Part shown: positions 1 to 64,000 of the stretch, piece by piece
How the letters are laid out: the number at the start of each line of letters is the position of its first letter
Position numbering within the stretch: the stretch's first letter is position 1
Virus record (IMG/VR): IMGVR_UViG_3300046517_002304
Coordinates: 310,001-374,000 of that record
DNA length: 64,000 bases
Reading direction: 5' to 3' (one strand)
Position numbers and translations under genes: made by a program
The notes under the pieces: generated by a model
Database searches by the model: none
What the model was told of the DNA's origin: nothing
Seen by the model: only the letters and a program-made list of their open reading frames with translations

Positions 1-2
1 AA

Positions 3-146
3 GTATTAGATTATTTATACCTTAACCTCGGCAAGATCGCCAGCAATAGCGGTACAATTCAGTCATCTATCGGAGCCGTTTTTAGGGACTGGGAATATAA
101 AAATTCTGGGGACAAAGGCAGCTACACGCCTAACTACATCCCATAA
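3..146 (+). CDS. 3' end of a gene truncated by the window edge (VLDYLYLNLGK...YTPNYIP*)
   Basis: Only frame open from the edge to TAA at 144-146; not in ORF track. Confidence 0.55.
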   Translation, partial: VLDYLYLNLGKIASNSGTIQSSIGAVFRDWEYKNSGDKGSYTPNYIP

Positions 147-999
147 GCGTAATCGTTCAGTCCACCGATTTCTACTCCACGCTTGCCCCTAATAAGCATC
201 GCTTTCCGCTCTCTCCGCGAAAGGACGGGAACGTAAACTAAAATCCACTCGCCCTTATGGGCTGGTTTTCGCTTTTTGCGTTTTATGATTGGCACGATTC
301 ACCATCCCCACAGAACATTATGGATTAAATATATAGCCAATGCCGGCCCTTCCATTATTAAAAAGAAAAGGCTAATGGTTAGACACCAAGCGTACATGTC
401 TTCATTAATATAATTCAGAGTATTTTCAAACTTATACTTATAATACCATGCCGTAAGAGCAAATAGTGCCGCCACAAAGGCAAATACTATCATTGCTGCA
501 ACTGCTAGTGGCATTGTGGGCGCTGTTCTTCTGCTTGTTTGATCCAAGTAGAGCAATAGCCGATGCTATCATCATCATGCCAGCATGACCGTACTTTGCC
601 AATCCAGTACATCACAAGGATATCACTGGATTGTTTGGCAACAGCTTCGCAATATTGCCAAAAACTCACTTAACTTCCTCTACCAAGAGGATTTCTTCGT
701 CCGGCTGCTCTTCAGTAATTCGATCTCTTGCATGTTTCTTAGACACACACTGGAGAACAAAATACTTGCCGGATTTTGTTTCAATTCGCCAAGGGGCAGA
801 CTTAGAAAGCCCTTCAATGTTAGCCTTCTTGGGTTCCGCTTCAACGGCGACAGGAGCCGCCACCTCAACTGCTTTCTTCTTCATTGTTTTCCTTACATGA
901 ACTTCGGTGCCATTTTCGGTTGTCTGGCTACCAGATGCGGTTTCAGAACCTTTTTTCTTCATCATGTCTTTCTATGGATAACTAAGGTTTGATTTTAAA

Positions 1000-1074
1000 A
1001 ACAATCATTCGGCTAATCCGCAAGTATCCCGGTGTTGCCACCCTGGTTTCACAGAGCTTAACCGAACAATTGTC
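1000..1074 (-). ncRNA. Candidate structured RNA element (17-bp stem closing a 41-nt loop containing a GNRA hairpin)
   Basis: GACAATTGTTCGGTTAA pairs with TTAGCCGAATGATTGTT using four G-U pairs that work only on the - strand; internal GGTG-GCAA-CACC. Confidence 0.45.
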
Positions 1075-1206
1075 TTATGTCTTTTTTGGCTTCGGCCACT
1101 TCAGATCTGCGGAATTCACAACCCCTTTACCCCGCCATTTTCCCTGAAGTCGGTCCCACAGTCGCCACTTGTCTCCATCCCGACGCATAATAAATCTGAT
1201 TTTCAT
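1075..1206 (-). CDS. Small basic hypothetical protein (43 aa, MKIRFIMRRDGDKWRLWD...)
   Basis: ATG directly after the stop of 1208..1519; below the ORF-track cutoff. Confidence 0.5.
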   Translation of the reverse strand: MKIRFIMRRDGDKWRLWDRLQGKWRGKGVVNSADLKWPKPKKT

Positions 1207-2810
1207 CTTACGCCTTCTTCAATCCAGCGCCGGGGGTTTTCTTCTTGGCCGAAAAATGAATTCGGTTACTGTTGTCGTAATGCCATTCGAATCTGGAATC
1301 GCCGCGAACCAGACCCTTCATAGCCCACACCAAATCTTTATCGTCGCAAGAAATGGAAACCATTGAACCGCTGATGAGCGTCTTCAAGTGTTCCGCTGCT
1401 TTGCTTGCGGCAGCATTCTGAGTCGCTTCACGACGACGCTCAAATCCGTCTCGCTTACGCTTCTCTTTATTCCAATCTCCGAGGGAAAACCCTTCAGCGA
1501 AGTTGCCCTTGCCAGCCATTTTAATTTCCTTTAAAAAAGGTTATTGAATTGTTATGAACTAGTATGGATAACTAAATTTCGATAATGTCTACAACAACGT
1601 CTTTTTCATCTAATATCAAAACTAAACATTCGGCATGTTTCTTATATTCATACAAATCTTTGTTATTCAAATTATCATTAGGTTTTTTGCGAACAGTTAG
1701 ATAACCCATTTTAACTAAATACTTTTCGGCTTTACCTACCTTCATTCCGATTGCGTTTGTTGTTTTCATATCTTGATAATTCTTGGGAATGCTTTTAATA
1801 TAACCTTATCAAATGCCTTACAGCAATCTTGCTGCAACCTGTCTATTACGGCATGTCTCCACGCGATATGAGATGGGCTAAGAAGACCCCCTGTAGGAGG
1901 GTCAACCTTATAATGCTTTTTCATACCTTGAAAAAATTGATCTTGCGATAAGCCAGTATCATTGTTCATAGCAACTTCTTGAGTAAATAAACCGCTTCTG
2001 ATATATCGCAATATGAATTCATTTTTAGTCATGGCTTGCTTTCCTTTCGCTCCGTATAACATTTTATCTCACTTACGTCTTGATATAATTTTGTGAATGA
2101 CTCTAATCCATGCTCTTCGCCTTGTGCGTTAATAAGAGCGGCAGCTTTATCGCAAATTACGCCGACTGTGAATCTGTCTCTACCTTCCCCTAAGCAATAG
2201 CACCAAGCACCGACCGCCATCCATTCTGGCTTAGGGCAGTCAGGATATATGTTAATCGTTGTCATGATTACTATTCTTTAAATCCTGTTTGTTTATTCTG
2301 CGGCGTCTTCGGCAGGCTCGCTCATATCTTTTCTTAGCCGCCCTTTTGTGTGCCGCACTTCTGTACCAGCCGCTATATTTTCTTGTGGCGGGATTATCAT
2401 GCCCGGGGCAACACCCGATATCTACCTTAGACAAATCGTCAAGAGCGTATGGTTTCATTTGTAGTCGTCCGGGTTTAACCACTTGCCTTTTCGGATGCGA
2501 TAAATTAAATGCAATACACCACTAAGAATAAATGATCCTATTTCATAAATTGCGATGCCCGCAAATATTAGTAAGAGCCAAAAAAGTGGATTATTTTCGT
2601 CCATTGTTCACCATTGCCAGCGAAGATGCGAAACAAGCCAAGCAACAAATCCAAGAAACGCAATATAACAAACCATGAGTATCACAAACTCAAATGGAGT
2701 TGCTTTCCCATGAGGCGTATCTGGATCACACCTTGAGCAAACCTCACCACGGCGGATTGCTTCGCGCTCTCCCATGTGTCGCTTGCACTGAGGGCAATGA
2801 GTTAGCATAA

Positions 2811-3629
2811 TTAATCGTCCGAACTTCTAAGCTTAGCCAACAGCTTAAGAATTTCCAGATAGAGCCACACAATCGTTAGCATCAATCCGAAAGCCGCATA
2901 CCATTCATACCATCTGGGAGATTTGTTTTCAGCAGCATCCGTGATTATTCCAAAGTCCACAATGAAATTGAGGGCCGCAACAATCACAATCACCACACTA
3001 ATTCCGATTGACAACCAAGAATTGCCGTGGACGATTTCAACGGGAGCGCACCCAAACGCCTGCATAATGATATCAGTAAAATATAACAACAAAATTCCAC
3101 CCATCGCAGACAATAGCCCCACCATAAATCCTTGTGTTGGTCGCAGAATTCCGCTTGTATATAATACTCCCATTACGCCCGCAGTCCCCACAACGCCCGC
3201 CATAGCTTCCATAACGATGCCGGGGTATTGAGTTTCAAATCCCGCTGAGATTGCACCAAGCGCCAATCCTTCCAATGCAGCATAGATGGGAGCAGTAATC
3301 GGAGCGGAGCGTTGATAAAAAATAGTAATCAAGGCAATGACGAATGCTCCAAGGCACCCACCGATTGCCAATCCAATCACATTCGGAGGAAGATCAATTT
3401 GAACTAGCGGCTTTTTGCCGTTCTCATCTGCCGGAGTTTTTTCGGCTTGAATATGAGCATCCTTGAACGCTGCCGAATAACCAGCAGTTGTTTTAATCCA
3501 AGTATAAGAAAACGTGCATGCCATGATAGCAAGTAGAACTAGCGTTTTGAATGCCGCTCCTTGCACCGTAAACACATCTGTCTTCGTCAGTGAACGAGGT
3601 GCCGAACCTGAGAATGCTGGATTTGCCAC
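2811..3629 (-). CDS. Bax inhibitor-1/YccA family multi-pass membrane protein
   Basis: About 7 hydrophobic segments; C-terminal LNFIVDF...EWYAAFGLMLTIVWLYLEILKLL signature. Confidence 0.85.
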   Translation of the reverse strand: MANPAFSGSAPRSLTKTDVFTVQGAAFKTLVLLAIMACTFSYTWIKTTAGYSAAFKDAHIQAEKTPADENGKKPLVQIDLPPNVIGLAIGGCLGAFVIALITIFYQRSAPITAPIYAALEGLALGAISAGFETQYPGIVMEAMAGVVGTAGVMGVLYTSGILRPTQGFMVGLLSAMGGILLLYFTDIIMQAFGCAPVEIVHGNSWLSIGISVVIVIVAALNFIVDFGIITDAAENKSPRWYEWYAAFGLMLTIVWLYLEILKLLAKLRSSDD

Positions 3630-4014
3630 AGTGTTCCTTTCAGGAAGTTTGATTCTTATGGATAACTAAAAAGTGATTTTGATGAATCCATGTTCTGGAA
3701 GTTGCACAGGGTCTTCCTTAATAAATGTTCCGTACTTAAGAACATAATATCCTTCGCCAGTATATTCTACTGGAAGCGACTCGCTATATAAAGTTTTAAA
3801 TGGTCGCGTTACCTTAGCGATTCGTTCCATTTCTGCAAGAGTAAATGTAGATGTCATGCCACCACTCCCATTTCGCGCAAGTTCGCAATGAACATTCCAA
3901 ACAGAACAGCAAATCCGACCGACACAAGTAGTCCAAGCAATCCATTAAGACTAAGCCAAGCCAGCAATGCTGCGGCCATTACTTCCGTCACAATGATTTG
4001 TTTGATGTGTGGTT

Positions 4015-4677
4015 TCATGCAAGCTCAGGATGGTTTTTGTATAGTTCATCCTTGATCTTGGCTAATTCCGTCATTGAAATTTCGTTTGGAAATCTTCCTA
4101 AGACATAACCATCGAAATAATACCGATACTCTGCCTTAGCTTTCATGCCATCGCTAAATACATAACATCCATTAGATTCAGGAAGCAGAACAGATGTTTC
4201 GGCCGGACCATCTGTTCTATGTCGGTTATCTTTATAATACCAACCCTCATGATACGTCCAACAAGAATTAGCAATGTAAGCAGGACCACCGACACGATGC
4301 CGTTGATTAAATTGATACCATTCTTTTGTCCCATTGGGATGGGTTATGGCAGGAAGATCATTATCTCTATGTAAGAGTCCATTTTGATACCACTCTTGAG
4401 TAATTTCATCTTTATATCTTGTAATAACTGCCGGTAAATCATTTTCACTATGCAATTCACCATTAGCATTGAACCACGACTCTTCAATCGCAGAACATCC
4501 CGCATCTTTTATAGTATGACACACATAACCATTTTTGGTTCCGATAACATCTTTTCCGTGTTTAAAATAAACAATTTTATCATCTATCCTTATATCTGCG
4601 AAAAGCTTCGGAAACGAAATCAGGCTTGCCGGAATTAAAGAAGACAATCCAGTGAGAATTTGACGACGATTAAGCAT
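4015..4677 (-). CDS. HRxDGPA-repeat protein with twin-arginine-like N-terminus
   Basis: MLNRRQIL...; LHSENDLPA, LHRDNDLPA, HRVGGPA, HRTDGPA repeats. Confidence 0.75.
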   Translation of the reverse strand: MLNRRQILTGLSSLIPASLISFPKLFADIRIDDKIVYFKHGKDVIGTKNGYVCHTIKDAGCSAIEESWFNANGELHSENDLPAVITRYKDEITQEWYQNGLLHRDNDLPAITHPNGTKEWYQFNQRHRVGGPAYIANSCWTYHEGWYYKDNRHRTDGPAETSVLLPESNGCYVFSDGMKAKAEYRYYFDGYVLGRFPNEISMTELAKIKDELYKNHPELA

Positions 4678-4941
4678 GCTTCTTTCCTCTTTTCATTCTC
4701 CAAGGCTTGTTACCTTGTTCGTTGTTTAATACTTGATGCCCGAAAGGTTTGTTTTCGTCAACAGAGTTAAGATTATAACCACCAGCAAGTGACTCAGCAG
4801 CCTTTAAGGCTATGACTTCGCTACAATAACGCCCTTCACGATCATGCACACCTTCACTGCTAACGGCATATGCATGGTAAATGAATCCATCTGGATCGTT
4901 TGTGCGAATTAATACTTTACCTTTCCACATCAGTTTTTTCC

Positions 4942-5388
4942 TTATGCCAATTCAGGGACATCCATATGACCGACTGCTTCATAGAAAGCAAAAGACCTTC
5001 TGGCGTACCCTATAAAGTGCGGAGGGCTGCGATACCTACTCACGCTATTTGTAATGAATGATTTTTTCGCACCAAACGGCTCAGCTTTTTTAAATAATTT
5101 TCTGCCGATACCCTTACGCCGATGTCTAGTTTTAACATAGACGCCGATATCCAATGCATCGTGGTTATAGAAGTTTCCCAACAGCAAAGCCCCTACTGGG
5201 ATATTACCAATAAACGCCATGGCAATAAAAGATATTCTCTTTCGATCATAGACATGTATTTGATCTAAGGCAAGCGACTTCATCATACCTTGCTTATAAT
5301 ATAATTTGTGTCTTAAAATCAACTTGCAAAAATCTTGAATTTCTTTTTTAGAATTGCGGATTGTAATAATTTTAAGCATATCGGACAC
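4942..5388 (-). CDS. GNAT family N-acetyltransferase
   Basis: Motif A VYVKTRHRRKGIGRKL; C-terminal AFYEAVG. Confidence 0.75.
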   Translation of the reverse strand: MSDMLKIITIRNSKKEIQDFCKLILRHKLYYKQGMMKSLALDQIHVYDRKRISFIAMAFIGNIPVGALLLGNFYNHDALDIGVYVKTRHRRKGIGRKLFKKAEPFGAKKSFITNSVSRYRSPPHFIGYARRSFAFYEAVGHMDVPELA

Positions 5389-5582
5389 TTTCTGGCTTTC
5401 GCTCCATAATTAAAAGACCATTTGAATCATACATCTTAACATGCCAATCCTGGAGATACTGCTCTGCAAAAATTCTTTCAGCATCTTCTTTACGATAACC
5501 ACAGAATCCCCTGCGAATTCCTCTATTGCGGTTATCGTAGCAGTTTACTGTAAAGGTTTCAGCCATACATCATTATGGATAA

Positions 5583-7260
5583 CTAATGAGTAAAAGGCCC
5601 ATGATCGTCATGCCAGTCTTGGTCAATTTGTTGCTGGCTTCTGTTATCGGATGCATAGCGCCTATCTGCATCGTCATCTTCTTTTTTATCTTTATCTGAC
5701 GCAGAAAGTTCTGCCGCCACTTCGCCAAAATCCTTGGCAAATACGCTATCGTCTGAAAGTGCCTTTAATTCTTCATTGGTAAGATCAAATTTCTTTGTTT
5801 TTTCGGCTGCACAATCGTCATCAAAAATATCTTTTTGTGCGGTATCTAACAAGTTATAATCAAACAGTCTGCGAAACATGCCCACCGTTTGGCCCGGCAT
5901 AAAAATTGATTTAACATCATGCTTGACTGCTGTTATCCAAGTGATATCATGGTCCCTTCCATCGGGCCTTAATAAAGCACCAACAGCAACAACATCTAAA
6001 GACGCAAAATTAAGATTATTGCCAGATAACAGCTTCTTAAGTTCTTCTCGGCTATTGGTAAGTTTGCCGATCCAGAAGTCGTAAAGCAATTCTCTGGCTT
6101 CGTCCAGCGTTATGACGAGGACCGATTGTTTAATTGCCATGATTAATATCTTTCCTCAAATTCGCCAAGTGTTCTTCGGCTTTTCCGACAAGGAAGCATC
6201 CTGTTTGGAAGTCCATATTTTTGAAATGCCATTCTTTCAAAATCTCTTAGCCTACTAACTGAACCAGGCGGGTCTAACCAACCCAATTCATTAATGGCTT
6301 GAATTTCTTTATTCATACGATCATTAAAAGCACTATCATAGCTACGCCATGGGCTATATGCTACGTCGGATGCTCTTTTGGCTATTCTTTCTTCATTATG
6401 CTTACTAAGCATTGCCATCAACGGACTGTTCTTAGGTAGCATCGGCCCGTCATTAAGCGGCGCAACTGTTTTATCGTCGTCGCCTAATCCATGAAATTCA
6501 TTATACTTATCAAAAGCATCTCTTTCTTCTGGACTAAGATTATCATAAAACCATAAAGAATGCAAGACTTCGTTATCGCTAGATGCACACCCATAGACTG
6601 CTCTGGCCCCATATTTAGCAGCTACTTCTATTCCAATTCCGATATCGGAATACATATTACACGCTTCGTCATAGCTCATACTAGGAAAATGAGGAATAGA
6701 ATCAATAGTTCCTTCGGCAATTAATTTTTTCAAATGACTAGGATCATTGACAAGAGCATCAAATTGCCAGTCTATTAAGGCAACTCTCATCTCATCAAGC
6801 GTCAGAACGACGATAGGAAAAACTTCAGGCATGATTATGTCACCCCAAAATTTAAATCAACTTCTCCCATACCCTTATTCGCAACTTCAGGTACAGTGGA
6901 CTCTTGTGCATTATTAAGTTGTATATCACCAAAAAGATGCTTAACCTTTTCTTGTTCTTCTTCGCTTAGATGCTTCCATTGCCATACCATTATCATCCCG
7001 CTTCCTGTCCCAATCTGACTAATATAAACCGCTCCAGCTTTATATTGAATTCCATATTTTTCTGCGAGATTGAGGTCTTCGTATTGATCGCAAACTTCTT
7101 TATGAGAAATACTATTAAAGTTACCAAGTCCAGCGATAGTCCCGTCTTTAAGAGATTCCTTGAGATAGTTTCTATCATTTAATAAAGTTTGAGTTCTCCA
7201 CTCAAGGAGTTCTTCCTTGGCTTCTTCAAATGACAGAATGACTATTGGGAAGGCTCTCAT
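5583..7260 (-). CDS. Three tandem paralogous hypothetical proteins (5583-6140, 6143-6832, 6835-7260)
   Basis: Shared N-terminus (V/I)x(I/L)(T/S)xxExxxxLxxW...LxN...LK. Confidence 0.65.
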
Positions 7261-9219
7261 GATGATTTATGGATAACTAATTTGGTATGGATAGCCAGTT
7301 ATTCCTTTGAGGAAATTCTTAGCTTCATTGCCTTGTTCGTATAACTCCGTGCCACTCGTACAAAAGCATCGTAGCGGCATATCTTTTAATTTTTTAAGAG
7401 TATTCATGTGTATAATTCTTACAAATACACAGCGAGACTGATCTTTTTCCAAGAGTTTAAGAACCCACTTGAATTCTTTTTCTACTTGCTTTTCTTTAGC
7501 GGTCATTTCGCAGCAAGCCTATTTTTGATTTCGTAGATAATATTTTCTGGAACCGAAACATATACATGCTGATCGCCCGAACGAAATGGGAAAGCAGCAA
7601 TTCTGTTTTTAAAATCAATATGGGCTATAAATAAATCTGGAGCTGTCAAATCATCTACCGAAATCGTAGCATCAAACTTAGGATGCTTTGATTTCTCAAA
7701 ATTCCAATGACGCTCTTCGGTCATATCGCCGATCTTGAACGCTTGTTCTGTAATCATATTATTCATCCTTATCCCAAACAACCCTATGTCCACCTTCATC
7801 GTCAATCATATAAACTAGTATAAGCTTATCACCAAACTGGGACTTTAATCTTATAATCGCATCAGAATCAGACGATGCACGAACGCAAGGAGGATGCTCA
7901 TCCCACTTGTTAAAAACCGCATAGTAATCAAACTCAGGCATCAAACACGACCGAATCGTTTTCGCCGATTGTCCATAATGTTGCTTTACTTAATAGCTTT
8001 TTAATAGCCGGAACCGGCACTGGCCATGCTCGCATGATTTTAATCATAGTCTTTTTGCCGCTTCCGAAATAGCCGGCAATGCAAAATTTCACAATGTTTG
8101 GAGTGTAGACCATTTCAGTTGATGCGAGTCGGTATGTCATAGTATTTCCTTATGGATAACTAAATCAAGATAGGTTACCTGGCATGCCCTGCACTTTATC
8201 TGCTAAATGGCGAATTGCCTTTTTAACGTCAGATAATTGCGCCATCGTATTATTACATGTTATACAACCTGCAAATTCATTAATTAATTTTACCACATCT
8301 TCTCTAAGAAGATAAACCCCTTCATCTATTGTGTCGGATTTCTTAATATCCAATATCTTCATGGGACAGTAAAACTAAAATCATTTTTCATTGCATGCTC
8401 GCAATATTTTTTGCCAAGGTTTGAACATCACACCGAACATCCGTTTCTTGAGTTGCAGCGAATTCTAATAACAAATCAATAACGTCCATTTCGCAAAGAT
8501 ACTTTCGCCTGCTACCGACTGGATCAAAGCCGTTATCTACCGATACGCCGACGCGCACGCCAACCGGAATTGTTATAGAGCGAACTTTAATCATAATTCA
8601 ATTCCACTTATACCACAAGCATTTCCCATAAATTCTACGTCTAAGCCTTCGCCGACCAATGCCAATATATGCGTGGTCATATTTAATGCGTTGTATCCAG
8701 TAGCGTTCGCCTCCTTGGCTCCATCACGAAAAATGAGATACTCATTGTTTCTTATCGTTACTATATCGTTAGCCCTACATTCAGAAATTTTCACTTCGGT
8801 TCTCCCGTTAAAATCCAGTCAATCTTAGCAGCAGAGATAGCAACTCGGAGTTGTGCTTCTAGCGCTGTGGCCGATGTTGTTTTTCTATTTTTTAAAGCAA
8901 AGACGATTGACAGCAACTCAGCAGCCGAAATATCGCCATCAATTTTAACTCTATATTCTTCACCTGGAATTGGCTTAAGAGTAATCATTGCCACCAACCT
9001 TTATCTTGCGGTTTTCTTCTACTTGCATTTGAACTGCATGATAGCAATTTTTTACGCTATCTTCTCTATCGCAGCCATTGACATGGATTACCGGATTAAT
9101 ATCAAGGCAAACTGCTTCCATGCCGCTAGATAACACTAAAATATGAATTATACTATTCTCAACAACAACATGAACTAAATCACTGTCGTTGTTTAAATCA
9201 ATAATTCTGTTACGAAGCA

Positions 9220-9909
9220 TCACGCAACCTCAACCGAATGACCAAACACGTTTTCGCCGTTCATCTCACGAACGATGTCCCGAACTTCAAATACCCCAAG
9301 GTAAGAGATTTCATTGATGCTGTCACAAGCAACATCTCGGTAAATCACAGTCTTATCAAGACCCTGCCTGCCTTCCGGCTCCGGAGGAATGAAAGCCTCA
9401 ATTTCCGACTTAGGCACTTCTCGGAAATTAGGACTGACGGCAAAGTATTTAGACTTCGGATATCCACAGCAACAGATGGAAAGGTATCTGCGGTAAATGC
9501 CATCCTTATTGGTATGCTCAACCATATAAGGAGTTCCCGCCATCCTCACGCCCCAACTACGAGGCATAGCTTCAAAGTCGGATTCCTTGCCTTCCTTCTT
9601 CAGCCTGCCGTTGACCGCATTTTCATAATTAAAATCAACAATAGCCGTCAAATGAGTCTGCTTTACGATATTCCACTTCTTCTTAGGCTTATCCCAGAAT
9701 GGATTGCCAGTCTTGTGCAGATCCTTTGGAATCGTAGTGAAGTCCAGCCCAAGGACCACGGCTCCCTTGAGGTTTTTATCTGCTCTGTCTTGCATGATAT
9801 CCGCAAGAATTCCACTTACAGATTCAGCAGCATTGTTATAGTATTCTTGATTGTCCGCGTTGTTGCAGACCTCAACAATACTGGCAAGATTCAATTTGGG
9901 ATTGGGCAT
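9220..9909 (-). CDS. Hypothetical protein (229 aa), GC-richer codon usage
   Basis: Long ORF with AAGGAA Shine-Dalgarno and a motif variant at 9931. Confidence 0.7.
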   Translation of the reverse strand: MPNPKLNLASIVEVCNNADNQEYYNNAAESVSGILADIMQDRADKNLKGAVVLGLDFTTIPKDLHKTGNPFWDKPKKKWNIVKQTHLTAIVDFNYENAVNGRLKKEGKESDFEAMPRSWGVRMAGTPYMVEHTNKDGIYRRYLSICCCGYPKSKYFAVSPNFREVPKSEIEAFIPPEPEGRQGLDKTVIYRDVACDSINEISYLGVFEVRDIVREMNGENVFGHSVEVA

Positions 9910-10325
9910 GATTATTCCTTTCGTGAGCGAAATGGATAACTAGTGAAGAAACTCCTGAATGCATCAACTACATGTTTTGTTGTTAGCTGAACAATGTAAA
10001 TCAGTGTATATAAAAGACCGCCAAAGAAATTTTTGCCGAACATTATTCTTCATCCTCTTTTGTGTCTTTGTCCCTGGTTGCTTTCATAGCTAATCTTTTA
10101 GACGGATACTGGCCGTTTGCACAAACAACATAGCGGTGGTCAATTATAAACGAATGCCACGTTTGATTTTTATGTTGAACGACAAACCCTAATCCAGACC
10201 CAGGCGAAGGATTGCCTCTCCAGCTTAGTTGTCTATAAGTTGACAGGATAAAATCATCACGATTCTTCGGAAGATAAGGCTCTTCCGGATCTATTTTAGT
10301 CCATCTGTCCATGGTGTTTTCCTAA

Positions 10326-10661
10326 TTAAGAAATTCCACAAGCATTTAGAAGAAGTTTACGAAGCTCAATCATATTTGATTCGTGGTGTATACCAGATGA
10401 CATCCATTTATTATCGGCGGCATTTGCTATCGCAGATATTAGAACATCGGGAATACCTAATCTTTCACCAACGGACTGGTATGAGCTACATGGCCGATCT
10501 TTCAAGGCAGTTATCGGACAACAACTGCCTCCTTCTTGGAGCGAATTTCTAATAGGGGCCAATTCAGGAAAGGCTACGCCCCCCCATTTCAGGGACGACA
10601 CTCTGACATGCCAATTCCTTTTAGTCTTTCTTAAAGCGGCAATGAATTGTTTAAGATTCAT
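10326..10661 (-). CDS. MNLKQFIA paralogue family, copy 1
   Basis: MNLKQFIA...CPIT...AADN...ELRKLLLNACG. Confidence 0.7.
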   Translation of the reverse strand: MNLKQFIAALRKTKRNWHVRVSSLKWGGVAFPELAPIRNSLQEGGSCCPITALKDRPCSSYQSVGERLGIPDVLISAIANAADNKWMSSGIHHESNMIELRKLLLNACGIS

Positions 10662-11152
10662 ATCGCCGCTCCCGCATACATTGCCGCCGGATTTTTCAGG
10701 AAGTCTTTCATCCTAGCAACAACCATTTGTCTTGTAATAGGTCTTTTAGCATACATTCTTACGCCGAATAAATATTCAACGTCTTCATAGCTTAATTTTA
10801 AAATTTTTGCCAGTGTATACTTGGCTGTTTTCCACGTATCAGGATAAGGAAGATCAGTATTACGAGGCGAAGCGTTAATAGCTTCGTCAAAAGTCATACC
10901 GATTGGAATAACGAATGGCTGGCTCTGAGTAGGATGTGATTCATATTTACATAGATCAGGAAACGCTATAGGCAAATGTCCTCCAACGCACCCAGTTGTG
11001 CCACAACCTTCAGGATTTAACAAATCGCAAAAAGGATCATGTGTTCCACGGTAAGGAACACTCAGCACATAATTCATATCAAAGTGCTTGTCAAGAATTA
11101 TATTCTCAACAAAGCGAATGAGTTGTTTGAATCTGGTCTTATGCATTTTCAT
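10658..11152 (-). CDS. Hypothetical protein with CGTxxCxxGHLP motif (paralogue of 17688-18254)
   Basis: CGTTGCVGGHLPIAFP versus CGTQACAVGHLPLVFP. Confidence 0.65.
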   Translation of the reverse strand: MKMHKTRFKQLIRFVENIILDKHFDMNYVLSVPYRGTHDPFCDLLNPEGCGTTGCVGGHLPIAFPDLCKYESHPTQSQPFVIPIGMTFDEAINASPRNTDLPYPDTWKTAKYTLAKILKLSYEDVEYLFGVRMYAKRPITRQMVVARMKDFLKNPAAMYAGAAI

Positions 11153-11435
11153 TTACTCCACAGGCATCTAGTAAAAGTTTACGGAGTTCAAACATGTTGC
11201 TAGTATGATGACACTCCAATACCATATTGTCAGCAGCGTGAACAATCGCTGTGATTAATACGTTTGGCAATCCAACGGAAATGCCGACTTCATCAAATTG
11301 CTGGCAGTCCGCACCCTGTAGTGATGTAATCGGACAAGAAAAATTATCATCGTCTCTAAGAATACTTTTAACTTTAGAAACATGCCAATGCTTATTGGCA
11401 TTCTTAAGTTCGGCAATGAATTGTTTGAGGTTCAT
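11139..11435 (-). CDS. MNLKQFIA paralogue family, copy 2
   Basis: MNLKQFIA...CPIT...AADN...ELRKLLLDACG. Confidence 0.7.
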   Translation of the reverse strand: MNLKQFIAELKNANKHWHVSKVKSILRDDDNFSCPITSLQGADCQQFDEVGISVGLPNVLITAIVHAADNMVLECHHTSNMFELRKLLLDACGVNENA

Positions 11436-11445
11436 GATTTATTTC

Positions 11446-11862
11446 TTAGTTATCAAACCAGAAGACAATGCGAGAGTCTTCGTAGCCCATCTCCGCAAGG
11501 TCTTCCGCATCATCAGGATATTGCGGGTAATAGTCAATTCTATTTCCGAATAAGTAACCAAACAAAGGTGGATAATTTCGGTATTCTTTAAAGTTTTCGT
11601 ACCAATCTTCTATTTCCCCGGCTTCTTTAGATGACAGCCAAGAATGGTCGTGATAATCTATTGCTTTAAGATCGGCATCAAACTTAGTTGTAAAACTAAG
11701 GTCAGCAGGCAACCCCCTTGGAGGGGCAATGGGTTCCAGCTTTCCTCGTACTCCAGCCATTTTAGAAAATAGAGAATAACTCTGTTCAACACGAGGATGA
11801 TTATAATGGTGCCATGTTCCATTAACTTTAATCTCAACGTGAACGTGAATGTCGCAGCTCAT
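11446..11862 (-). CDS. Phage-type hypothetical protein
   Basis: MxCDIH...RGLPAD...HSWL...RIVFWFDN pattern familiar from phage proteins; motif 11 nt upstream. Confidence 0.6.
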   Translation of the reverse strand: MSCDIHVHVEIKVNGTWHHYNHPRVEQSYSLFSKMAGVRGKLEPIAPPRGLPADLSFTTKFDADLKAIDYHDHSWLSSKEAGEIEDWYENFKEYRNYPPLFGYLFGNRIDYYPQYPDDAEDLAEMGYEDSRIVFWFDN

Positions 11863-12165
11863 TGGCTATTTCCTATGGATAACTAAACCGTCTCCGACCC
11901 CTGTGCAACTATCGGCCTATGCATGTCCGTTTCTTACGCCTGCACACTATTAACATGCACACTTTTTACGGTTTAGCTTTGCTTATTGCTTCGCTTTCGC
12001 TATTAGCCATTCCAGTCCACTTTACGGAATAGCTCATGTCGCCAAGTTGTTTGCGGCAATAGCGGCAACGCGGGAATCTATTTTTGGGAACTGGAGAACG
12101 CCCCCAGTAGTAGGATGCGCAGTCGCAATTAACTCTCAGCACCCAATAATAGAATTTCTTCGTCA

Positions 12166-12354
12166 CTAGGACTTGATGGCTTTATTGACTTCGCTGACAG
12201 TCGTCTTGACTTCGTCTTCAACGCCGCTCAGTCCCTTCTTGAATTGGACAAAGCTGCTGCCGACGCTGCGGGCGATTCCTGGAAGCTTGTTCCCGAACAG
12301 AACTGTCCCGACCAAAAGCACCAGTCCGATTTCCATGTAAGAAATTCCGAAAAT
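12166..12354 (-). CDS. tatA: Twin-arginine translocase subunit TatA (missed by ORF track)
   Basis: (M)FGISYMEIGLVLLVGTVLFGNKLPGIARSVGSSFVQFKKGL...: single TM helix, FG hinge, KLP, amphipathic helix, FKKG. Start at ATT 12354 or ATG 12336. Confidence 0.85.
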   Translation of the reverse strand: MFGISYMEIGLVLLVGTVLFGNKLPGIARSVGSSFVQFKKGLSGVEDEVKTTVSEVNKAIKS

Positions 12355-12416
12355 GATTGCATCTCTCTTTCTTTATTGAGTGATTGAACGCGGGTTTTGT
12401 AATGTATTATGGATAA

Positions 12417-12950
12417 CTAAAGTTTTGAACCAGAAATCATAAACGCAATCGGTAAAGTAAATCTTTTTTTACCGATATCAAGTTTAATTTCCTCGCCTAA
12501 TAAACCATCAATCCATTTCTCATTAAATTGCTGTTCGCTGACAAAAGTGTTTATATCATTTCCCATATAAGAATTTATCACATGATAAAGATCATGGTCA
12601 ACTCCTACAAGATTCATTGCGTGTATACTTAGTTTGCCACACTTATTGCGCTTGGCCACATCACTTTGTTCCGCACCTAAAATAATACAAGTATAATTCT
12701 TAAGCAAATACTTTTTTAAGCTGGCGATTGTTTTTAAGCCATCAATCACAATTACATCATGTTCAATAAACATTGCATTAACAGCGCTATAAAGCTGGCG
12801 AAACTCACGGCTTTCAACTTGACCGCCCATTGCATTTTGGATGCGGTCTATATCTATCGATTTCTCCATACATGCCGCAGCATTATAAATTGCAGTAGGT
12901 ACGCATTCGTATTCTCTACAAGTAGAGCGAATTGTTATATCGGTTCGCAT
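12417..12950 (-). CDS. Putative papain-like (C39-like) cysteine peptidase
   Basis: ECVPTAIYNA (Cys at helix start), HAMNLVG, INS. Confidence 0.4.
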   Translation of the reverse strand: MRTDITIRSTCREYECVPTAIYNAAACMEKSIDIDRIQNAMGGQVESREFRQLYSAVNAMFIEHDVIVIDGLKTIASLKKYLLKNYTCIILGAEQSDVAKRNKCGKLSIHAMNLVGVDHDLYHVINSYMGNDINTFVSEQQFNEKWIDGLLGEEIKLDIGKKRFTLPIAFMISGSKL

Positions 12951-13189
12951 TTAATCTCGGCTTTTGAGATGGCAGCGAGAGTAGATTGCCGTTAGAATAT
13001 GAGTTACAAGATCATTTGGCCCGGCGGTTACAGGAACAAACTTAAGTTTAAATCCTTCTGTGCTTGCTGGCTTACCAGCTACACAGAAATCAAAGTTCCC
13101 GCGACGGCGCAGTTTGCCGAAGCTATCTCGCAACTCATAACGGCCAGTTTGGCCGAATCCCTTTGAATCAGTGGTGGGGAAGATAGCTG

Positions 13190-13756
13190 TCATGACTTAA
13201 AGAACTCAACCAGCGAAGCTTTAACGAATTCATCATTACTTACTTGAACTCCATTAATCCAATATTCTTCTGTACGAGTCCTGGAATCAGGGAGATATAT
13301 TTTTGCAGGTCCGTTAAGGCGATGAAGTTTCCCATTCTGCCACCATGCCGTAAGGCTTTTTGTTTCTACGGCAGGACCACCTATACGGTGAGGTCTTCCA
13401 TGCTGGTACCATTTTTTTTGGAGGATTTCTCCGTCAAGACTCTCTATAAAGGCAGGAGCGCCTGCACAATGCACGCTTCCCGTATCGTCGTAATGTGTTT
13501 CATGAATAAAATCACAGGAATTTCTTATTACTCGCTTCGGCTCACCATTTGAATAAAACCAAGCTTCTTTAAATCTAGTTTTTTTATAAACAACTAGCCC
13601 ATCACAGACCCCGTAAACATTGCCATTTAATTTCCCATACACAATTTCTTCCTTTTTAACTTCTGGTTCAGGGATAACTACCGCTTTAACTTCATTCTTG
13701 CCGAAGAATGAAAGCAAGCCAACGGGAAAAATGCTAAGGAAATTTCTACGCTGCAT
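13190..13756 (-). CDS. Tat-signal HRxDGPA-repeat protein
   Basis: Likely start MQRRNFLSIFPVGLLSFFGKNEVKA; HRIGGPA, LHRLNGPA. Confidence 0.75.
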   Translation of the reverse strand: MQRRNFLSIFPVGLLSFFGKNEVKAVVIPEPEVKKEEIVYGKLNGNVYGVCDGLVVYKKTRFKEAWFYSNGEPKRVIRNSCDFIHETHYDDTGSVHCAGAPAFIESLDGEILQKKWYQHGRPHRIGGPAVETKSLTAWWQNGKLHRLNGPAKIYLPDSRTRTEEYWINGVQVSNDEFVKASLVEFFKS

Positions 13757-14045
13757 TTTTGATTCCCTTAAGACCACAGGCGTCTAAAAGAAGATTGCGA
13801 AGTTCTCTAATGTTCGGATCGTGTTGGCAGTGATTATCGGCCGCTACGACGATTGCCTGTCGTAACTCTTCCGGTATTCCAAGTTTTATACTAATGATAT
13901 ACCAATCACTAAAAGGTTTGTTTTCTAACGATGAAATTGGGCAACAATACTCGTAGTCGCAAGTTCTAATTTTGTTTTCAATTAATGATAATTGCCACTT
14001 TTTATTAGTGGCCTTCAGGGCGGCGATAAATTGTTTGAGGTTCAT
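13746..14045 (-). CDS. MNLKQFIA paralogue family, copy 3
   Basis: Internal Met of ORF 13746..14084 matches the family start. Confidence 0.7.
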   Translation of the reverse strand: MNLKQFIAALKATNKKWQLSLIENKIRTCDYEYCCPISSLENKPFSDWYIISIKLGIPEELRQAIVVAADNHCQHDPNIRELRNLLLDACGLKGIKNAA

Positions 14046-14353
14046 GGTTTTTCGCGTCTCTGAAAATGACCGTTTAAATACCATTCTTTTGTACCGTTTG
14101 CTTGAATTACGGCAGGACCGCCTTTACGGTGAGGCTTACCATGCTTATACCATGCTTGCAAGCCGTCAGAGAAAATTATTGCTGGCCCATCTTCTCTGTG
14201 CAACTCTCCGTCTTCGTCAAACCAGCGTTGAACTCCGTCCTCGTCTACTGAATGAACGATTTTATTTTTTACTTGATGTTCGCTATCCTCAACCGGATGC
14301 TCAAAAGTAAATATCCGAACAGCAAGCAACAAAGAGAAAATGCTCGTTTGCAT
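14042..14353 (-). CDS. HRxDGPA-repeat protein without RR motif
   Basis: LHREDGPA, HRKGGPA; hydrophobic N-terminus. Confidence 0.7.
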   Translation of the reverse strand: MQTSIFSLLLAVRIFTFEHPVEDSEHQVKNKIVHSVDEDGVQRWFDEDGELHREDGPAIIFSDGLQAWYKHGKPHRKGGPAVIQANGTKEWYLNGHFQRREKP

Positions 14354-14380
14354 GTTATCCTCCGAAAAGGATATGGATAA

Positions 14381-15124
14381 CTAAGTTCTCGGACCAAAGT
14401 CGTGAGGGCTGAACATATGCCCGCCTGGACCGTAATCCAAGAGCAGTTGTTCATTATATCGCCTGAGCTTTACCGCATATGCAAGCGGATCTCTAGTTCC
14501 AGTTGCCAATGGGATTCTGTGGTGAATTTTTATTTTTCCATCTTTATCATTATAAAAAATAATATCACCACTATCACACCTAATCTGCGGAATACTCTCA
14601 GCATATGCAATGCAAGGATTAACAGAATGCTCTGATACTGGAACAGCAGGAAGATTATGAACGGCATTCCACCATTCTTCCCGATCCATACATTGACCAT
14701 TTAAAGCATAATAGCAAGTTTTACCGCTCTTCTGAATAACGGCCGGTCCATCTTCTCTGTGTCTAGCCCCATGCTGATAGTAGTGATGGCTATGAGTGCC
14801 ATCAACACATTTAATTATCATGGCCGGATTGTTGTCTCTATGAATAAGTCCATTTTCATCATACCAGCATTCTATAAGCGCTCCCTTTTTATAACGAACA
14901 ATCCCATCCTTAATGCCGATAGTTTCTTTTTCCCCGACAGAGTAAAAAATTCCATCATGGAAGTAAGATGGACTGTCTGCCATGTCGTCGTTTGGATATG
15001 TTGGGATTGGCTCCTCAGTATAAGAATCATCAGGCGATTCTGAGACAGCCGCAACGATAGGCTTAATTAAGCCAACGCTGGCGAACATTGCGGGGATTGC
15101 AGCAAAGAAATTACGTCGCTTCAT
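14381..15124 (-). CDS. Tat-signal HRxDGPA-repeat protein
   Basis: MKRRNFFAAIPAMFASVG...; IHRDNNPA, HREDGPA. Confidence 0.75.
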   Translation of the reverse strand: MKRRNFFAAIPAMFASVGLIKPIVAAVSESPDDSYTEEPIPTYPNDDMADSPSYFHDGIFYSVGEKETIGIKDGIVRYKKGALIECWYDENGLIHRDNNPAMIIKCVDGTHSHHYYQHGARHREDGPAVIQKSGKTCYYALNGQCMDREEWWNAVHNLPAVPVSEHSVNPCIAYAESIPQIRCDSGDIIFYNDKDGKIKIHHRIPLATGTRDPLAYAVKLRRYNEQLLLDYGPGGHMFSPHDFGPRT

Positions 15125-16036
15125 GGTTTATTCCTTAATTGCTCTTTTGAAGATGAAGGTTTTAATATTAGAAGATGTTACTAACGAAGAACTATGTTCA
15201 ACTCTTTCAATACTAACTAGCTCCCATCCATCATTGCCATACTTGTTTAGATACTCCTTTAGCAACCTAGCATCGGCCCCACAACAATCATTCTTTACCA
15301 TGTACTCCCACTTCATGATTGTTCTCCGCAGAAATCAGCGGACATCTTGCTGTCCACCAACTGGAACTAAATGGCTAACCAGAGTAAGCCTTTGTCTATG
15401 CGAAAGCGGCCACACAATTTGATATGTCATACTAAATGAATTATAATTTTGTCCAGAGCAGAAGTCATCACATACATCTTGCCCTTTGTCTCGGAGAATA
15501 AGAAATCGTTCTCCATGGATATCTTCCACAACATCCATAGCTTTACATTCGCGGAGTTTCATTGGCCTTGAATCCTCAATTCCCATTTATTGGGCATTTG
15601 TAGACACGTTTGAATAGGGATGCCATCTATACTATAGGCATGCGGAGAAGCTAAAGTCATACCTCTAATTTCTGTAAATATAAGAAACCAATTATCTCGC
15701 ACAATAATCTGTGAAATACGAACATTTTTCTGCTGGCATTTGGTTATTACTGCCATCATCGCATAAAACGAATCCCTGTTTGAATTTTCCATGATTGCTC
15801 CTTATGGATAACTAAATCAATGAAACTTGTGAAGGATGTACTCCATAAATACTATGCCCTTCAGTATTAGAAATCAACCACTCAGCATTTCTACCCCACC
15901 TTGGATTTTTACTTACTGCTATAAACTCCCCGATAAAATCGTTAAATAATTCTTTATGTCCCATTTCGTCTACGCCAGATACTTTAACTTTCGTGCAGTA
16001 GGCGGGAGGATTTTCCATGATTATTTATGGATAACT

Positions 16037-16070
16037 AAAAATAGCGGTAGGAATTCCTACCGCTATTTTT
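16037..16070. terminator. Intrinsic terminator, perfect 34-bp palindrome
   Basis: AAAAATAGCGGTAGGAATTCCTACCGCTATTTTT downstream of 16093..16377, abutting the motif copy at 16026. Confidence 0.8.
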
Positions 16071-16092
16071 CAAAGTTGCCAATCAACAGCAA

Positions 16093-16377
16093 TTAGTCCT
16101 TCTTGATGGTCCTGGCACCGGCAAGGAACTCCCGCACTTCTTTCGCAGCGTTGCGCATCGCACAACCGAACGCCCAAACCGTAGGCTTCACGTTACGCTT
16201 GTCGTTCTGAAGAATCAGATCGGCAAGCATTTCGGCCTGAGGAGCATTCAGACAAACCGAAACCGTCCCTTGGAACGGCTTCGCGTTGAATGTCCCGGTC
16301 GGCTGGTATTCGGTCTGAGCCACTTCCGTTTCGTCAACCGGCTCACGCTCAATCGGCTGACCATTGAACTGCACCAT
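16093..16377 (-). CDS. Hypothetical protein, probably highly expressed (paralogue of 50477-50776)
   Basis: AAGGAG SD, own motif and terminator, GC-rich codons; NxxQAExLxxLIL...PxV(W/F)AF shared. Confidence 0.7.
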   Translation of the reverse strand: MVQFNGQPIEREPVDETEVAQTEYQPTGTFNAKPFQGTVSVCLNAPQAEMLADLILQNDKRNVKPTVWAFGCAMRNAAKEVREFLAGARTIKKD

Positions 16378-17687
16378 TGTCGCATCTCCTTAAGTAAAAA
16401 AAGTTTTTTTCAATTAGTTAAGGCTTATTGCCTAACTTTCCGAAGTCTTATGGATAACTAAAAATCGTTCGGGCCACTTTAACTGTTGGAGCAATATTTC
16501 CGGCTAGCAGGATCAGCTCTCGTTTCCTTCTGCATACCCCTTGTGAGGGCGTGAATCCATGCAGAGAGATGTGCGTGACGCACCACCGGACGATTGTAGT
16601 TTATCTATCTCGGGTAAAAGCCAATCTAAATAACATTTGCTAATCTGCCTATTGGCGTACCAATACGCGCCTACAAACATAATTGCACCAAGCCAATTTT
16701 CTAAACCAAACCGTTTCTCCACATAATGGCCTATGCATCCTGCTGCAAGAATATTAGCTATAAGCCATTTAACAGCGAAGCGAATAATTAAAAACCATAA
16801 AGCTTTATTCGTGCTTGCACTTGCACTCTTCAAAGATTGTTCGGGTATGTCCATCGGCAGCAAATATCTCCCAAAATTCCTTCGCATTGATGCGTTTGAA
16901 TATGAGCGTTCCTTTATGAAGCTTACTGCCCGAATGCAGAACAGCTTTCTTCAAGTCCTTGGTGTGCTTTTGCTCTTTAGCCCAATTATGCATTATTAGG
17001 ATTGCTCCGTTATAGCAAAAACCCCATCTTTCCATGCCACATTGTCTGTAGGAAACTTACCATAAATCCAATTATTATAAGCCGCATCCCAATCAGGGGA
17101 CTTATTTGTAATAATTATCGTTGGAGTTTCTCCACCGAATTCACTACAGTTTTGTAATTTGATTACTTTGTATGCCATTATACGCTCACCTTTCGGAAAT
17201 CTTCAGGAATCACAGAACCTTCAATCATAGGATCTGAAAGCCATGCGCCTTTGATTGTTTTATAACCAAGCCTAGTGTGCAAAGCATACATTTCCGCATA
17301 ATACTTAAACTGCTCAAACGAATCATAATTTTTCTGAAGGCGGCAACGCCAGCCAGTAATCCCAGATTTGCACTTTACACGTTTCATGATGCTCCCATAT
17401 GGATAACTAAAAACCCCACACCGAAACCAGCATGGGGCCATATGATATGATTGTCGGCCTTATTCATCATCGCCGTCAAGAGTCCATCCGGGCGGCTTCC
17501 ATTCATCGCCTTCAATGCGACCAAACCCACCGGCAAAACCATGCCGACCATTTCCAAAATTGTTATTATTGTTTCTATAATTCTCTGATGTTCTGACTGT
17601 TGCGTCAGCGTAATGATTCATTACGATAGCCGTCAAAATACAGCCGCCGATAAATGCAACAAGAGCAGTTATGATTATTGTCATATA

Positions 17688-18254
17688 TTAGTGCCGTTCT
17701 GGCCGATTGAGTGAGTCAGGAAAAAACTCCCCTTTGGTAAACTTATAATACATGGGAGCCATCTTACCGGCAACAAAATCACGAATCCTGTCTGCTACAA
17801 TATGAGGATTTCTAGCGTTGCCACTAGGATAATGACTTTCCACAAACAGATATTGAGCATCTTCTTCTGTAATTTCAAAGAATTTAGCAGCAACTTTGCG
17901 GGAATGTTTCCATCTAAAATATAGATCAGAAACATCTACGTCTTTTATGTCTTCGCCGATAAACTTAACAAAATAAACGCCCTTGTCGCGCTGATGATTC
18001 TTGAGTGGGTTTTTGCACTCATACTCAAAAACTTTCGGAAAAACTAACGGCAAATGACCAACAGCACAAGCTTGTGTGCCGCATTCATTGACGATAGGTT
18101 CGTCCAGCTCACGAGGGATACCAAAAACCAAGTTATGTAAATTAAACCTTGCTTGAATTACTTTAGTGTCAAGATAATCCGCAAATATGAGTAAGTTCTG
18201 ATCTGCTTCTGGACTTCTGGTGTTCATTTGCACCCTATCTTTGCCATGCAGCAA
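17688..18254 (-). CDS. Hypothetical protein with CGTxxCxxGHLP motif
   Basis: Paralogue of 10658-11152. Confidence 0.65.
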   Translation of the reverse strand: MLHGKDRVQMNTRSPEADQNLLIFADYLDTKVIQARFNLHNLVFGIPRELDEPIVNECGTQACAVGHLPLVFPKVFEYECKNPLKNHQRDKGVYFVKFIGEDIKDVDVSDLYFRWKHSRKVAAKFFEITEEDAQYLFVESHYPSGNARNPHIVADRIRDFVAGKMAPMYYKFTKGEFFPDSLNRPERH

Positions 18255-21009
18255 ATAGCCGCCAACGCGACGAAAGGAGTTAGCCAGCTTTGGCCAAGGT
18301 AAGCAAGCGCAAGGATTGTAGCATCACCGATACACATAATTAGCAAAATGCAAATAACTGATGTCAAGTTATTTTTACTCATGTTCATTCCAAACTCGCT
18401 TAATGTCTTCCCACATAATTTTAAAAACCCAATAAATCAATAGAGCGAAAACTAAAAGGGTGGCGACATCATCAAACGTCGGATTAAGGCTACACATCTT
18501 TTTAGCCTTTAAGAACAAAATAAAGACCACATAAGCTACGAATATCTTCAGCATTTCTCCGATAGATTTTAATCTTGACTTCCAGTTAAATTTCATGTCA
18601 TCCGCCCAAGTTTGGGTTATGTGGCTTCTGGTAAAACTTAGTTTGATCGCCGGACTCAACAATCGTATAATTAACTCTTGTCTTAGTAATCATTCCCATG
18701 CCGCCACGATGACTGGTTTTGAGCTGCTTCAGCCTGGCTCTGACATTAGCATAAGAATCTGTCATTAGGACTCTCTGCTTACCCTTACGATGCTCAATCA
18801 GGTCGTAGAGTTGTTTCATAACTAACTCCCCATGCTGAATTTGTAGACCCACACATCTTCCCAATGACCATCAAGCCTGACGTTCTCTAAAAATACATGA
18901 TGATAATCACCCGTAGCCCTAATCATTTCTTCTGCAAACACACAAATTTGTAGCCACGTAGGACTAAAGGCTACTTCGCTTTTATAATTTCCTTCATCTG
19001 ATTTTTGGACAAACTGAACCTTACCGACAACAGGAACGTCATCCAGATTATCTATAGGAACATCGTTTGCATCGCTCTTATACGCAGAATAAAATACATG
19101 CACGAGGCCGCCAACTTGTGATGAAACAATATCATGAACTCTTTTCCTAATATCTACATACGCATCCCTAGATTGCGTTGCTATTTTTTCATGTTCTTTT
19201 TGCTCTTTTTTAGTGTGAAGAGCATGCCCTTCATCATCACAAGCGCGAACAACCGTGTTCGGGGTCATATAAGTTAAAGTATACTCGGGACCAAGAACTG
19301 GCATACTGGCCGGATTACGGCGAGGTGCCGCAGGAACAAGCCTACGATAAAGAATATCATTGCGGCGAAAAAATCCTTTGGGCTGGATTTCCGCAAGCGA
19401 AACTATAACTTGTTCTTTATTCATGATTGGTCGCCTTATCTGTCATACGATTAAATTCTATTTGAGTCTCAACTTCGCTTAATAAAACATCCAAAGATGA
19501 ATCTTTGCTAGAAATTAAAAATCCACTAATTAATTGCTCTAAATGAACCAGAGTCATTCTCCTAGGCCATGTTCTCTTAAGAAACAGCAATTCGGTTAAA
19601 CAGCCGTCACAAATAAAACGAGATTGACCAAAGATAGTCTTCTCGCATAGGATTTTTTGACAATCCCCTCTGTCACACTTGCGAAGGCCCATCCTTTAAT
19701 ATCCAGTCAGCACAAGTTTTTCAAATTCCACCTTGAACTCCACTCCGGTTTCATTGTCTTTAATAACGCAATCATTTTCATACAGAGTAGAGATGTTTCC
19801 TTCAATGAAGGTCGGCGTACTCGCCCCGTTAAGGAAAAGATAGCAGGCAACTTGATTTCCAACTTTAAACATAGCGTTTACTTTGGCTTTCTGAAATGAG
19901 AAGTATCGGAGATCCATGTCTTATTCCGGCAATTCTGCAAGGATCGCGTAATAGTTAATCGTATATTCGTCAGCATTCTTCTTTGGAAGATTTGCCATAC
20001 AGAATCCGTAAGTTCCGCGACACATAAGCCTACCATCGGGATTTCTTAATTCCCAACGGCCCGAACCGTCATATCCCATTGGCTTACTCGGCGGAATTCT
20101 TGGTTTAATGCTCATGGTCGCTTATGGATAACTAGTTTATTTTCCCAATTTGCCCATTTACTATATGCATTATAAATTCTATGCTTTGCAGCAATCAAAT
20201 AATGAATACAAAATGAAACGGCGAAAGGCGAACATAAGTAGGCTATTTGCTCATTGCTTACGTCATTCCTTGTCAGAAGCGCCAGCACGATTAAAATTGC
20301 TCCAGCGATTGTCATCGGGAGCAAAACTCTCTTATTGAAATCGGCTTCTTCCATGATTAGTCTCCGTAAAGGTCTGATGCAGTGATTGCGAGCACGATTC
20401 CGAAAAGTATAACTCCCACATAATCATGCTTATATAACGATGAACACAGGCAGATAGCCGAAAGCACAGCGATTAATTTAGCTTTAAAGTTTTTCATTAT
20501 GGACACGACTTTTCGGCAATGCAAGTGCCTGGCGGAGGAATCGTCAAGGGATTATTGACCATCCCACGACGCTTTTTCTTGAATTCAAATCGTTTTTTGT
20601 TACTAATTTCAAATTGATGTGACAAAACTACGTCAGAACTAGCGGCGGAAATATTCCCATGAATAAGGTGAGTCGCAAGACGAACATCGGACAAATCAAA
20701 GCCATAATCAAGCAGTTGCCTTAAATGCTGCTCAACTAAATTTGAGATTTCGTGGGCGAAATCATTCGTAGGCTGATGAACGATATTACCGTATTCATTT
20801 GAAATTTTCATGATGATGTCTTATGGATAACTATTCGCTGACACTCGGCAAGCCATATTGCCGCCGGAAATAGTTAATATGAGCAAGTTGAACCTGTGTT
20901 CTTTTCACTGGAGTTCCGTCAAGGCACTTATTTTCGCTGTCAGGAATGTGAGCATTAATACGTTTAATTTCTTCGGCAGGGAGCTGAGGGCATCGCGTTA
21001 CATTGCTTT

Positions 21010-21489
21010 TCATGATTGATCCTTATATAGAACTAATTCGTAATTCCAGCCGGCATCCCCCCATTTTTGGATTATACTTTGAGTAAATCCAAACTTCTCA
21101 TATAAATGAATGGCGACCTGATTGGTTTTACGAACATCTAAATGTATTGACTTACAGCCATCTTCTTTTGCTACTTTAATTAAAGAACCAAGTAATAGAT
21201 TGCCATATCCTTTATTTCTATATTGTTCTTTAATATAAAGTCCGTGTAGCTTAACTACACCATCTGGCCAGTATGCTAATGATCCATCCCCGAAATTATC
21301 TTTATCTGTAAAAAGAATAAAACGTTTGCCAGTTAATTGAATTCTAGCATCAACTTTATCGGCACCACTATAAATTACAGGATTTATTTTTTCATCAGAC
21401 CCAACTATTTCTGCCTCCCCGATAGGAGCATCATTTATAAAGAATCTAAAATTTCTTTTAAACAATAAGAAGGTTGGATGGGTGCTCAT
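21010..21489 (-). CDS. GNAT family N-acetyltransferase (RimI-like)
   Basis: LYIKEQYRNKGYGNLLL; LDVRKTNQVAIHLYEKFGF. Confidence 0.85.
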   Translation of the reverse strand: MSTHPTFLLFKRNFRFFINDAPIGEAEIVGSDEKINPVIYSGADKVDARIQLTGKRFILFTDKDNFGDGSLAYWPDGVVKLHGLYIKEQYRNKGYGNLLLGSLIKVAKEDGCKSIHLDVRKTNQVAIHLYEKFGFTQSIIQKWGDAGWNYELVLYKDQS

Positions 21490-21806
21490 TTTCCGTAGGC
21501 GATTTCCAGAACTTCAAATGCTGCACAGACCTCTACGAATCTGTCGTTGGATTCTTTGGAATTACCGTTGCGGTCAGGATGGTACTTGCCCACAAGCTTT
21601 TTATAAGCCTTCTTAATTTCATCCCATGTAGGCTTGCCACGCAATCCCAAGACTTCAATCGGGTTTAGCTCGCCGACGACTTCTCGGGCAACATCAACAC
21701 CCATCCTATCGTGGAAGCATGCTCGCCATTGTGCGGCATCACCATATCCCTCAATTTCAGGACTATAGGTTTTATACCCATCAAGGATGCCGCGCTTTTT
21801 AGCCAT
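21486..21806 (-). CDS. J-domain (DnaJ-like) co-chaperone
   Basis: EVLGL...EIKKAYKKLVGKYHPDRN...FVEVCAAFEVL with HPD motif. Confidence 0.9.
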   Translation of the reverse strand: MAKKRGILDGYKTYSPEIEGYGDAAQWRACFHDRMGVDVAREVVGELNPIEVLGLRGKPTWDEIKKAYKKLVGKYHPDRNGNSKESNDRFVEVCAAFEVLEIAYGK

Positions 21807-22045
21807 TACGCTATTTTCGCCTCGTATGGCTTTTCAAAACCTGGAAGACCAAGCGCCTTCAAGTGCTTGCAATGTCGGTGAATTTTCCAACCGGGGCAGG
21901 AGCAAGCGAAATGTCGCTTCTGAATATTTTGAGAAACAATGTAAACCCTGTTAGATGTTTCTGAACGAATCTCCATACGATTCGTCCATTGCCCATTATC
22001 GGGCAACGCCAGAGTACCAGCAGGTTTTCGGATTAGGTTTGCCAT
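21806..22045 (-). CDS. SWIM-type zinc finger protein
   Basis: YIVS...CSCPGW...HCKHL. Confidence 0.7.
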   Translation of the reverse strand: MANLIRKPAGTLALPDNGQWTNRMEIRSETSNRVYIVSQNIQKRHFACSCPGWKIHRHCKHLKALGLPGFEKPYEAKIA

Positions 22046-22075
22046 GATGTTCCTTTATGGATAACTAAAAATCAG

Positions 22076-22212
22076 TGGAGGTGCTGAGGAGTGACCTCAG
22101 GTCCAGTCAAGTGCTATCAATTATCAGAAGTCGTTTTTAAGGCGTTTTTCTTCTTTCCATCTACCACGATGGGATAATTGGGGTTCACCGCTGTCGATTC
22201 ACATTCACCCCC
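22076..22212 (-). ncRNA. Miniature tmRNA-like RNA (137 nt)
   Basis: 5' GGGGGTG...GAATCGACAG and 3' CTGGAC-CTGAG(GTCACTC)CTCAG-CACCTCC-A; acceptor stem with G3-U70 and discriminator A; motif 15 nt upstream. Confidence 0.7.
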
Positions 22213-22820
22213 AAATCATTTTATGTTTATGGATAACTAATAATCCCTATGATTAAAAGGATCTATCCGAGACATATGCCCCACCAAAAAATAAACCAGG
22301 ATAGCCCACGGCACCACGATAGACACGGTTACGCCGCAGAGTGCCGCTCCTAGCCATTCGCCGCAACCAGCAGCCTTAAGTGCCCCAACGTACAGCCAAT
22401 CTAAAAATTTGCCATACCAAATTGTCAAGTAAATCATTAATGAAATAAATGGCCCAAGTAGTACGAAAAAGGTGATATTCTTGCCCTTTTGTGTGCTGAC
22501 GAATGAACCGAAAAATTCAAACAATTCGCCGAACATGATTATCTCCTTAAAGAGTTGCTCTGCTACCGCCAAGTCCGCTAGGACATTCCCCGCCTCTTGA
22601 ACAATAATACATCATATTTTTATACAAGCAAAGTCCACAGGCCGAACAATTTCCAACAACAGGATTAGGTGATTTGTCTTGATATGGCCATTTAGAATGG
22701 CCGTCATGATCTGGATTAATAGCGGGAGGCCACGTTCCAAAATCGCTCTTAGGTACAGCATTTCGCTTAGCGATATCATCAGATGATTTAAATTTATCAC
22801 TGATATTTTGGATTACATTC

Positions 22821-25073
22821 TTAAGCCACGCCATTAGGTTTCTCCTCAGGTATTTTTGATTCAGACATTTTTTTCTTACCAATTATCAACGCAACCTCTT
22901 TATGAATATCCCCCAATAATTCTTGCAGGTTCTCAATCTCTGAAGACTTGCAAATCTTGGTATGATCGATACTATCGCAGATACTAGGCTTAGGGCAGCC
23001 CTTATTAAAATAAGCAAATGCAGAGACTTCGTAGTCGCTACTTTGTACCACAACACAATCCTTCTCTAGTGTTATGAGAAAACGAGTCCAACGCATTTTT
23101 TTATCTGACACTCTCCAATGAGGAATTCCATTAGGCTTGGCAATACGATTCCACTCATAAAGATATTTGTTTTCTTGAGTAATCTCAGGAGGGACCACAG
23201 CCAAAACAACGGCCGGTGGGGAATTCTTGTTAAGTTTCGGAAACTCAAAATCATCTATTTCATCAGAAACTTCGCCGATTAAACTAACAATAGCCTCGCC
23301 TCTTTTATAATAACCACCAACATCGTATCCTGCTTCTTGAAACTTTTCAAGTCTAATTCTGCAAGAGTTATTTAGAGCATCCAAGAAAATTCGCATGCCT
23401 ACGGCGTCCAAAACACGGCCAATAATTTTCTCTGTCTCATTATAAATTGCAGTTTCTTTGTCTGCTTCACTCTGTTCCGCCAACACACCCGCTTTTAAAA
23501 CAGGATCTTTCTCCATCTTATCACGAATTACTTCAGCAAAGTTATCCGTGGTTTTTTTGGCGTTAGTCATTTCAGGAGCAACTATCTGCACAAAAGATGT
23601 GATCTGTGTCAACAAGGCTTTTGACATCTGGATATCAGAAAAATTAATTCCTATCTGACCATCAATAATGTGACGTATGTAATACGCAATATCTTGATCA
23701 AAATTTACAGTACGAACCATTTTACTTCTTATAAATTTAATAGATATACATTTTAACTTTTCATCTAGAGATATATCCACTAATCCATCGTGGTTATCCT
23801 CATTGTAAATTCGCCAATAACTAACTTCAGGCGCAGGTACATTATAATATTCCCAATAATACTTATGTTTCTTTTTAGCATTGGCTTTAAAAATTTCAGA
23901 TGCTTTTTTCTCAATGTCCTTTGTCAAACTGTCAAAATTATTGATGTCCATAGGAGGACAAACGCCAGTATGTCTAATTGACATGTAAATATCGTTTATT
24001 AAATCATCGTTAAATGTTATTAACGATATTTGTTTTCCGCCCCAATGGGCGATTTCAATCGCTTCGTTATTATAGATTGATAAAGATAATATGGGAGTAT
24101 CCTTAGACAATATTTTCCAGTAATCATTGTCTTCTCTGGTTTTAGGACAATACTGCCAAGTATATTTGTGAGCACTTGTAATGGTTTTTTCGTTTTGCAT
24201 CTTCTGGTTCTCAACAAATCTCTTATTACAACTCTCTGTTATTACAGTGATTGCATCCGCCCCATCTTCTACCCTAACTTTTTGTGGTGCGCCAAGGAAT
24301 CCGTTAACGATTTCTCCTACCATATTTTCAATACTAAGAAGTAGCCCATCGAGGCTCTCAACATTATGAAAATCATATCCTTTAGATGCAAGAGCATCAC
24401 ATATATTTTCGTGCAAAGCTGCTCCGAACCTTATTTTTTTCATATCTATAACATTTATATTTTGTAAAAATGAAAAGACTATAGAAATTAGTGAAGGGTG
24501 CCAGTTGGCATTATCGCTTTTCCCGCCATCTATAGCGATAGATACAGCCGGCGTGTATACTACATCCCTTACCTGCCAATGAGAAGATCCTGCATCATCG
24601 ATATGATGAACCCAATTATACCGTTTAGTGTTTTCTTCCTGCTTATGAGTGTTGATTGTATGCGCAAGTTCAACAGCAGAAGGATTGCTTTTCGCTGCAT
24701 TGGCTTGAACTGGTTTACTTTTAACCTTAGTTTTTGTTCTCGCAACCTTGGCCATAGTCTTTACGGGTGCAATCATGGCCGCCGCCTTCGCTTTAATATC
24801 GTCAAACATGTCAACAATTCCAGCCACAGAATCAATTTTACATTTTTTAAGATGTGAGAATACCATCTGTCCTAATCCGCCATTGAAAATTTCAGATAAC
24901 ATCGTAGCTCCAACTACTCTTAAGGCATAATCTCTAACAACTATCCTATGGCCCAAAGCCATAGGATCTTTCTCTATACTCAAACTGACTGCCGGTGATG
25001 GACGACTATGTAAAACAATCTCCCATAAATCACTGCCATCACGACAAGAGGTATATCGCCATTCTTTTGTCAT
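22821..25073 (-). CDS. Large protein with about five degenerate internal domain repeats
   Basis: Recurrent (K/R)YxW...(H/Y)W(R/K/Q)(I/V)...P.(V/L)S(L/I).I; likely start MTKEWRY. Confidence 0.7.
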   Translation of the reverse strand: MTKEWRYTSCRDGSDLWEIVLHSRPSPAVSLSIEKDPMALGHRIVVRDYALRVVGATMLSEIFNGGLGQMVFSHLKKCKIDSVAGIVDMFDDIKAKAAAMIAPVKTMAKVARTKTKVKSKPVQANAAKSNPSAVELAHTINTHKQEENTKRYNWVHHIDDAGSSHWQVRDVVYTPAVSIAIDGGKSDNANWHPSLISIVFSFLQNINVIDMKKIRFGAALHENICDALASKGYDFHNVESLDGLLLSIENMVGEIVNGFLGAPQKVRVEDGADAITVITESCNKRFVENQKMQNEKTITSAHKYTWQYCPKTREDNDYWKILSKDTPILSLSIYNNEAIEIAHWGGKQISLITFNDDLINDIYMSIRHTGVCPPMDINNFDSLTKDIEKKASEIFKANAKKKHKYYWEYYNVPAPEVSYWRIYNEDNHDGLVDISLDEKLKCISIKFIRSKMVRTVNFDQDIAYYIRHIIDGQIGINFSDIQMSKALLTQITSFVQIVAPEMTNAKKTTDNFAEVIRDKMEKDPVLKAGVLAEQSEADKETAIYNETEKIIGRVLDAVGMRIFLDALNNSCRIRLEKFQEAGYDVGGYYKRGEAIVSLIGEVSDEIDDFEFPKLNKNSPPAVVLAVVPPEITQENKYLYEWNRIAKPNGIPHWRVSDKKMRWTRFLITLEKDCVVVQSSDYEVSAFAYFNKGCPKPSICDSIDHTKICKSSEIENLQELLGDIHKEVALIIGKKKMSESKIPEEKPNGVA

Positions 25074-25074
25074 T

Positions 25075-25518
25075 TCACTTACCAAATCTACGAGCAAGGT
25101 CTTCGTAAAGATACTGAATATCTTCCTTAGTCTCATACGCCTTATCAAAAGGCAGCTTAGGGTAAAACTTACGCATTTCCTTCATACCCCATTTATCAAC
25201 CCATCGCTCTGCTTTTAACGCTACTTTCTTGACAAGGTAATAACTTTCGTCTCGGTGGTAATTATACCACAAATCATTAAAAATGCAATGCAAATGTCCA
25301 AGTTCATGGAAAAGAGTGGATATTAAAATAGATAGATGTTTACGGCGATTCTTCGGATCAAAGAAGATATTGTCAACAAGCTTGGAATTGATTGTTATAT
25401 GGCGAGTATGTCCATTTGCTTCAGCAGAAAAATCAATACTCTTATTAAAATTTACCCGACATGCCCCATACATTTTGGCAAGCCGCTTCATTTCCTGAAT
25501 TAACTTTTTTCGGTCCAT
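25075..25518 (-). CDS. Putative zinc metallopeptidase (HExxH)
   Basis: STLFHELGHLH with downstream AE. Confidence 0.55.
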   Translation of the reverse strand: MDRKKLIQEMKRLAKMYGACRVNFNKSIDFSAEANGHTRHITINSKLVDNIFFDPKNRRKHLSILISTLFHELGHLHCIFNDLWYNYHRDESYYLVKKVALKAERWVDKWGMKEMRKFYPKLPFDKAYETKEDIQYLYEDLARRFGK

Positions 25519-26625
25519 GATAGGATTTTATGGATAACTAAGATATCATAGTGACCAAATGAGTATTCCGCCAATTGTTAGAGCGCTCATCTTCCAGGCG
25601 AAGCTAATAGTTCTAGAGAAACGCTGCTGATCGCTTACAGAAGGAACAAAGCGAAGCAATAACCAATCAAAAGCGCATCCATACATTCCGCCCAATAAAA
25701 CAAAAGAAAAGAACCATGTTACAATACATTGCATTGCCTCTAAAACAGTTGCCATGCATTCAATTATCATTAAAGCAACCAATACGCAAGATGGGCCAGT
25801 GGTGTTATTTTTAAGGAGAACTTCGCCATCCTTGCGATATGCTGTTCGTCCCACTCTATCATACCTATCGATGATAAAAACATAGTTATCAACATTCCAA
25901 ATAAGAATACATAACAGGCATAAACTCCTGTCATAAGTAAAAATTTTAAGAGCCATTCTATGGCTACGGCGTCAATCATAGTTGGCTCAAAATCCTACCA
26001 GTCATCCAAGCTACACACATATAAAAAATATGAACTCTTGGGTTTTCCTTGGCATCTTTATTGATAGTGAAGTAAACCAATAACACGCTCGTTAAAAGAC
26101 CTGTAAGAAAAATTTCTTTACCCATGATTTCGCCTTTATTGGTCTAGTTCCAGAATTTATGGCCGCAAACATCACACATATGCAAACTATAATAGATTTG
26201 TATATCTCCGAATGTTCCCGCCTTTGATTCTTGTCTATGTTTGATAATCGTTGTTGAATTGTGTGATATATGACACCAGATCGGCATCCATGTAATAGCC
26301 GAAATAACTCTCCAGATTGTCTTGAAAAGCTTGGTCATTTATTTCTAGTTCGGTTTTTGAATTTTCTAGTTCGGAACTCACCTTGGAAGAATAGCCATGT
26401 TAAATGATATGGCAGCAAATCCTTAACAACATGATAATCGTGAAGTAGATTGTCCTTCGGTGTATACCAGCACAGATGAGGCATCCATGAATTTTTAGGA
26501 AATAACAGCTTAAGCCTGCCGCAAAAACGGTGGCGAAACATGATAACAATTAAACCAATTAAACAATTCCCGTACTTCATGGCATTTCTCCTTAATGCTC
26601 AATCGTTCCATCCATATTTAATTAA

Positions 26626-27024
26626 CTAATCATAATAAATTTCTGATACAATTTTCTCTTTGCCGTCATGATAATCTTCAATATAAATTTTGATAGAAAC
26701 ATCTTTAATCTCTAAAGAAAATATACGATGATATTTGCCTCTCTTTTCAGAATCAGTGGCATTCCTGTATTTATGCTGAAAATGGGTAAGGCAAGCGATT
26801 AAATCATGGTCAGAGCGAAGTGCGATACTATCATTATCTGGAAATGAATAATGGTCGCCGCTACCATATACTTGAAATTGATGGTCGTTTTTATTTTTAG
26901 GCCAATCTTTGTGCGTTCCCACCTTCCAGCATCTATTAGCCTTAAGCCATTCGGCCATCTCTTGGTTAATAGAGAATCCACCAAATTTAGTGTTGATAAT
27001 TATTCTTGTTGAAAGGGATTCCAT
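26626..27024 (-). CDS. Phage-type hypothetical protein
   Basis: IIINTKFGGFSI...RSDHDLI...IEDYHDGKE pattern. Confidence 0.55.
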   Translation of the reverse strand: MESLSTRIIINTKFGGFSINQEMAEWLKANRCWKVGTHKDWPKNKNDHQFQVYGSGDHYSFPDNDSIALRSDHDLIACLTHFQHKYRNATDSEKRGKYHRIFSLEIKDVSIKIYIEDYHDGKEKIVSEIYYD

Positions 27025-30000
27025 GATTACACCAGCACATAGTAATTTTTGGGGCGAACAGCAAAAACATAAGGCTCACTAAGAAAGTCATCTTGGTTTG
27101 CATTAAACAATGCTTCGGCAACTTTTTCTGCATCTTTTTTATTCTGGAACAAAAGCGGAATATCATCATCGAACATATCAGTATCTAAAAATTTAAATTT
27201 AAATTTTTTGGGACTTGTATACTTCATCAAGTATTCATGGGAACCGCCATCATAAATTACATATTGATTCTTACTCGCCATAATCTTCCTCCGGTATATT
27301 CTGGGGACAACTTTTGTACTTACACTCATTGTTCTTATATTCCTTACTGCCGCAATCGGGACACTCATCATCAAACAAAATCCCGCATTTCTCTTCAAGC
27401 AATTTCTCAAAACATTCCGCAATTACCTTGCGGGTTTCTTCTCGCTCTTGGCAAAAATGTGCTTCAATGTTATCGGGGATTGATGGAAAATCAATCGTTC
27501 CGGTGCAGCCAGAAAGGCCAACGGAGGAATCGCCGGAGGTATGAATGAATATTTTCATGTCAGCGCCTTATGGATAACTAAATGGCTACAAAAATCAATC
27601 CAAAAATCACCAAGACCGTACCGACAACAAAACAGAAGTCTAAATCTCTTGTTCTATACGCTGCTGATTTATAAAATGAATACGCTGCACCGAATAAGCA
27701 TTTAATAAGAACTAGAAATGACATAGCAAATTCCTTTAGTTGTTTGGCATAGCGACAAACAATTTTGCAAGTCCATCCATAAAAGTTTCGGTATACCTAG
27801 TAATATCCTCAGGAATACCTGCAAGAAGGCAATCTGTCTGGTGGTCTTGTGTATGATAGTTGGTAAGTGCTTGATTAATAAAAGCATTGTGCTGCGCGAG
27901 AAGACGATTCACAATTTCAAGCTTTTGTTCAGTACTCATTTTTCACCACTTTAGGGAAATTTCTTTAACTTGAACCGTCTCAAGCCGGATGTCTTCAGTC
28001 GCGGTTGTTGCCAGTAAGGGATCAAGCAACAAATCATCGGCATCTTCTTTTTCGTCTAATCCGTAAGTTATCGGATTATTAACGCAGTGAAGGGGTTGCC
28101 ATCCACTAGAAGTCCACACAACATTTTCTTGACTGTGCCCGGCGTCGGCAACAATTATTAGTCTTTTTATTTGTGGCATTAGAACAAATCCTTCCAGCGA
28201 ACATGGCGATTATGGTGCGTCATCATATGGCGGTCAAAACCGCTCACAAAAGAAATTGCGAACATCGTTAGTCCTATAAAACAAATTCCTTGAATACCCA
28301 TTAAGATCAGCATTTTTATTCCTTAAACGGCTACAGGCTCTTCGGAGGATTCTTCATCTTCGCAGATAATACCATGGCAGGTTCCATCAGAAAAAAGTAA
28401 GAACAAACAGGACTGGTAACCAATTCCATCCGTGTAGATGGTAGTGCTTACAACAGCCTGAATGTTTTTTCCTACTGTCCTTGCCAACTTAATCTGCCTG
28501 TACTTCGGCAATTCCATTTTGCCAGAAACCAACTTCAGATCAGAGGAATTAATCTTATTCCCCTTGGCGTCTACGATGACGACAAGTTTCTTTTCTGGAT
28601 TTGGCGTAATCCAAGTAGATTTATCCCAGCCCATCATTTGCTTTCGTTCTTAGATCTTTTTTCGTACCACGAAACGACGCGAGGATCAACCCACTCAACC
28701 TTCTTCCGCAACTGCTTCAATGCATCCTTAGCTGTAATCTCGCCAAGTCGCACAGCAGAACGAAAGCCAGTAGACTTGGCCTTCGGCGCTTCCTTCACCA
28801 CTTCGGTAACGGGTTCAGCAGTAGTAACAACGTCAGACTTTTTTGCTTTTCGGGGCATTGTATGCTTTCAGGTGGTCAGATGGAACTCGTATCGAGACAA
28901 ATTTTGCTTTTTTTCTAAATTCTACAAGACTCCAAGAAATACCTTTTCTCCATTCCTGCCTCATAACCACACCGTTCATTCCCCATAGTGATGGGTACTG
29001 AAGTGCTACTTTTACCTTAACCCCTTTGCCTATCATAAACGGATGTTGCGGAAGAGCATTAACGACCTTTTGAAACTCTCCGTTTTTCACACAAGAAACA
29101 CAACCGAATAATGGTCTACTACGCTTGTCTGGTCTATTGTCGCGTTTAAACGCAACTGCTGCATTTTTCGCTAAAACTCTTTCGCCACATGATGCACACT
29201 TTGCCATATAACCCTATGGATAACTAAAGACTCTCTTGGTATTCACGCAAGGCATTTCTGAAAAGAACAAATCTCTCATACATGATTATCAAAGACTGTT
29301 TAGGCATCCATTGCAGTCTTTTCTTCTTGTCATAATAAGAGTGAATAAGATGTTCTGTTTCTTGGATTTGCGTTAAATAAGTGCCGCATCTTGCCTTGAT
29401 CGGCCAGATCGGATGGTTCATCGCGGCATCTACCTCTAAATTAATCAATAAATTAGACAAGCGATTCTTTTGTTCGACGGCTGCGAAAACGACTAACTGA
29501 AAGTCCTCCTTGCCAGGCAAATAGTGTATTAAGGTATGCAGATTAGCATCAATAATTGCAAGTTCATGCGCACCCTTCCAGTAAAAGGCGCGAGTTTTAT
29601 CAATGACTTCTTCTTGTTTTTTAGACATGGTTGCCGACTAGCGCCACAAAAAATTGACAATTATCTCGGGCCATGTACTCATGTATGTATCATAAATCCA
29701 TATCGCACCACATACGCCGACACAAGCGCACATCAAGAATAAACGAGGCATTTTTTTAGCCTGTTCGTCAAAGGTTAATGACATACAAGCAATAAAGCAA
29801 TACGCAATAACGGCAAACATTTGCTGAAATGTGCTACTCATCTGTTGGCCTATCTACAAAAAAGGATTTTCCGCTTTCACAGACATAAATCTTTTGCTGA
29901 TTAAAAACCTTACAAGCATCCGTCAACAAACTTTTAAATGCCTTAAGTTTTGATTTCACGATACTCACATACAACACTCTACTGACATCCCATATCACAG

Positions 30001-31113
30001 ACCCCGCGTCAGATTTCCAGGTTCCCCGAACTTTGCCGGCGTAGGTTTCGCCTCCAGCTATATCCCTAAGCTTACCGCGAAACCGATCAAAATCGCTTTC
30101 ATCGTCCAGCGAATTTTTGCTACCGTTTATCGGAATTAGTATTCTATATTCGGTCATGGTGAGTGATAAGGGATAACTAACGCCCCTCAATTTTCTCCGC
30201 GATTACTGACATCCACATAATAAGACACTGGCACAAATACCCAACTCCTGCAAGAGGCCAGCCAAAAATAGACCTGATGCACTTAAGCATCCATTGTGTA
30301 TCTTTCGGATAATTGACTAACCATCCACCAGAACCAACGAAAATCCCACCAGTGAATAGAAATAAAATCATGAGAATATAAAATGGAAGAGCTAGTGCTT
30401 TTCTTACGTATTGCATTTTTTAGCTCGTCAGTTTGTAGCCATTTTTTTCAAGAAGCCATTTCAGATCATACGAATCAACCGACTGCTCCGCTGCATAGGT
30501 TTTAACCGTTAACTTATTGTCGTAATCCCAAAAATCCTTCATGAACCCAAGCTCAATACCATTGAGTTCAATAGTTGTGTATTTTGCCCAACCACCGAAA
30601 GGAAGCTTTCTTTTCGCTCCTTCTCGGATATGCAATTCGGTAAGTTTAATTGGTTTCATGATGGGTCTTTATGGATAACTAATTTGGGGTCTGGTTCTCT
30701 AACCCACTCTATGGCTATTCGTCCTCACAGAGAATTTCACCATCCATAATTTCTATTTTTTCGTTACAAAAACAACATTCGCAAGTATACAAAACAGATA
30801 CATTGTTTTCATAAATTGATATCTTATTTAATGTCCCACCATTATGCGGGCATTTATGAGACTTAAGCCAACCTCGTATCATGTCCTGCTCTTTTTCAGG
30901 AAATAAATTATTGGTGCTCATTCGGCACTTCCAGTTAGAATAGAGAAGTCTTTAGGCAGATTAAATTCTTCTGCCGTATCTTTGCTTGGCGATGTTATGC
31001 CGGAAATGTTAACGAGTAATCCATGATCGGCAAACGCGCTAGGAAGCACGTAGAGAATCGCCGGACCATCCAGATTAGCATCTGGAATCGCATTGGCCGC
31101 GTCCCGCAGTTGC

Positions 31114-31719
31114 CTAAGAGTGATATTTTTTAACATATATCGCGGCCTTAATATGTGCTCGCTGTAGTTCAGTTAATTGATGCTGCGTATCAAGAATGGC
31201 CTGTAAATGATCTATATCACAGTCCACCAATCGCTTCCATCGGAAGTGCTCTTTGCCGCTCTTTCCGTAGGTTCCCCACAATTTAAACCCATTTTCATCT
31301 ACGTAAAATCCATCTACAACACGAAAAGGTTGCGCGGAATCATCTTCCTCTATTTCTTTAACTGGCGACTCTATTTTCACGCTAAGATGTTCAGGAAGTT
31401 CTGGAAACTTAATTGGTTGCCAGCAAATAACCGATCCATCTGGAAACGAACCCCATGACGACGAACGCCAGTGCATATTTTCATAACGTCCTTTACGAAC
31501 ATATGGTAAGTCTACATTTTCCGTATTGTGTTTAACAACTATAAAGCACTCTTCTTTATTGTCTGGCAATTCATCCTTGCAATAAATCCAGTCATCATTG
31601 CTAATTTCTGGAATATCCACTTTTACTTTAGGAGTATCGGCATTATTAGCCTTGCAGCCCCCAATAAATGGAAGCAGACCAGCCAACGGAAGCGATGATA
31701 GAAAATTTCTGCGTTTCAT
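31114..31719 (-). CDS. Tat-signal lipoprotein-like protein with DUF551-like domain
   Basis: MKRRNFLSSLPLAGLLPFIGG-C; WIYCKDELP...VICWQPI. Confidence 0.6.
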   Translation of the reverse strand: MKRRNFLSSLPLAGLLPFIGGCKANNADTPKVKVDIPEISNDDWIYCKDELPDNKEECFIVVKHNTENVDLPYVRKGRYENMHWRSSSWGSFPDGSVICWQPIKFPELPEHLSVKIESPVKEIEEDDSAQPFRVVDGFYVDENGFKLWGTYGKSGKEHFRWKRLVDCDIDHLQAILDTQHQLTELQRAHIKAAIYVKKYHS

Positions 31720-32651
31720 GATTTCTTGACATCCTTAACGAGTTCAGCCGCCTTCTCAATCAAGAAGACGTTTGGAGCTACGTAAGCTTTAAGCGCTGCC
31801 TTAGACGAAGAAAGGCCATTGGTTATGCAGATGGGGAATACTGCGGCAAAACTAATAACAAGAATTACAACAGAAATAATACCCTTTGCAAATCCAGTAT
31901 CGCTTACCCATTCGGACAACCATGCTTTTTTAACAATAAAATAAATCGCTACAACAGCAGCGGTAAAAAAGAATAAACAAAAACTTGCCTGCAAACAATT
32001 TGACCATATTTCCCAAGTAATAAACTGTTGGACGGTTTCTGGGATTTTATCCTCAGCGAACTCCGCTCCTTTCTTGCCGATAACTTCAAGATAGTCCAGA
32101 TACTTAACAAGCCGAACCTTAATTTCCTCGTTCATAGTACTCCTCAATTTTCTTGTTAGAAAGATTGTCTGCGATTGACCTTAATAATTCTTTTTCAGAT
32201 GTTAATATCAAAATTTTATCACCGTCAATTAAACGATAGAACACGAAGCTCTCTTCGCCTATATTAACGCCAGGAAAAACTCTCTTAGACTGCATCTTTT
32301 CAACGGCTTCAATAATCAAATGATTAAGAGCAAACTTACCATATCCAATAGTGGATAGATGGAGAGTTTCCTTAAAAATAGTAGGCAGTAATTCAAGGAC
32401 TGCCTTATGTACTTTTTCAATCGGCGTCATGTTTTACTTTAAAGAAGAGCAGCAAGCTTTTTAAGCTGGGAAACAGTGATATATGAATCGTTATCATCCG
32501 GTTCGATATAACATTTATCACCGACTTTAACCTCAGAAAAAGAATCGTCGGCATCTTTCCAAATAAATGATTCGTCAATCAAATAAATTCTTTGACCATG
32601 CTTAACAGCATATGTTAAGCCGAATCTAGCTATAGCGGTGCCATTCATTTT

Positions 32652-33379
32652 TCACCAAGAGATTGAGTAAACTTGCGTCTGGCTTTCGTCATCAGGCGTT
32701 TTATATACATGCAAACCATTGTCTTTAAGCATCTTCACTACAGCATCATTATAAAGATAAAAACCACTCACAGAATTCTCTTGTGTTATGGCATAATCTA
32801 TAAGATTAGAAATAATTCCAATACACAGTTTGGTATCATCATCTTCTGGAAGAACAGAGATATTTGTAAGTAAATCAGCTAAATTCATGACCACTTAACC
32901 ATTGTGCCGTATTTTTTAACATTAATAACAAGACCCTCAAACTGGAGAGAGTTTGTTTCTTTGTCTCCAATTTTTTGCTCTAGCTCAGTGAAATTCTGTC
33001 CAGTAGATGCACAAGAAAACAAAATAGACACTGTGCCAAGCAAGGACTTCAAGTCCGGGTTGTCCTTTGATTCTTTGCTTATTTTTCGGAGTAAATCGGC
33101 CAAATTCATAGTTCGGCAATTATAGCAGAATAAATGGTTCTGTCAATCCCAAGAAAGAGTGTATGACTGTTTATTTTCATCAAATACCGGCGGGGAAATT
33201 CTAACTCCTTCGTCAACTAACATATCATATACTTTACGGGATGCGATATACATATCTGTAGCAAGCATGCCATTTGCAGAATACTGAATAAGCACGCCAG
33301 CAATTTTATTGAACACTTGAATATCCTTTTCATCTTCGTGAAGATGACTCAATTTTTTTAAATAGTCTGCCATCTTCAT
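32652..33379 (-). CDS. Three tandem small paralogues (32652-32894, 32885-33109, 33143-33379)
   Basis: MNLADLL/MKMADYL N-termini, L...G(L/V) core, C-terminal W. Confidence 0.6.
33119..33146 (-). promoter_or_regulatory. Consensus sigma70-type promoter
   Basis: TTGACA-16 nt-TATAAT with extended TG, 9 nt before ATG 33109. Confidence 0.65.
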
Positions 33380-33821
33380 GGTCAGCCTCGTTTGCTATTC
33401 TGTATTTCGGCAACAGCCCTTTTGTAAACATCTGTATTATGGTCAATAGGATGCTTTTTGTGTCCATGAACGTCCAGGGACACAAACGCCAGTGTTCCCA
33501 CCACTAAAATCAAACAGCAAATGAAAAAAGTGATTGCCATGATGGTCCTTTATGAGGATTTTCTGCCGATATAGGTATAAGAAAAAAATGCATAGATGAA
33601 TATAGCCAGCAAAACGTCCTTCCATGGATGAAAGAAGAACGCCGCAGCGAAATCACCAACAACAAATAATCCTAAAATAATAGAAATAAAGAATCCTGAC
33701 GGATTACACCCCGGCTCCAAACCGCCCTTCATAAGCGAAGGGTAAAAAACTCCCAAAAAGGCAGTAGGGAGTAATCCAATCATAGAAAGAGCCAACAAAA
33801 TTTGCATAGCTATTGGTCCCA

Positions 33822-34445
33822 TCATTCATCTCCTTCAACTGAAGCAAGTTCTTCCTCGGCAGTTGCTTTTTCCATGAATTTTTCGTCTTCCGCTACAACG
33901 TCTTCGTCGGTCTTGACGTTTTGGTATGGTCTAGACAACCACCAAGCACAACTCAAATCGCTGCATTTTCTAACTTCTTGAGTCTGAAAACTTGTACACA
34001 TAAGACAATTCAGTTTCTTAGAAGCATTTGTGCTGCCTTTAACAACAAGATCAACAAGAGGCAAGTACTGTTGCTTGTTATGCGAAACACAAACCTGCTT
34101 CATTGCACTGACGGCGGCATTGTATTTCGGATTTTTCTTAAACTTTTCGCCTCTACTTTTACGGTCTTTCCTTCCGTCAAGCATCGCCTGCTTATGCTCT
34201 GGCGACATTTTCACGCCAGCAGCACGACCACGCTTACCGGGAACCGTCTTTACCACAATCTTCCAATCACGGATTCGCAGCAACACAACCGAAAAAGTAA
34301 TCGGCTTAGGAGGCGACATTTTATTATAAATGTCGGCCACCTTTGTGGCCAAAATACTGTTATTCGCAAGACCACCATTTGCTTCAGCAGAAGTAATGGC
34401 AGCTTCAAATTTCTTTCGATCAACAGGGATTACGGCTCGGCTCAT
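33822..34445 (-). CDS. Basic hypothetical protein with C-terminal Cys cluster
   Basis: KRGR AT-hook-like stretch; CLMC...C....CAWW. Confidence 0.55.
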   Translation of the reverse strand: MSRAVIPVDRKKFEAAITSAEANGGLANNSILATKVADIYNKMSPPKPITFSVVLLRIRDWKIVVKTVPGKRGRAAGVKMSPEHKQAMLDGRKDRKSRGEKFKKNPKYNAAVSAMKQVCVSHNKQQYLPLVDLVVKGSTNASKKLNCLMCTSFQTQEVRKCSDLSCAWWLSRPYQNVKTDEDVVAEDEKFMEKATAEEELASVEGDE

Positions 34446-34690
34446 GATTGTTCCTTTATTGGAAGATTATGCCGTGATATGGATAACTATTATTACATCC
34501 AATACCAGCAAGCACCACAGACAACTAAAATAGTTGTAATCAGTCCAATCAATGCACAGGTAGCCAGTCCGCATCCATCCCGACTCTCAATCGGAACAAA
34601 TACGCTTATCAACATTGTTGGTAGAAAACCAACGGCTAGGAAAAAATACCACAACGGTGTCAAGATAAAATTAGCGATGAATCCCATGAT

Positions 34691-35209
34691 TTACTCCAAG
34701 TTGATTGTTAGCCCCATTGATTGCATTTTAAGCAACGCCTCCGCATTACCCATTGCATCATCAACGGGATGATGCGTATGTTTGGTTTTTCGTAAATGCT
34801 TGCAGTTAACAAACATGCTCTTGGCCATTCCCTTATAAAGAGAATTAAGGTTGGTTGACGAATGGCCGAATGGATTGCTTCCAAGAATATCATGAAAATA
34901 ATAATTAACAAACTGCCAGTCAAATCCGTTGTTATCAGAAATAAATCTCGGATGCTCTTTATTGTGGGCCTTGATCCATTCTGCAAATGCCTTCATACCA
35001 AAAACCGCACCAGGGAAAGTCAGCGTTTTCTCTCTGGTTAAGCCACTAACGGCCAATGCTTCTGGAACAAACTTATCTGAAATTGGACAAAACTCAGCAT
35101 AAAAAGTTTTGTCCAACTTTGAATCAACTAAAACCGCACCAAGTTGCACCATGGAGTATAATCCAGGTGCCGGGCCGTCTGATTCAATGTCAACCATTAT
35201 CCAAGACAT
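34691..35209 (-). CDS. DEDD(h) 3'-5' exonuclease (Rv2179c/RNase AS-like)
   Basis: VDIESDG, NNGFDWQF, HHPVDDA. Confidence 0.8.
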   Translation of the reverse strand: MSWIMVDIESDGPAPGLYSMVQLGAVLVDSKLDKTFYAEFCPISDKFVPEALAVSGLTREKTLTFPGAVFGMKAFAEWIKAHNKEHPRFISDNNGFDWQFVNYYFHDILGSNPFGHSSTNLNSLYKGMAKSMFVNCKHLRKTKHTHHPVDDAMGNAEALLKMQSMGLTINLE

Positions 35210-35395
35210 TTTCTACATCCTTATCATGTATGTGAGTGTTAGAAACAGTATCAAGAATCCCACAAACCCAGATGCAATAACATCATTATTTTCCACGGTC
35301 TGAATTCGGAACAAAGTGAAAAACAAATGCACCGGCAATAGTCCCACAAGAATGCACGGCAATACCAAGCATGTTATTAAATACACTAAAAACTC

Positions 35396-36151
35396 CTAAA
35401 CAAAAACCAAACGGCTAATCCAAAAACAATGATACAATAAAACATAAATTCGGGAGAGAATCTTTGTGCAATCCACATTGCGATGATTGAAAGTTTTTTT
35501 AGCATGATTTCGTTCCCAAAATTGAGTCCATTGATCCGTATAAACTCGTTTTAATTCTTCTCTATAAGCTTGAGTTTTAATTTTAAACATCTTAAGATGA
35601 TGGCCAGAACCAATCTTGGCTACAATGCCTTCGGGAATTCTTGTTTTAACCGGATACTTTGACTCAATACTGAACGTTCCATCTTGAACTGATTTAATAA
35701 ATTCTTGATTTAGATTGCCGACATAAACCAATTCCGCTACAGGCATTCCTCCGAATACATCGTGAAACTCTTTCGGGGAAACAAAACCCTTTTTGTGAAC
35801 ATTAACATCAAACATAACCACATCATACTTCTTATCAGGCAGATGACTACCGGCAAAAGAACCATCACCAAAAAACTCTCCATAAACGGTTATACTTTGT
35901 GCTCCACGAAATAGTTTTTCTTTCTTAAAAATACGGTGTAATTCATCTGCATGTTTATTAAGAAATAAGGGAATCGCTGGACCATAAATCGGTTCATTTT
36001 CATCCATAAGACGATGTCTTAAACCAAATTTATAAAAACCATTTCTTGGCGACCATTCATATCTGGTTGAACTACCGTCCATTTTAATCGTCGCGTAGCA
36101 AAAAGCATGCTCGGCCTTAGACGAACCAGCGATAGACGGGTACTCTTTCAC
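35396..36151 (-). CDS. RNA ligase-like nucleotidyltransferase
   Basis: YPSI, motif I KMDGS, YGEFFG, FDV, EGIVAK, FKIK. Confidence 0.7.
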   Translation of the reverse strand: MKEYPSIAGSSKAEHAFCYATIKMDGSSTRYEWSPRNGFYKFGLRHRLMDENEPIYGPAIPLFLNKHADELHRIFKKEKLFRGAQSITVYGEFFGDGSFAGSHLPDKKYDVVMFDVNVHKKGFVSPKEFHDVFGGMPVAELVYVGNLNQEFIKSVQDGTFSIESKYPVKTRIPEGIVAKIGSGHHLKMFKIKTQAYREELKRVYTDQWTQFWERNHAKKTFNHRNVDCTKILSRIYVLLYHCFWISRLVFV

Positions 36152-36395
36152 GGCTTCACATCCGAATTTGCATCGGGCGATGTTCTGGCTTCATGGCTTT
36201 CTTTATTCTTCCAAATGTATTTGGCGCGCTTTAAATCACGCAGCAATTGTTTGGCGATTGTCTTTTCATCCTTAGTATAAAAATGTTCGTTATACATCAG
36301 CATATCTTTCAGCGCCCTTTTAATAATGTTCTTTTCGATATTATAGATATACTGAAATCTAGATAACCGAGGACGGCGGGGTTTGCTTTCAGGGG

Positions 36396-38199
36396 TCATT
36401 CTATGTTCGCTTCTTTAACGGCAAGTAGCAATGTTTCTGATTCATTGATCCAGGATATTTTTAATTTCTTAATCTCTTCCTTTAAACAATATTTTAAAGA
36501 GGCCGTACGATCAATGAACCCGCTTAATGATGAACGCTGGCAATCTAATCCTATAGAAATAAATTGACTGCTGTATCTTAAATTAATGTATAATTTGCCA
36601 AGCATGTAAGTATATTCGCCAATATTTTTGAACCCGATTGAAATAAGATAATTTTTATTATGCTTTTCCATAACTACACTTTCGGTATTTGACTAATGGC
36701 ACTAACTAAATCATCTATGCTAGCCAAAATTCTAATGCGTAAATTTTTAACAGTATCTTTAACAAATGTCGGACTAATTGGTTCCTTAGTAGAAAAAGCG
36801 CCACTTTGAACTGGTTTATCCCCCGCAAATAGATAAACATACCCGAAGTTTAATGTATGAGTTGCCAGATCAAACCGAACACTATTCTTAGTATAACAAA
36901 GAGTCCCTGTTTTTTTAAACCCTAAGTCTATTAACTGCTTTACTATTTCTTCCATTACAATTTTGCCTCACTAATAGCATCAACTACTGTGCCAAATTCA
37001 CTGACATGCACATTAATATGATTACGATGATAGGACTTCCAAGCAGGCAAAAACCCAAGCCCTACTAAATAATCATTAATTTCTTTCATTATAACCTCAA
37101 AACGACGGAGAGTTCTGAATAGTCTCTATAGTTTTAGCAACAGAGTTTAACGTTTCTAATTTTATTTTTTTAATAAACTCCGGAAGCATTTCACGAAATA
37201 CGCTTTTGCAGTTAATTACTCTTGAAGCCGTGATCACTCCAACGCCATCTTTTAAATAAATCATTCCTTCATCTTTACCCCACCCGAGGTTAACAAGCAT
37301 GCTTCCTTTTTGGAACGAATAGGTGCCCGTTTTAGTAAAACCCACTTCAATTAAATATTGGATGTTATCTTCCACAATTACCTCACATAAGAATCAAAAA
37401 TTTGCCATTTACCATTTATAAACTTGCCGTATATCGCTTTTTCATCTGTTCCTTCGCACTCAGCAAAAAATCTAGGACAATCAGCAGCATACAAAGTTTT
37501 GTTTAAGACCTTAAAAGGACGTAAACCAAGACAAGATGTATTGCGCTTATCATCCACCCATATAATATCACCTACGTTTACTTTTGTGATTAACTCCCTT
37601 TCAAGAGAATATTTAAATATCATAATTAGACAATCGCATTAAGTGCCGCAAGTTTAGATTTATGAGTGCTTAACTTTTTTTCGTGATCGGCTATAAGTGC
37701 GTCAAAGTCCTTGAGATAGATACATGACATTTCCGATTCTGTTCCATCTATAAACTTCACAAGAACATTTCTGGTAGGATAACGCGATTCGCTAATGGAA
37801 AGTTCTTTTATAATTTTACCAGGACATTGTGCTCTAAATGCCGTATAAACCAATTTTCCGATTAAATTAGATGTGCCACTGTAGTCAATGCATTTAGCCA
37901 TGATTATTTCCCTGTTAAAATACCGGTGACCTTCGGACCATTTCCACAATTTTTGCAGATTCACCAAGACATCGCAACTTTACCTGTTTGTACCACACGG
38001 CAAAATATGCCCGCAAACTATCTTCTGATGAAAATGTTATCATTCCCATTCGCCGATTATCTTCAGTGTAAAGATACATACATCCAGTATATTCTCCCCA
38101 ATGCAAAGTAACAGATAAATTATCTAGTTGGTAAGTACCACTAGATCCGGGCACCAATTTAAATCCTAATTCCTTCAAATACGCAATATTGTCTTCCAT
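36396..38199 (-). CDS. Cluster containing four MExxIxYLxxxGF paralogues (36396-36671, 36674-36955, 37097-37375, 37915-38199)
   Basis: Shared N-terminus and C-terminal amphipathic helix; further copies at 53304, 53914 and possibly 63128. Confidence 0.6.
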
Positions 38200-38950
38200 A
38201 TTATTTCTTAGAAAGCTGCTGAATTCCTTCGGTCTGCATCTGGATTTGCTGTTGTTTTTCAGCAAAATCTCGTTCCTTCTTAGCATCAGCCCATAAAATC
38301 AATGTCATCAAAGACGCCAGCATAGCGAATATTACGATGCTATCAAAGATGCTTTTCTTGATTTCAGTCATTTCTTCTATCTCTAGCTATTTTAGAGTTA
38401 GGAAAACACGAGTCCAAATGTTCATTAATAGCCTTTTCATAATCATTGACAGCAACAGTCAGTTTGTACACCAAGTTACCAGTTTTTTCCTCCGCAATTT
38501 CCGCCGCACGATCTTCAACTTGCCGATCAAAATCACTATGAATACGATGCAATAATTCTTTAAAAGAAAATTCCAGTCCATTGATTTTTAAACTGACTTC
38601 CAACGGTTCGCCAGGAACATGGTTCAGGCTTTTATTCAAGCCATCTGATGTTCTTTGTGCAAGTATAGCACACAAAGCCCATTCTGTCAATGGATCTGCC
38701 GTCGCAGCGGCACGGTCAAATTTTATTTGTTCTGACATGATTTTACCAATTAACCAAAATTGTTATATGCTGGAAAAGCCATATTAGGCCACCAAGAGCG
38801 ACAGGAATTGCTCCCAAGCTACAGAAAACCTCTAAGAAAAACTCTCCGTCAAACGATTCTGGACAACGACGATATTGGTATAATGCAACCAATCCGCCAA
38901 TCACCCATAAACAAATAGATGCCATAAGAAACCAGTTCATTTTCACATCC

Positions 38951-39328
38951 CTAGTAGAGTTTTAAATGCTTTGTGAACGGGTCAATTTTCTCTGCATAGT
39001 CTGGCCCGATAGCCAAACAAGTTTTTGTAGGAACTCCATGAAATTCAGTCAACCCGCTGTCAGTAATAAGATAAACTTCAATTCCGGCATCCTTTACTTT
39101 CTGATACAACTCTAACATCTCTTGTTCGGAATCTATCTGTAAAACAATTTTGGGGAAATGGTTCTCCAGCCAAAACTTCTGAACATCGGTATAACTGGAC
39201 GTATTATTTTTAAAATCAGAATGCGCTCGGATAAACGCCATTACTGCATGGGACAATTGTGCAAATTCTTTTCCTTTACGTACCTTCAGATCATTACGGA
39301 TAACTATACTTTGTTTTATTTTTGACAT
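38951..39328 (-). CDS. pth2: Peptidyl-tRNA hydrolase, Pth2 family
   Basis: KQSIVIRNDL...KGKEFAQLSHA...KIVL...DSGLTEF...TCLAIGP...HLKLY. Confidence 0.92.
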   Translation of the reverse strand: MSKIKQSIVIRNDLKVRKGKEFAQLSHAVMAFIRAHSDFKNNTSSYTDVQKFWLENHFPKIVLQIDSEQEMLELYQKVKDAGIEVYLITDSGLTEFHGVPTKTCLAIGPDYAEKIDPFTKHLKLY

Positions 39329-39397
39329 TTTTTTCTATGGATAACTAAAAACGACACTATCTTATGTTTAACCTAGTTTATATAATAAGGAAATACA

Positions 39398-39697
39398 ATG
39401 GCAATTACAGCAATCAAGCCGTGCGGAAACCAAATTTTGATCGAACTTCTAACTGAAAACGAACTAATGAATACCACTCTATTCGTTCCAGAAGGCTCCC
39501 AGGGCGCTGGTTCGGCTCCACAGGGAGTTGTCCTAGACTTTGGTCCACAGTTTGACGGAGCAAAGTGGGGCGTTCAGAAGGGCGATAGAGTTATTGTGCA
39601 GGGAACTTTTATTCCAGTGCCCAAGGTAGGGAACGGCCACCGGGCCATGGGATTAACCGAGTTTCAGCACATCAAGGCTGTTCTAGTTGAAGGCTAA
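39398..39697 (+). CDS. groES: GroES/Cpn10-like co-chaperonin
   Basis: IKPCGNQILIE...LFVP...QGVVLDFGP...VQKGDRVI...IKAVL; AAGGA SD and TATAAT upstream. Confidence 0.8.
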   Translation: MAITAIKPCGNQILIELLTENELMNTTLFVPEGSQGAGSAPQGVVLDFGPQFDGAKWGVQKGDRVIVQGTFIPVPKVGNGHRAMGLTEFQHIKAVLVEG

Positions 39698-40249
39698 CGC
39701 TCTTTGCACTTCAGAAGCAAAAAATCTGGTCATATGTTTACGGACTTTTATATGATCCATGCCTACATCACTGCATAGCATGATGTAGGCAATTGCTTTT
39801 TCTATGTCGTCGTTATACTTTTTACAAGCATCATACATAATCTTCGCCGTATCTTCGTCTAAATCATCTTTTGCATGATTGCACAGAGCACACATTGTCT
39901 GCATGTTAGAAAGATCGTCTTTTCCGCCGCAACTGGCTGGAAGTATATGATCTTTCGTTATTAAAATATATTTATCCTTCGGTGTTTTATGATATAAGTT
40001 AAAATGTGCTCGGCCAGTTGATTCATATGGGCGCTGAAGAATAAAAATATTACCAACTACTCCGCATCGCACGCAAGATAGGCTTTTAATAAAGGTTCGA
40101 TATCTCATTGAGAACATTTTAACTTTAAACGTTTGCTCTCCTACTTTATACTCTTTATCCGTATCCGAAACGTACGGCAAAACAGCATCAATGGCAAATT
40201 CGCCAAAGGTTTGATTAGATTGCCAAGTGTCTATCAATGACATCCCCAT
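39683..40249 (-). CDS. HNH endonuclease
   Basis: CVRCG...TKDHILPASCGGKDDLSNMQTMCALCNHAK. Confidence 0.85.
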   Translation of the reverse strand: MGMSLIDTWQSNQTFGEFAIDAVLPYVSDTDKEYKVGEQTFKVKMFSMRYRTFIKSLSCVRCGVVGNIFILQRPYESTGRAHFNLYHKTPKDKYILITKDHILPASCGGKDDLSNMQTMCALCNHAKDDLDEDTAKIMYDACKKYNDDIEKAIAYIMLCSDVGMDHIKVRKHMTRFFASEVQRALAFN

Positions 40250-40689
40250 TATCGCATCCTGAAATCAAAATAAAAGATAGCGGTGTAGTAGAGACAAAGG
40301 AAGTGAATAAATTGATCAAACCCAACCGTGGTAAAGAACCAATATTTATTATCGCTTTGCCACAACTTGGCAGTTAGCCTACTGGTAATAGCATCAGTGA
40401 TAAAGTGTAATATCCAGTTTGCTATACAAAAAGCCAGTAACATACGCGAATCAAGCTCCTCCGCATAGGAAAACTGTCTTATAATAAAAAGTCCTACGCC
40501 TAAGATACACGTATAAATAGAAACATGAGCGCACAAAGTCGCCAGCCCCTTGCTTTTATTCTCTGCCAGATACCGTCCTTGACACACAAAATCTCCGATA
40601 AAGTGGAGTAGCATAATTAAAGCAAATCCACCATTGAAGATATACAGCATATCTTCCAGGTGAAATTTCCAAAGGTCAATTATTGACAT
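40249..40689 (-). CDS. DUF3307-like membrane protein
   Basis: HFIGDFVCQ...K...HVSIY...HFITD...DQFIH. Confidence 0.75.
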   Translation of the reverse strand: MSIIDLWKFHLEDMLYIFNGGFALIMLLHFIGDFVCQGRYLAENKSKGLATLCAHVSIYTCILGVGLFIIRQFSYAEELDSRMLLAFCIANWILHFITDAITSRLTAKLWQSDNKYWFFTTVGFDQFIHFLCLYYTAIFYFDFRMR

Positions 40690-41313
40690 TATGATAGCTC
40701 CTGTTTATTATTATTTAAGTACATTCTAGCTTTTCCTTTACGGATAACTAAATCTTTATCCCAGATATTGCCCATATAAATTCCTGGTAAATCTTTCTTA
40801 AATGCTGTTAATAAGTATCCATAATTATTAATGCCAGTAATTCTTGCGCGGATGTAATGACCAAACGTCATTGCATAATTATGATCCACATGAACATGAT
40901 CGCCTACTTTAAAATTAGCCGTTGTCTTATCCATTACCTTATCGCCTGTTTGGTTCCAACGCTTATGAATGGATACCCGCCCATAATATAAACATAGCCA
41001 ACTTCATCATGAGTTAACTGAGTAATCTGCGTACCATAAGCAACGTCAGCATCAACAATGGTATCATTAGTTAACTTGGCTTTATTAATTTTCTTTTCAT
41101 CTGCCGGAATGACAAGCCGTATATGAAACCAATAACCATACATAGTTGAATGTTTTAATTCAATAGATTGAAGTTCATAATGTCCGTCGTCTATTAAGAT
41201 GTTTTCTCCCCTGGTGTTTACATATACTTTCCCTGGAGCATCATGGTGGAATCTCCAAAAAATAAACGTAAGAATAAAAACGGCAATGAATAGTTTTTTC
41301 ATGATGATTTTCC

Positions 41314-42384
41314 TTAGTTACTCCAGTTAGATGGGACACTACTCTTAACTGCTTCAATCAAAAATGGAGTAGGGTCCAAAAGATTATCTGGCTGATCTTC
41401 ATCTAATCCCCAACTAATGCTCTTAGTGGTTCCGTGAGCATACAGTTCTATATGAAGCATTGATGTAGAATGATACGGAATATCGCTTCTTTTTTTACTA
41501 TCTTTAAGTACTGGTTTAACAAAGCCAATCATTTCGTTCTTCTGAACTACTCGTCCGACCGTAATACCTGGGTTTTCTGTTATTTCACCATAATTGATAA
41601 CACCAGTTGCGCCAGCAACCAACACAGATCGGGTATTATTCCACCATGGCGACCCCGCTTTCTCGCCTGTGAAATCTTCAACGGCAACCACAACGCCTCT
41701 CTCCATAGCAAAAACGTGCGCATCCTTACTGCAATAAAGATCAACTCCAGTATGATGGTCATATTTACGAGCTACACCGAATGCGCCTGGATGTTTGCCT
41801 GTCGGGATAAATTTACTTTTAAGTATAGAGTAATGATATACTGGATATCTCCATACAAAGAATCGCTTAACAGAATCAACAATGTCAGAAATTTCTGTCA
41901 TTCCTCCCACGCCAACATCGCCACAAACCAATTCTTTAAGAACTGGTTGCCAAATGGTCAAATGAGGAACGTGGCGCTGTACGATGCTGATATGCTCCAT
42001 GGTAATAGGATGTTCCCACATTGCGGTATTAGCCGCAGGAGCAAGTACGATAGGCTTAGTGCGGTCCCATGCCCTATAGATACTGGTCAGAAGATTATCG
42101 CAGATACCATTAGCAAATTTAGCCAAGGTATTCATGCTAAGCGGAGCTATAACCAGCACATCCGCTTTTCTTCTAAGATCTATATGGAGTACGCTTTGAT
42201 GAGAATTCCAACAATCCCATTCAGAAGCATCATCAAAAATCGTGCCGAAATATTCAGGCAGAGTAAACCGCTTCGCGGATTCTGTGAAGACAACGTCAAC
42301 ATGGCCAATTTCTGAAAGTTCTCTCTTGATTTTTGGACCAAGAGTTGCTGCCACACTGCCAGTTATGCCAAGGAGGATATTCAT
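41314..42384 (-). CDS. coaC: Phosphopantothenoylcysteine decarboxylase (HFCD flavoprotein) fused to an M23 peptidase-like domain
   Basis: GITGSVAA, HIDL...APLSMNTLAKFANGICDNLLT, PAANTAMW, LVCGDVG; C-terminal HTGVD...MLHIEL...DPTPFL. Confidence 0.85.
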   Translation of the reverse strand: MNILLGITGSVAATLGPKIKRELSEIGHVDVVFTESAKRFTLPEYFGTIFDDASEWDCWNSHQSVLHIDLRRKADVLVIAPLSMNTLAKFANGICDNLLTSIYRAWDRTKPIVLAPAANTAMWEHPITMEHISIVQRHVPHLTIWQPVLKELVCGDVGVGGMTEISDIVDSVKRFFVWRYPVYHYSILKSKFIPTGKHPGAFGVARKYDHHTGVDLYCSKDAHVFAMERGVVVAVEDFTGEKAGSPWWNNTRSVLVAGATGVINYGEITENPGITVGRVVQKNEMIGFVKPVLKDSKKRSDIPYHSTSMLHIELYAHGTTKSISWGLDEDQPDNLLDPTPFLIEAVKSSVPSNWSN

Positions 42385-42386
42385 GA

Positions 42387-43103
42387 TTAGTAGTATCCTT
42401 CAATGATATCAATTAAGCCTGCTGCATTATAAATGGGTAAAGAGTGCTTCAGAAAAAACGGCTCTTTATTCGGCCTAACAACCGTCAAATTATGATTTCC
42501 ACTTTTTATTTCATTAAGGAGATTACCAACACACATATCGGCATTAGTAGATTGGATCTGTTTTTCACAAGCTTCAATCAGATACTTCTGCGAAACATCC
42601 GTCAGAAGTTTAAATCCGACAAGCAATGCAAACGGACACCATTTTTTAACCAGCTTAATAATCTTGGTTGTCTTCTTAAGACTTATAATTAACTCCTCTT
42701 CATTGGAGCTAATCTTCCCATTGGATGGAACGGGCGCATAATCACTGACTGCCGCAGCCAGTATGATTACATCTGGTTCGTATTCGCCACAAGAATATCC
42801 TTTAACCTTATCAAAGTAATCGTTGTAGTCTACGTACTCAACACCATCGTATTGCTTAGAATAGCTGTTATAATTCTCAAGCATTTCATATACATTATCT
42901 TCTGCTTCAATTCCTTTTGTAGCATCAATGCGTTTAGAGAATGGAGTATCGGAGCCTTTGGCATAAATGAAAACAACTTCATGGCCAGCTTTCATAGCGG
43001 CCAGAGCAAGGATAGAGCCAAATCGGCCAGTAGAATTGTTGCCGATATGACGCACATCATCAATGGGCGCTTTGGTGCCACCGGAGGTTATGAGAAATTT
43101 CAT
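42387..43103 (-). CDS. coaB: Phosphopantothenate-cysteine ligase
   Basis: LITSGGTKAPIDDVRHIGNNSTGRFG, AAAVSDY, KISS, LVGFKL. Confidence 0.9.
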   Translation of the reverse strand: MKFLITSGGTKAPIDDVRHIGNNSTGRFGSILALAAMKAGHEVVFIYAKGSDTPFSKRIDATKGIEAEDNVYEMLENYNSYSKQYDGVEYVDYNDYFDKVKGYSCGEYEPDVIILAAAVSDYAPVPSNGKISSNEEELIISLKKTTKIIKLVKKWCPFALLVGFKLLTDVSQKYLIEACEKQIQSTNADMCVGNLLNEIKSGNHNLTVVRPNKEPFFLKHSLPIYNAAGLIDIIEGYY

Positions 43104-45493
43104 GATTTTGGCCTAGCTTTCAGACATGCTTTTACAGCATCAGGACGAACGTAATCATAATGCACAGATTTACCCATTATGTTTTTTGACGGATCAGTAC
43201 CTTCACGATGGCACTCCCAATCCCACAATCGTTCTGATCGCCGACTATAAAAAATTATCCAATGATATGGGGTGTCAACAAATTCTTGTGCTGGACGCAT
43301 GATGCTCTCTTATGGATAACTAAAACCATCCTACTTCTTCGTCTTCTGGTACTTGGAAATGACAAAACTGACTTGGCATACCATTCTTATAAACTTGAAG
43401 CACCATTGCCGCCCATCTATGATAATCTTGGCTGGACTTAAGCCATTTATGGATAGTTTTATAATCCATATTTAGATCGTCATCTTTCGCTTGCTCCAAT
43501 AACTCTATGCATCTATTATACTGATCGATAAAAGCCGGCTTGAAATATTCTCTAGCGGCTTCTATTTCTTCTGGCGTCCAGTTAGGCATTATTTTTTAAT
43601 TTTAATAATCCTTTTTCGGTAATGACAAAATCCCCGCGACAACCACAAGGGCATCCATCAACTAGCCCTCTTTTTATCATAGATTTCATTTTGGCTAAGA
43701 CAAGTTTTCCAGAGGCGTCAACCGGCATTGCATGCGAAACAGAATCGGGAAACTGCATGCCAAACCAATTGTGCCATTTAGTAGGGTTCTTGGCCAAGAA
43801 TTGTAAGATAGGAAGATCAGGAATATCTTTACATTGCATAATAAACCCTACGGATAACTAAATCCCCTTCATTAACAGGCTGGCGTCTTCGCCGCGCTCC
43901 ATTAATTCTTGTCTTACCCCGTTGCGAAATTTAACTCTGGATGGGATTTTAGATTTGATTGGGTATATGGCGGATAGGTAGCCGACAAGTTCATCGGTAT
44001 CGGTTCTTGATATATCAATGTCTGATATGAAATGGTCTAAAGATTCCATGTCATTGCTTTTTATAAAACCGGCAACAAAATTAATAATCTTGCTCGTTTT
44101 AGGACTAACTGCTTTTTTAATGCGTATAAGACTTACACACTGTACAAAGCCTCTAATAATTAAAAAGGAAATAGTTAAGATAAACGTAATGGCACTAGTA
44201 ATTTCCCATGACTTTGTCCATTTATTCAGCGCTAATATCAGTACGCAAATAAATGTTATTAGTACGATCAGATCATCAATCTTGATCTTTTTCATTCTTT
44301 TCTTTGATAAATATAGTTTTTATGCGGATCATATTCCCCGATAACATCATCCCAGTTGTATTTCCAGAACTGAGCGGCCATAACCATAATGTTTAACTTG
44401 GCGTATCCTAATAATGCATAATTAAGATAATTCGTGGTGTTATCTTTTTCCATCAGATTAAGAATATATCCACTAGCCATCCAAAATCGGTGAAGAATAA
44501 AATAAACACTAAGAATGATTAAAAATACCATTTCATTGTCCCAGGTAAAGTTCAGAGGATGGAAAGTAATTCTTAGCGACAGCAAATAAAATCACTATCG
44601 CAATAACAATTAAAACTGCCGGGAAAAGGCAGCAAGACAAATCAGACAGGATAGATTTAATAAGTTTCATTTGAATTTTTTACTTCCAGTTTAAAAGAAC
44701 TCAGCCACATTGGCTCAGATGCAAATTTAAGATAACAAAAATAAAGCAAACACAAAACTTTAAAATTAGAACTATAAAGTATCTGGGTGCTTCCTTTTAT
44801 TGGTGCCCATCCTAGATATTCGGCTGTTACAGAATACATTAGTCTTTATACATGCCTGTTTTTAGATACGTGTGAGTCGGAATATTAGAATCAACCAAAG
44901 TATACATCGTCGGTGGATTACCTTGAAATTCCCCTACTTTGGCCGCATCCCATAAAAGAGACGATGTATCACCGCCAGAGATTTTAACATCAAATTTAAT
45001 GTCGTTTTTCTTGATCAACTCAGTCTTACATCCATGTTTTGCGCATAGCTTCACAAATTCATTCAAGGCATCTTGTAAGGGCATATTATAACGACCGACC
45101 TCAATTGGGTCGGAATTGTGGTGATTGTATGTGTATACTGAAATCATTTAATTATACCATTTATTCCTTGATCGTGACCTGATTGCCGGTAAACGAAAGG
45201 TTAAGGTCTGTAGGAGATTGACCATTTGGATTATAGTGTAATCGCCACGTAAAATCATTTTGTAAATTTGGTTTGTCAAAAAGTTGCTGTGAGCTAAGCT
45301 GACCTATCGCATTAATAATATTTAATTTAAAATCCCTTGCTCTATTGGTAGGATCATCAAAGTAAAAAACTACGCTATCAGCATATCTGGCAACTTGCGT
45401 AACATGAATATTATGAACCCTGCACAATTCCCCGAATAATTGTTCGGCATGACTTAAGTTAGCGCTCATCTTTATCTTTCTTAATGAGAAAAT

Positions 45494-45787
45494 CTATTTC
45501 AATAAGTTTTGAGGAATTTCCATATCAAAACTAAATTGTTCCACTAGCAGTCCTTTGTCAAATGCTAGCGCAAATCGGGCTGCTGTACCTGGTAGAGAAA
45601 GACAAGCTAAAGTACGACCATCAACATCGTCAACTAAGATAGTGGCTACAGCAACCAAAACATGCAAGTTTGGTTTTAGAATACTATTAAGCGCTAATGC
45701 GATAGGACACTTATCACACTTTTTTTGCTCACCATTGCTGATATGCTCATGAGAAACCTTGACATTTGTCATTTTGATAGAACTCAT
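45494..45787 (-). CDS. Hypothetical protein (paralogue of 58722-58988)
   Basis: HIxxG...CPxALA...F...F(D/E) shared. Confidence 0.6.
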   Translation of the reverse strand: MSSIKMTNVKVSHEHISNGEQKKCDKCPIALALNSILKPNLHVLVAVATILVDDVDGRTLACLSLPGTAARFALAFDKGLLVEQFSFDMEIPQNLLK

Positions 45788-45813
45788 TTTTAATCTTTCT
45801 AAAATTTAAGACC

Positions 45814-45860
45814 TAGATGCATCTGCTCAGAAAGGAGGTTTGGATTGCTGTAAGCATCTA
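45814..45860 (-). repeat. CAGCAA-loop hairpin, copy A
   Basis: TAGATGC-TTACAGCAATCCAAA...AT-GCATCTA. Confidence 0.75.
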
Positions 45861-46063
45861 TTGTTTCGTTAGTTAGCCATCTGAATGATGGCTTCTCTTA
45901 ATTCTTTTGCCCTAAGATTAGCTAAATCTCTATCTTCGGCACAAGAACAATCATTTCCCATATCTCTTAGTAATTCTATTACATCATCTGACCTGATGTA
46001 TGCAGAACCACCAATTTCACGCATTCTAAATGTCCAATTGACTAATGGCATGATTCTTTTCCT

Positions 46064-47533
46064 TTACGCCGAAATTTCGGCGTACCTTTCATTGTTAAGA
46101 ACTTCCAGCATAGACTCATACGGAGTCACGGAAATTCCGCCAAGCAAATACTTCAAAATGACTGGCGAACAGCCGCTCACAAGATAAGTTCCACGCTCGT
46201 CCTTCTTCACCGGAACGCCCTTCTCCGGAGTTGCATTCACGTTCCAGAAAACAAGCTTCGGCATTTCATAACCGCTTTGCTCGTACTTCTGCTTAATAAC
46301 TTCAAAATTAGTTTTATCATTATCTCTGCATGCAACATCAAACTGCATGTCGGAAATAATGTAAAGCACATTCGGCATTTGATGCAAAGGAACATTATTC
46401 TCCACCGCAGTAGAGAGAACCACATCAAACACCGCTTGCAGGTTAGTGTTCTGATTCCAGTCAGCACGACGCAAGTTAGCGTCCTTTTCCTTCAACGTCT
46501 TGCCCTTCAACTTCTGCAAAGACGGTCGGTTAGAAAAAGTAATGAAAGCATCCTTGAATGCACCCTGATTGCGCTCCGCAAAGTAGATTGCCAGTGAAGT
46601 GCAAACATCCAAAGGATTTCCGTTCATGCTACCGCTAACGTCAGCGATAACAAGACCATTATGCGGATTATCCTTAAGATAATCAGGAAGCGCCTTCCAC
46701 TGCAACTCTAAGGACCGAGCCTGTTGCTCATCGGAATATCTAATGGCCTTTATAATATCATAAGGATAAAGAGTTCCTGCCTTAATTTCAGCTTCGCCCT
46801 TTTCCACTTTTTCCAAGTATTCGGTATATCTCTCACCGTCATGCTTATGAAATGCCGTTCGGTAAATCATGCTTGCACGACTAGGAACACGCTCATAGTT
46901 AATGGCGTCCCATTTTCCTGCACACATATTCTTCTCAACAATATTAATGCGGGTTCGCAGACCAACCAGCATCTTGCGGTATTCCTTCGCAGAATATCCA
47001 AGGCGATTTGACAGGAAATTCGCCAGTTGAACCGTCTTTTTGCTGCTGGTGTTGTTGGACGGCATCCACTTACCAAGCAACGAAACTTCTCCGCTGCTGG
47101 AAAGGTCGGCATTCAACTGCTTAGAAATAAATTCAAGTACCGCCTGTTCACATGGCGTACCAATCAAACAAAACAAGTCATCCCATCGTCCGAAATGAGG
47201 AATGTGCTTGATGTTTTTAAGAACAGCTTCCTTATGATTATTAGCAAGGAACGTCAAAAGACGACGAACTACATCGCGTTCGCCTTGCCCACCACGAATA
47301 TCGCGGAAGTGAAGCAGACATCGCAATGCTAGAGTATTGTCCTCTGAAAATGCTCTACCGAACAGATGTTCAACACTTTCCCAATTACCTTTTAGGGAAG
47401 AACGACAAGCCGCACCCATCGCATAGAAGTCTAGCAAATCAGACTTCGTAGACTTGAGCGTCTTGGCTCCGTTCGCAGTTTCAGTGGTATTGAGGCTATC
47501 CTCAAGGTTATTTACGAATGTATTTTCGTCCAT
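46064..47533 (-). CDS. DUF2828 family TROVE/Ro60-like protein with C-terminal vWA domain
   Basis: TANGA, RDIRGGQGER, FGRWDDL, GKWMP, INYERVPS, MIDAS DVSGSM, ISDMQFD, VFWNV. Confidence 0.85.
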   Translation of the reverse strand: MDENTFVNNLEDSLNTTETANGAKTLKSTKSDLLDFYAMGAACRSSLKGNWESVEHLFGRAFSEDNTLALRCLLHFRDIRGGQGERDVVRRLLTFLANNHKEAVLKNIKHIPHFGRWDDLFCLIGTPCEQAVLEFISKQLNADLSSSGEVSLLGKWMPSNNTSSKKTVQLANFLSNRLGYSAKEYRKMLVGLRTRINIVEKNMCAGKWDAINYERVPSRASMIYRTAFHKHDGERYTEYLEKVEKGEAEIKAGTLYPYDIIKAIRYSDEQQARSLELQWKALPDYLKDNPHNGLVIADVSGSMNGNPLDVCTSLAIYFAERNQGAFKDAFITFSNRPSLQKLKGKTLKEKDANLRRADWNQNTNLQAVFDVVLSTAVENNVPLHQMPNVLYIISDMQFDVACRDNDKTNFEVIKQKYEQSGYEMPKLVFWNVNATPEKGVPVKKDERGTYLVSGCSPVILKYLLGGISVTPYESMLEVLNNERYAEISA

Positions 47534-47575
47534 CGTATGCCCTTTCTATGTTTTGAGATTTTGTAATATGGGTAA

Positions 47576-47974
47576 CTAAGAATGATGAAGGTTGTTAAAT
47601 TCTTCTTCGGTAATGTGCCTTGTAACTGGATAGGCGTTTACGTAAAGTGGTTGCCCAAGAAAATTTTGGTAGTAAGATTTATACCCTATGCCATTATAAT
47701 ACCATCGTTGAACACCGCCACACGCAGAAGAATAAATAGCAGGCAAATCATCATCACAATGAATTTGGCCTTCTTTGTTAAAATAAGTCTTTTCCACCGA
47801 GCATTTTTGCCAAACTACAATTCCATCACGAACGCAATAAGTCATTTCCCCTCTTTTAAACTTAATAAACTTAGATTTCTTGGCAAGAATCTCTGGCTTA
47901 CTTTCCGCCTTTGCAAATGGCAAGAAAGAAAGCAATCCAGCAGGAATGAATGCAAGGAAATTACGTCGCAGCAT
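47576..47974 (-). CDS. Tat-signal HRxDGPA-family protein (single repeat)
   Basis: MLRRNFLAFIPAGLLSFLPFAKA-E; IHCDDDLPA. Confidence 0.7.
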   Translation of the reverse strand: MLRRNFLAFIPAGLLSFLPFAKAESKPEILAKKSKFIKFKRGEMTYCVRDGIVVWQKCSVEKTYFNKEGQIHCDDDLPAIYSSACGGVQRWYYNGIGYKSYYQNFLGQPLYVNAYPVTRHITEEEFNNLHHS

Positions 47975-47996
47975 TTGATTGTTCCTGAAAATTAAC

Positions 47997-48038
47997 GAGA
48001 TTCATTTTTGCGTAAAGCTTTGTTGCTGTTAGAATCTC
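47997..48038 (-). repeat. CAGCAA-loop hairpin, copy B (directly 3' of the tRNA)
   Basis: GAGATTC-TAACAGCAA...AT-GAATCTC. Confidence 0.65.
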
Positions 48039-48041
48039 AAA

Positions 48042-48116
48042 TGGCTGTGGTCAGATTTGAACTGACGATCTCAAGGTTATGGGCCTCGCGGGGACTCCAG
48101 GCTCCCCCACACAGCG
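48042..48116 (-). tRNA. tRNA-Met(CAT), initiator-like, CCA not encoded
   Basis: Acceptor CGCTGTG/CACAGCC (1:72 mismatch), D arm GGGG/CCCC, anticodon arm CGAGG-CCCATAA-CCTTG, T arm GTCAG-TTCAAAT-CTGAC. Confidence 0.9.
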
Positions 48117-48151
48117 GCATGCTTACTTTTTTTCTAAAAAGTAAGAAAAAT

Positions 48152-48203
48152 CAAGATGCATCTTCTTCACCAATGGAATTTTGGATTGCTGCAAGCACCT
48201 TTG
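48152..48203 (-). repeat. CAGCAA-loop hairpin, copy C
   Basis: AAGGTGC-TTGCAGCAATCCAAAATTCCATTGG...AT-GCATCTT. Confidence 0.75.
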
Positions 48204-48211
48204 TGAACACA

Positions 48212-48240
48212 TATATAGCAAAAAAGTAGAAAAAAGTCAA
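48212..48240 (-). promoter_or_regulatory. Sigma70-like promoter for the hairpin C / tRNA / hairpin B transcript
   Basis: TTGACT-17 nt-TATATA with extended TG. Confidence 0.55.
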
Positions 48241-48242
48241 GA

Positions 48243-48815
48243 CTAAATCGGCGGTCCAGAATTAGCGTAATAGTAACTCAAAGCCGCTTGGTAAGTAGTG
48301 CTCGCATCTTGATAGCGGGCCTGAGCCGTATCATAATCTGGTACAGCGGTGACGGTCCATAGGTCGGTGGCATTGTTAAAGTAAATTACTGCATCAGCAT
48401 ACTGAGGAGTATTCGGATACTGCGGAAACCACAGTCCATTACCGGCAATATAATTTCCATCGCCACGTAATTTATAATACTCTCCGAGATCCCAAAAAGT
48501 ATCTCCGGTTTGAAAATATCCGTTGCCACTAGCGATTAAGTTATTATAAGTAGCCTTCATATCATCCGACCATCTAGTCGGGGCCGATGGCAATGCTGCC
48601 TTATCATTCAAGGCGTCTTGCCAGGCATAACCAGCCTCGCCTCTCGCTGCTGCAACTGCCATTGATGCATTATTTGCAGCAGACAATGCCTGAGTTTGGG
48701 CTGTGGTCGGTTGATTCGGTTGCCCGCCACCCGGAGGACCGCCGCCATACTGAGCAAATGCGCTTGTCTGAGCCAACATCAAAACAACAAACGCCATCAG
48801 TTTTGTTTTCATCAT
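48243..48815 (-). CDS. Secreted Ala/Tyr-rich helical protein
   Basis: Likely start MMKTKLMAFVVLMLAQTSAFA-Q (Sec signal, AFA); resembles 48936-49457. Confidence 0.7.
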   Translation of the reverse strand: MMKTKLMAFVVLMLAQTSAFAQYGGGPPGGGQPNQPTTAQTQALSAANNASMAVAAARGEAGYAWQDALNDKAALPSAPTRWSDDMKATYNNLIASGNGYFQTGDTFWDLGEYYKLRGDGNYIAGNGLWFPQYPNTPQYADAVIYFNNATDLWTVTAVPDYDTAQARYQDASTTYQAALSYYYANSGPPI

Positions 48816-48841
48816 TTTCCTTCTCAGGTTAGAATTTAAAA

Positions 48842-48910
48842 TAAAAAACAAAAGACGCATCCTCTTCGCCAATGGAATTTTGGATTGCTGTAAGCATCTT
48901 TTGTTTTTTA
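48842..48910 (-). repeat. CAGCAA-loop hairpin, copy D (long stem, U-tail)
   Basis: TAAAAAACAAAAGATGC-TTACAGCAATCCAAAATTCCATTGG...AT-GCGTCTTTTGTTTTTTA. Confidence 0.75.
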
Positions 48911-48935
48911 GAAAATCATTTCAAATCTACGGCGA

Positions 48936-49457
48936 TTAGTTATAGCTATAAAAGTACCAAGCGTACCAGTATGCCATATATGCGCTGGTATAATTGCCTT
49001 TAGCTGCTTGCCAGTAGCTTTTAGCATTATTGGTATTATTAACGAAATACCCACTGGCCAAATTAGCGTCCGCTTTACACGCCGCCCAAAGCTGGAAGTT
49101 ATACTCGCTAACGGCTTGGTTGTACCAAGTAAGACCTGAATCGTACTCCGTTCCTGCATCTACATCATTAAAAACGCCGTCTACAACCAGAGAATCTCCC
49201 GTAGCGATATACCCGTTATAGGCATCAATTTGCCACTGCTGCCAACCACTTTTAATTCCCGGAAGACCAGCCTTAAATTCGGTAGCTGCTGTGGCTTCGG
49301 CGGCGGAATCAGCCTCGGCCGTTTCGGCTTGTCCCTTCAAAATTTCAGCGGTAGTTTTTGCAACACCAGCATCGTACTGGTCATCCGCTACTACATAACT
49401 ACACATTCCCAACGCCAAGACTAACGTTGCCAAAACTCCAGCCATTTTGTTCATCAT
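48936..49457 (-). CDS. Secreted Ala/Tyr-rich helical protein
   Basis: AAGGAG SD; MMNKMAGVLATLVLALGMCSYVVA-D signal; YNxxIAxG shared with neighbour. Confidence 0.7.
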   Translation of the reverse strand: MMNKMAGVLATLVLALGMCSYVVADDQYDAGVAKTTAEILKGQAETAEADSAAEATAATEFKAGLPGIKSGWQQWQIDAYNGYIATGDSLVVDGVFNDVDAGTEYDSGLTWYNQAVSEYNFQLWAACKADANLASGYFVNNTNNAKSYWQAAKGNYTSAYMAYWYAWYFYSYN

Positions 49458-49497
49458 CTCAATTCTCCTTGTGAAGTGGGTAAAATTTACGACCGTT

Positions 49498-49526
49498 TTT
49501 ATAACAAAAAAGTAATCGGCTGTCAA
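49498..49526 (-). promoter_or_regulatory. Sigma70-like promoter
   Basis: TTGACA-17 nt-TATAAA with extended TG. Confidence 0.6.
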
Positions 49527-49862
49527 TAAGTCTAGGCAGATTTCTTGGCAGGACTTGAATCGTGCCATTTTATGATGGCTTTGACAGCAGCATTAATCAT
49601 ATCTTTTTTACTACTAAAATCTTTTTCCCAAAACATTCCGATGAAAAGTTTCCCGGGGGAATTCTTTTGAATTACATAGGCATTAAACGGGTTGACATCT
49701 GCTTTGAGCGATTCATGCTCAATGCTACCGATCAAAACGCTGTCGCGGTAAACCTGTTCAATATAAGATGTGCCTTCTTGCGTCCCTTGAACATTAACGG
49801 CTGGCATGGCGTTTTCCTTTGAGGAAAGATGGTTTTCTAACTCGCTTATGGATAACTAAATT

Positions 49863-50465
49863 TTAAACAAAACCTCGCGCCTTGCACGGTGCAATCAATT
49901 CGCGAAATGATTCAAGATCACACACAAAAAACCTATGACCTTTATAAAACCACTGTGTAAACGCCGGAAACTTATCGTCTTCTATTGCAGGCCCATCTTC
50001 ACGATGTCTGTTGCCATTGAAATACCATTCTCTTACTCCACATGGGTCAACAATCGCTGGCCCATCTTCACGATGACATATGCCATTTTTGAGCCACTCT
50101 TTCCTGCCGTCAGAATGAATAACGGCCGGGCCATTATCTCGGTGGCACACTCCATTTTTAAACCATGAACAATAACCGTCACGCCTCATTATTGCAGGCA
50201 AATCACCGTCTCTGTGAATTTGTCCTTTTTTATTATAAAAAGTAATTTCGCCCCTAACGGTGCTTTCTATGGTCTTATAAACCACTCCATCTACCGCACA
50301 TAAAATTAAATCGCCAAGCATAACTGAATCTGGAATAGCAGAAACAGCATCAAGCGCAACATTCATTTCGCCAAATTCAACGTGAGCATCTTCTGCCTTA
50401 ACCTTAAAAGACAGCATGCCAATCAACGCCGAGGGTATAAAGGAAAGTAGAGTTCTTCTCTTCAT
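49863..50465 (-). CDS. Tat-signal HRxDGPA-repeat protein
   Basis: MKRRTLLSFIPSALIGMLSFKVKA-E; four repeats. Confidence 0.75.
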   Translation of the reverse strand: MKRRTLLSFIPSALIGMLSFKVKAEDAHVEFGEMNVALDAVSAIPDSVMLGDLILCAVDGVVYKTIESTVRGEITFYNKKGQIHRDGDLPAIMRRDGYCSWFKNGVCHRDNGPAVIHSDGRKEWLKNGICHREDGPAIVDPCGVREWYFNGNRHREDGPAIEDDKFPAFTQWFYKGHRFFVCDLESFRELIAPCKARGFV

Positions 50466-50892
50466 GATTTTGCTCCTTATGCCACTTCGGCAGATTTTTT
50501 GACGATCTTGTTCTTGCGACCAGACTGCTTGAAACTCTTGGACGCCTTCAACTGTTTTTCAAGTTGCTTGGCAAAAGCAAATACAGACGGAGGCAACTTG
50601 CCGCCTACCGTACTATTCGGATCGTCATAGCCGTCAAAGGCTATGCTCATTAATTCCAGCGCTTCTGGATGATCGGCCAAATCAAGAATTAAATTTGTAA
50701 GTAATTCTGCTTGTTCAGAATTCATTACACAGGTAATGTCAAAGCCAACGCTTACGTTAAATGCAGGAGTTCTCATTTTCTATCCTCTAGTTGCCTTATG
50801 AAGTTTGCGTGAAGTTATGTTAAGATGGGTTATATAAGCACTATGGATAACTAAGAAAATTGATGCATCATAGATGCGACAATTGCTTCATG

Positions 50893-51519
50893 TTACTTAA
50901 CATCTTGCAAATAACGCTGAGTTTCAGCATCAATTCTTCCTTGTCTTGGAGTATTATCTTTATGATCCCATAACCATTTATGAGCAGGAATTCTAAAATC
51001 ATACTGTTCTTCATTTATTCCATATCCATAAAGATACCATGCCCGCCAGCCGGTTGTTGGGCTTGTAATGGCCGGGCCATCTTCACGATGACGCTCGCCG
51101 TTCTGATACCAAAATTCATCGCCACAGCTATAATAATGAGCGGGTCCACCATCACGATGCCTCTCGCCATTTTTATACCACACAAACTCGCCCCATCCAA
51201 ATTCAATAGCCGGACCATCTTCCCTGTGTCGTATTCCGTTAATAAACCATTCTTTGCTACCTTGCCAACCCTCTACCGCCGGACCATCATTTCTGTGAAG
51301 TTCTCCGGAAGAATTATAGTAACGCTTTGTACCGTAACGGTCAGTGCGACAACCACTCCCCCATCCAGGTGGTATTTCAGAATGAGTTAATTTAATAACG
51401 AAATTATCCGCCTTAGTAATTGATTCCGGCGCAACTTCAGTTGCTTTAGTTTCTTTCACAGAGAAGAAACCGGCAAACAGGCCAGCAGGAATTAATCCAA
51501 GGAAATTTCTACGCTTCAT
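50893..51519 (-). CDS. Tat-signal HRxDGPA-repeat protein
   Basis: MKRRNFLGLIPAGLFAGFFSVKETKA-T; four repeats. Confidence 0.75.
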   Translation of the reverse strand: MKRRNFLGLIPAGLFAGFFSVKETKATEVAPESITKADNFVIKLTHSEIPPGWGSGCRTDRYGTKRYYNSSGELHRNDGPAVEGWQGSKEWFINGIRHREDGPAIEFGWGEFVWYKNGERHRDGGPAHYYSCGDEFWYQNGERHREDGPAITSPTTGWRAWYLYGYGINEEQYDFRIPAHKWLWDHKDNTPRQGRIDAETQRYLQDVK

Positions 51520-52002
51520 TTTAGCACCAAAGCCAGGTCAAATGTCCGAAATCAACTACTGGATCGGCTCCAGCTTCTTGTAGTTTTTTAATATCGTCCG
51601 CAAATGTAGCTCTAAAAATTTCAATTTCATCTGTCATATTAATGTCTGTCAAAGACTTGTATTTGATATCATAATTTCCAACATTACGAGCACTCCATGC
51701 ATTCTTTTTATTGTAAAGAGCAAAAGATACCTTATTGCGATTATCTTCTACAAAATAGAATTTATCTACTCCTAGCAATTCATTAAAATTAATAAGCACC
51801 ATTTCTTCAACGGCAATAGCAATAATTAAACTACCGCAACTCCGACAAAATTTACCAACATCTTCTCCCCAATGATGAAGAGATGGTTGTTTTTTATACT
51901 TATCGCACACTGCATTATTACAAGCATTAATTTGCCTTAGTGATGGACGCACCACCTGTTTAAGCTTAATATATGGACCAACGTATGAAAAGTAATCAGC
52001 GC

Positions 52003-52389
52003 TCATTTCATCTCCTTCAGTTTTTCTGCTGCCGCTTGATCAAATGAATAATAATTACAAGTTAATTCTTCTCCTGCCTTGATATCTCTTGCAGCAATTC
52101 CTAGTATGGAATCAAACGAATAAAGAATATTAGGATCATCTGAATGATTGCAGAACTTATCATTATCTCCCGGAAGATAATAAACGTCATCATGTAAAAA
52201 TGCATATGCTCTTACATGATCCGAAGCCGCAGGCGGGACAAACTCCGTATCCAACTCAATTTTAGGAATCATATTATCAAACTTAGTATCTAATTTAGAT
52301 ACAACTGTATCCTTAGGAATATCATGAACCGCAAACAATCCAAGTCCATGAATTTTGGATGCGGCTATATGCGTATCAACTAACAGCAT
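52003..52389 (-). CDS. SET-domain protein (putative lysine methyltransferase)
   Basis: SKIHGLGLFA..DIPK, FCNHSDDPN, AARDIKAGEELTCNY. Confidence 0.9.
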   Translation of the reverse strand: MLLVDTHIAASKIHGLGLFAVHDIPKDTVVSKLDTKFDNMIPKIELDTEFVPPAASDHVRAYAFLHDDVYYLPGDNDKFCNHSDDPNILYSFDSILGIAARDIKAGEELTCNYYSFDQAAAEKLKEMK

Positions 52390-54219
52390 TATTGTAATTC
52401 CTTTTTAAGGAGTTCGGCAACATCATATAAATCAGGTATTTCCATGCCGTCTTTTACCTGAACCGTATGTACTGCGATATAATAATTAACATTTTGAGTG
52501 TACCAGATATTATGGTCTGGACTTTCAGCTTCCATTAAATGTTCGTCTGATAACTCTACGCCAGTATTCTCTTTAATAAATGCAAAAGCATCTTTTAATT
52601 TAATAAAGAATCTAATGGCATGACCTTCAACCCCGTTGATCGTCCGTGGTGAATACAATGCGCCATAAATATTCATGGTGATTTCGCCTTTACTTCTTTT
52701 GCCTGTACTTCGGCCCAATACATCTGACTATTAGTGCTCCAAGACTTTAGCTCAGAACTACTTGAATTTATATCATACGATGAAATATCAACATCTGTAT
52801 TTTGATTTATAAAATCCAAAGCATCCTGCAAATCTTCAAACAACCCTGTATCCATTGGACCATCATGAATCTGACCATATTGGGCCATAAGAACAATCAT
52901 GGAACACTTTCAAAGTAAGTGGGGTTAATCGGATGATATGAAGTAACCAGTCGTCTTAAGTTTCTTAAAATACGATCTATGTCGGGCTGGGAGCCGCCGG
53001 CTTTTTGTATGTTTGCTCCGATGATATCTGTTATCTGATCGATACTAAAGCCATAACTGTACAAAATCCGGCAGTCGCTCTCAACATTTGCCAAAAAACG
53101 CTTAGTCTTGCGTTCGTCAAGTTTGTTTTTAATCCAAGAAATCATCTATTTATTTCCGTGTTATTGCCAATGCTAGTGCTATGAACACTCCAAGTCCAGC
53201 GCCCCAATATGCCATTCCAAATAAATCGCCAAATACACTAAACATAGAAACACATCCCAGTAAAACTGCTAAATTTACAATTAATTTGTCGTCGTTGCTC
53301 ATTTTAGAAATCCGTAGGGATAGTAGAAATACTTGCTAGCCTATTCTCAATATCTGCTAGTAGATGTTTTTTGAATACCTTAACAATTTGAAGAAAATCA
53401 CTTTTATTAAACTGTTGAGCTACATTAACTTTCTGTCCATGTAGCGTATTTCCATTATTAACAAAATATAAATACCAATACATTGCAGAAGTAGGCTTGT
53501 ATATTTTAAAACTTTTGCACACGCTAGAATACATTGCGCATGCGGTAGACGAAATCTTTGCAGTTTCGTCTACCTCAAACCCAACGCTTTTTAAAAATTC
53601 AATTTCATTTTCCATAAAACCCTTCAATCGTCAAACTTAATAAGGTAATCGCCGGCCTTCAGCTTACCTCTGAAACACAGGTCGTTCAACAAGTCCTCAA
53701 AAATATCACGAACATTATCCATTTCTTCGCCCTTTGCCTGAAGCTCAGCCACAATAGCATCGTCTAATTTCTCTGACGAAACAGACTCCTCTATCATGTT
53801 ATCGTCTTGCATAATCATATATGGAATATTAAAATCTACTCCATAAACTTCTTCAAAAAGTCTGCTCAAATTACAGGCATCGTATCTGATGAGCTTGGCC
53901 ATTTTGGGTTCCTTTATCTTGGGATTAGAGTAATCAGACCGATTAAATCATCAGTAAATTCTAACAAATCAATAATTATTTGTTTAACGATTGGGGAAAA
54001 TTCATTTCTTAAACTGGCAATCGGCAACTCACGCTTGAAATCTCTCATAAGTGCTGCATGTTTAAACCGCAAAACCCATCTATGATAGCTGCCGTCATCC
54101 AACTTCCAAGTATGGATGTTTATATTTTTACATGCTCCACTCTGAAAAGACTCAAATATTCCCTCGGAATTATCAACCATCCCAATTTCTTTTAAATATA
54201 AAATGTCGTCTTCCATGAG

Positions 54220-55041
54220 TCAAACCTTATGCACTTTATTTTCGTATAGGTAGTATACAGGAACTGGGAACTTCTGTCTAGACAGAAATTGATGAATTTC
54301 GTCCAAAGCATACCTGATTGAAATATGGTACAGGAACAAAGCATCAATCCTTTTATTTTTAATAACTTCCATTACACCATCAAAAGACGAATGAACATCG
54401 TATTTGATATCGTTTTTGTTTAAAAACGTACATTCATGGCAGAAAATACCACCGTCATACTCACCGTACTTGTCCAACGGAACCGTATCGCCTGAATACG
54501 TAAGCAATCCATGCTTGTAATCATTCGTAATCGGCGTTCCAGACTGCTTAAGTCTAATGATTTCGTCTACAGGAGCACAGCTATATTCTTCCTTTAACTT
54601 TCTGCGAACCTCGAATAACTGAAATCCAAGCGTAAGCGCGCCTTCAATATGCCTGCCTGGGAAACAATATACATATAGGTTTCTTCCTACTTCAACAACC
54701 TGATGTGCATCTACGGCAATCCACTCAATCTGGAATTGCGTATTATTGATTTCCTGCTCAAGATAAACCTTCATCTTAATAACACCCAAACTGCCCTTGG
54801 GATAAATAATTCTAAGAGGCTTATTGTTGTGGCCCTTACCAAATTCTCTTGCGTGAAAGAAACTTGGAAGACCAGATATATGATCTAAGTGACCATGAGA
54901 CAGCAGAATCGTTTCAACAGCGAAAATGCGTTCTTTAAGATTAAATGCGCACCCTTCGCCGCAATCAAAGAGGATACGGCTTGGCTGATGAAAAAGCCAC
55001 GTAGCATAGCCAGCCAATGAGCAACCTTCAAGATTCAGCAT
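54220..55041 (-). CDS. rnz: RNase Z-like metallo-beta-lactamase fold hydrolase
   Basis: FDCGEG, SHGHLDH, YSGDT, HECTF, HSS, HISIRY. Confidence 0.8.
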   Translation of the reverse strand: MLNLEGCSLAGYATWLFHQPSRILFDCGEGCAFNLKERIFAVETILLSHGHLDHISGLPSFFHAREFGKGHNNKPLRIIYPKGSLGVIKMKVYLEQEINNTQFQIEWIAVDAHQVVEVGRNLYVYCFPGRHIEGALTLGFQLFEVRRKLKEEYSCAPVDEIIRLKQSGTPITNDYKHGLLTYSGDTVPLDKYGEYDGGIFCHECTFLNKNDIKYDVHSSFDGVMEVIKNKRIDALFLYHISIRYALDEIHQFLSRQKFPVPVYYLYENKVHKV

Positions 55042-55988
55042 TTGTTTTTATGGATAACTATTTTGTTAGTTTTTAAATCCATGCTCATTAAGGATGTGCA
55101 TGGACCAACTATTTTCACTTTAGGATTATATACAATGCCTTTGCATTGTGTATATAAAAGCTTATCGTTCTCCCAATATTCCTTAACACCATTACTCCAC
55201 TCTACTGCCGGACCACCCACTCTATGCTGCAATCCATGTTTATGCCATGCCTTATATCCGCCCCTCATAATTACGGCAGGGCCGTCTTCTCGGTGTAAAT
55301 TACCATGAAAATACCATTCTTTCGTTCCATTGGTGTATTCGCAAGCCGGACCGGCTGCTCTATGTGGTTTATTATTAAAATACCAAATATTAGTTCCGTT
55401 TTCTTCCTCAATCGCCGGACCATCCTCACGATGAAGCATTCCGAGCTGCATCCACCTTTTTTGTCCGGATGCATATATTATGGCTGGACCTCCTATCCGA
55501 TGACACTGCCCATGATTCATCCAAGTAGTAGAAGATGGATTGATACGAGCAGGCCCATCTTCCCGATGGTATCTGCCATCTTCATCAAACCAAGACTCTT
55601 CATCATAATGTCCGCTTAACTTAAAATACCTTTTCTTTCCATTTATAAAACCGATTTTAATATCTTGACGACTTGAATCAGAATATTCTACATACTCCAT
55701 ATATTCTTTTTGTTCAGGCAATCCAAGCTTCTCTACATTAATGCCGCAAGTATAGATGAAATTTATAAGTTTATTTCTAAAGAAAGCCGAATCCTTAATA
55801 TCAAACTGTTCTTCGGCAGATTTCATAAACTCTTCATCGCACTCCTGTTTTTGAGTAAAAGCATAAACATTCTTAATATAAGAAATATAAAGCTTATCCT
55901 TCTTCGTGAAAGATTCCTTATCCACTCCTGTAGAAAGGAATGAAAGAAAGCCGGTCGGCAACAGTGAGAGGAAACTTCTTCGTAGCAT
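55035..55988 (-). CDS. Tat-signal HRxDGPA-repeat protein (six repeats)
   Basis: Likely start MLRRSFLSLLPTGFLSFL; HREDGPA/HRIGGPA/HRAAGPA/HRVGGPA. Confidence 0.75.
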   Translation of the reverse strand: MLRRSFLSLLPTGFLSFLSTGVDKESFTKKDKLYISYIKNVYAFTQKQECDEEFMKSAEEQFDIKDSAFFRNKLINFIYTCGINVEKLGLPEQKEYMEYVEYSDSSRQDIKIGFINGKKRYFKLSGHYDEESWFDEDGRYHREDGPARINPSSTTWMNHGQCHRIGGPAIIYASGQKRWMQLGMLHREDGPAIEEENGTNIWYFNNKPHRAAGPACEYTNGTKEWYFHGNLHREDGPAVIMRGGYKAWHKHGLQHRVGGPAVEWSNGVKEYWENDKLLYTQCKGIVYNPKVKIVGPCTSLMSMDLKTNKIVIHKNKC

Positions 55989-56159
55989 GATTAGCCTTTG
56001 TCTAGAATCCCGCAAGCATTAGATTCATAACCACAACATAAAAATCATTGTTAGCAGGTTGACAATCTGGATTGTCCGGACGAGCAAATGGATTATCCCA
56101 ATCGCGCACGATCAATGTGCAGTCTGCACCAGTAATCGGTTCGCCAAAAAGTATGATGC

Positions 56160-57059
56160 TCATGCGGGGACTTCGCTGGTTTTTCTTTTTAACAAAGCAT
56201 GAAACAAAAAAGCCGTCCTATTACTAATAGACTTTCTTGCTTCCTTGCTCATAACAATTTCGCCTTCGGCCTCCCTGGATACATCTTCCAACATAGCTTT
56301 GACTACATCTGCTGTTCCAGAAACCCCTATATCCTGGGGCAGCTTATCAAGCACATGACGCAATCTTTCCTCTACTACCCATTCTTCCGCTATAGCTCTT
56401 GCGTCATCAAGAACTTGAACATCGGCATCATTTACTTCACGAGGAGTTTTAGTTTCCATAAACTCTTTGCGCTTATGCTTACAAATAATTCTACCGCCAT
56501 TATTAAGAGTGCATTCCACGATGGGTCGTAAGACAACTCCCTCTCTGATATGATTGTCTCCCATGCCATTTTTAATAGCCTGAGTAGACGGCCTATCGCG
56601 TTCCGCGTCTATAGCTTCAAGAGTAGCCGGAATCTTCGCATAATCAACAAAATCTAATCCTAGTTTGCTACAAACATCATGAGCGTTAACAACAGACAGC
56701 CAAACTTCATCGTGTTGGCCATCGGCAGTGAAGGAAACCTTAACGTCAAATCCAGCAAACCTAAGATGCGGCCCATACCAAGCAGACATGCCCATCAGCT
56801 TTCCGCCATATGCTTCCCCAAAAACAGTACAGTCTCGGTCGGGAAACATTTCCAAAAACTTAGCGAGCAAGGTTGGCTGGTCAAATAATTTTAAGAAATT
56901 AACATGATTCGCACCACCAGAAGAAAAATGAATTTTCTTTTCAGCGAATTTCCAAGATAAATGACTCGAAGTCCCGTGAATTTTTTCGAGTGAAAATAAT
57001 TCCTTAAACATAAGGACGGTTGTGTCCTTATAAAGGTTAGAAATATGCATGAACCCCAT
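56160..57059 (-). CDS. ATP-dependent RNA ligase (Rnl2-like)
   Basis: Motif I EKIHGTS, FGEAYG, FDV, EGVVLRP, KHK...F.E; C-terminal RLRHVLDK helical domain. Confidence 0.8.
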   Translation of the reverse strand: MGFMHISNLYKDTTVLMFKELFSLEKIHGTSSHLSWKFAEKKIHFSSGGANHVNFLKLFDQPTLLAKFLEMFPDRDCTVFGEAYGGKLMGMSAWYGPHLRFAGFDVKVSFTADGQHDEVWLSVVNAHDVCSKLGLDFVDYAKIPATLEAIDAERDRPSTQAIKNGMGDNHIREGVVLRPIVECTLNNGGRIICKHKRKEFMETKTPREVNDADVQVLDDARAIAEEWVVEERLRHVLDKLPQDIGVSGTADVVKAMLEDVSREAEGEIVMSKEARKSISNRTAFLFHALLKRKTSEVPA

Positions 57060-59182
57060 GGATTATTCTCTCAAGTATAGTAAAGTTCGTTCAGTCTGTC
57101 ATATACTTCTTTTTCTTGATATACTTCATCATGAATAGAATCTTCATCCTCATACACACCATCTTCTGTTTCGTCTTCATCTTCATTTTCTAAGAGAGCT
57201 TCATATTTTTGTTTAATTTCCTGCTGAAGCTTCTCAAGACCAAGCAAATACTCAAGCTCAGCCTGCAAAAGAAGACGGCAGTTATGTTCAGTCTGGCCAC
57301 GACAATAGCCACGATCAATGCCAACTACTTCATCGTCTCTGGCGTCAATCAATCCGAAATGAATTTTAGGCTTATCGCTCATGATTTGATCCTTTGTAAT
57401 GGCGCACCGCAATTTTTGCATCTAAGATTTAAAAAATCCATCGTTCGTAATTGCTGTCTGCAATATGGGCAAAGAATGGCTTTTTTCGTGAAGGTTACTG
57501 GCTTTAATGTAGTTCTACCCATTGTTATACCTTATTAAAAGTAATTTGAAAATGTGTGAGATACCGATCTGCTGGCATACAAGTTTTCCACCCTACATTC
57601 TTGAATTGTTCTAGGGCTAATCTAACAGTATCATAATCATAATTACGTGTACGCATAATATATGGCGGCTGCTGCGATGCAGGAAACGACCGCAGCCGTG
57701 CATCTATCTCGCTCACAAGCCTTCTAATAAGCCATTCACGATGAGCATTATCGCCCATATACTTGGTTCCCCACTCATACGGCTGAGTGCCCATTTCAGA
57801 TGGCTTAATAAGATTCATACTTTTTCTTTCAGCATTTTTAGTTTAAATTTAGCCTTATCATACTTTGCCTTTGTCCCGGCATACTCTTCGGCAGAAACAT
57901 TAGCTTTATAATTAACTGAATCAAGCCGCTTCTTGAGGAAGGCGACATATCCTTCCTCCAATTCAACAGCGGATTTATGATGTTCTTTTTTCATTGCATT
58001 TCACTAAGAGTAAAAAATGCATCGCCAACTTTGCTGATGAGATAATGAGCTAATTGTTTTCGTTGCCAGATACTCATACCGGCAATTTCATCCCCTAATT
58101 TTTGAATATCATCGCCGTCAAAAGACGTTCCAATGACAGGATTATTAGGAGGAGGATTGAGCGCCTCTAATGTTTCAGGCATTGCCAAACTCAGAATCAT
58201 CTTTGTCATCGGGACCATAGGTATTTCTAAACTTGCATAATTTAGTAATCACTTTTGCACACGACATATAGGCCAATGCCGTTAGAACAATTATCCACAA
58301 ACAAGCAGAAGGAATGAAAGTAATAGGAGAAATAATCCAAAGAAAAATCAACATCCCCCGACGCTTAAGGCATTCTTCATTCTTGTCTATAAAGTAATTA
58401 TAGAAATACAGCATTCCTAACAACAGATAGGAAATGATGACGTATTTCATCACAAAATCGGCACTAATGTACATGATTGTTCCTTTAGGGTGATGCTTTA
58501 TGGATAACTATTATTGCTTGGAATGCTCAAAATGCTTATCGTGTGATTCAAAGCAATGAAAAACGTAAGGTAGATTTGTATTTTCATTTAATTGATCGAA
58601 ATGAATCTCGTTGAGATTTTCCAGTCTGATTCTTCGCATGATAGGCTACATTCATCTTGATGTTCGCATTCTTTGCTTAATTTTTAAAAGCCGTCCAGTT
58701 TTTAGACTAGCTTACGTTGTTTTAGATTAGCTCAACTTCTATCGGCTGAACTTCGATTCTATTTTCAAAATCAGCCATAAACCTTCTAAGAACTCTGGGT
58801 GTCACGAATTGCTTTTCGTCTATCTGAATATAAAATCCACCAGCGAAAATCTTAGTCCCTTTCGGAACTACGTCCTTAATTGCCAAGGCAGTAGGACAAG
58901 TACTGGTCCCTCTTCTGCTGCCTTTAGCGATATGTTTTTCTGTGATGGAGAATTTCATGCTTGTCGCCATGCCCGAAAATGAATCCAACTAGCCATTCTA
59001 AAAATGGCATACGGCAGGATAAACGGAAACGTAACAGGCGAAAGAATAAAAAATCTAGCCCATTGATCTTCATTTTTGGCACAGCCACTTCTGTAGGCCG
59101 AAAGCCAAATTAAGCCGCATACAATGTAAGAAATAACAAAGTAGTATGGATCGCAGTAGACCTCAATTTTCGGCATCATGAT

Positions 59183-59551
59183 TTACTCCTTATCTCTCAA
59201 GGCTTCTACAAGGCATTTTGCTGTTGCTTGATTAGTGGCGCATGGCAAATTAGAGATATCCACGATTCTTAAAAAAGCGCTTACGTCATGTTCGTGAGGC
59301 TGAGGCGACATATGGTCCCGGAAAAAAAATACAGCATCTAGCTCTTTACGACTAGCCATTGCAGCCAAAACAATATCCCCTCCCAATGGACCATGCTCCA
59401 CTTTTTCACAGCTAATACCATATCGGACTAAAACATCGCCGGTGCTCCTAGTTGCAATAAGTTGATGCTTTGCAAAAAATGGACTGTGAAACATAACAAA
59501 TTGCAACAATGCCTCTTTCATTCCATCATGAGCAACAACTGCGATTTTCAT
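59183..59551 (-). CDS. mgsA: Methylglyoxal synthase
   Basis: IAVVAHDGMK, ATRSTG, GPLGGD, FFRD...PHEHDVSAFLRI, ATNQATA; ATGA overlap with the upstream gene. Confidence 0.9.
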   Translation of the reverse strand: MKIAVVAHDGMKEALLQFVMFHSPFFAKHQLIATRSTGDVLVRYGISCEKVEHGPLGGDIVLAAMASRKELDAVFFFRDHMSPQPHEHDVSAFLRIVDISNLPCATNQATAKCLVEALRDKE

Positions 59552-60069
59552 ATCCCTTCTCCGAAATGAATTTGCTGCGCAATTAAATTTTTTCTTCCCT
59601 CGTTTCGCAAATCCATCCACATACAACCTACAACATTTTTGCCGAACCATTCACCATTAATAAATGCAGCTCCCCAAAACAAGCCTCTTCCACATTTTTG
59701 AATATTCTTTACTCTATTTGTACAATCTTCGATAATTATGGAATCGCCGGTTGCTTCCAGCCATTCATTTAAGTGATGGTGTTGACTTAATTTTAATCTC
59801 ATCCCTAATTTCATATTCCATAAATCTACAGCGCCCATCGGCTCAACAACCATTTTGTCCGCATTGCGTTTGGCTACAAACTTAACGGCCATTGGCGAAC
59901 GCTGTGCAACTATCTCTTTTTTAATATTTTCGTCAGCGAAACGAAGCCACTGAAACAAATGCTCATTCGTTCTGAAAGTGATGCCTTCATGAACAATCGG
60001 GAAGCCAGACATATTCCCCAACCAACCATTGGGAAGCTTGGATTTCGTAAATGTGGTGAAGGTTGGCAT
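59548..60069 (-). CDS. NADAR (YbiA-like) family protein
   Basis: WLGNM, FRTNEHLFQWLRF, M...MRLKLSQH...L.ATG..IIIED...FWG...GKNVVGCMWMDLR. Confidence 0.85.
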   Translation of the reverse strand: MPTFTTFTKSKLPNGWLGNMSGFPIVHEGITFRTNEHLFQWLRFADENIKKEIVAQRSPMAVKFVAKRNADKMVVEPMGAVDLWNMKLGMRLKLSQHHHLNEWLEATGDSIIIEDCTNRVKNIQKCGRGLFWGAAFINGEWFGKNVVGCMWMDLRNEGRKNLIAQQIHFGEGI

Positions 60070-61186
60070 GGATTCCTATGGATAACTAATTATTTCTTAG
60101 CAGTAGGAATTTCAATCAGCCGAACGCTGTCCCACGAATCAGGAACAAACCAAGAAATGAAAAATCGCTTGTTGTTGATGTGATATGTTGCGATTTCCTG
60201 ATTTTTCTCAGCCACCTTTCCAAGAATACTGGACGCGGCAGGAGAAGTTGGATCAACTTTACTTAAATCAGAGCGAAGCTGTTCAATAGCGGCTTGTTCG
60301 CCCGTAAAATTAATCTGTTCCACACCGCCTATTATACAGGCAAAAAACAATACAAGGCATATAACACAAGTGAAAAGAATTTCGCCTTCTGTGAAGTCTT
60401 TCATGGTTTCACTTTCTGATTGATTGGTCTATGATTGTTTGGATGAATTTATATAAGCAAATACAAAAACCAGCAAACCAAATCATGGCTATAATACCCT
60501 CCAGACAAAACCATCCCATCTCTTCTGCTAAAATAAAACTCATAACTTTTACCTTTCCTTTACCGGAGTATCTTTGACCTTGCTGATTTCCAAGTCAAGC
60601 AAATCCGCAAGCTTCCTTAAATGATCCGATGACATTATGGCCCCAGACAACTGGAATGTTGCCGAATTAGTGTAGGAACACAAGGTTAATTCTTGCGTAA
60701 TAAAAACATCACGGTCACCGTCTATCAGCGGAAGAGTCTCGTGAATATCGGTAGTTAAAATTAACTGTTCCCCCCCGTTTGATGTTTTATTAAAGGCATA
60801 AGACAATCTTTTTTTTACTACTGATGGCATTTTTTACCTTTCGCTCCAAGGTGATGGATGAACACAATCATTGCAACCGGCGCAATAAACGCCATTTTTA
60901 TTGTTCCCGCCAAAATAACCGCAATCATCAAACTGAAGATTAATCTTCCCGCAATGACCGCAAGGCGTTAGATTCGCATCATATTCGCACGCTCTAACTA
61001 AATAATATATCTCGCCATTAACTGCATAATCTCCAACATATCCTAATAAAAAATCTGGACTTACATTTGTGTTAAAGTTTTTTTCTACACATTGAATTGA
61101 GCGTTCTCTAATTAAGTTCCTAAGCTGATATACTGTCATCCCCCAATACCTAGCAATAGAATCAAAGCATTTCTTATCTTTTTTAC

Positions 61187-61978
61187 TTAACTTATTGAAG
61201 TGCATATGAATTCCCTACGCAATTCTAGAACTACATCTTTGACTTCTTGACCATTGATAATAATTAATTGCTTTCTGAAAAACTCAACTGCTGCACCAAT
61301 CGCTGGCCCTACGCGGTCAATTAATATCTTGTCTAAAATTGAAGACTTAATCTGTTCTTTAATTTGCTCTTTTGCTATACTTGTTTTCGGAATAAACTGC
61401 TCTAAAAAAGTTCTTTCGTTCTTTAATCTTATCAGATTATATCTACCCAAATATTTTCTCGGCACTAATGATGCTTCTCTATTTAAGCCTATATGCTTTT
61501 TCACAACTTCAATAACGACTTCATCTGTAATTGGATGTATATTTTGTTGCTGGCAATCCGATAATATCAACCTAAGTAATCCAAGACAACTCGCCCTATG
61601 CATCATTGCGTCTTGTATTATAATTCTTATCTTTTCTATAAGAGATAAGTCTTTTCCTATACACTCCAATAATTGCCCGCCGAATGATCGTAAATTTTTA
61701 ATATAGTAGCTTAACTTCTCGTCTTCCTCTTCCGCCCTACGTGAGTTACACTTTCTACAAGATAATACTGTTCTAGGCTCCCATGTCGGATTTGGCTTTA
61801 AGCGCTTGGCAAAGTTTAATCTTGAATTCAAGTGGTCAATAGTAGCGTCCTGCTCTTGTCTATTAATTTCTTTTGCGAGACTTGGCCTTAATGTGGTTGG
61901 CTTTTCACACCAATGACAACGCGGATCTAGTCGGTGTAAGCGCTCTAAACGCCTGCGGAGTCGGCGACTTTGGTGCAT
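61187..61978 (-). CDS. HNH endonuclease domain fused to a YqeY/GatB-like helical domain
   Basis: CHWC...ATIDHL...VLSCRKCN; then LLRLILSD...TDEVVIEVVKK...E..FLEQFIPK...GPAIG...NGQEVKDVV. Confidence 0.6.
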   Translation of the reverse strand: MHQSRRLRRRLERLHRLDPRCHWCEKPTTLRPSLAKEINRQEQDATIDHLNSRLNFAKRLKPNPTWEPRTVLSCRKCNSRRAEEEDEKLSYYIKNLRSFGGQLLECIGKDLSLIEKIRIIIQDAMMHRASCLGLLRLILSDCQQQNIHPITDEVVIEVVKKHIGLNREASLVPRKYLGRYNLIRLKNERTFLEQFIPKTSIAKEQIKEQIKSSILDKILIDRVGPAIGAAVEFFRKQLIIINGQEVKDVVLELRREFICTSIS

Positions 61979-64000
61979 TCTGCTGGTTCCGGTATATCAA
62001 TGCTTTCATCCGTAAAATCTTCTATGTCAAAGTCAGCCTTCAACGCCTTGCCTCTTGATGACAACCATACTACCACATCTTTGTTATCTTGTGGATTTTT
62101 TTTAGTGTTATAAAACCTCATCCAAAATCTATCCTTGCCCATTCGCTCCATGTGAAACGAACATCTAGAAGCAGAATCAGATACAACAATTTCGTCTAAA
62201 TCACCGTGCTTATCAAGACGGATTAATAGATTACCGACCCTTATTTCTTTTGTCATTATTTTTCTTACCTTTAATTGGTTTTTTAACGGGCGGCTTTCTA
62301 GGGGCTGCCGGCCTTCTAGACCCACCATGAAACATATTAAATAAATCATTATAAGTCATATACGTTATTCCTTCTGACTGACGGGGAGCCTCAGCCTGCT
62401 GTACTCCTCCTTCGCCAGACTCGCGCTCTTCTGCTGCTTGCATGCCCCGCTCAAAATCGGAAGCTTGCTGTGCTGGAGCTGATCTACGTTGGTCGGTCTT
62501 CTTTGGTGTATTCCCATTAATCATGACATTTACATACTCTGTTGATAACTTCTTAACGTCAATTACGCGAGTGTCAACCGAAAACACCCAAGGCTCATTG
62601 TAGTATTGCCCTCCACCATTAACATGCAATCGCACTGCAATGAAAGGCAGTTCAATCGCCTTAATTTCCATTACAGATCCATATAATCCAGTATCGTTGT
62701 TGGTAGCAGTAATAAACATGCCAACGTCTAAATCGTCGGCGCGAGTGATGAACGGACTTGACATTATTCTCTCCTCAGGAGCAATGATTCTACCTTGCAC
62801 TTCAAGGCATCAACCTCTTCCACATGCTCAAGATGATACTTCTTCATCAAGTGAGAAATCTGGTTGACGGCCGCAGTGTTATGGCAGTTTCTTTCAAGAA
62901 ATTCCAATGCAACTAAGGCAAGGGAAACTTCTTTTCTATTGAACTTCATTATTAGTGCCTGAGTTCCTCAAAGGAAATATAAAGTGCAGCAATAATGCAG
63001 GAAATAGCCGGGATAAGACATTCGGTATTTCCACTGCTAACCATAATCATACATCTCGTAAACGAGATGCCTAAAAAAACTAAAAGTAAAGTGCGGAAAA
63101 AGGCATGCGAAAGTCGTAGAAAGGTTTTCATGATGGTTCCTTATGGATAACTAAGTTTCGAAAGGATGTTAAAATTTGATCATATTCATACGTAGCCGAA
63201 TTTCTTTCACTGTTTACCCATTCCGTAACCCACTGAATGGCCTTCGCCATATTCTCTTCTGTGATTGCGTCATAAGTCACCCAGCCATACTCGTCATCTA
63301 TCGTATAGCCAAACTCATGCCCATAATACGTTCTGCAAAATTTAAACTCAGCAATACTGTTATGGTGATACAAGCCTTTTTGATGCTTATCAGGAGTAAA
63401 CCCCCACTTAGTTAAGAAATCATGATCTGCTTGTGAAATGCCTTCTGGTAGATTCATGATTTCGCATTCCACAAAGAATTTTCAATGCAGGCTAATTCTT
63501 CGACGGCTCTTTTATGATGTAGAAGAATTTCATTAGTATCATAAAGGCAGGATTTCATGATTTGCCTGATTGCCCAAGCTACGGTGCGACTGGTAATTTT
63601 TCTTATAAAAGTATTTACTTTGGGAAATTCTGGTGAATAATAATCAAGACAAAAGTATTCTTCTTCCCAATGCTGGCACGCAAAATGCATGCCTTTAATA
63701 GTTTTATGTCTGATGTTTATAACCTTAATGTCAGCATCAGGCAGGCCGACCTCATCATTCTTATAAAGATAAATTGGATCACCAAATCCAAACTTATGCA
63801 GAATAGCAATTTGTCTGCTGGTAAGCTTCTTCACTGTATCTCTACCCCGTTACGGAGCCACAAATTCCACTGAATCATTTCTAATCGTCTTTTGCGGATA
63901 CGACGATATTCTTCTCTGGTAATCAGATCATCGCTTTTCATAAAACGATGAACATAACAATCTCGTAGCACGGTTCTATCCGCTATATCAAGACGGGTGT

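What the first reader, a model, noticed from the sequence alone, without database searches (positions are those of the whole stretch)
973..63153. Strictly oriented 12-bp motif TAGTTATCCATA, about 37 copies: probable phage-specific promoter
Seen: 30 exact copies and 7 variants, all co-oriented with the - strand genes; I noticed none reversed. Chance expectation is roughly 0.01 copies. Spacing to the next ATG is concentrated at 7 nt (973,5574,7268,16026,20123,29215,39336,55049,60077) and 10 nt (8151,15803,17398,20822,22056,25529,27569,30670,43311). One copy precedes a non-coding RNA (22228) and one directly follows a terminator (16026), which favours a promoter over a ribosome-binding site. Established: T4 late and phiKZ-type polymerases use short single-block promoters. 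Inference: recognised by a phage sigma factor or RNAP and giving leaderless or very short-leader mRNAs, consistent with the frequent lack of an SD.
Basis: partly seen in the sequence, partly recalled or inferred. Interest (0 to 1): 0.8.

Follow-up and report, generated by a model that had tools for sequence, protein, structure and literature searches.

The report
Megaphage promoter motif heading leaderless genes
A short DNA word repeated dozens of times, always pointing the same way just in front of genes of a 511-kb uncultivated phage, is most likely that phage's own promoter, read by a sigma factor the phage encodes; this is a familiar kind of signal, seen here in a phage group whose gene expression has not been studied.

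Summary
TAGTTATCCATA occurs 30 times in the window, always on the - strand, where 0 are expected. The invariant unit is T-A-G-T-T-A-T-C-C-N-T. It has 36 copies in the window and 93 in about 128 kb of the source contig (IMG/VR 3300046517_002304, 511 kb), and none on the other strand. It occupies a one-directional block of small genes, about 278-409 kb.

There is no conservation upstream of the motif. The start codon sits exactly 10 nt (31 copies, no SD) or 13 nt (12 copies) after the 9-mer, and almost never closer. Other copies lie 21-52 nt from an ordinary SD-led start.

Several arrangements point to DNA-level initiation:
- Three copies abut strong terminator hairpins.
- One copy overlaps a perfect sigma-70 promoter.
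- The first gene after each opposite-strand gene carries a copy.

The phage encodes a divergent sigma-70-family factor whose operon is headed by the motif. Two related phages (proteins 30-58% identical) keep the same motif at syntenic sites. A more distant relative with another sigma has a different motif.

Verdict: a phage-specific single-block promoter, probably sigma-directed and giving leaderless mRNAs. It is a new member of a known kind. One point is unexplained: the motif's TAG is the stop codon of the upstream gene in 45 of 85 copies.

The parts
63142..63153 (-). motif copy (ATA class); ATG 10 nt after the 12-mer, gene 62952-63131
60077..60088 (-). motif copy; ATG 7 nt after, gene 59548-60069 (NADAR-like)
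58499..58510 (-). motif copy; SD-led ATG 24 nt after, gene 58175-58474
55049..55060 (-). motif copy; ATG 7 nt after, gene 54220-55041 (metallo-beta-lactamase fold)
50842..50853 (-). motif copy; start 65 nt after
49847..49858 (-). motif copy; SD-led ATG 39 nt after
47567..47578 (-). one-mismatch copy TAGTTACCCATA; its TAG is the stop of the upstream ORF; the Ro60-like gene starts 33 nt after
43849..43860 (-). motif copy (GTA); TAG is the upstream stop; ATG 9 nt after
43311..43322 (-). motif copy; TAG is the upstream stop; ATG 10 nt after
40739..40750 (-). motif copy (GTA) inside the 3' end of the upstream ORF; SD-led ATG 49 nt after
39336..39347 (-). motif copy; ATG 7 nt after; first - strand gene after the + strand gene 39398-39697
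39295..39306 (-). motif copy (GTA) internal to gene 38951-39328, in the only frame the motif leaves open
34478..34489 (-). motif copy; SD-led ATG 32 nt after
30670..30681 (-). motif copy; ATG 10 nt after
30168..30179 (-). motif copy (CTT); TAG is the upstream stop; ATG 10 nt after
29215..29226 (-). motif copy; TAG is the upstream stop; ATG 7 nt after
27569..27580 (-). motif copy; TAG is the upstream stop; ATG 10 nt after
25529..25540 (-). motif copy; ATG 10 nt after
22228..22239 (-). motif copy; TAG is the upstream stop; followed by the ORF-free spacer 22068-22227
22056..22067 (-). motif copy; ATG 10 nt after
20822..20833 (-). motif copy; TAG is the upstream stop; ATG 10 nt after
20123..20134 (-). 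motif copy; ATG 7 nt after
17398..17409 (-). motif copy; ATG 10 nt after; directly preceded by the hairpin 17412-17439 plus a T-run
16449..16460 (-). motif copy; no start codon within about 60 nt
16026..16037 (-). motif copy; ATG 7 nt after; directly preceded by a GC-rich palindromic hairpin plus TTTT (about 16038-16070)
15803..15814 (-). motif copy; TAG is the upstream stop; ATG 10 nt after
14372..14383 (-). motif copy; TAG is the upstream stop; SD-led ATG 18 nt after
13669..13680 (-). motif copy (CTG), in or at the edge of coding sequence
12408..12419 (-). motif copy; TAG is the upstream stop; start 45 nt after
11874..11885 (-). motif copy; ATG 11 nt after
9931..9942 (-). motif copy (ATT); SD-led ATG 21 nt after
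8151..8162 (-). motif copy; ATG 10 nt after
7286..7297 (-). degenerate copy TGGCTATCCATA, 6 nt upstream of the next copy
7268..7279 (-). motif copy; ATG 7 nt after
5574..5585 (-). motif copy; TAG is the upstream stop; ATG 7 nt after
3657..3668 (-). motif copy; TAG is the upstream stop; SD-led GTG 27 nt after (BaxI-like gene)
1563..1574 (-). motif copy; TAG is the upstream stop; SD-led ATG 43 nt after
973..984 (-). motif copy; ATG 7 nt after, gene 666-965
33119..33146 (-). perfect host-type promoter TTGACA-16 (with TG)-TATAAT, 9 nt before the SD-less ATG at 33109. It is not part of the motif family, but it shows that host RNAP is used and that near-leaderless geometry occurs

Best explanation
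The motif (T)TAGTTATCC-N-T-W-(R) is a single-block promoter specific to this megaphage and its close relatives. It acts on DNA, in one orientation, in front of single genes or short operons of a block of small accessory genes about 131 kb long.

The most likely reader is the host core RNA polymerase carrying a phage-encoded, divergent sigma-70-family factor. This is a 267-aa protein at contig position about 405 kb, outside the window. Its own operon is headed by a motif copy, so it would be self-reinforcing.

By the usual geometry of -10-type elements, transcription would start about 7 nt after the 13-nt block. That is the A of the ATG in the commonest arrangement, giving leaderless mRNAs. The next arrangement would give a 3-nt leader, and the remaining copies ordinary SD-containing leaders.

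What is shown: the anatomy, the orientation, the spacing, the conservation in relatives, and the existence and fold family of the sigma.

What is inferred: that the motif starts transcription, that this sigma reads it, and where the start site lies.
For: 1. Statistics and anatomy.
- 30 exact 12-mers against 0 expected.
- 85 cores on the sense strand and 0 antisense in 102 kb. T at position 11 is invariant although it was not selected for. Positions -40 to -2 carry no information.
- 8 more copies further upstream, all on the same strand.
- Conservation is all-or-none: 85 exact, but only 7 (sense) against 3 (antisense) with one mismatch. This pattern is typical of phage-polymerase or phage-sigma promoters.

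2. Link to gene starts.
- 64 of 85 copies lie 52 nt or less upstream of a predicted start. Distances from the core are 10 nt (31 copies), 13 nt (12 copies), 11-15 nt (6 copies) and 21-52 nt (14 copies).
- Distances below 10 are virtually absent, and copies pile up at exactly 10. This is what is expected if the ATG cannot lie upstream of a fixed start site.
- 42 of 43 starts at 10 or 13 nt are ATG, and the 10-nt class has no SD.

3. Not a ribosome-binding site.
- 39 copies have the start codon elsewhere, often with their own SD.
- In the relative L291 the copies are 30-44 nt from start codons.

4. Evidence for a DNA-level restart.
- Three copies begin right at the T-run of strong hairpin terminators (-18 to -28 kcal/mol).
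- The copy at contig 397,088 begins 2 nt after a perfect TTGACA-16-TATAAT. A host-initiated RNA would therefore lack the motif's 5' part.
- The first co-oriented gene after each of three opposite-strand genes has a copy.

5. A reader exists.
- The protein L126:7477-8331 has weak matches to Pfam Sigma70_r3 and to the PHROG sigma family.
- Its homologue P0004 reaches the Sigma70_r2 cut-off.
- A 3-sequence profile hits only sigma factors in the PDB: 49 of 49 hits, best E = 1.9e-6, spanning regions 2-4.
- The AF2 model's top 50 Foldseek hits are all sigma factors.

6. Phylogenetic footprint.
- L167 (sigma 32% identical, GC 32%) has the exact 12-mer before its NUDIX-sigma operon, as in this phage. 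The flanking DNA is unrelated.
- L291 (clamp loader 55% identical) has 4 sense and 0 antisense copies in 15.5 kb, where 0.015 are expected. Two of them are at syntenic junctions.
- L292 has a different sigma and a different conserved intergenic motif, which again precedes the sigma gene.

7. Precedent.
- AR9 and phiKZ-type early promoters are about 13-nt blocks with the start site 6 nt downstream (PMC5312081).
- Jumbo phages without their own RNAP carry sigma factors (PMC7824862).

8. Territory. The motif is confined to about 278-409 kb of a 511-kb genome, as expected of a regulatory or temporal class.
Against: - No transcript data exist.
- The sigma-motif link rests on co-occurrence and on the motif heading the sigma operon in two phages. 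L291 keeps the motif on a 19-kb contig that shows no sigma gene.
- I saw only about a quarter of the genome, so a phage RNA polymerase elsewhere is not excluded.
- The motif does not resemble TATAAT and cannot be mapped onto A-11/T-7. The sigma has a region 4, yet there is no -35-like block.
- In 45 of 85 copies the motif's TAG is the in-frame stop of the upstream ORF. Only 2 ORFs stop at +10 and 10 read through. A pure promoter model does not predict this frame bias, which hints at an additional RNA-level or translational role.
- In part of the 13-nt class an AGGA lies between the motif and the predicted start site. It would therefore be outside the promoter's own transcript.
- In the dense region there would be a promoter before almost every 200-400-bp gene (2 per kb), which is unusually many.
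Confidence: 0.66

Rival explanations
1. The motif is a promoter, but for a phage-encoded RNA polymerase (single-subunit T7-like, or multisubunit phiKZ-like) rather than a sigma factor. Transcription would start at the purine right after the 12-mer and give 7- or 10-nt leaders.
For: - Exact 12-13-nt conservation and an A/T-rich 3' end followed by a purine (74 of 85), often GG or AGG, recall T7/SP6-type ...TATA|G promoters.
- The distant relative L292 has a 26-nt intergenic motif with TAATAC... and ...TATAGGG ends.
- In the 13-nt class an AGGA directly after the motif would then lie inside the transcript.
Against: - No RNA polymerase gene was seen in the roughly 128 kb examined, whereas a sigma factor was.
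- Perfect host-type promoters show that host RNAP is used.
- A start at position 13 does not explain why no start codon lies closer than 7 nt to the 12-mer, nor why 31 copies sit at exactly 7.
- In the relatives, position 13 is a purine in only 2 of 5 copies, while position 20 is A in 4 of 5.
Confidence: 0.14
2. The motif works in RNA as a gene-junction signal on long polycistronic transcripts. It would supply the upstream stop codon and mark a site for termination-reinitiation or for endonucleolytic processing, so that an SD-less ATG 16 nt after the stop can be translated. It might pair with ribosomal RNA.
For: - The TAG of the motif is the in-frame stop of the upstream ORF in 45 of 85 copies, against 2 stops at +10 and 10 read-throughs.
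- The five one-mismatch variants at position 1 all recreate an overlapping TGA, TAA or TAG.
- The distance to the ATG is fixed and there is no SD in the 10-nt class.
- In the dense region almost every gene has a copy.
- The core is the exact reverse complement of GGAUAACUA in E. coli 16S rRNA.
- The phage encodes a ribosome recycling factor.
Against: - Three copies start at the T-run of strong terminators, so they would not be in the upstream transcript.
- One copy would be truncated by the host-type promoter that overlaps it.
- Copies follow opposite-strand genes.
- 39 copies, and all copies in relative L291, are far from the start codon and have separate SDs.
- 40 of 85 copies do not supply a stop.
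- The host is unknown, the complementarity ends exactly at the 9-mer, and that rRNA stretch is not known to contact mRNA (my own knowledge).
Confidence: 0.13
3. The motif is a DNA site for something other than transcription initiation: an operator for a repressor or activator, or a short homology that lets small gene cassettes recombine (as with the T4 promoter-early stem-loops).
For: - The gene block is a mosaic of small accessory genes with several paralogue families.
- The motif bounds genes precisely.
- The same 12-mer is found next to non-homologous flanks in relatives.
Against: - An operator needs a promoter, and nothing else is conserved within 40 nt upstream.
- Sigma-70-like sites are not enriched.
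- Strict single orientation and a fixed distance to ATG are not required for recombination.
- Motif-led genes are mostly not paralogues.
- Recombination at repeated promoters would be a by-product, not an alternative to promoter function.
Confidence: 0.06

Closest known systems
Single-block promoters read by phage sigma factors (T4 late TATAAATA with gp55; phiEco32 tAATGTAtA with gp36)
   Same: One short, highly conserved block with no -35 element. It is read by host core RNAP carrying a phage-encoded sigma-family protein, and it defines a class of phage genes. A sigma-70-family gene is present here.
   Different: The sequence is unrelated, longer (11-13 nt) and not TATA-like. The sigma here has regions 2-4, unlike gp55. 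The block sits so close to the ATG that many mRNAs would be leaderless. Recognition by the sigma is not shown. The comparison with T4 and phiEco32 is from my own knowledge.
Early promoters of phiKZ-like jumbo phages (AR9: AAATATATATTAT-(6N)-G+1)
   Same: A roughly 13-nt, nearly invariant block that tolerates almost no mismatch, with the start site 6 nt downstream (PMC5312081). If the start is the conserved A at position 20, the geometry here is the same: a 13-nt block, 6 nt, then +1.
   Different: Those promoters are read by a virion multisubunit RNAP without sigma, are AT-only, and give 26-491-nt leaders. Here no phage RNAP was found, and leaders would be 0-3 nt or SD-containing.
T7/SP6-type single-subunit RNAP promoters
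   Same: Exact conservation over many copies, strict orientation, an A/T-rich 3' end followed by a purine, and placement directly after terminators.
   Different: The motif is shorter (12-13 nt against about 23 nt), has no conserved initially transcribed sequence, and no such polymerase gene was seen. The spacing data argue against a start at the motif's 3' edge.
Autoregulated alternative (ECF-type) sigma factor promoters
   Same: The sigma's own operon is preceded by the motif it is proposed to read, in two phages. A divergent sigma in a third phage goes with a different motif, which also precedes its gene.
   Different: ECF promoters are bipartite (-35 and -10). This sigma is closer to group 1/3 sigmas in PDB searches.
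Leaderless-gene promoters of Actinobacteria, Deinococcus and archaea
   Same: The promoter element lies at a fixed short distance from an ATG that lacks an SD, and the start codon is almost always ATG.
   Different: Those use the housekeeping -10 (TANNNT). Here most other genes of the same phage use a normal AAGGA SD, so two initiation modes coexist in one block.
T4-type promoter-early stem-loop (PeSL) cassettes
   Same: Repeated regulatory cassettes (terminator hairpin plus promoter) between small accessory genes. Three copies here have exactly this layout.
   Different: Only 3 of 85 copies have the hairpin. PeSL promoters are host sigma-70 early promoters. A role in shuffling was not tested here.

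Membership tests
Promoter (any class) | Primary transcript 5' ends at a fixed offset downstream | not testable with these tools
   The phage is uncultivated and no transcript data were reachable.
Promoter (any class) | Co-oriented with and upstream of genes, over-represented, absent from the antisense strand | tested here: met
   93 sense and 0 antisense copies in about 128 kb. 64 of 85 lie 52 nt or less upstream of a start.
Promoter (any class) | Present where transcription must restart (after terminators, after opposite-strand genes) | tested here: met
   3 terminator-adjacent copies. A copy follows each of 3 opposite-strand genes.
Sigma-70-family-dependent promoter | A cognate sigma factor is encoded | tested here: met
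   P0001 profile: 49 of 49 PDB hits are sigma factors, best E = 1.9e-6. The Foldseek top 50 are all sigma. The homologue P0004 reaches the Pfam Sigma70_r2 cut-off.
Sigma-70-family-dependent promoter | That sigma binds the motif and directs initiation from it | not testable with these tools
   Only indirect support: the motif heads the sigma operon in two phages, and a different sigma goes with a different motif in L292.
Sigma-70-family-dependent promoter | -10-like element with A-11/T-7, and a -35 or extended -10 element | tested here: not met
   No TANNNT register fits, and there is no upstream block. This holds for canonical sigma-70. Phage sigmas such as gp55 and gp36 also fail this test (own knowledge).
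T7-like single-subunit RNAP promoter | About 23-bp conserved block from -17 to +6 and a phage ssRNAP gene | tested here: inconclusive
   The block is only 11-13 nt and there is no conserved +1 to +6. No RNAP gene was seen, but only about 25% of the genome was examined.
Shine-Dalgarno / ribosome-binding site | Fixed short distance to every start codon it serves, and complementarity to the 16S 3' end | tested here: not met
   39 of 84 copies, and all copies in L291, are at variable and longer distances with their own SD. There is no anti-SD complementarity. Other genes use AAGGA.
Leaderless mRNA design | Start codon at the transcription start, ATG only, no SD | tested here: inconclusive
   31 copies have an SD-less ATG exactly 10 nt from the core. 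There is a hard lower bound at 10, and 42 of 43 starts are ATG. The start site itself is unknown.
Dispersed repeat / mobile element / tandem duplication | Conservation extends into the flanks, or the copies sit in paralogous genes | tested here: not met
   The flanks carry no information. Motif-led genes are mostly not paralogues.

The most novel reading that the evidence does not exclude
The motif is a dual-purpose gene-junction signal. The same 13 nt would end translation of one gene (TAG), start transcription and/or re-start translation of the next SD-less gene 16 nt further on, and in RNA might pair with 16S rRNA (GGAUAACUA). That would be a bacterial-virus counterpart of the termination-reinitiation elements of caliciviruses, possibly working with the phage's own ribosome recycling factor. 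My evidence does not exclude that the stop-codon bias (45 of 85 copies) reflects such a translational role on top of promoter activity.
Probability: 0.08. Interest if true: 0.85.

Novelty: new member of a known kind. Interest (0 to 1): 0.5.

Why it matters
The transcription programme of phages above 500 kb is essentially unknown, because almost none are cultivated. This work provides four things:
- a precisely defined candidate promoter;
- a candidate cognate sigma factor;
- the territory of the promoter (about a quarter of the genome);
- two relatives that keep the motif.

Together these make the regulatory logic of one megaphage lineage testable in vitro without culturing it.

If the sigma-motif pair is confirmed, it would be a compact orthogonal expression switch. 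It would also be an example of systematic leaderless expression in a phage whose other genes use ordinary Shine-Dalgarno sites. The motif is also a practical marker for finding and orienting contigs of this lineage.

Tried and rejected
- **Close relatives in the phage collection.** Megablast of 20 kb of the window against INPHARED found nothing. tblastn with the Ro60-like protein gave only matches of 47% identity or less in unrelated phages.
- **Relatives by protein in IMG/VR.** The 775-aa protein, the sigma profile A1 and the clamp-loader profile A2 found only the source contig. A1 in the metagenome collection found nothing.
- **Paired-core scan.** Searching the metagenome collection for TAGTTATCC-N231-261-TAGTTATCC returned 120 or more loci. 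They are chance pairs (I had underestimated the expected number, which is about 1,000) or unrelated tandem and coding repeats with conserved flanks and no T11/ATG geometry. This was uninformative.
- **The L292-type motif.** It is not arrayed in IMG/VR.
- **Single-sequence structure prediction.** The model of the sigma alone was too poor to use (pLDDT 43.5). The 3-sequence alignment gave a usable model.
- **Leaderless -10 elements in general.** There is no general enrichment of TANNNT at leaderless distance before genes without the motif, only two cases.
- **Hairpins.** Hairpins upstream of the motif are only weakly enriched overall: 11 of 85 fall below the 5th percentile of random windows. The terminator-promoter layout is therefore the exception.
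- **DnaA box.** TTATCCACA resembles the motif, but I rejected this reading because the 3' triplet varies (TTT, CTT, GTA...).
- **TAG reassignment.** Rejected: the ATG is out of frame with the TAG, and standard-code ORFs cover 96% of the window.
- **Spacer 22068-22227.** No Rfam family matches it.
- **Genome walking.** This was limited. One look-up had no record and one returned no DNA.

Full report
**Source and setting**

The window is identical to part of IMG/VR contig 3300046517_002304 (511,233 bp), at about 310,001-374,000 in the same orientation. It holds about 156 small ORFs, almost all on the - strand, at 39-40% G+C with a steady negative GC skew.

Recognisable genes are accessory ones:
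- a Ro60/TROVE-like protein;
- two RNA ligases;
- a BaxI-like protein;
- CoaB/CoaC-like proteins;
- a metallo-beta-lactamase-fold protein;
- an HNH endonuclease;
- a tRNA-Met.

No close relative exists in the phage collection.

**The observation**

TAGTTATCCATA occurs 30 times, always on the - strand, where 0 are expected. K-mer counts show that the invariant part is TAGTTATCC, with 36 copies on - and 0 on +.

I assembled about 102 kb around the window from loci that are 100% identical where they overlap. In it there are 85 cores on the gene strand and none on the other strand.
- T at position 11 is invariant, although it was not part of the search.
- A T is preferred just before the motif.
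- The triplet after the core is N-T-W.
- Position 13 is a purine in 74 of 85 copies.
- Positions -40 to -2 carry no information.

Eight more copies lie further upstream, all on the same strand. With one mismatch allowed there are only 7 sense and 3 antisense sites, so conservation is all-or-none.

**Distribution**

Density rises along the direction of transcription:

| Contig region | Copies per kb |
|---|---|
| 374-382 kb | 0.4 |
| window (310-374 kb) | 0.56 |
| 300-310 kb | about 1 |
| 278-299 kb | 1.6-2.0 |

In the 278-299 kb region nearly every gene has a copy, and the 3' triplet is mostly TTT, CTT, GTA, GTT or ATT instead of ATA.

An untruncated scan of IMG/VR for the 12-mer followed by a purine, six bases and ATG hits this contig only between 278.9 and 406.2 kb, always on the - strand. 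The outermost copy seen is at 409,231. The next 6.5 kb of same-strand genes have none. The motif therefore marks a territory of about 131 kb, a quarter of the genome.

**Relation to genes**

- Distances from the end of the core to the predicted start codon are 10 nt (31 copies), 13 nt (12), 11-15 nt (6) and 21-52 nt (14).
- The 10-nt class has an A-rich, G-poor spacer with no SD.
- The 13-nt class often has AGGA right after the motif and ATC before the ATG.
- 42 of 43 of these starts are ATG.
- Genes without the motif use an ordinary AAGGA site 5-9 nt from the ATG.
- 39 copies have their start codon elsewhere, often behind their own SD.
- Motif-led genes are mostly not paralogues.

**DNA level or RNA level**

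Several arrangements need a fresh start of transcription.
- Three copies begin at the T-run of strong GC-rich hairpins: window 16026 and 17398, and one copy just outside the window (-18 to -28 kcal/mol).
- The copy at contig 397,088 begins 2 nt after a perfect TTGACA-16-TATAAT, so a host-initiated RNA would start inside the motif.
- The first co-oriented gene after each of three opposite-strand genes carries a copy. These genes are a GroES-like ORF in the window, a 266-aa ORF just outside it, and a histidine phosphatase at about 409 kb.
- A second perfect host-type promoter lies at window 33146-33119, 9 nt before an SD-less ATG. It shows that host RNAP is used and that near-leaderless geometry occurs in this phage.

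**A candidate reader**

At contig position about 405 kb, a motif copy heads an operon of a NUDIX protein, a 267/284-aa protein and an AAA+ clamp-loader-like protein. The evidence that the middle protein is a divergent sigma-70-family factor is as follows.
- It has weak Pfam Sigma70_r3 and PHROG sigma matches.
- An exhaustive HMMER search found few homologues.
- One homologue reaches the Sigma70_r2 cut-off.
- A three-sequence profile matches only sigma factors among solved structures: 49 of 49 hits, best E = 1.9e-6, covering regions 2 to 4.
- The alignment-based model (pLDDT 67.5) has only sigma factors among its top 50 Foldseek hits.

**Relatives**

- **L167.** The homologous sigma (32% identical) lies on a 5.8-kb contig of 32% G+C with the same gene order. 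The exact 12-mer, with TTT before it and G after, sits before its NUDIX-sigma operon, while the flanking DNA is unrelated. A one-mismatch copy with the 7-nt-to-ATG geometry lies 2.8 kb upstream.
- **L291.** Its clamp loader is 55% identical. It has four exact cores plus T11 on the gene strand and none on the other strand in 15.5 kb, where 0.015 are expected. Two are at syntenic junctions and lie 30-44 nt from start codons.
- **L292.** Its clamp loader is 35% identical and it has its own, very different sigma. It lacks the motif but has another conserved intergenic word, AATTAAT-N7-TACCTTAWA, before the sigma gene and three other genes.

The motif is thus under selection across a lineage, does not depend on a fixed distance to the ATG, and changes when the sigma changes.

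**Mechanism proposed**

The motif is a single-block promoter. The phage sigma probably directs host core RNAP to it. The start site is probably about 7 nt after the 13-nt block, at position 20. I give three reasons.
- No start codon lies closer than that, and 31 lie exactly there.
- Position 20 is A in 65 of 85 copies, and in 4 of 5 copies in the relatives.
- The geometry equals that of -10-type elements and of AR9/phiKZ early promoters.

This gives leaderless mRNAs for the 10-nt class. The alternative start, at position 13, is less likely but not excluded.

**What remains unexplained**

In 45 of 85 copies the motif's TAG is the in-frame stop of the upstream ORF. Only 2 ORFs stop at +10 and 10 read through. 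The five variants with a mismatch at position 1 each recreate an overlapping stop codon. This frame bias is not predicted by a promoter alone. It keeps alive an added translational role (stop and restart). The exact complementarity of the core to GGAUAACUA of E. coli 16S rRNA and the phage's ribosome recycling factor are curiosities that point the same way, but they do not outweigh the DNA-level evidence.

**Comparison and verdict**

In kind, this is a phage-specific promoter like those of T4 late genes, phiEco32, AR9/phiKZ or T7. The literature I could search describes sigma factors in jumbo and huge phages but no defined promoter for a phage of this size. It is a new member of a known kind. 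Its unusual features are per-gene density, a shared stop codon and a probable leaderless design. Nothing was left out as a referred step.

Noticed in passing
window 33119-33146 (-); also contig 397,0xx (L169 about 18684-18713): Two perfect 12/12 sigma-70 consensus promoters (TTGACA-16-TATAAT). One is 9 nt before an SD-less ATG and the other is 2 nt before a motif copy. They are probably strong host-RNAP early promoters.
   Followed up: partly
L126:7477-8331 (-) = contig about 405.0-405.9 kb, outside the window: A divergent sigma-70-family factor (267 aa) in a NUDIX-sigma-clamp-loader operon. It has very few homologues in 1.8 billion representative proteins.
   Followed up: yes
L169:3508-3969 (+), contig about 411.8-412.3 kb: The phage encodes a ribosome recycling factor (Pfam RRF, E = 1.9e-26).
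   Followed up: no
window 46064-47533 (-), 48042-48116 (-), 35396-36151 (-), 56160-57059 (-): An RNA-handling set: a Ro60/TROVE-like protein (DUF2828+DUF7788), tRNA-Met(CAT) and two Rnl-type RNA ligases. No Y-RNA-like Rfam match was found.
   Followed up: partly
window 22068-22227 (-): A 160-nt ORF-free spacer between two motif copies. Its fold is moderately stable (z = -2.5). It contains CACCUCC, which resembles the 16S 3' end, and it has no Rfam family.
   Followed up: partly
window 39398-39697 (+) and 39686-40249 (-): A lone + strand ORF with a weak Cpn10/GroES match, converging on an HNH endonuclease gene. This is one of the few interruptions of the one-strand gene block.
   Followed up: partly
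window 16038-16070 (-) and L118 about 20100-20137: Two perfectly palindromic terminator hairpins share a GGAATTCC centre, and each runs straight into a motif copy.
   Followed up: partly
window 55035-56015, 50893-51519, 49863-50465, 47576-47974, 14381-15124, 14042-14353, 13190-13777, 4015-4677 (all -): A nine-member paralogue family of unknown function is scattered through the block. A second family of eight small proteins lies mostly at 278-289 kb.
   Followed up: no
window 54220-55041 (-), 52003-52389 (-), 41314-43103 (-), 2811-3629 (-): Accessory genes: a metallo-beta-lactamase fold with a weak anti-Pycsar Apyc1 mark, a SET-domain protein, CoaB-like and CoaC-like genes (the latter fused to an M23 peptidase domain), and a BaxI-like membrane protein. 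NAMPT and PRPP-transferase genes lie just upstream of the window.
   Followed up: no
L292 about 800-4200 (ENA ERZ27335239): A distant relative has its own 26-nt intergenic motif, AATTAAT-N7-TACCTTAWA, before its sigma gene and three other genes. Its ends resemble a T7 promoter (TAATAC...TATAGGG).
   Followed up: partly
motif core, all copies: TAGTTATCC is the exact reverse complement of GGATAACTA in E. coli 16S rRNA (confirmed in 5,426 of 5,426 genomes). The host of this phage is unknown, and the match stops at the 9-mer.
   Followed up: partly

What the first reader, a model, noticed from the sequence alone, without database searches (positions are those of the whole stretch)
4015..55988. Candidate phage export system: TatA plus eight twin-arginine-signal proteins, seven from one repeat family
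Seen: starts at 4677 (NRRQIL), 13756 (RRNFL), 15124 (RRNFF), 47974 (RRNFL), 50465 (RRTLL), 51519 (RRNFL) and 55988 (RRSFL). Each has a hydrophobic stretch with a conserved Pro, often a K-A cleavage-like site, then 1-6 copies of a roughly 22-aa W(Y/F)xxGxxHRxDGPA repeat. 31719 carries the same leader on an unrelated Cys-lipoprotein-like body. A TatA gene lies in the same window. Established: S/T-R-R-x-F-L-K is the Tat consensus, and TatA forms the translocation site for folded proteins. Inference: the phage boosts or redirects the host Tat pathway to send a diversified family of repeat binders to the periplasm, for example for superinfection exclusion or neutralising envelope defences. I know of no description of this pairing. 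Caveat: the h-regions are short.
Basis: partly seen in the sequence, partly recalled or inferred. Interest (0 to 1): 0.85.

Follow-up and report, generated by a model that had tools for sequence, protein, structure and literature searches.

The report
Megaphage TatA plus twin-arginine-leader protein family
A 511-kb soil phage, probably infecting planctomycete bacteria, carries its own copy of the TatA export-pore protein inside a cluster of at least nine genes whose products start with one conserved twin-arginine signal peptide. This looks like a virus supplying both the cargo and part of the machinery for exporting folded proteins, but export has not been tested.

Summary
All eight start sites carry an M-x-R-R-(N/S/T)-F-L leader followed by 15-18 uncharged residues and a signal-peptidase-like site or a lipobox. 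Seven of the proteins belong to one 23-residue repeat family, with 1-6 copies each. A 56-aa gene at 12166-12336 passes Pfam's TatA_B_E threshold.

New facts:
- The window is part of a 511,233-bp IMG/VR phage contig from soil and rhizosphere metagenomes.
- The TatA is planctomycete-type: 38 of 40 closest genome hits are Planctomycetota.
- TatA lies two genes downstream of a leader gene.
- A ninth leader gene lies just right of the window.
- The repeat family is DUF6745/MORN-like and very common in phages and giant viruses, but almost always leaderless. Only relatives of this phage carry the leader.
- RR is invariant in 12 of 12 leaders despite synonymous Arg codon changes and a lysine-rich proteome.
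- The leader is more conserved than the mature bodies (46% against 21%).

Against: Tat-signal HMMs do not hit, the leaders are short (21-28 aa), no TatC or TatB was seen in about 100 kb, and co-occurrence could not be tested in a second genome.

Best reading (about 0.55): Tat-exported phage proteins, with phage TatA topping up the host translocase. Main rival: ordinary Sec signal peptides. The periplasmic function of the cargo is unknown.

The parts
12166..12336 (-). Phage TatA homologue, 56 aa. It has a Glu at the N-terminal end of the transmembrane helix, an 11-residue hydrophobic core, the F-G hinge, an amphipathic helix (LPGIARSVGSSFVQFKKGL) and an acidic VEDE motif.
   Evidence: Pfam TatA_B_E scores 36 bits, above the threshold of 21. 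TIGR01411 scores 33.8, below its cutoff of 53.9. It aligns to solved TatA chains 7b7o and 2l16. It nests in the planctomycete 'LLFGNRLPG' TatA class.
4015..4677 (-). RR-leader protein (MLNRRQIL..., 220 aa) with 3-4 repeats.
   Evidence: It fails the TatP regex because Ile follows RR-x.
13190..13756 (-). RR-leader protein (MQRRNFL..., 188 aa) with 2 repeats and a VKA site. It lies two genes upstream of TatA.
14042..14353 (-). Leaderless paralogue of the repeat family (103 aa, 2 repeats). Its N-terminus is hydrophobic but has no RR.
14381..15124 (-). RR-leader protein (MKRRNFF..., 247 aa) with 2 repeats and a long C-terminal extension.
31114..31719 (-). RR-leader plus lipobox (…LPFIGG|C) on an unrelated, weakly DUF551-like body (201 aa).
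   Evidence: The single-sequence AF2 model was unusable (pLDDT 37).
47576..47974 (-). RR-leader protein (MLRRNFL..., 132 aa) with an AKA|E site and one degenerate repeat.
49863..50465 (-). RR-leader protein (MKRRTLL..., 200 aa) with 4 repeats and a VKA|E site. This is the protein that was modelled.
50893..51519 (-). RR-leader protein (MKRRNFL..., 208 aa) with 4 repeats and a TKA|T site.
55035..55988 (-). RR-leader protein (MLRRSFL..., 317 aa) with 6 repeats.
12417..12950 (-). Neighbour directly upstream of TatA: a C39-like cysteine peptidase fold (177 aa). Whether it belongs to the system is uncertain.
   Evidence: ESM Atlas feature score 0.96 with 183 shared features, and structural TM 0.69 to Peptidase_C39/C39_2 clusters. 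No Pfam or PDB sequence hit.

Best explanation
A soil megaphage that most likely infects a planctomycete has fused one conserved twin-arginine signal peptide onto members of a phage protein family that is normally leaderless. That family is built of MORN-like 23-residue beta-hairpin repeats (DUF6745/MORN_2-like). Once, through a lipobox, the same leader was fused onto a DUF551-like domain. The phage also carries a host-derived tatA gene in the same co-directional gene array.

Proposed working:
1. The repeat proteins fold in the cytoplasm.
2. Their RR-x-F-L motif is read by the host TatC (or TatBC) receptor.
3. Phage TatA adds to or replaces the host TatA pool, which is needed in large excess to form the translocation site. 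This keeps export going in the infected cell.
4. Signal peptidase I cuts after V/A/T-K-A. For the lipobox protein, Lgt and LspA do the processing.
5. A diversified set of repeat binders, plus one lipoprotein, ends up in the periplasm or on the membrane.

Shown: gene structures, leader conservation, TatA family membership and its planctomycete affinity, absence of the leader from the wider family, and physical linkage.

Inferred: Tat dependence, cleavage, TatA acting with host TatC, and everything about what the exported proteins do.
For: 1. Leaders. RR is invariant in 12 of 12 leaders: 8 in the window, plus L140, P0002, P0064 and P0151. F at +2 is present in 10 of the 11 that align without gaps, L at +3 in 9 of 11, and Pro at +7 in 9 of 11. 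Arg codons differ among paralogues (CGT, CGA, CGC, AGA). The window proteome prefers Lys (K/R = 1.55; 116 K against 70 R in the first residues).
2. The leader is more conserved than the bodies: 46% pairwise identity against 21%. This is the reverse of what signal peptides usually show.
3. 7 of 8 match the TatP regex, against 0.06 expected (regex from PMC1182353).
4. The uncharged runs are only moderately hydrophobic: mean KD 1.2-1.8, best 10-residue window 2.1-2.3. The window's own Sec-type signal and membrane segments reach about 3.0. Most leaders have a Lys in the c-region.
5. One leader ends in a lipobox, so the leader is an export signal.
6. The same leader sits on two unrelated bodies.
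7. The wider repeat family lacks it. Only 3 of the 120 best homologues have it (one is the query itself), and 1 of the 150 best of 29,690 profile hits does. None of 16 repeat genes in 6 other IMG/VR phages has it.
8. The leader-bearing relative P0002 comes from a related phage: its contig also holds a 62%-identical homologue of window ORF 17178-17441.
9. TatA keeps every functional motif of its planctomycete relatives and lies 850 bp downstream of leader gene 13756.
10. Both features are rare. There is no TatA hit in 50,697 GenBank phages, and only 2 IMG/VR contigs were found by pattern. The leader pattern was confirmed only in this contig among 2.9 million.
Against: - Pfam TAT_signal and TIGR01409 give no hit on any leader, even at E<=10.
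- The leaders are 21-28 aa with a two-residue n-region. Tat signals average 37 aa (PMC1182353).
- The same paper shows that RR-regex-positive signal peptides are often Sec-dependent: 13 B. subtilis proteins are listed.
- No TatC or TatB was found in the window or in about 38 kb of flanks. The remaining roughly 400 kb of the genome was not read.
- No second genome was available for a co-occurrence test. The other TatA phage (L009) shows no leader genes in 20 kb, and 534 kb around other TatA homologues shows none.
- Paralogy inflates the apparent independence of the 12 leaders.
- No RNA run was listed.
Confidence: 0.55

Rival explanations
1. The leaders are ordinary Sec (SPase I/II) signal peptides. 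K-R-R is simply the positive n-region, conserved because the genes are paralogues. The phage tatA is an unrelated host-derived passenger or serves some other substrate.
For: The leaders are short with a minimal n-region. Tat-signal HMMs are silent. The F/L/I-rich h-region is hydrophobic enough for Sec. Regex-positive but Sec-dependent signal peptides are documented (PMC1182353). From my own knowledge, a c-region 'xKA' also occurs in Sec substrates such as E. coli PhoA.
Against: RR is never replaced by K in 24 positions, although the proteome is Lys-rich and the Arg codons have turned over. The F-L after RR-x is conserved as well. Two rare features sit within 1 kb of each other. From my own knowledge, verified Tat signals with RR at residues 3-5 exist, for example E. 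coli CueO and MdoD.
Confidence: 0.25
2. The TatA homologue is part of a lysis or membrane-permeabilising cassette. It is a small one-helix membrane protein next to a C39-like peptidase that may cut cell wall. It would act as a holin-like pore, or export that enzyme, independently of the RR-leader family.
For: It lies directly downstream of a C39-like peptidase. Some viral C39-like clusters carry pseudomurein-binding repeats. TatA's short helix is known to destabilise membranes (cited in PMC13673990).
Against: The peptidase assignment rests on language-model and fold similarity only, and the peptidase has no RR leader. TatA keeps the Glu and hinge motifs used for TatBC interaction. In the other phage, TatA lies among an exonuclease and a methylase, not lysis genes.
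Confidence: 0.08
3. The conserved N-terminal peptide is a phage-internal targeting or pro-peptide, such as a capsid-targeting sequence removed by the prohead protease. On this reading it is not a membrane export signal.
For: Jumbo phages and T4 have paralogous internal proteins that share short cleaved N-terminal peptides (my own knowledge). Several leaders are followed by Glu.
Against: A 15-18 residue uncharged hydrophobic core after a basic pair, a -3/-1 site and a lipobox variant make up the anatomy of a membrane signal peptide. No consistent protease motif was found.
Confidence: 0.04

Closest known systems
Bacterial twin-arginine signal peptides (consensus S/T-R-R-x-F-L-K; e.g. E. coli CueO and SufI)
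   Same: Invariant RR followed by x-F-L, a moderately hydrophobic h-region, a basic residue in the c-region, and an A-x-A-like site or lipobox. RR very near the N-terminus also occurs in CueO (my own knowledge).
   Different: Shorter than average (21-28 aa against 37 aa). K after F-L is present in only one of nine. The h-region is F/L/I/P-rich rather than Ala/Gly-rich. PF10518 and TIGR01409 do not detect them. Carried by a phage on cofactor-less repeat proteins.
Planctomycetota TatA paralogue of the 'LLFGNRLPGV(M/A)RSLG' class
   Same: About 40-56% identity over the core in most hits (range 33-67%). Same Glu, helix length, F-G hinge, amphipathic helix and acidic motif.
   Different: Phage-borne. 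It starts directly at M-E, without the M-F-G-L-G-P stretch. Its 'ARSVGSSFVQFKKGL' helix is shared only with a second, high-GC phage (L009) and with none of the 65 cellular copies compared.
Phage auxiliary genes that prop up a host machine during infection (e.g. cyanophage psbA)
   Same: A host-derived single subunit of a multi-subunit host machine, carried by a phage.
   Different: Here the machine is a protein translocase, and the phage also encodes a family of presumptive clients next to it. I found no description of this in a 2026 Tat review or in two jumbo-phage reviews. A TatC annotation in a marine virus map appears without comment.
DUF6745 / MORN_2 ('YwqK-family') repeat proteins of phages, giant viruses and bacteria
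   Same: 23-residue W-Y-x-N-G-x-x-H-R-x-D-G-P-A repeat. The predicted beta-hairpin array resembles MORN proteins. Multi-copy in jumbo phage Atu_ph07 and in mimiviruses.
   Different: Those copies have no signal peptide. This lineage adds an RR leader and a conserved pre-repeat hairpin (D-G-x-V-x-Y-K).
Phage-encoded periplasmic or lipoprotein superinfection-exclusion factors (e.g. T5 Llp, Cor)
   Same: Small phage proteins sent to the envelope, one of them with a lipobox.
   Different: No sequence relation was found. They use Sec. A similar function is conjecture only.

Membership tests
TatA/TatE/TatB family (Pfam PF02416) | Scores above Pfam's gathering threshold | tested here: met
   36.0 bits against 21, residues 2-46. 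It is also precomputed as PF02416 in the JGI gene call.
TatA/TatE/TatB family (Pfam PF02416) | Scores above the NCBIfam TIGR01411 (tatAE) cutoff | tested here: not met
   33.8 bits against 53.9. TatB model TIGR01410 scores 20.7 against 56.5.
TatA/TatE/TatB family (Pfam PF02416) | N-terminal polar residue, one short transmembrane helix, F-G hinge, amphipathic helix, acidic motif | tested here: met
   Column-by-column agreement with 65 planctomycete copies and with solved TatA chains.
TatA/TatE/TatB family (Pfam PF02416) | Works with a TatC receptor | not testable with these tools
   No TatC Pfam hit among called genes in the window or about 38 kb of flanks. The rest of the genome and the host were not seen.
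Twin-arginine (Tat) signal peptide | RR within the motif RR.[FGAVML][LITMVF] near the N-terminus | tested here: met
   7 of 8 in the window plus the ninth in L140. 4677 fails. Regex from PMC1182353.
Twin-arginine (Tat) signal peptide | Tripartite n-h-c layout: an uncharged h-region of at least 12-13 residues and a signal-peptidase site | tested here: met
   Uncharged runs are 15-18 residues in the 8 window leaders. In L140 the consensus Lys after F-L interrupts the run, leaving 11 uncharged residues. Sites lie at residues 21-28, or there is a lipobox.
Twin-arginine (Tat) signal peptide | Detected by curated Tat-signal HMMs (PF10518, TIGR01409) | tested here: not met
   No hit at E<=10 on the full proteins or on the 30-aa leaders.
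Twin-arginine (Tat) signal peptide | Export depends on TatC and on the RR pair | not testable with these tools
   Needs reporter fusions. SignalP and TatP are not available here.
MORN_2 / DUF6745 repeat proteins | Pfam model above threshold | tested here: not met
   Best scores are MORN_2 18.6 against 29.6 and DUF6745 17.6 against 27, and only for 14042-14353. Many homologues carry PF20530.
MORN_2 / DUF6745 repeat proteins | Tandem repeat of about 23 residues forming a beta-hairpin array | tested here: met
   Period 23 in 260 of about 370 spacings. AF2 pLDDT is above 90 over the repeats. Foldseek gives MORN4 at prob 0.90 and viral 'MORN repeat' proteins at E 2e-10. The Atlas structure hit is DUF6745/MORN at TM 0.57/0.84.
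Bacterial lipoprotein signal (31719 only) | Lipobox [LVI]-x-[GAS]-C at the end of the h-region | tested here: met
   …L-P-F-I-G-G-C-K at residues 16-23. The rule is applied from memory, and no predictor was run.

The most novel reading that the evidence does not exclude
The phage runs a semi-private export route. Its TatA variant has an amphipathic helix shared only with another phage. Its unusually conserved leader (RR-N-F-L-x-x-I-P-x-G-L-L) may have co-evolved with that TatA, so that phage cargo is exported preferentially through the host TatC while host Tat traffic is displaced. The result would be a diversified arsenal of MORN-like binders in the periplasm of an infected planctomycete.
Probability: 0.12. 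Interest if true: 0.88.

Novelty: new variant of a known kind. Interest (0 to 1): 0.62.

Why it matters
If the leaders are Tat signals, this is the first case I could find of a virus encoding both a component of the folded-protein translocase and a family of clients for it. No phage tat gene is mentioned in a 2026 Tat review or in two jumbo-phage reviews.

It would extend the idea of phage auxiliary genes from metabolism to protein trafficking. It would show how a common cytoplasmic viral repeat family (29,690 clusters) can be redirected to the envelope by adding a leader. It would also give a short, strongly conserved Tat signal and a minimal 56-aa TatA from the poorly studied Planctomycetota for experiment.

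If the leaders turn out to be Sec signals, what remains is a lineage-specific family of secreted phage proteins plus an unexplained phage TatA. That is still of moderate interest.

Tried and rejected
- DNA search of GenBank phages with 12 kb of the window found no match.
- tblastn of TatA against 50,697 phages found no match.
- PHROGs, NCBIfam and PADLOC on the leader proteins gave nothing useful.
- Pfam on ten neighbours found nothing.
- A word-indexed search restricted to the leader (residues 1-40) found only the query itself. A search with the 132-aa paralogue found two hits.
- A leader alignment of ten sequences was too degenerate for a locus scan. The four-sequence version found only this contig.
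- The profile search with leader plus first repeat was swamped by multi-repeat proteins and yielded one extra leader-bearing relative, P0151.
- Contigs of P0002, P0064 and P0151 are too short (1-2.3 kb) to test TatA linkage.
- TatC could not be located next to tatA in the 40 planctomycete loci by motif search, so no TatC query for viral contigs was available.
- The metagenome scan with TatA returned mostly cellular loci without leader or repeat genes.
- Other assemblies of this phage are 99.98-100% identical, so population variation could not be used.
- No RNA run was listed, and read laying was therefore not used.
- The single-sequence AF2 model of the 31719 lipoprotein was unusable (pLDDT 37).
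- The promoter and terminator scan around TatA was no better than shuffles.
- The capsid-targeting-peptide reading was rejected because of the hydrophobic core and the lipobox.

Full report
**What the window is**

The window is contig positions 310,004-374,003 of IMGVR_UViG_3300046517_002304, which is JGI Ga0495630_0000004 and 511,233 bp long. Identical copies occur in several soil and rhizosphere metagenomes.

About 164 mostly small ORFs, all on the - strand, cover 91% of the window. Recognisable genes are typical of huge phages:
- a Ro60-like RNA-binding protein (phrog_850, E 1e-151);
- two RNA ligases and a PTH2;
- a split CoaBC;
- HNH and LAGLIDADG nucleases;
- NAMPT, a phosphoribosyltransferase and NADAR just to the right of the window.

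No GenBank phage is similar at the DNA level.

**Checking the observation**

Most have a Shine-Dalgarno-like motif upstream.

After RR come 15-18 uncharged residues. A -3/-1 site follows at residues 21-28: V/A/T-K-A in four leaders. In 31719 there is a lipobox, I-G-G-C, instead.

Using TatP's published default pattern RR.[FGAVML][LITMVF] (PMC1182353) plus at least 12 uncharged residues, 7 window ORFs qualify. Shuffles give 0.06 on average. 4677 (RRQIL) fails only because of the Ile.

Seven proteins contain 1-6 copies of a 23-residue repeat, consensus WYKNGKLHREDGPAVEYADGTKE. They also share a pre-repeat hairpin, D-G-x-V-x-Y-K.

- a leaderless paralogue at 14042-14353;
- a ninth leader gene about 4 kb right of the window, with the canonical R-R-S-F-L-K (L140:4017-4832).

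No further leader or repeat gene was found in 20 kb to the left, or between 8 and 18 kb to the right.

**The TatA gene**

The 56-aa product of 12166-12336 passes Pfam's TatA_B_E threshold (36 against 21 bits). It falls below NCBIfam's stricter tatAE cutoff (33.8 against 53.9).

A scan of 185,579 species genomes with its conserved motifs returned 40 confirmed loci, and 38 of them are Planctomycetota. Those genomes usually carry two tandem tatA paralogues. The phage copy belongs to the 'LLFGNRLPG' class. In the tree that clade has 82/91 support.

The phage copy keeps these features:
- the Glu at the start of the helix;
- the 11-residue hydrophobic core;
- the F-G hinge;
- the amphipathic helix;
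- a following acidic motif.

It aligns with solved TatA chains. It begins directly at M-E, and no in-frame extension upstream is possible.

A second phage also has a TatA (contigs of 107 and 198.6 kb, high G+C). Its amphipathic helix (ARSVGSSFVQFKKGL) is identical to this one and matches none of the 65 cellular copies. The two group weakly in the tree (63/88).

TatA was not found in 50,697 GenBank phages.

In the window, TatA is the second gene downstream of leader gene 13756 and the fifth downstream of 15124, in one co-directional array.

**Are the leaders export signals, and Tat signals?**

That they are export signals is well supported. They have a basic n-region, an uncharged core, a -3/-1 site and, once, a lipobox.

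For Tat specifically:
- RR is invariant in all 12 leaders known. These are the 8 in the window plus L140, P0002, P0064 and P0151.
- F at +2 is present in 10 of the 11 leaders that align without gaps, L at +3 in 9 of 11 and P at +7 in 9 of 11.
- The Arg codons differ among paralogues (CGT, CGA, CGC, AGA), and the proteome prefers Lys (K/R 1.55). The pair is therefore held by selection on the amino acids, not by recent gene conversion or composition.
- The leader is about twice as conserved as the mature parts (46% against 21%). This is the reverse of what signal peptides usually show (general knowledge).
- The core is only moderately hydrophobic: best 10-residue window 2.1-2.3. The window's own Sec-type signal at 48243-48812 and its membrane segments reach about 3.0. 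Lower hydrophobicity and c-region basic residues are Tat traits (PMC1182353).

Against Tat:
- PF10518 and TIGR01409 do not hit.
- The leaders are 21-28 aa, against a mean of 37 for Tat signals.
- The same paper lists many regex-positive Bacillus signal peptides that are Sec-dependent.

From my own knowledge, verified E. coli Tat substrates such as CueO and MdoD also have RR at residues 3-5, so a short n-region is not disqualifying.

**The leader is an add-on to a common viral family**

The repeat family is enormous: 1,872 hits in the word-indexed search and 29,690 cluster representatives in the profile search.

By structure and by language-model features it is 'DUF6745/MORN repeat variant'. 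It is found mostly in tailed phages and giant viruses, including multiple copies in the 490-kb Agrobacterium phage Atu_ph07 and mimivirus R871.

The AF2 model has mean pLDDT 76.5 and above 90 over the repeats. It resembles MORN proteins: weakly in the PDB (MORN4, prob 0.90, E 0.03) and strongly among viral models.

Leaders are almost absent from the wider family:
- Among the 120 best homologues, only the query itself, P0002 and P0064 have the RR leader. One more, P0021, has a looser S-R-R-D-L-L start.
- Among the 150 best profile hits, only P0151 has it.
- None of the 16 repeat genes in six other IMG/VR phages has it.

P0002's contig also encodes a 62%-identical homologue of window ORF 17178-17441, so it comes from a related phage.

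The exact leader pattern was confirmed nowhere else among 2.9 million IMG/VR contigs.

The leader also sits on an unrelated, weakly DUF551-like body. It therefore behaves as a portable module. However, a positive co-occurrence test in a second genome was not possible, because the relatives' contigs are 1-2.3 kb long.

**Mechanism and rivals**

Best reading (about 0.55): the proteins are folded Tat cargo that uses the host TatC. The phage TatA tops up the subunit needed in greatest excess. The cargo is released into the periplasm or, for 31719, lipid-anchored.

Main rival (about 0.25): these are Sec signal peptides, and TatA has a separate role.

A third possibility (about 0.08) arises from a neighbour I noticed. 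The gene directly upstream of TatA has a C39-like cysteine-peptidase fold (Atlas feature score 0.96, TM 0.69), although it gives no sequence-profile hit. A small membrane protein next to a peptidase recalls a lysis cassette. However, TatA's intact TatBC-interaction motifs, and its non-lysis context in the other phage, argue against this.

A capsid-targeting propeptide is unlikely (about 0.04).

What the exported proteins do is unknown. No defence-related family matches. MORN-type arrays are generally protein or lipid binders, so 'diversified periplasmic binders' is a reasonable but untested label.

**Novelty**

The Tat pathway, Tat signals, MORN-like repeats and phage auxiliary genes are all known. 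The combination of a phage TatA with an expanded family of RR-leader cargo next to it is what I could not find described. I looked in a 2026 review of Tat evolution, in two jumbo-phage reviews and in full-text searches. The only trace was an uncommented TatC label on a marine virus map.

I rate it a new variant of a known kind, of solid but not exceptional interest until Tat dependence is shown.

Noticed in passing
window 12417-12950 (-): The 177-aa protein directly upstream of TatA has a Peptidase_C39-like fold by ESM Atlas features (0.96, 183 shared) and by structure (TM 0.69). Pfam and PDB sequence searches find nothing. It could be a leader-processing or wall-cutting enzyme.
   Followed up: partly
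L009:9989-10198 (+); same phage in L060 and L061 (contig up to 198,636 bp): A second, high-G+C phage carries a TatA whose amphipathic helix is identical to this one and unlike any of the 65 cellular copies compared. This suggests a phage-borne TatA lineage. It lies among exonuclease and DNA methylase genes, and no RR-leader genes occur in the 20 kb read.
   Followed up: partly
L140:4017-4832 (about 3.1-4.0 kb beyond the window's right end): A ninth leader-plus-repeat gene with the canonical R-R-S-F-L-K. It lies next to NAD-salvage genes (NAMPT, a phosphoribosyltransferase; NADAR nearby).
   Followed up: yes
window 48042-48116 (-): tRNA-Met (CAT), 68 nt upstream of the start of leader gene 47974.
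   Followed up: no
window 54220-55041 (-): A metallo-beta-lactamase-fold protein with a weak precomputed Anti-Pycsar Apyc1 hit. It overlaps the 3' end of leader gene 55035-55988. PADLOC gives no hit.
   Followed up: partly
window 10326-10661, 11139-11435, 13746-14084; and 10658-11152, 17688-18254 (-): Two further small paralogue families of unknown function are interleaved with the leader genes and TatA. One starts MNLKQFIAAL.... The other has a C-G-T-x-x-C-x-G-H-L-P motif.
   Followed up: no
window 2811-3629 (-): A Bax-inhibitor-1-like membrane protein (BaxI_1, E 1.8e-62), unusual for a phage. It lies about 400 bp downstream of leader gene 4015-4677, with two small ORFs between.
   Followed up: no
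window 46064-47533, 35396-36151, 56160-57059, 38951-39328 (-): An RNA-repair-like set: a Ro60-like DUF2828/DUF7788 protein, two RNA ligases and a PTH2 peptidyl-tRNA hydrolase.
   Followed up: no
window 41314-42384 and 42387-43103 (-): A split CoaBC. The flavoprotein (CoaC) half carries a C-terminal region with a weak Peptidase_M23 match.
   Followed up: no
window 48243-48812 (-) and 299-556 (-): One clear Sec-type signal peptide (MMKTKLMAFVVLMLAQTSAFAQ) on a 189-aa protein. Also a small membrane protein with S-R-R followed by a long hydrophobic anchor.
   Followed up: no

What the first reader, a model, noticed from the sequence alone, without database searches (positions are those of the whole stretch)
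12166..12354. Hidden tatA gene, possibly starting at a non-canonical ATT codon
Seen: the TatA-like frame has an in-frame TAA shortly upstream. The family's usual MFG start aligns with ATT-TTC-GGA in the context GCAATC-ATT, matching the ATC-ATG context of many starts here (e.g. 15792). The first ATG (12336) would lose the FG-x-S-x-x-E N-terminus. Established: AUU starts are rare and IF3-sensitive (infC). Inference: deliberately low expression, or a point mutation or sequencing error. The FGNKLP..ARS.G pattern reminds me of Planctomycetota TatA, a weak host hint.
Basis: partly seen in the sequence, partly recalled or inferred. Interest (0 to 1): 0.65.

Follow-up and report, generated by a model that had tools for sequence, protein, structure and literature searches.

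The report
Phage-borne tatA starting at ATT
A 511-kb soil phage carries its own TatA (the pore-forming subunit of the bacterial machine that exports folded proteins) plus about ten proteins with Tat export signals; where relatives have the ATG start codon this gene has a real ATT, so it is made either weakly at full length or six residues shorter.

Summary
On the minus strand, 12354-12166 is a TatA-family frame (Pfam PF02416, 38.6 bits, cut-off 21). An in-frame TAA lies at 12375-12373 and no ATG/GTG/TTG occurs before 12336. The ATT at 12354 sits in the column where 10 of 17 aligned relatives have their initiator Met. Its upstream context scores in the top 11% of this genome's inferred starts; that of ATG 12336 looks like an internal ATG. 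ATT is not an error: eight assemblies (the window, four JGI assemblies, three further runs) are identical there. Because they are identical, nothing shows which start is used.

New context: the window is part of a complete 511,233-bp tailed phage. tatA is compositionally foreign (GC3 0.65 against 0.37). Its closest relatives are TatAs on other viral contigs, then Planctomycetota (Phycisphaerae). The phage has no TatC but encodes about ten proteins with canonical twin-arginine signal peptides, eight of them in this window. It also encodes an IF3 and an initiator-like tRNA.

Best reading: the phage supplies TatA to the host TatC so that its own Tat cargo is exported. Whether AUU is used is unresolved (about 0.45). 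The gene is not hidden: gene callers already call the 56-aa ATG form.

The parts
12166..12354 (-). tatA frame read from ATT: 62 codons plus TAG (a TGA follows immediately). Transmembrane helix about residues 6-20, F20-G21 hinge, amphipathic helix from residue 24 with the F-K-K-G motif.
12352..12354 (-). ATT codon at the position where the family has its initiator Met; preceded by ATC, the commonest -3..-1 context of starts in this genome.
12334..12336 (-). First in-frame ATG (residue 7), directly before the conserved Glu. This is the start used by public gene calls (56 aa); its upstream context is weak.
12373..12375 (-). In-frame TAA that closes the frame upstream. No canonical start lies between it and ATT.
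12363..12374 (-). Purine tract AAAGAAAGAGAG, the likely ribosome-binding region. It ends 8 nt before ATT and resembles the native start cassettes of this phage (purine tract, then ATC, then ATG).
12228..12362 (-). Out-of-frame ATG (12362-12360) opening a 44-codon overlapping frame. Context score 2.84 bits. It is a possible competitor for ribosomes, or the ancestral start if the T run 12353-12350 lost one T.
   Evidence: reading of the sequence
12407..12420 (-). Copy of the recurrent phage motif TTAGTTATCCATAA (9-mer core at 12417-12409), overlapping the stop of the upstream 177-aa gene and ending 54 nt before ATT. Likely a promoter or leader element.
   Evidence: 97 copies of the core against about 6 expected
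13190..13756 (-). Tat-signal protein (N-terminus MQRRNFLS followed by a hydrophobic stretch) of the beta-hairpin repeat family, 1 kb upstream of tatA.
14381..15124 (-). Tat-signal protein (MKRRNFF...).
4015..4677 (-). Tat-signal protein (MLNRRQIL...).
31114..31719 (-). Tat-signal protein (MKRRNFLS...) whose hydrophobic stretch ends in a lipobox-like IGGC.
47576..47974 (-). Tat-signal protein (MLRRNFLA..., with AKA before the likely cleavage site).
49863..50465 (-). Tat-signal protein (MKRRTLLS...). The mature part is a MORN_2/YwqK-like repeat fold by Atlas structure match.
50893..51519 (-). Tat-signal protein (MKRRNFLG...).
55035..55988 (-). Tat-signal protein (MLRRSFLS...), the largest member of the repeat family in the window.

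Best explanation
This is a genuine TatA-family gene carried by a complete 511-kb tailed phage from soil and rhizosphere. It was taken up horizontally from a more GC-rich source (a Planctomycetota-type host or another phage). It now sits behind a copy of the phage's recurrent upstream motif and a native-style purine-tract/ATC start cassette. The phage has no TatC. The inferred mechanism is that phage TatA inserts into the host membrane and is recruited by the host TatC receptor as extra pore-forming subunit. That would raise Tat capacity for the roughly ten phage proteins with canonical twin-arginine signal peptides, eight of which are encoded around tatA. At the codon where both the family and the cassette place ATG, the genome has a real, fixed ATT, most simply explained by a G-to-T change. 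My preferred reading is that initiation at this AUU gives the full 62-aa protein at reduced, IF3-sensitive yield, possibly alongside some initiation at AUG 12336. My estimates for each step: real TatA in a phage, 0.95; ATT marks the ancestral or designed start, 0.85; helper role for phage Tat cargo, 0.6; AUU actually used, 0.45. The overall confidence given is for the whole picture, with the start codon left as the weakest link.
For: Family: Pfam PF02416 at 38.6 bits against a cut-off of 21. Sequence match to solved chloroplast TatA 7b7o, starting at query residue 1. The AlphaFold model (pLDDT 83) shows helix 6-20, a hinge, then helix 24-61. E8, F20, G21, P25 and F38-K-K-G41 are invariant in 18 aligned sequences.

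Phage: the record has direct terminal repeats and 100% estimated completeness, a terminase and a tail sheath, and reads under code 11.

Foreign origin: GC3 is 0.645 against a genome mean of 0.365; only 0.6% of equal-sized windows reach that value. The best cellular matches are Phycisphaerales and other Planctomycetota. The S-[FV]-V-Q-F-K-K signature was seen only in viral loci.

Start position: the Met of 10 of 17 relatives aligns on ATT. Context scores are 4.96 bits for ATT and -0.86 for ATG 12336. ATC precedes 10.8% of starts. In 52 of 73 family rows no canonical start lies nearer than 5 residues before the conserved Glu, and a Met directly before that Glu also occurs as an internal residue in relatives that start at MFNLGW....

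ATT is real. No ATG variant was found by the word search.

Cargo: 10 of 734 predicted proteins have Tat-type N-termini against 0 of 1563 internal-Met controls. RR[NSTQ]F[LF] occurs six times at N-termini and nowhere else in 140,934 residues. No TatC in the phage. Two other tatA-bearing viral records also encode canonical RR-signal proteins and lack TatC.

AUU can work: inside an optimised initiation region, AUU mRNA gave 0.48-0.74 of the AUG yield in vitro and was the start most reduced by added IF3 (PMC5499595).
Against: No experiment or expression data exist; no RNA run holds the locus. All eight assemblies are identical, so there is no evidence of selection on ATT or on codons 2-6. ATT codons in good context are no commoner upstream of other genes than any other codon (8 of 490 = 1.6%, the same as overall), so this phage shows no habit of ATT starts. 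The phage's own IF3 should lower AUU initiation. An out-of-frame ATG 8 nt upstream with a decent context (2.84 bits) could capture ribosomes. TatA is normally needed in excess, so a weak start fits a 'booster' role poorly. The protein scores below NCBIfam's TatA/E cut-off (37.4 against 53.9). The Tat signals were called by my own rule set; no HMM for them fired. The host is unknown.
Confidence: 0.5

Rival explanations
1. Translation starts at AUG 12336, as the public gene calls have it, giving a 56-aa TatA without the six-residue N-tail. The ATT is then only the scar of a lost start. The shortened protein may still work, because it keeps the polar Glu, a 12-residue hydrophobic core, the FG hinge and the amphipathic helix.
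For: It is the only canonical in-frame start. The 56-aa form still passes Pfam at 36 bits. About 12% of inferred true starts in this genome have contexts as poor or poorer. All residues invariant in the alignment lie downstream of Met7. The extra phage IF3 would favour AUG over AUU.
Against: The context looks like an internal ATG (-0.86 bits, 60th percentile of internal ATGs) and the purine tract lies about 26 nt upstream. No relative needs to start there: 52 of 73 family rows have no start nearer than 5 residues before the Glu, and every relative with Met at that position has an upstream start and a conserved N-tail. The model puts Met7 inside the transmembrane helix.
Confidence: 0.3
2. The gene has lost its start and is silent or decaying. 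This could be through ATG to ATT, or through loss of one T from a former T5 run (12353-12350), which would have put ATG 12362 in frame. A recently captured passenger gene that this clonal phage population does not need.
For: No canonical start lies at the family position. Restoring a fifth T would give an in-frame ATG start followed by Q-S-F-F-G-I-S-Y-M-E, also a plausible TatA N-terminus (my reading; relatives with short N-terminal extensions appear). The composition is foreign, so the capture is recent. There is no population diversity with which to show purifying selection.
Against: The 62-codon frame is intact and every family-invariant residue is kept. The gene sits behind the phage's own upstream motif and a native-style start cassette. 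The phage encodes about ten Tat cargo proteins that give the gene a purpose. For the deletion variant specifically, the context of ATG 12362 is weaker (2.84 against 4.96 bits), and it would be chance that the codon left at the family Met column is one change from ATG.
Confidence: 0.2
3. ATT is a sequencing or assembly error for ATG.
For: None beyond the rarity of ATT starts.
Against: Four further JGI assemblies from different samples are 100% identical over 301 nt. Logan contigs of three further runs (X3 11039-13019, X4 12158-12413, X5 12212-12394) cover the codon with no differing letter. No 62-aa ATG-start variant was found among 5.8 billion clustered proteins by the word search.
Confidence: 0.02
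4. The TatA-like protein is used not for export but to weaken the membrane at lysis, as a holin-like helper next to a wall-degrading enzyme.
For: It is a small protein with one transmembrane helix and an amphipathic helix. Membrane thinning by TatA oligomers is established knowledge of the family. The upstream 177-aa gene has a Cys-containing motif reminiscent of papain-like peptidases (my reading, untested).
Against: No lysis enzyme is identified nearby: Pfam and PHROGs found nothing for the neighbours. All Tat-specific residues are conserved. The co-encoded RR-signal cargo gives a direct use for export.
Confidence: 0.05

Closest known systems
TatA/TatE family (Pfam PF02416 mttA/Hcf106; E. 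coli TatA, B. subtilis TatAd, chloroplast Tha4/TatA, PDB 7b7o and 2lzr)
   Same: Length, short N-tail, polar residue at position 8, about 12 hydrophobic residues, F-G hinge, L-P, amphipathic helix with F-K-K-G.
   Different: Encoded by a phage with no TatC in the genome. No canonical start codon at the family start. Below the NCBIfam TatA/E cut-off. Carries Glu rather than the Gln of E. coli TatA at position 8, like its Planctomycetota relatives.
TatA of Planctomycetota (Phycisphaerae and others), minimal TatA + TatC systems
   Same: These are the best cellular matches (42-59% identity) and share G-N/K-R-L-P and K-G-L-x-G-V-E-D-E. Four of five genomes checked have a single TatA-family gene, unlinked to a single tatC.
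   Different: The cellular proteins read G-K-G-I-V-E-F-K-K where the window and two viral lineages read G-S-S-F-V-Q-F-K-K. That signature was found only in viral loci. The cellular proteins also have longer C-tails.
TatA genes on other viral contigs (P0002 group L007-L012; IMG/VR contigs behind L094, L095/L002 and L096)
   Same: Short TatAs of 57-77 aa, 42-63% identical to the window's. They lie on virus-classified or virus-like contigs without TatC, and two of those records also encode canonical RR-signal proteins.
   Different: They start with ATG (GTG in one case), and three of them (L007, L094, L095; L096 was not measured) match the GC3 of their own genomes. The window's copy is compositionally foreign and has ATT.
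Bacterial genes that initiate at AUU (E. coli infC and pcnB; established knowledge; PMC5499595)
   Same: ATT in a good initiation region, with an in-frame stop upstream and no canonical alternative at the conserved N-terminus. AUU is the start most sensitive to IF3.
   Different: In infC the AUU is conserved across species and its autoregulatory role has been shown. Here there is a single clonal sequence and no expression data. The phage's own IF3 gene appears to start at TTG, not ATT.
Host-machinery and translation genes carried by huge phages (auxiliary genes; translation factors and tRNAs in huge phages, e.g. the bS21 phages of PMC9723584, title seen)
   Same: A large phage carrying a single subunit of a host machine, alongside an IF3 and tRNAs.
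   Different: I found no report of a phage-encoded Tat translocase subunit, no match in 50,697 deposited phage genomes and no PHROG family.

Membership tests
TatA/TatE (Pfam PF02416, TIGR01411) | Significant match to the family profile above the curated cut-off | tested here: met
   Pfam PF02416: 38.6 bits against a cut-off of 21, E 6.1e-10; confirmed by a six-frame search of the genome.
TatA/TatE (Pfam PF02416, TIGR01411) | Passes NCBIfam's TatA/E subfamily cut-off (TIGR01411) | tested here: not met
   37.4 bits against a cut-off of 53.9. It is still the best NCBIfam model, ahead of TatB at 25.3 bits. So it belongs to the broad TatA_B_E family and is TatA-like, but diverges from the curated subfamily.
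TatA/TatE (Pfam PF02416, TIGR01411) | Architecture: short N-tail, one short transmembrane helix, F-G hinge, amphipathic helix | tested here: met
   AlphaFold model at pLDDT 83: helix 6-20, break 21-23, helix 24-61. F20, G21, P25 and F38-K39-K40-G41 are invariant in 18 sequences. The only Foldseek PDB row is TatA 2lzr, but at E 1.7, which is not significant.
TatA/TatE (Pfam PF02416, TIGR01411) | Conserved polar residue at the N-terminal end of the helix (position 8) | tested here: met
   Glu8 in the window; Glu in 70 of 73 family rows.
TatA/TatE (Pfam PF02416, TIGR01411) | Works with a TatC receptor encoded by the same genome | tested here: not met
   No TatC (PF00902) in the 511-kb phage at E <= 0.1. 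It would have to use the host's TatC, and the host is unknown.
TatA/TatE (Pfam PF02416, TIGR01411) | Supports export of twin-arginine substrates | not testable with these tools
   Needs complementation of a tatA/tatE-deficient strain or work in the natural host.
Genes with a functional AUU start (infC type) | Homology to the family N-terminus continues upstream of the first canonical start and ends at the ATT | tested here: met
   I-F-G-I-S-Y aligns with M-F-G-[LIM]-[GP]-x. The Met of 10 of 17 relatives falls in the ATT column. The PDB TatA alignment begins at query residue 1.
Genes with a functional AUU start (infC type) | Initiation-type context in front of the ATT; upstream in-frame stop; no canonical alternative | tested here: met
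   4.96 bits, 89th percentile of true starts. TAA lies 6 codons upstream. ATC at -3..-1.
Genes with a functional AUU start (infC type) | ATT conserved in diverged orthologues | tested here: inconclusive
   All eight copies are identical. No diverged orthologue was found. More distant viral TatAs use ATG or GTG.
Genes with a functional AUU start (infC type) | Initiation at AUU observed (protein N-terminus, ribosome profiling, reporter) | not testable with these tools
   No RNA run holds the locus; no proteomics available.
Twin-arginine (Tat) signal peptides on the phage's repeat proteins | N-terminal R-R-x-F-L-type motif followed by an uncharged hydrophobic stretch | tested here: met
   10 of 734 predicted proteins pass, against 0 of 1563 internal-Met windows. 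The strict motif occurs 6 times at N-termini and 0 times elsewhere in 140,934 residues.
Twin-arginine (Tat) signal peptides on the phage's repeat proteins | Recognition by a curated Tat-signal model | tested here: inconclusive
   No Pfam or NCBIfam Tat-signal model was reported. Such short models rarely pass HMMER's filters. No TatP- or SignalP-type predictor was available.

The most novel reading that the evidence does not exclude
The phage runs its own Tat export programme and times it through start-codon choice. It brings the translocon subunit (tatA), about ten folded-protein cargoes with twin-arginine signals, an IF3 and an initiator-like tRNA with only two G-C pairs in the anticodon stem. 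The AUU start would make tatA output depend on the IF3 and initiator-tRNA state that the phage itself sets during infection. This would be an infC-like logic reused by a virus for a membrane machine.
Probability: 0.1. Interest if true: 0.8.

Novelty: new variant of a known kind. Interest (0 to 1): 0.55.

Why it matters
Tat is regarded as a purely cellular (and plastid) export system. A virus that carries the limiting pore subunit together with a set of its own Tat-targeted proteins would show that phages can reprogramme folded-protein export, probably to decorate or remodel the host envelope during a long megaphage infection. That opens a tractable question: what the exported repeat proteins do. 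The ATT codon is a clean natural test case for non-canonical initiation in a phage that also encodes IF3 and an initiator-like tRNA. For annotation, gene callers truncate this TatA by six conserved residues, and the same may happen to other captured genes.

Tried and rejected
- Another genetic code: recoding any stop codon does not lengthen the longest frames, so code 11 was kept.
- Sequencing error: rejected.
- Programmed frameshift or transcriptional slippage from ATG 12362 into the TatA frame: a -1 shift is needed, there is no X XXY YYZ heptamer, and the T run is only 4 long (reading). Rejected as unlikely.
- Genome-wide habit of ATT/ATC/ATA/CTG starts: not seen.
- RNA structure around the two candidate starts: not different from shuffles, z = +1.1.
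- Sigma-70 promoter and terminator scans: at chance level.
- Relatives of the neighbouring 177-aa gene, sought in order to find a sister phage: none in IMG/VR.
- Homology of the 300 nt downstream of tatA to the flanks of other tatA loci: none.
- RR-signal genes within 6 kb of the other viral tatAs: none convincing, though they do occur elsewhere on two of those records.
- Deposited phage genomes and PHROGs: no TatA.
- Literature: no report of a phage-encoded TatA. Most 'tata' hits were TATA boxes or species names.
- HK97 capsid and Terminase_6C profiles found nothing, but Terminase_6N and tail sheath did.
- Foldseek against the PDB gave only a non-significant TatA row.
- Not run: the large representative-protein search (the protein was not left open) and complex prediction (the host TatC is unknown).
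- Read laying was given 4,001 letters.

Full report
**1. What is at the coordinates**

Read on the minus strand, the window has TAA at 12375-12373, followed by six codons without ATG, GTG or TTG. Then come ATT (12354-12352) TTC GGA ATT TCT TAC, ATG (12336-12334), and 55 further codons to TAG TGA. The 62-residue reading from ATT matches Pfam TatA_B_E (PF02416) at 38.6 bits, E 6.1e-10, against a cut-off of 21, over profile positions 1-50. The 56-residue reading from ATG scores 36.0 bits and starts at profile position 5. NCBIfam ranks TatA/E first (37.4 bits) ahead of TatB (25.3 bits), but below the curated 53.9-bit cut-off. The sequence also matches the solved chloroplast TatA 7b7o from query residue 1 (E 3.4e-4). 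An AlphaFold model built on 18 aligned sequences (pLDDT 83) has a helix at 6-20, a three-residue break, and a helix at 24-61. The only Foldseek PDB row is TatA 2lzr, and it is not significant. E8, F20, G21, P25 and F38-K-K-G41 are invariant in the alignment. The gene is not hidden, however: the public gene call (56 aa, from ATG) already carries the Pfam label.

**2. What genome this is**

The window is bases 310001-374000 of a 511,233-bp virus record with direct terminal repeats and 100% estimated completeness. The genome has 39% GC and reads normally under code 11. It encodes a large terminase (Terminase_6N, 44.7 bits) and a contractile tail sheath (35.2 bits). It occurs in soil and rhizosphere metagenomes. 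It has one TatA-family gene and no TatC.

**3. Is the ATT real?**

Yes. Four other JGI assemblies from different samples are identical to the window over 301 nt around the gene. Contigs of three further public runs span the codon with no differing letter: X3 11039-13019, X4 12158-12413, X5 12212-12394. These are contigs at low depth, so rare variants could be missed. The word search of 5.8 billion protein clusters found only the window's own 56-aa call and one 57-aa relative, and no 62-aa ATG-start variant. The drawback is that all copies are identical, so they say nothing about selection.

**4. Is ATT at a start position?**

Two independent lines say yes.

*Homology.* In an alignment with 17 viral and cellular TatAs, the initiator Met of 10 falls in the ATT column (M-F-G-L/I/M...). 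The window reads I-F-G-I-S-Y-M-E. Across 73 family rows the Glu is present in 70. In 52 rows no canonical start codon lies closer than five residues before it. A Met directly before the Glu also occurs as an internal residue in relatives that clearly start upstream. So Met7 is a family-typical internal residue and the N-tail is a conserved part of the protein.

*Initiation context.* I inferred 734 starts in the phage genome and built a 20-nt position-weight matrix from them. It shows G/A enrichment at -12 to -7, A at -3 and C at -1.
- The sequence before ATT scores 4.96 bits, the 89th percentile of inferred starts and above 99.3% of internal ATGs.
- The sequence before ATG 12336 scores -0.86, the 12th percentile of starts and the 60th of internal ATGs.
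- Native start cassettes in this part of the genome read as a purine tract, then a few bases, then ATC, then ATG. tatA has the purine tract, then ATGCA, ATC, ATT.

**5. What cannot be decided**

The same evidence is expected whether AUU is used today or an ATG was recently lost.
- ATT, ATC, ATA and CTG codons in good context are not enriched upstream of other genes (ATT 8 of 490 = 1.6%, equal to the overall rate), so the phage has no general habit of such starts.
- Local RNA folding is unremarkable, and generic promoter and terminator scans are at chance level.
- An out-of-frame ATG at 12362 shares the purine tract and scores 2.84 bits. It could draw ribosomes into a 44-codon overlapping frame.
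- It also allows a second origin. If the T4 run at 12353-12350 was once T5, ATG 12362 would have been in frame, again giving a plausible TatA N-terminus. I rate the G-to-T substitution as more likely. The ATT site has the better context, and the codon left in the family's Met column is one change from ATG, which would be coincidence under the deletion.
- Published in-vitro work shows that AUU inside an optimised initiation region can give 0.48-0.74 of the AUG yield. It is also the start most reduced by added IF3 (PMC5499595). So a productive AUU is plausible, and it would be IF3-sensitive.

My estimates: AUU used, alone or together with AUG 12336, about 0.45; AUG 12336 only, about 0.3; essentially silent, about 0.2.

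**6. Origin of the gene**

tatA has GC3 of 0.645 against a genome mean of 0.365 (99th percentile of genes; 0.6% of equal-sized in-frame windows). Its first nine codons are AT-rich. It is therefore a fairly recent capture.

The closest proteins are TatAs on other viral or virus-like contigs:
- P0002, about 60% identical (59-63% depending on the alignment), on 36% GC contigs with ThyX and nucleotide-sugar genes.
- Three IMG/VR contigs.

The closest cellular matches in a scan of 185,579 species genomes are overwhelmingly Planctomycetota, mainly Phycisphaerales, at 42-59% identity. That scan was seeded by two peptide patterns and so is biased towards proteins that share them. The stretch S-[FV]-V-Q-F-K-K occurs only in viral loci among everything fetched, which hints at a phage-circulating TatA lineage; this rests on few sequences. 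Five Planctomycetota genomes each have one tatC and, in four cases, a single unlinked TatA-family gene. That is a minimal TatAC arrangement, into which one extra TatA could fit.

**7. Why a phage would carry it**

A scan of the phage proteome for N-terminal R-R-x-[hydrophobic]-[hydrophobic] followed by at least 13 uncharged, mostly hydrophobic residues found 10 of 734 proteins, against 0 of 1563 control windows starting at internal Met. The strict motif RR[NSTQ]F[LF] occurs six times at N-termini and nowhere else in 140,934 residues.

After removing two weak calls and adding one member just outside the window, there are about ten clear cases. Eight lie in this window: 4015-4677, 13190-13756, 14381-15124, 31114-31719, 47576-47974, 49863-50465, 50893-51519 and 55035-55988, all on the minus strand. 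They begin M-[KLQ]-R-R-[NST]-[FL]-[LF]. Several have A-x-A-like sites and one has a lipobox-like end.

Most belong to one paralogous repeat family that also has members without the signal. The Atlas model of one resembles viral repeat proteins and MORN_2/YwqK-like folds at TM 0.56-0.63.

Two of the three other tatA-bearing IMG/VR records, fetched whole, also encode canonical RR-signal proteins, and none has TatC.

The inference, not shown, is that phage TatA joins the host TatC receptor and raises Tat capacity for phage cargo. A membrane-weakening or lysis role is a weaker alternative.

**8. Regulatory surroundings**

A copy of the phage's recurrent element (core GTTATCCAT; 97 copies against about 6 expected) lies at 12417-12409, ending 54 nt before ATT. 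All copies fall between genome positions 260 and 409 kb. Nearly all are on the coding strand, usually 8-12 or 25-41 nt before a start. This suggests tatA is wired into the phage's own expression programme.

The phage also encodes an IF3 (IF3_C 61.5 bits). That gene has no ATG before its conserved N-domain and probably starts at a TTG behind AAGGAA. It also encodes a tRNA-Met(CAT) with an unpaired 1:72 position, an initiator hallmark, and only two G-C pairs next to the anticodon loop. Both bear on start-codon selection, but I did not test any link to tatA.

**9. Known or new**

I found no report of a phage-encoded Tat subunit in the searchable literature. There was no match in 50,697 deposited phage genomes and no PHROG family. 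The protein itself is an ordinary, if divergent, TatA. What is new is the carrier, the co-encoded cargo set and the ATT at the start position. I file it as a new variant of a known kind.

**10. Limits**

- Start inference and the Tat-signal rule are my own scripts.
- The genome-contig scan was pattern-seeded.
- Run data were contigs only.
- The host is unknown.
- The large representative-protein search and complex prediction were not used.

Noticed in passing
window 12409-12417 and about 60 other places in the window's minus strand; genome positions 260-409 kb: The 9-mer GTTATCCAT (usually tTAGTTATCCATA) occurs 97 times in the phage against about 6 expected. Nearly all copies are on the coding strand, typically 8-12 or 25-41 nt before a start codon. 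It is probably a phage-specific promoter or leader element marking one large block of genes.
   Followed up: partly
genome G000:C1:470401-470655 (-), locus L093 1438-2088: The phage encodes an IF3 homologue (IF3_C 61.5 bits). There is no ATG upstream of its conserved N-domain. The likely start is a TTG behind AAGGAA, which would give an N-tail the same length as in E. coli IF3.
   Followed up: partly
window 48042-48116 (-): tRNA-Met(CAT) with a mismatched 1:72 pair (C opposite C) and A73, as in bacterial initiator tRNA, but with only two G-C pairs next to the anticodon loop. The genome has three more tRNAs: Met, Arg(TCT) and Leu(TAA).
   Followed up: partly
window 4015-4677, 13190-13756, 14381-15124, 31114-31719, 47576-47974, 49863-50465, 50893-51519, 55035-55988; genome 144542-145006 and 377147-377962: About ten proteins with canonical twin-arginine signal peptides. 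Most are paralogues of a beta-hairpin repeat family (MORN_2/YwqK-like by structure) that also has signal-less members at genome 74978-77848 and 251306-252139.
   Followed up: partly
window 10326-10661, 11139-11435, 13746-14084 (-): Three paralogous small proteins (98-112 aa), two beginning MNLKQFIA and the third carrying that motif from residue 14, with a shared C-terminal ...ELRKLLLDACG motif, interleaved with the Tat-related genes. No Pfam or PHROG match for the one tested, 11139-11435.
   Followed up: no
window 11966-12166 (-): A 66-codon Cys-rich frame (C-x-C ... C-x-x-C) starts at a GTG overlapping the tatA stop, in the 300-nt stretch that gene callers leave empty. GC is raised here as in tatA. 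No family match, no paralogue, and no likeness to the flanks of other tatA loci.
   Followed up: partly
loci L097-L108 (IMG/VR records G006, 101 kb, and G007, 107 kb): Other tatA-bearing viral records encode proteins starting MKRRSFLKS..., MRRRAFLKS... (G006 6842-7579 and 11091-11561) and ...TRRSFLQT... (G007 95609-96610), and they lack TatC. The pairing of tatA with Tat cargo may be a recurrent phage trait.
   Followed up: partly
window 11446-11862 (-): The 138-aa gene downstream of tatA matches phrog_10141 (unknown function, E 2.8e-19). It is the only neighbour with any phage-family hit.
   Followed up: no
window 12642-12677: In all four runs laid, a short contig of an unrelated GC-rich sequence matches this 36-nt stretch with 6 differences and runs on unlike the window on both sides. 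This is probably a chance match at the 80% threshold.
   Followed up: no

Follow-up and report, generated by a model that had tools for sequence, protein, structure and literature searches.

A 137-nt phage RNA from a conserved family of miniature tmRNAs without a conserved degradation tag

Introduction

The tmRNA is regarded as near-universal in bacteria and nearly uniform in design, comprising a tRNA-like domain (TLD), four pseudoknots and an open reading frame (ORF) that encodes a degron. A 137-nt locus in a 511-kb phage (IMG/VR record IMGVR_UViG_3300046517_002304) raises the question of whether a much smaller RNA of this type, without pseudoknots and without a conserved tag, is encoded by phages, and what it may do. 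The analysis was based on a 64,000-nt stretch of this record (positions 310,001 to 374,000), hereafter called the window. In a first-pass annotation made from the sequence alone, the locus was described as a miniature tmRNA-like RNA with no apparent degradation tag, inferred either to free stalled ribosomes without marking phage proteins for ClpXP or to act as a decoy titrating SmpB/AlaRS. The observation was confirmed, since every structural feature listed in that annotation is present. Its interpretation is partly supported: the identification as a miniature tmRNA-like RNA is strongly supported, while the two functional proposals rest on inference only. The locus belongs to a conserved, apparently undescribed family of shrunken tmRNAs, which keep the alanine-accepting end and the restart codon but have lost all pseudoknots and any conserved degradation tag, so that phages may rescue or block stalled ribosomes without marking proteins for destruction.

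Structure of the Locus

The element is encoded on the minus strand, and its parts are as follows.

22076-22212, minus strand: whole miniature tmRNA gene of 137 nt, with the 5' end at 22212 and the discriminator A at 22076; CCA is not encoded, and the next bases are CUG
22206-22212, minus strand: acceptor stem, 5' strand GGGGGUG, with G3 of the G3-U70 pair
22194-22205, minus strand: stemless D-loop analogue AAUGUGAAUCGA, ending AAUCGAC
22186-22193, minus strand: helix P2a, 5' strand CAGCGGUG
22173-22180, minus strand: helix P2b, 5' strand CAAUUAUC
22157-22172, minus strand: hairpin H3, CCAUC-GUGGUA-GAUGG, in the place of pseudoknot PK1
22126-22154, minus strand: hairpin H4, AGAAG/CUUCU, closing a 19-nt loop that holds the restart-codon context
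22114-22143, minus strand: putative restart codon GCC (22143-22141) and 8-codon frame ALKTTSDN, followed by UGA UAG
22118-22125, minus strand: helix P2b, 3' strand GAUAAUUG
22104-22113, minus strand: helix P2a, 3' strand CACUUGACUG, with bulges, running into GGAC
22084-22104, minus strand: GGAC junction and T arm CUGAG-GUCACUC-CUCAG
22076-22083, minus strand: acceptor stem, 3' strand CACCUCC (U70), plus discriminator A73
22226-22240, minus strand: upstream copy of the phage motif TTAGTTATCCATAAA, 13 nt before the RNA 5' end; probable phage promoter element
22054-22068, minus strand: downstream copy of the same motif, 7 nt after the RNA 3' end, starting the next gene (ORF 22045-21806)

The acceptor strands pair 7/7 (22206-22212 with 22083-22077), the P2b strands pair 8/8 and the T stem pairs 5/5. 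Helix 2 is built from CAG/CUG, inner pairs and CAAUUAUC/GAUAAUUG, with an internal loop separating P2a from P2b. The unconstrained minimum free energy fold reproduces exactly this structure (-40 kcal/mol), although its z-score of -2.0 is weak evidence on its own. The GC content of the element is 0.47, against 0.40 for the surrounding 4 kb.

The motif TTAGTTATCCATAAA occurs 39 times in the window against 4.7 expected, with 36 copies on the minus strand, and the two copies flanking the element are exact. It usually lies 5 or 8 nt before an ATG. Here it precedes a non-coding gene, from which it is inferred that its role is not simply ribosome binding.

The standard detectors were negative for this locus, which reflects how divergent the RNA is and not its absence. 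In the window, ARAGORN found only a tRNA-Met, and Rfam returned nothing at the gathering threshold and only a 10-bit tmRNA_permuted hit at E 8.9. No hit to the tmRNA model RF00023 (gathering threshold, 47 bits) was obtained for the window even at E 10. As had been stated in the first-pass annotation, no smpB was found in the window: a Pfam sweep of 51 minus-strand ORFs of at least 115 aa returned 18 families and no SmpB, and ten further ORFs scanned separately also had none.

A Conserved Family of Miniature tmRNAs

Degenerate pattern scans revealed 39 distinct relatives of 120-141 nt (loci designated by L numbers). Most of them are on viral or metagenome contigs, including 155-511-kb genomes, several sit inside phage tRNA arrays within 3-10 nt of tRNA genes, and a few, L143, L187 and L193 among them, are on CPR-like bacterial contigs. 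MAFFT alone misaligned the inner helices, and the alignment was obtained by two rounds of covariance-model realignment. A covariance model (R2) built from 28 relatives without the window sequence hits it full length (model positions 1-136) at 87.6 bits, E = 1.1e-18, as the only hit in 64 kb. The window copy thus matches the family in its six helices (acceptor, P2a, P2b, H3, H4 and T) in fixed order, its GUGGUA hexaloop, its A(-4)/GCN loop and its length. That relatives might carry a full-length tmRNA of which this locus is a deletion remnant had been named beforehand as a refuting outcome, and the opposite was found: relatives carry the same miniature, with compensatory changes.

All six helices covary. 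In 30 distinct sequences, 91.9% of paired cells are complementary, against 61.1% in shuffles (0/500 shuffles reach it), and 31 of 37 pairs show double changes. The covariation score is 0.788, against 0.188 shuffled and at most 0.113 when the 3' partners are slid. Acceptor pairs 5-7 covary (GC/CG/AU/UA) with 100% paired cells. Double changes were observed in 8 of 9 pairs of P2a and 6 of 6 pairs of P2b, that is, 14 of 15 pairs of helix 2, and covariation in 5 of 5 pairs of H3, 5 of 5 pairs of H4 and 4 of 5 pairs of the T stem.

Some of the sequence conservation is affected by the search itself. The G3-U70 pair is present in all 30 aligned members, but the search patterns required GGGG...CTCCA, and UCGAC is invariant partly because the patterns required it. 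The GUGGUA loop was required by the metagenome pattern, but in the unbiased viral scan the loci L124, L126, L138 and L123 also have it.

The Rfam model RF00023 scores 11 of 13 viral relatives tested above its gathering threshold (47.7-74.6 bits), aligning the tRNA-like domain and helix 2 (as in L129) and deleting 280 model positions. Rfam scans of short stretches gave truncated or no alignments, while a wider stretch gave this one. ARAGORN found none of the 16 viral members scanned. A local ARAGORN run on the whole of L141 reported a tmRNA overlapping the miniature, but a run on the 300-nt subsequence did not. Surveys of phage translation genes therefore undercount these RNAs, as Rfam also misses the more diverged ones.

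The window copy is the most deviant member at the elbow. Its D-loop has UG where 29 relatives have GG, while UCGAC is present and there is no D stem. Its T loop is GUCACUC instead of UUCGAUU, in which U55, C56 and A57 are kept, but positions 54/58 are G/C here, A/U in L146, L151, L162 and L223, and U/A elsewhere. It is the lowest-scoring member against the family model (87.6 bits against 94-122).

No close relatives of the phage itself were found. Megablast, tblastn and blastn against INPHARED phages gave no match, the 775-aa neighbour protein found only the source contig in IMG/VR, and a scan of IMG/VR for the promoter-like motif gave chance single hits plus pieces of the same contig. No conserved neighbour gene was found either, since all-against-all blastp of 648 flanking ORFs from 39 loci gave no cluster present in three or more loci. 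SmpB was not among 25 of the 42 families found for 87 flanking ORFs. Another class of 92 nt from the short-gap scan (L208, L209, L221, L222 and L235) lies inside the 3' end of a ~525-aa ORF and varies at third codon positions, and it was not counted as part of the family.

The Restart Region and the Missing Tag

The loop of H4 reads AAAAAC|GCC in the window. In the family, the A at -4 is present in 29/30 members, the G and C of the GCN codon in 29/30 and 28/30, and the third base is free (C18/G5/U4/A3). In E. coli, A86 (-4) is the most conserved upstream base and the main determinant of frame choice (PMC2481249). The first-pass annotation had started the frame at ACG, giving (A)TTSDN. By comparison with relatives, the restart codon is the invariant GCC, three codons upstream in the same frame, which gives (A)ALKTTSDN. 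This frame ends in UGA UAG as had been noted, and all three frames stop.

The absence of a degradation tag is supported in a stronger form than had been proposed, since across the family there is no conserved terminated ORF at all. An in-frame stop after GCN occurs in only 11 of 30 members, fewer than in the other two frames (16 and 21), the peptides are unrelated, and several GC-rich members have no stop in any frame downstream. A conserved tag ORF was thus rejected. The window frame ends in ..SDN and not in a hydrophobic ..(L)AA C-terminus.

The conserved UAG in GUGGUAG is not a stop codon, because its G is the stem-closing base of H3 and covaries with its partner (C-G, U-A, G-C). A PK1-like pseudoknot from the GUGGUA loop was also rejected: by inspection of the alignment, no conserved complement was found downstream, and the candidate partners (UGCC in the H4 loop and CC in the 3' internal loop) vary while the loop does not. 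There is no room for helix 5 and PK2-PK4, as the interior is 50-60 nt.

Comparison With Known tmRNAs

The standard one-piece bacterial tmRNA (ssrA; Rfam RF00023), e.g., the 363-nt E. coli tmRNA, shares the acceptor stem with G3-U70 and A73, the stemless D-loop ending UCGAC, the GGAC junction and T arm, helix 2 with an internal loop, an element between helix 2 and the restart codon, and the A at -4 with a GCN restart codon. In contrast, the window RNA has 137 nt instead of about 350, PK1 is a plain hairpin, H5 and PK2-PK4 are absent (280 model positions are replaced by about 50 nt), the restart codon sits in a closed hairpin loop, and there is no conserved stop and no hydrophobic ..LAA-type tag end. 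The window copy also has a non-canonical T loop and scores below the Rfam threshold.

The TLD-only tmRNA of mycobacteriophage DS6A (Mao et al., 2009, as cited in PMC4131195 and PMC11915505) is likewise a phage-encoded, drastically shortened homologue with an intact alanine-type tRNA-like domain and no tag ORF. It was located here at JN698994 28478-28557, is not annotated in the GenBank record and scores below the Rfam gathering threshold (43.2 bits). The DS6A RNA is 80 nt long, consisting of the tRNA-like domain plus a 6-bp helix capped by about 20 nt. It matches R2 only through the TLD and the first 6 bp of helix 2 (48.2 bits), with the 76 model positions for P2b, H3 and H4 deleted, and therefore lacks the GUGGUA hairpin and the A(-4)/GCN loop, whereas the window RNA has the whole interior.

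The CDS-less organellar tmRNAs of jakobid mitochondria and Mallomonadaceae plastids (~65 bp) and the 2-aa-tag tmRNAs of Fermentibacterota are natural precedents for tmRNAs whose tag reading frame is lost or reduced to almost nothing, while SmpB is retained by the host cell (PMC11915505). By their descriptions, these are organellar or bacterial and either TLD-only or otherwise full-sized; none is described with a three-way junction carrying a conserved restart loop, and none is a phage family.

Engineered minimal E. coli tmRNAs follow the same design logic, in which tRNA-like domain, helix 2, stabilising hairpin and restart region are sufficient for tagging in the laboratory (PK2-4 replaced by single strands, Nameki 2000; PK1 replaced by a hairpin, Tanner 2006 and Wower 2009; reviewed in PMC3968760). 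The engineered RNAs keep a terminated tag ORF and helix 5, while the natural miniatures do not conserve a stop.

Proposed Ribosome Rescue Without a Degron

The likeliest role is alanyl-, SmpB-dependent ribosome rescue without a ClpXP degron. We put this reading as a whole at about 0.5, with about 0.9 for membership of the window RNA in the miniature tmRNA family and about 0.45 for the mechanism. The structure, the covariation, the family membership, the conserved restart context and the absence of a conserved terminated frame rest on the sequence comparisons, while transcription, processing, alanylation, SmpB binding, ribosome entry and the fate of the nascent chain are all inferred. In this view, the element is a genuine, selectively maintained gene that keeps the complete tRNA-like domain, with the AlaRS determinant G3-U70, A73, a T arm and an SmpB-type stemless D-loop, and a shortened helix 2. 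The RNA would be transcribed from the repeated promoter-like motif 13 nt upstream, trimmed by host RNase P and 3' processing, provided with CCA and charged with alanine by host AlaRS. It would then bind host SmpB and EF-Tu, since no smpB was found in the window, enter ribosomes stalled on broken mRNAs, accept the nascent chain and place GCC in the A site. In this copy, the ribosome could terminate normally after eight codons, and the released protein would carry a short polar tail that lacks the C-terminal LAA-type ClpXP degron. The net effect would be more ribosome-rescue capacity during infection without condemning the rescued proteins.

The reduced design is feasible, as PK2-4 are dispensable and PK1 can be replaced by a small stable hairpin (PMC3968760). 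Rescue is favored over a decoy because a pure SmpB sponge needs only the tRNA-like domain, which is all that the DS6A RNA has (PMC4131195). Two members sit in apparently bacterial chromosomal contexts (L143 between secY and adk/map, L187 near rpsO), where a self-inhibitor makes little sense. Plaque formation by the hybrid phage lambda-immP22 does not require correct frame selection on tmRNA (PMC2481249). It reportedly needs ribosome release rather than tagging (Withey and Friedman). On the other hand, canonical termination on the RNA cannot be the general mechanism given the stop counts above, and the stops of the window copy may be chance in 40%-GC sequence. Furthermore, the restart region is locked in a hairpin loop on a three-way junction, so that its threading into the mRNA channel is an assumption of this view.

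These results point to a widespread natural class about one third of the usual tmRNA size, carried mainly by phages, which keeps exactly the parts that laboratory deletion studies found sufficient and drops the degradation tag. If the RNAs rescue ribosomes, they define the natural minimal trans-translation RNA and would also show that phages separate ribosome recycling from proteolysis. If they are decoys, they are an RNA-based counter-measure against a host quality-control system that can restrict phages.

A more speculative reading, which we consider unlikely but not excluded, is that a conserved frame-setting A and GCN codon without a conserved stop reflect a mechanistically distinct, stop-less form of trans-translation shared by many phages and some CPR bacteria. 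The ribosome would accept the Ala-charged RNA and engage the restart loop, and the cycle would end by drop-off and hydrolysis of the peptidyl-mini-tmRNA (this phage encodes a PTH2 peptidyl-tRNA hydrolase at 38951-39328), by a very short Ala-containing tail, or by deliberate jamming of host rescue.

Alternative Explanations

The main rival, less likely on present evidence, is an anti-trans-translation decoy. The RNA would titrate host SmpB (and perhaps AlaRS or EF-Tu), or enter stalled ribosomes and block them, so that host tmRNA cannot tag and destroy phage proteins made from damaged or cleaved phage mRNAs. The tRNA-like domain, which is the SmpB-binding part, is the best-conserved part. A TLD-only molecule similar to the DS6A RNA strongly inhibits E. 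coli tmRNA, perhaps by titrating SmpB (PMC4131195; PMC11915505), and host tmRNA tagging can impair phage propagation (PMC6207430). The lack of a conserved stop codon fits an RNA that is not meant to complete a rescue cycle. The A(-4) region contacts SmpB during frame selection, and its conservation could therefore simply strengthen SmpB capture; an S1 or SmpB ligand has been proposed (PMC2481249). However, a sponge would not need the invariant GCN, the invariant GUGGUA hairpin or the fixed three-way-junction geometry, which are conserved across GC contents of 38-74%, and some members lie in apparently bacterial chromosomal contexts.

It is improbable, though conceivable, that the family is functional but this particular copy is a drifting remnant that no longer folds a working elbow. 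The D-loop has lost one of the two G residues that contact the T loop, the T loop lacks U54 and A58, and the copy has the lowest family score, no RF00023 hit and no close relative of its lineage among the searches above. Against this, all six helices are intact, mostly through sequences different from those of relatives, GUGGUA (6/6), A at -4 and GCC are kept, and the gene keeps its own exact copy of the promoter-like motif. The joint change of positions 54/58 looks like coordinated change rather than decay.

Still less likely is a tRNA-like RNA with a different job, such as a decoy substrate for host anti-phage RNases that target tRNA or tmRNA, a component of the phage RNA-repair module, a primer or an integration-site remnant. 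Family members and the window gene lie among RNA-repair and tRNA-maintenance genes: the window has two RNA-ligase-domain proteins, PTH2 and an exoribonuclease, L157 has RlaP and an HD domain, L162 a CCA-adding-type nucleotidyltransferase, and L178 a T4 Rnl1-type ligase. However, an att-site remnant would carry only the 3' part of ssrA, while here both halves are present and covary, no integrase is adjacent, and no neighbour protein recurs among the 39 loci. The conserved features are precisely those used in trans-translation (G3-U70, GGAC/UCGAC, A(-4) and GCN).

Chance resemblance in an intergenic spacer, for which the weak fold z-score and the negative ARAGORN and Rfam results might speak, is refuted by the match to a model that never saw this sequence, by the covariation, and by the generic TLD pattern scan, in which 17 of the 20 matching loci (14 distinct sequences) had 7/7 acceptor and 5/5 T-stem pairing that the pattern did not require.

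Structure of the element

The element is encoded on the minus strand, and when read 5' to 3' from 22212 to 22076 it is a 137-nt sequence that shows every feature listed in the first-pass annotation. The observation reported there is thus confirmed. From the 5' to the 3' end, with the paired elements given together, the RNA consists of the following parts:

Acceptor stem GGGGGUG/CACCUCC, with a G-U pair at position 3-70 and an unpaired A after it
Unpaired segment of 12 nt ending in AAUCGA, followed by C
Bulged helix (P2a), CAGCGGUG with CACUUGACUG
Internal loop, AACCC / AUAG
Perfect 8-bp helix (P2b), CAAUUAUC/GAUAAUUG
Hairpin H3, CCAUC-GUGGUA-GAUGG
Hairpin H4, AGAAG/CUUCU, closing a 19-nt loop
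GGAC, then a 5-bp T stem with the loop GUCACUC

The unconstrained minimum-energy fold gives exactly this structure (-40 kcal/mol), but the z-score against shuffled sequences is only -2.0, so folding energy alone would not establish the element. No ORF of 40 aa or more crosses the region on either strand. Within the window, ARAGORN reports only a tRNA-Met at 48042-48116, and Rfam reports nothing at this locus at gathering thresholds. At E values up to 10, Rfam gives only a 10-bit match of the T arm and the 3' acceptor strand to tmRNA_permuted.

Genomic setting

The window is part of IMGVR_UViG_3300046517_002304, a viral contig of 511,233 bp, in which nearly all genes of the window are on the minus strand and the GC content is about 40%. 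The motif TTAGTTATCCATAAA occurs 39 times with up to 3 mismatches, against 4.7 expected, and 36 of these copies are on the minus strand. These 36 sites, which follow the form TTAGTTATCCATAA(A/G), recur about every 1.8 kb and always in the direction of the genes, for example at 63140-63154, 30668-30682, 25527-25541, 22226-22240, 22054-22068, 16024-16038 and 7266-7280. The motif usually ends exactly 5 or 8 nt before an ATG that is often preceded by CATC, and its last bases there run into an AAGGA-type Shine-Dalgarno sequence. It looks like a phage-specific promoter fused to the ribosome-binding site. It was not found as a repeated motif in any other IMG/VR contig returned by the scans. One exact copy ends 13 nt upstream of the first G of the RNA, while the next exact copy starts 7 nt after its last base and precedes the ORF 22045-21806. 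Because the conserved core of the motif also precedes this non-coding gene, it is read here as a phage promoter element rather than a translation signal. This remains an inference, and no sigma-70-like promoter or intrinsic terminator is seen on this strand.

The neighboring genes are uninformative and comprise a 79-aa and a 111-aa ORF, a DnaJ-domain protein, a GNAT acetyltransferase and a 775-aa protein without family match. Pfam scans of 61 ORFs found no SmpB. They did find several proteins that together suggest an RNA repair or translation-maintenance region. A DUF2828/DUF7788 vWA-type protein (46064-47533, minus strand) lies next to the only tRNA, the tRNA-Met (48042-48116, minus strand), and an RNA-ligase-domain protein lies at 56160-57059 (minus strand). 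A second RNA-ligase-domain ORF, an RNase T/Rv2179c-type exoribonuclease, a metallo-beta-lactamase-fold protein and YqeY- and NADAR-domain proteins are also present in the window. Furthermore, a full-length PTH2-type peptidyl-tRNA hydrolase (PF01981, E 5.6e-33) is encoded at 38951-39328 (minus strand) and is preceded by two motif copies (39334-39348 and 39293-39307). It is an archaeal/eukaryotic-type enzyme in a phage and could hydrolyze peptidyl-mini-tmRNA if the rescue cycle ends by drop-off. Two adjacent genes at 41314-43103 (minus strand) carry the flavoprotein domain (PF02441, fused to a weak M23 peptidase match) and, as inferred without assignment to a particular ORF, the DFP domain (PF04127) of CoaBC-type phosphopantothenate metabolism, which is unusual cargo for a phage.

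Relatives in viral, metagenomic and genomic collections

IMG/VR was scanned with a degenerate pattern that asks only for generic letters of the tmRNA tRNA-like domain, with 70-100 nt between the two halves (GGGG, 10-13 nt, TCGAC, gap, GGAC, N6, TC, N12, CTCCA), and 20 loci were returned. Seventeen of the 20, representing 14 distinct sequences, have perfect 7-bp acceptor stems and perfect 5-bp T stems. All but two of these distinct sequences, namely the window's own copy and that of locus L124 (L numbers denote the loci recovered in the scans), have a canonical UUCRANY T loop, and many are followed by CCA. None of this was demanded by the pattern. A narrower pattern that included the hairpin loop GTGGTA was used for two other collections. 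In the metagenome collection, 29 of 45 hits were true by the same criteria, whereas in the 185,579-species genome collection only 2 hits were true, both on short MAG contigs labelled Parcubacteria and Saccharibacteria. Altogether, 39 distinct sequences of 120-141 nt were obtained.

Further IMG/VR scans with shorter inner gaps revealed about 27 more distinct tRNA-like-domain RNAs of 89-118 nt, many of which keep a hairpin loop of the type GAAAGGCCCAAG. With longer gaps only two were found, at 153 and 162 nt. The 137-nt form is therefore one discrete size class within a broader set of miniaturized tmRNA-like genes and not a random deletion product. The count of about 27 excludes a 92-nt class (L208, L209:3341-3432, L221:4649-4740, L222 and L235:5970-6061), which has a perfect tmRNA-type acceptor stem, T arm and UUCGACU loop and a covarying T stem, yet lies inside the 3' end of a ~525-aa ORF and varies at third codon positions. 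This class may be a tRNA-like shape embedded in coding sequence or an attachment-site mimic.

Covariation of the helices

Since MAFFT alone could not align the inner helices, two rounds of covariance-model realignment were used. The resulting model R2, built from 28 relatives without the window sequence, finds the window element as the only hit in 64 kb, with 87.6 bits, E = 1.1e-18 and model positions 1-136. In an alignment of 30 distinct sequences, 91.9% of cells form standard pairs, against 61.1% after shuffling (0 of 500 shuffles reach the observed value), and 31 of 37 pairs have changes on both sides. The covariation score is 0.788, against 0.188 for shuffled alignments and at most 0.113 when the 3' partners are slid by 1-3 columns. 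The alignment was fitted to the model, which favors the structure somewhat; however, independent constrained folds of the individual sequences give the same architecture in most members. Every helix is supported, with 3 of 3 variable pairs in the acceptor stem, 8 of 9 in P2a, 6 of 6 in P2b, 5 of 5 in H3, 5 of 5 in H4 and 4 of 5 in the T arm.

Relation to tmRNA

The Rfam tmRNA model RF00023 scores 11 of 13 viral relatives above its gathering threshold, at 47.7-74.6 bits. In the alignment of L129, one of these relatives, the model matches the tRNA-like domain and helix 2 and replaces 280 consensus positions (PK1, reading frame, helix 5 and PK2-PK4) with 50 nt. ARAGORN found no tmRNA in any of the 16 viral family loci scanned. 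At L141:1883-2016, where the mini lies in an 11-tRNA array, a local ARAGORN run on the whole locus reported a "tmRNA" overlapping the mini, but a run on the 300-nt subsequence found nothing.

The content of these 50 nt is not arbitrary. In the H4 loop, two adjacent bases, G and C, are nearly invariant (29/30 and 28/30), and the next base takes all four values (C18, G5, U4, A3), which is the pattern of an alanine codon GCN. The base four positions upstream is A in 29 of 30 members, the one before it is most often U (13 of 30), and positions -2 and -3 are A in 26 of 30. In E. coli tmRNA, the restart codon G90 is preceded by U85 A86 G87 U88 C89, and A86, at -4, is the most conserved upstream base and the main determinant of frame choice (PMC2481249). 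The loop is therefore best read as a retained restart region. Hairpin H3 lies between helix 2 and this region, where PK1 lies in normal tmRNAs. It has been shown that PK2-4 can be replaced by single strands, and PK1 by a small stable hairpin, without loss of tagging (reviewed in PMC3968760), and the natural minis correspond closely to that engineered minimum.

Absence of a conserved tag

Starting at GCN, the window copy reads GCC UUA AAA ACG ACU UCU GAU AAU UGA UAG, that is, ALKTTSDN followed by two stops. This is the frame proposed in the first-pass annotation, begun three codons earlier. Across the family this does not generalize. Only 11 of 30 members have any in-frame stop before the 3' end, fewer than in the +1 frame (16) or the +2 frame (21), and the resulting peptides (for example AQAKT, ALD and AHRKHRKFPK) are unrelated in length and sequence beyond the first three or four positions. 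Several GC-rich members (L166, L152, L142, L120 and L134) have no stop codon in any frame downstream of the loop. There is thus no conserved, terminated tag and no hydrophobic LAA-type end, which is the part that ClpX binds (PMC3968760). The earlier claim that the RNA has no apparent degradation tag is confirmed, and the deeper point is that canonical termination on the RNA cannot be a family-wide requirement.

Distribution and gene context of the family

Sixteen loci come from IMG/VR viral contigs, including ones of 355,825, 155,054, 93,511 and 84,546 bp. Thirteen of 39 loci have tRNA genes on the same strand within about 1 kb, and in L141, L156, L172, L136 and L138 the mini is 3-10 nt from the next tRNA, inside arrays of up to 32 tRNAs, which implies co-transcription and tRNA-type processing. 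CCA is encoded in 13 of 39 members, but not in the window copy. No neighboring protein recurs in three or more of the loci. The flanking genes include phage hallmarks, such as a large terminase in L133, a phage DAM-like/GNAT protein in L134 and a ribonucleotide reductase in L132. RNA-maintenance enzymes are also found, namely a CCA-adding/poly(A)-polymerase-family nucleotidyltransferase in L162 (2262-3656, plus strand), the relative with an acceptor stem identical to that of the window RNA, an HD-domain gene abutting the mini together with an RlaP RNA-repair nucleotidyltransferase in L157 (344-1842, minus strand), and a T4 Rnl1-type RNA ligase in L178 (4662-5840, plus strand).

Two loci look bacterial. 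In L143 (43-4415, metagenome contig Ga0247727_10039615), the family member (2008-2141, minus strand) lies between secY and adk-map, apparently interrupting the tail of a bacterial ribosomal-protein operon together with a 212-aa ORF of unknown family. In L187, a Parcubacteria MAG, it lies 2 kb from rpsO. These two share variant internal loops and may represent a CPR lineage, and some CPR-like bacteria may use a mini-tmRNA as their own ssrA or may have acquired it on an insertion. The family is therefore mostly, but not exclusively, viral.

Deviations of the window copy

The window RNA keeps all six helices, mostly with sequences unlike those of its relatives (P2b, for example, is 8 bp of AU-rich sequence), and it also keeps GUGGUA, A(-4) and GCC. 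It deviates at the elbow, where the D-loop has UG in place of the GG of 29 relatives and the T loop is GUCACUC. The normally invariant T-loop pair of positions 54 and 58 (22095 and 22091 in the window) is U and A in most members, A and U in L146, L151, L162 and L223, and G and C here, a coordinated swap at a tertiary pair. That these positions change together argues for constraint rather than decay, although this is inferred. The window copy is the lowest-scoring member against R2, and no sister phage was found for comparison of this combination. 

Inferred mechanism

Sequence analysis shows an alanine-type tRNA-like domain, helix 2, a hairpin at the PK1 position and a restart-type loop, all under purifying selection, as well as tRNA-like genomic placement of family members and a dedicated copy of the phage motif upstream of the window gene. 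The steps that would follow are inferred, namely transcription from that motif, RNase P and 3' processing, CCA addition, charging by host AlaRS, binding to host SmpB and EF-Tu, entry into stalled ribosomes, transpeptidation and placement of GCC in the A site. In this view, termination of this copy at UGA UAG would release the protein with a short polar tail that is not a ClpXP degron. The interpretation in the first-pass annotation is supported in part. The identification as a miniature tmRNA is well supported, whereas tag-free rescue, a decoy role or a stop-less mechanism are possible functions proposed from sequence alone.

Rescue without degradation is favored, with a probability of about 0.45, over a decoy, which is considered less likely. 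There are three reasons for this preference: a sponge needs only the tRNA-like domain, as in mycobacteriophage DS6A; the restart loop and the H3 hairpin are conserved across very different GC contents; and some members are chromosomal in bacteria. The main argument against rescue is the missing stop in most relatives, which leaves room for a non-canonical end of the cycle or for an inhibitory role. The published observation that host tmRNA tagging can block phage propagation (PMC6207430) gives a rationale for either reading.

Comparison with the tmRNA of mycobacteriophage DS6A

The window RNA belongs to a sizeable, previously unremarked family of miniature forms of the known tmRNA. No description of 90-140-nt phage tmRNAs with a retained restart loop was found in full-text literature searches, although these left out most subscription journals and a prior description cannot be excluded. 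The known phage precedent is DS6A, which is reported to carry a tmRNA that is "little more than the TLD", and a similar molecule inhibits E. coli tmRNA (PMC4131195; PMC11915505). The DS6A RNA was located at JN698994 28478-28557, between gp33 and gp34, and is not annotated in the GenBank record. It is 80 nt long and scores 43.2 bits with RF00023, just below the Rfam threshold of 47 bits. It matches R2 only through the tRNA-like domain and 6 bp of helix 2, with the 76 positions of P2b, H3 and H4 deleted. The window RNA is therefore a different, richer form.
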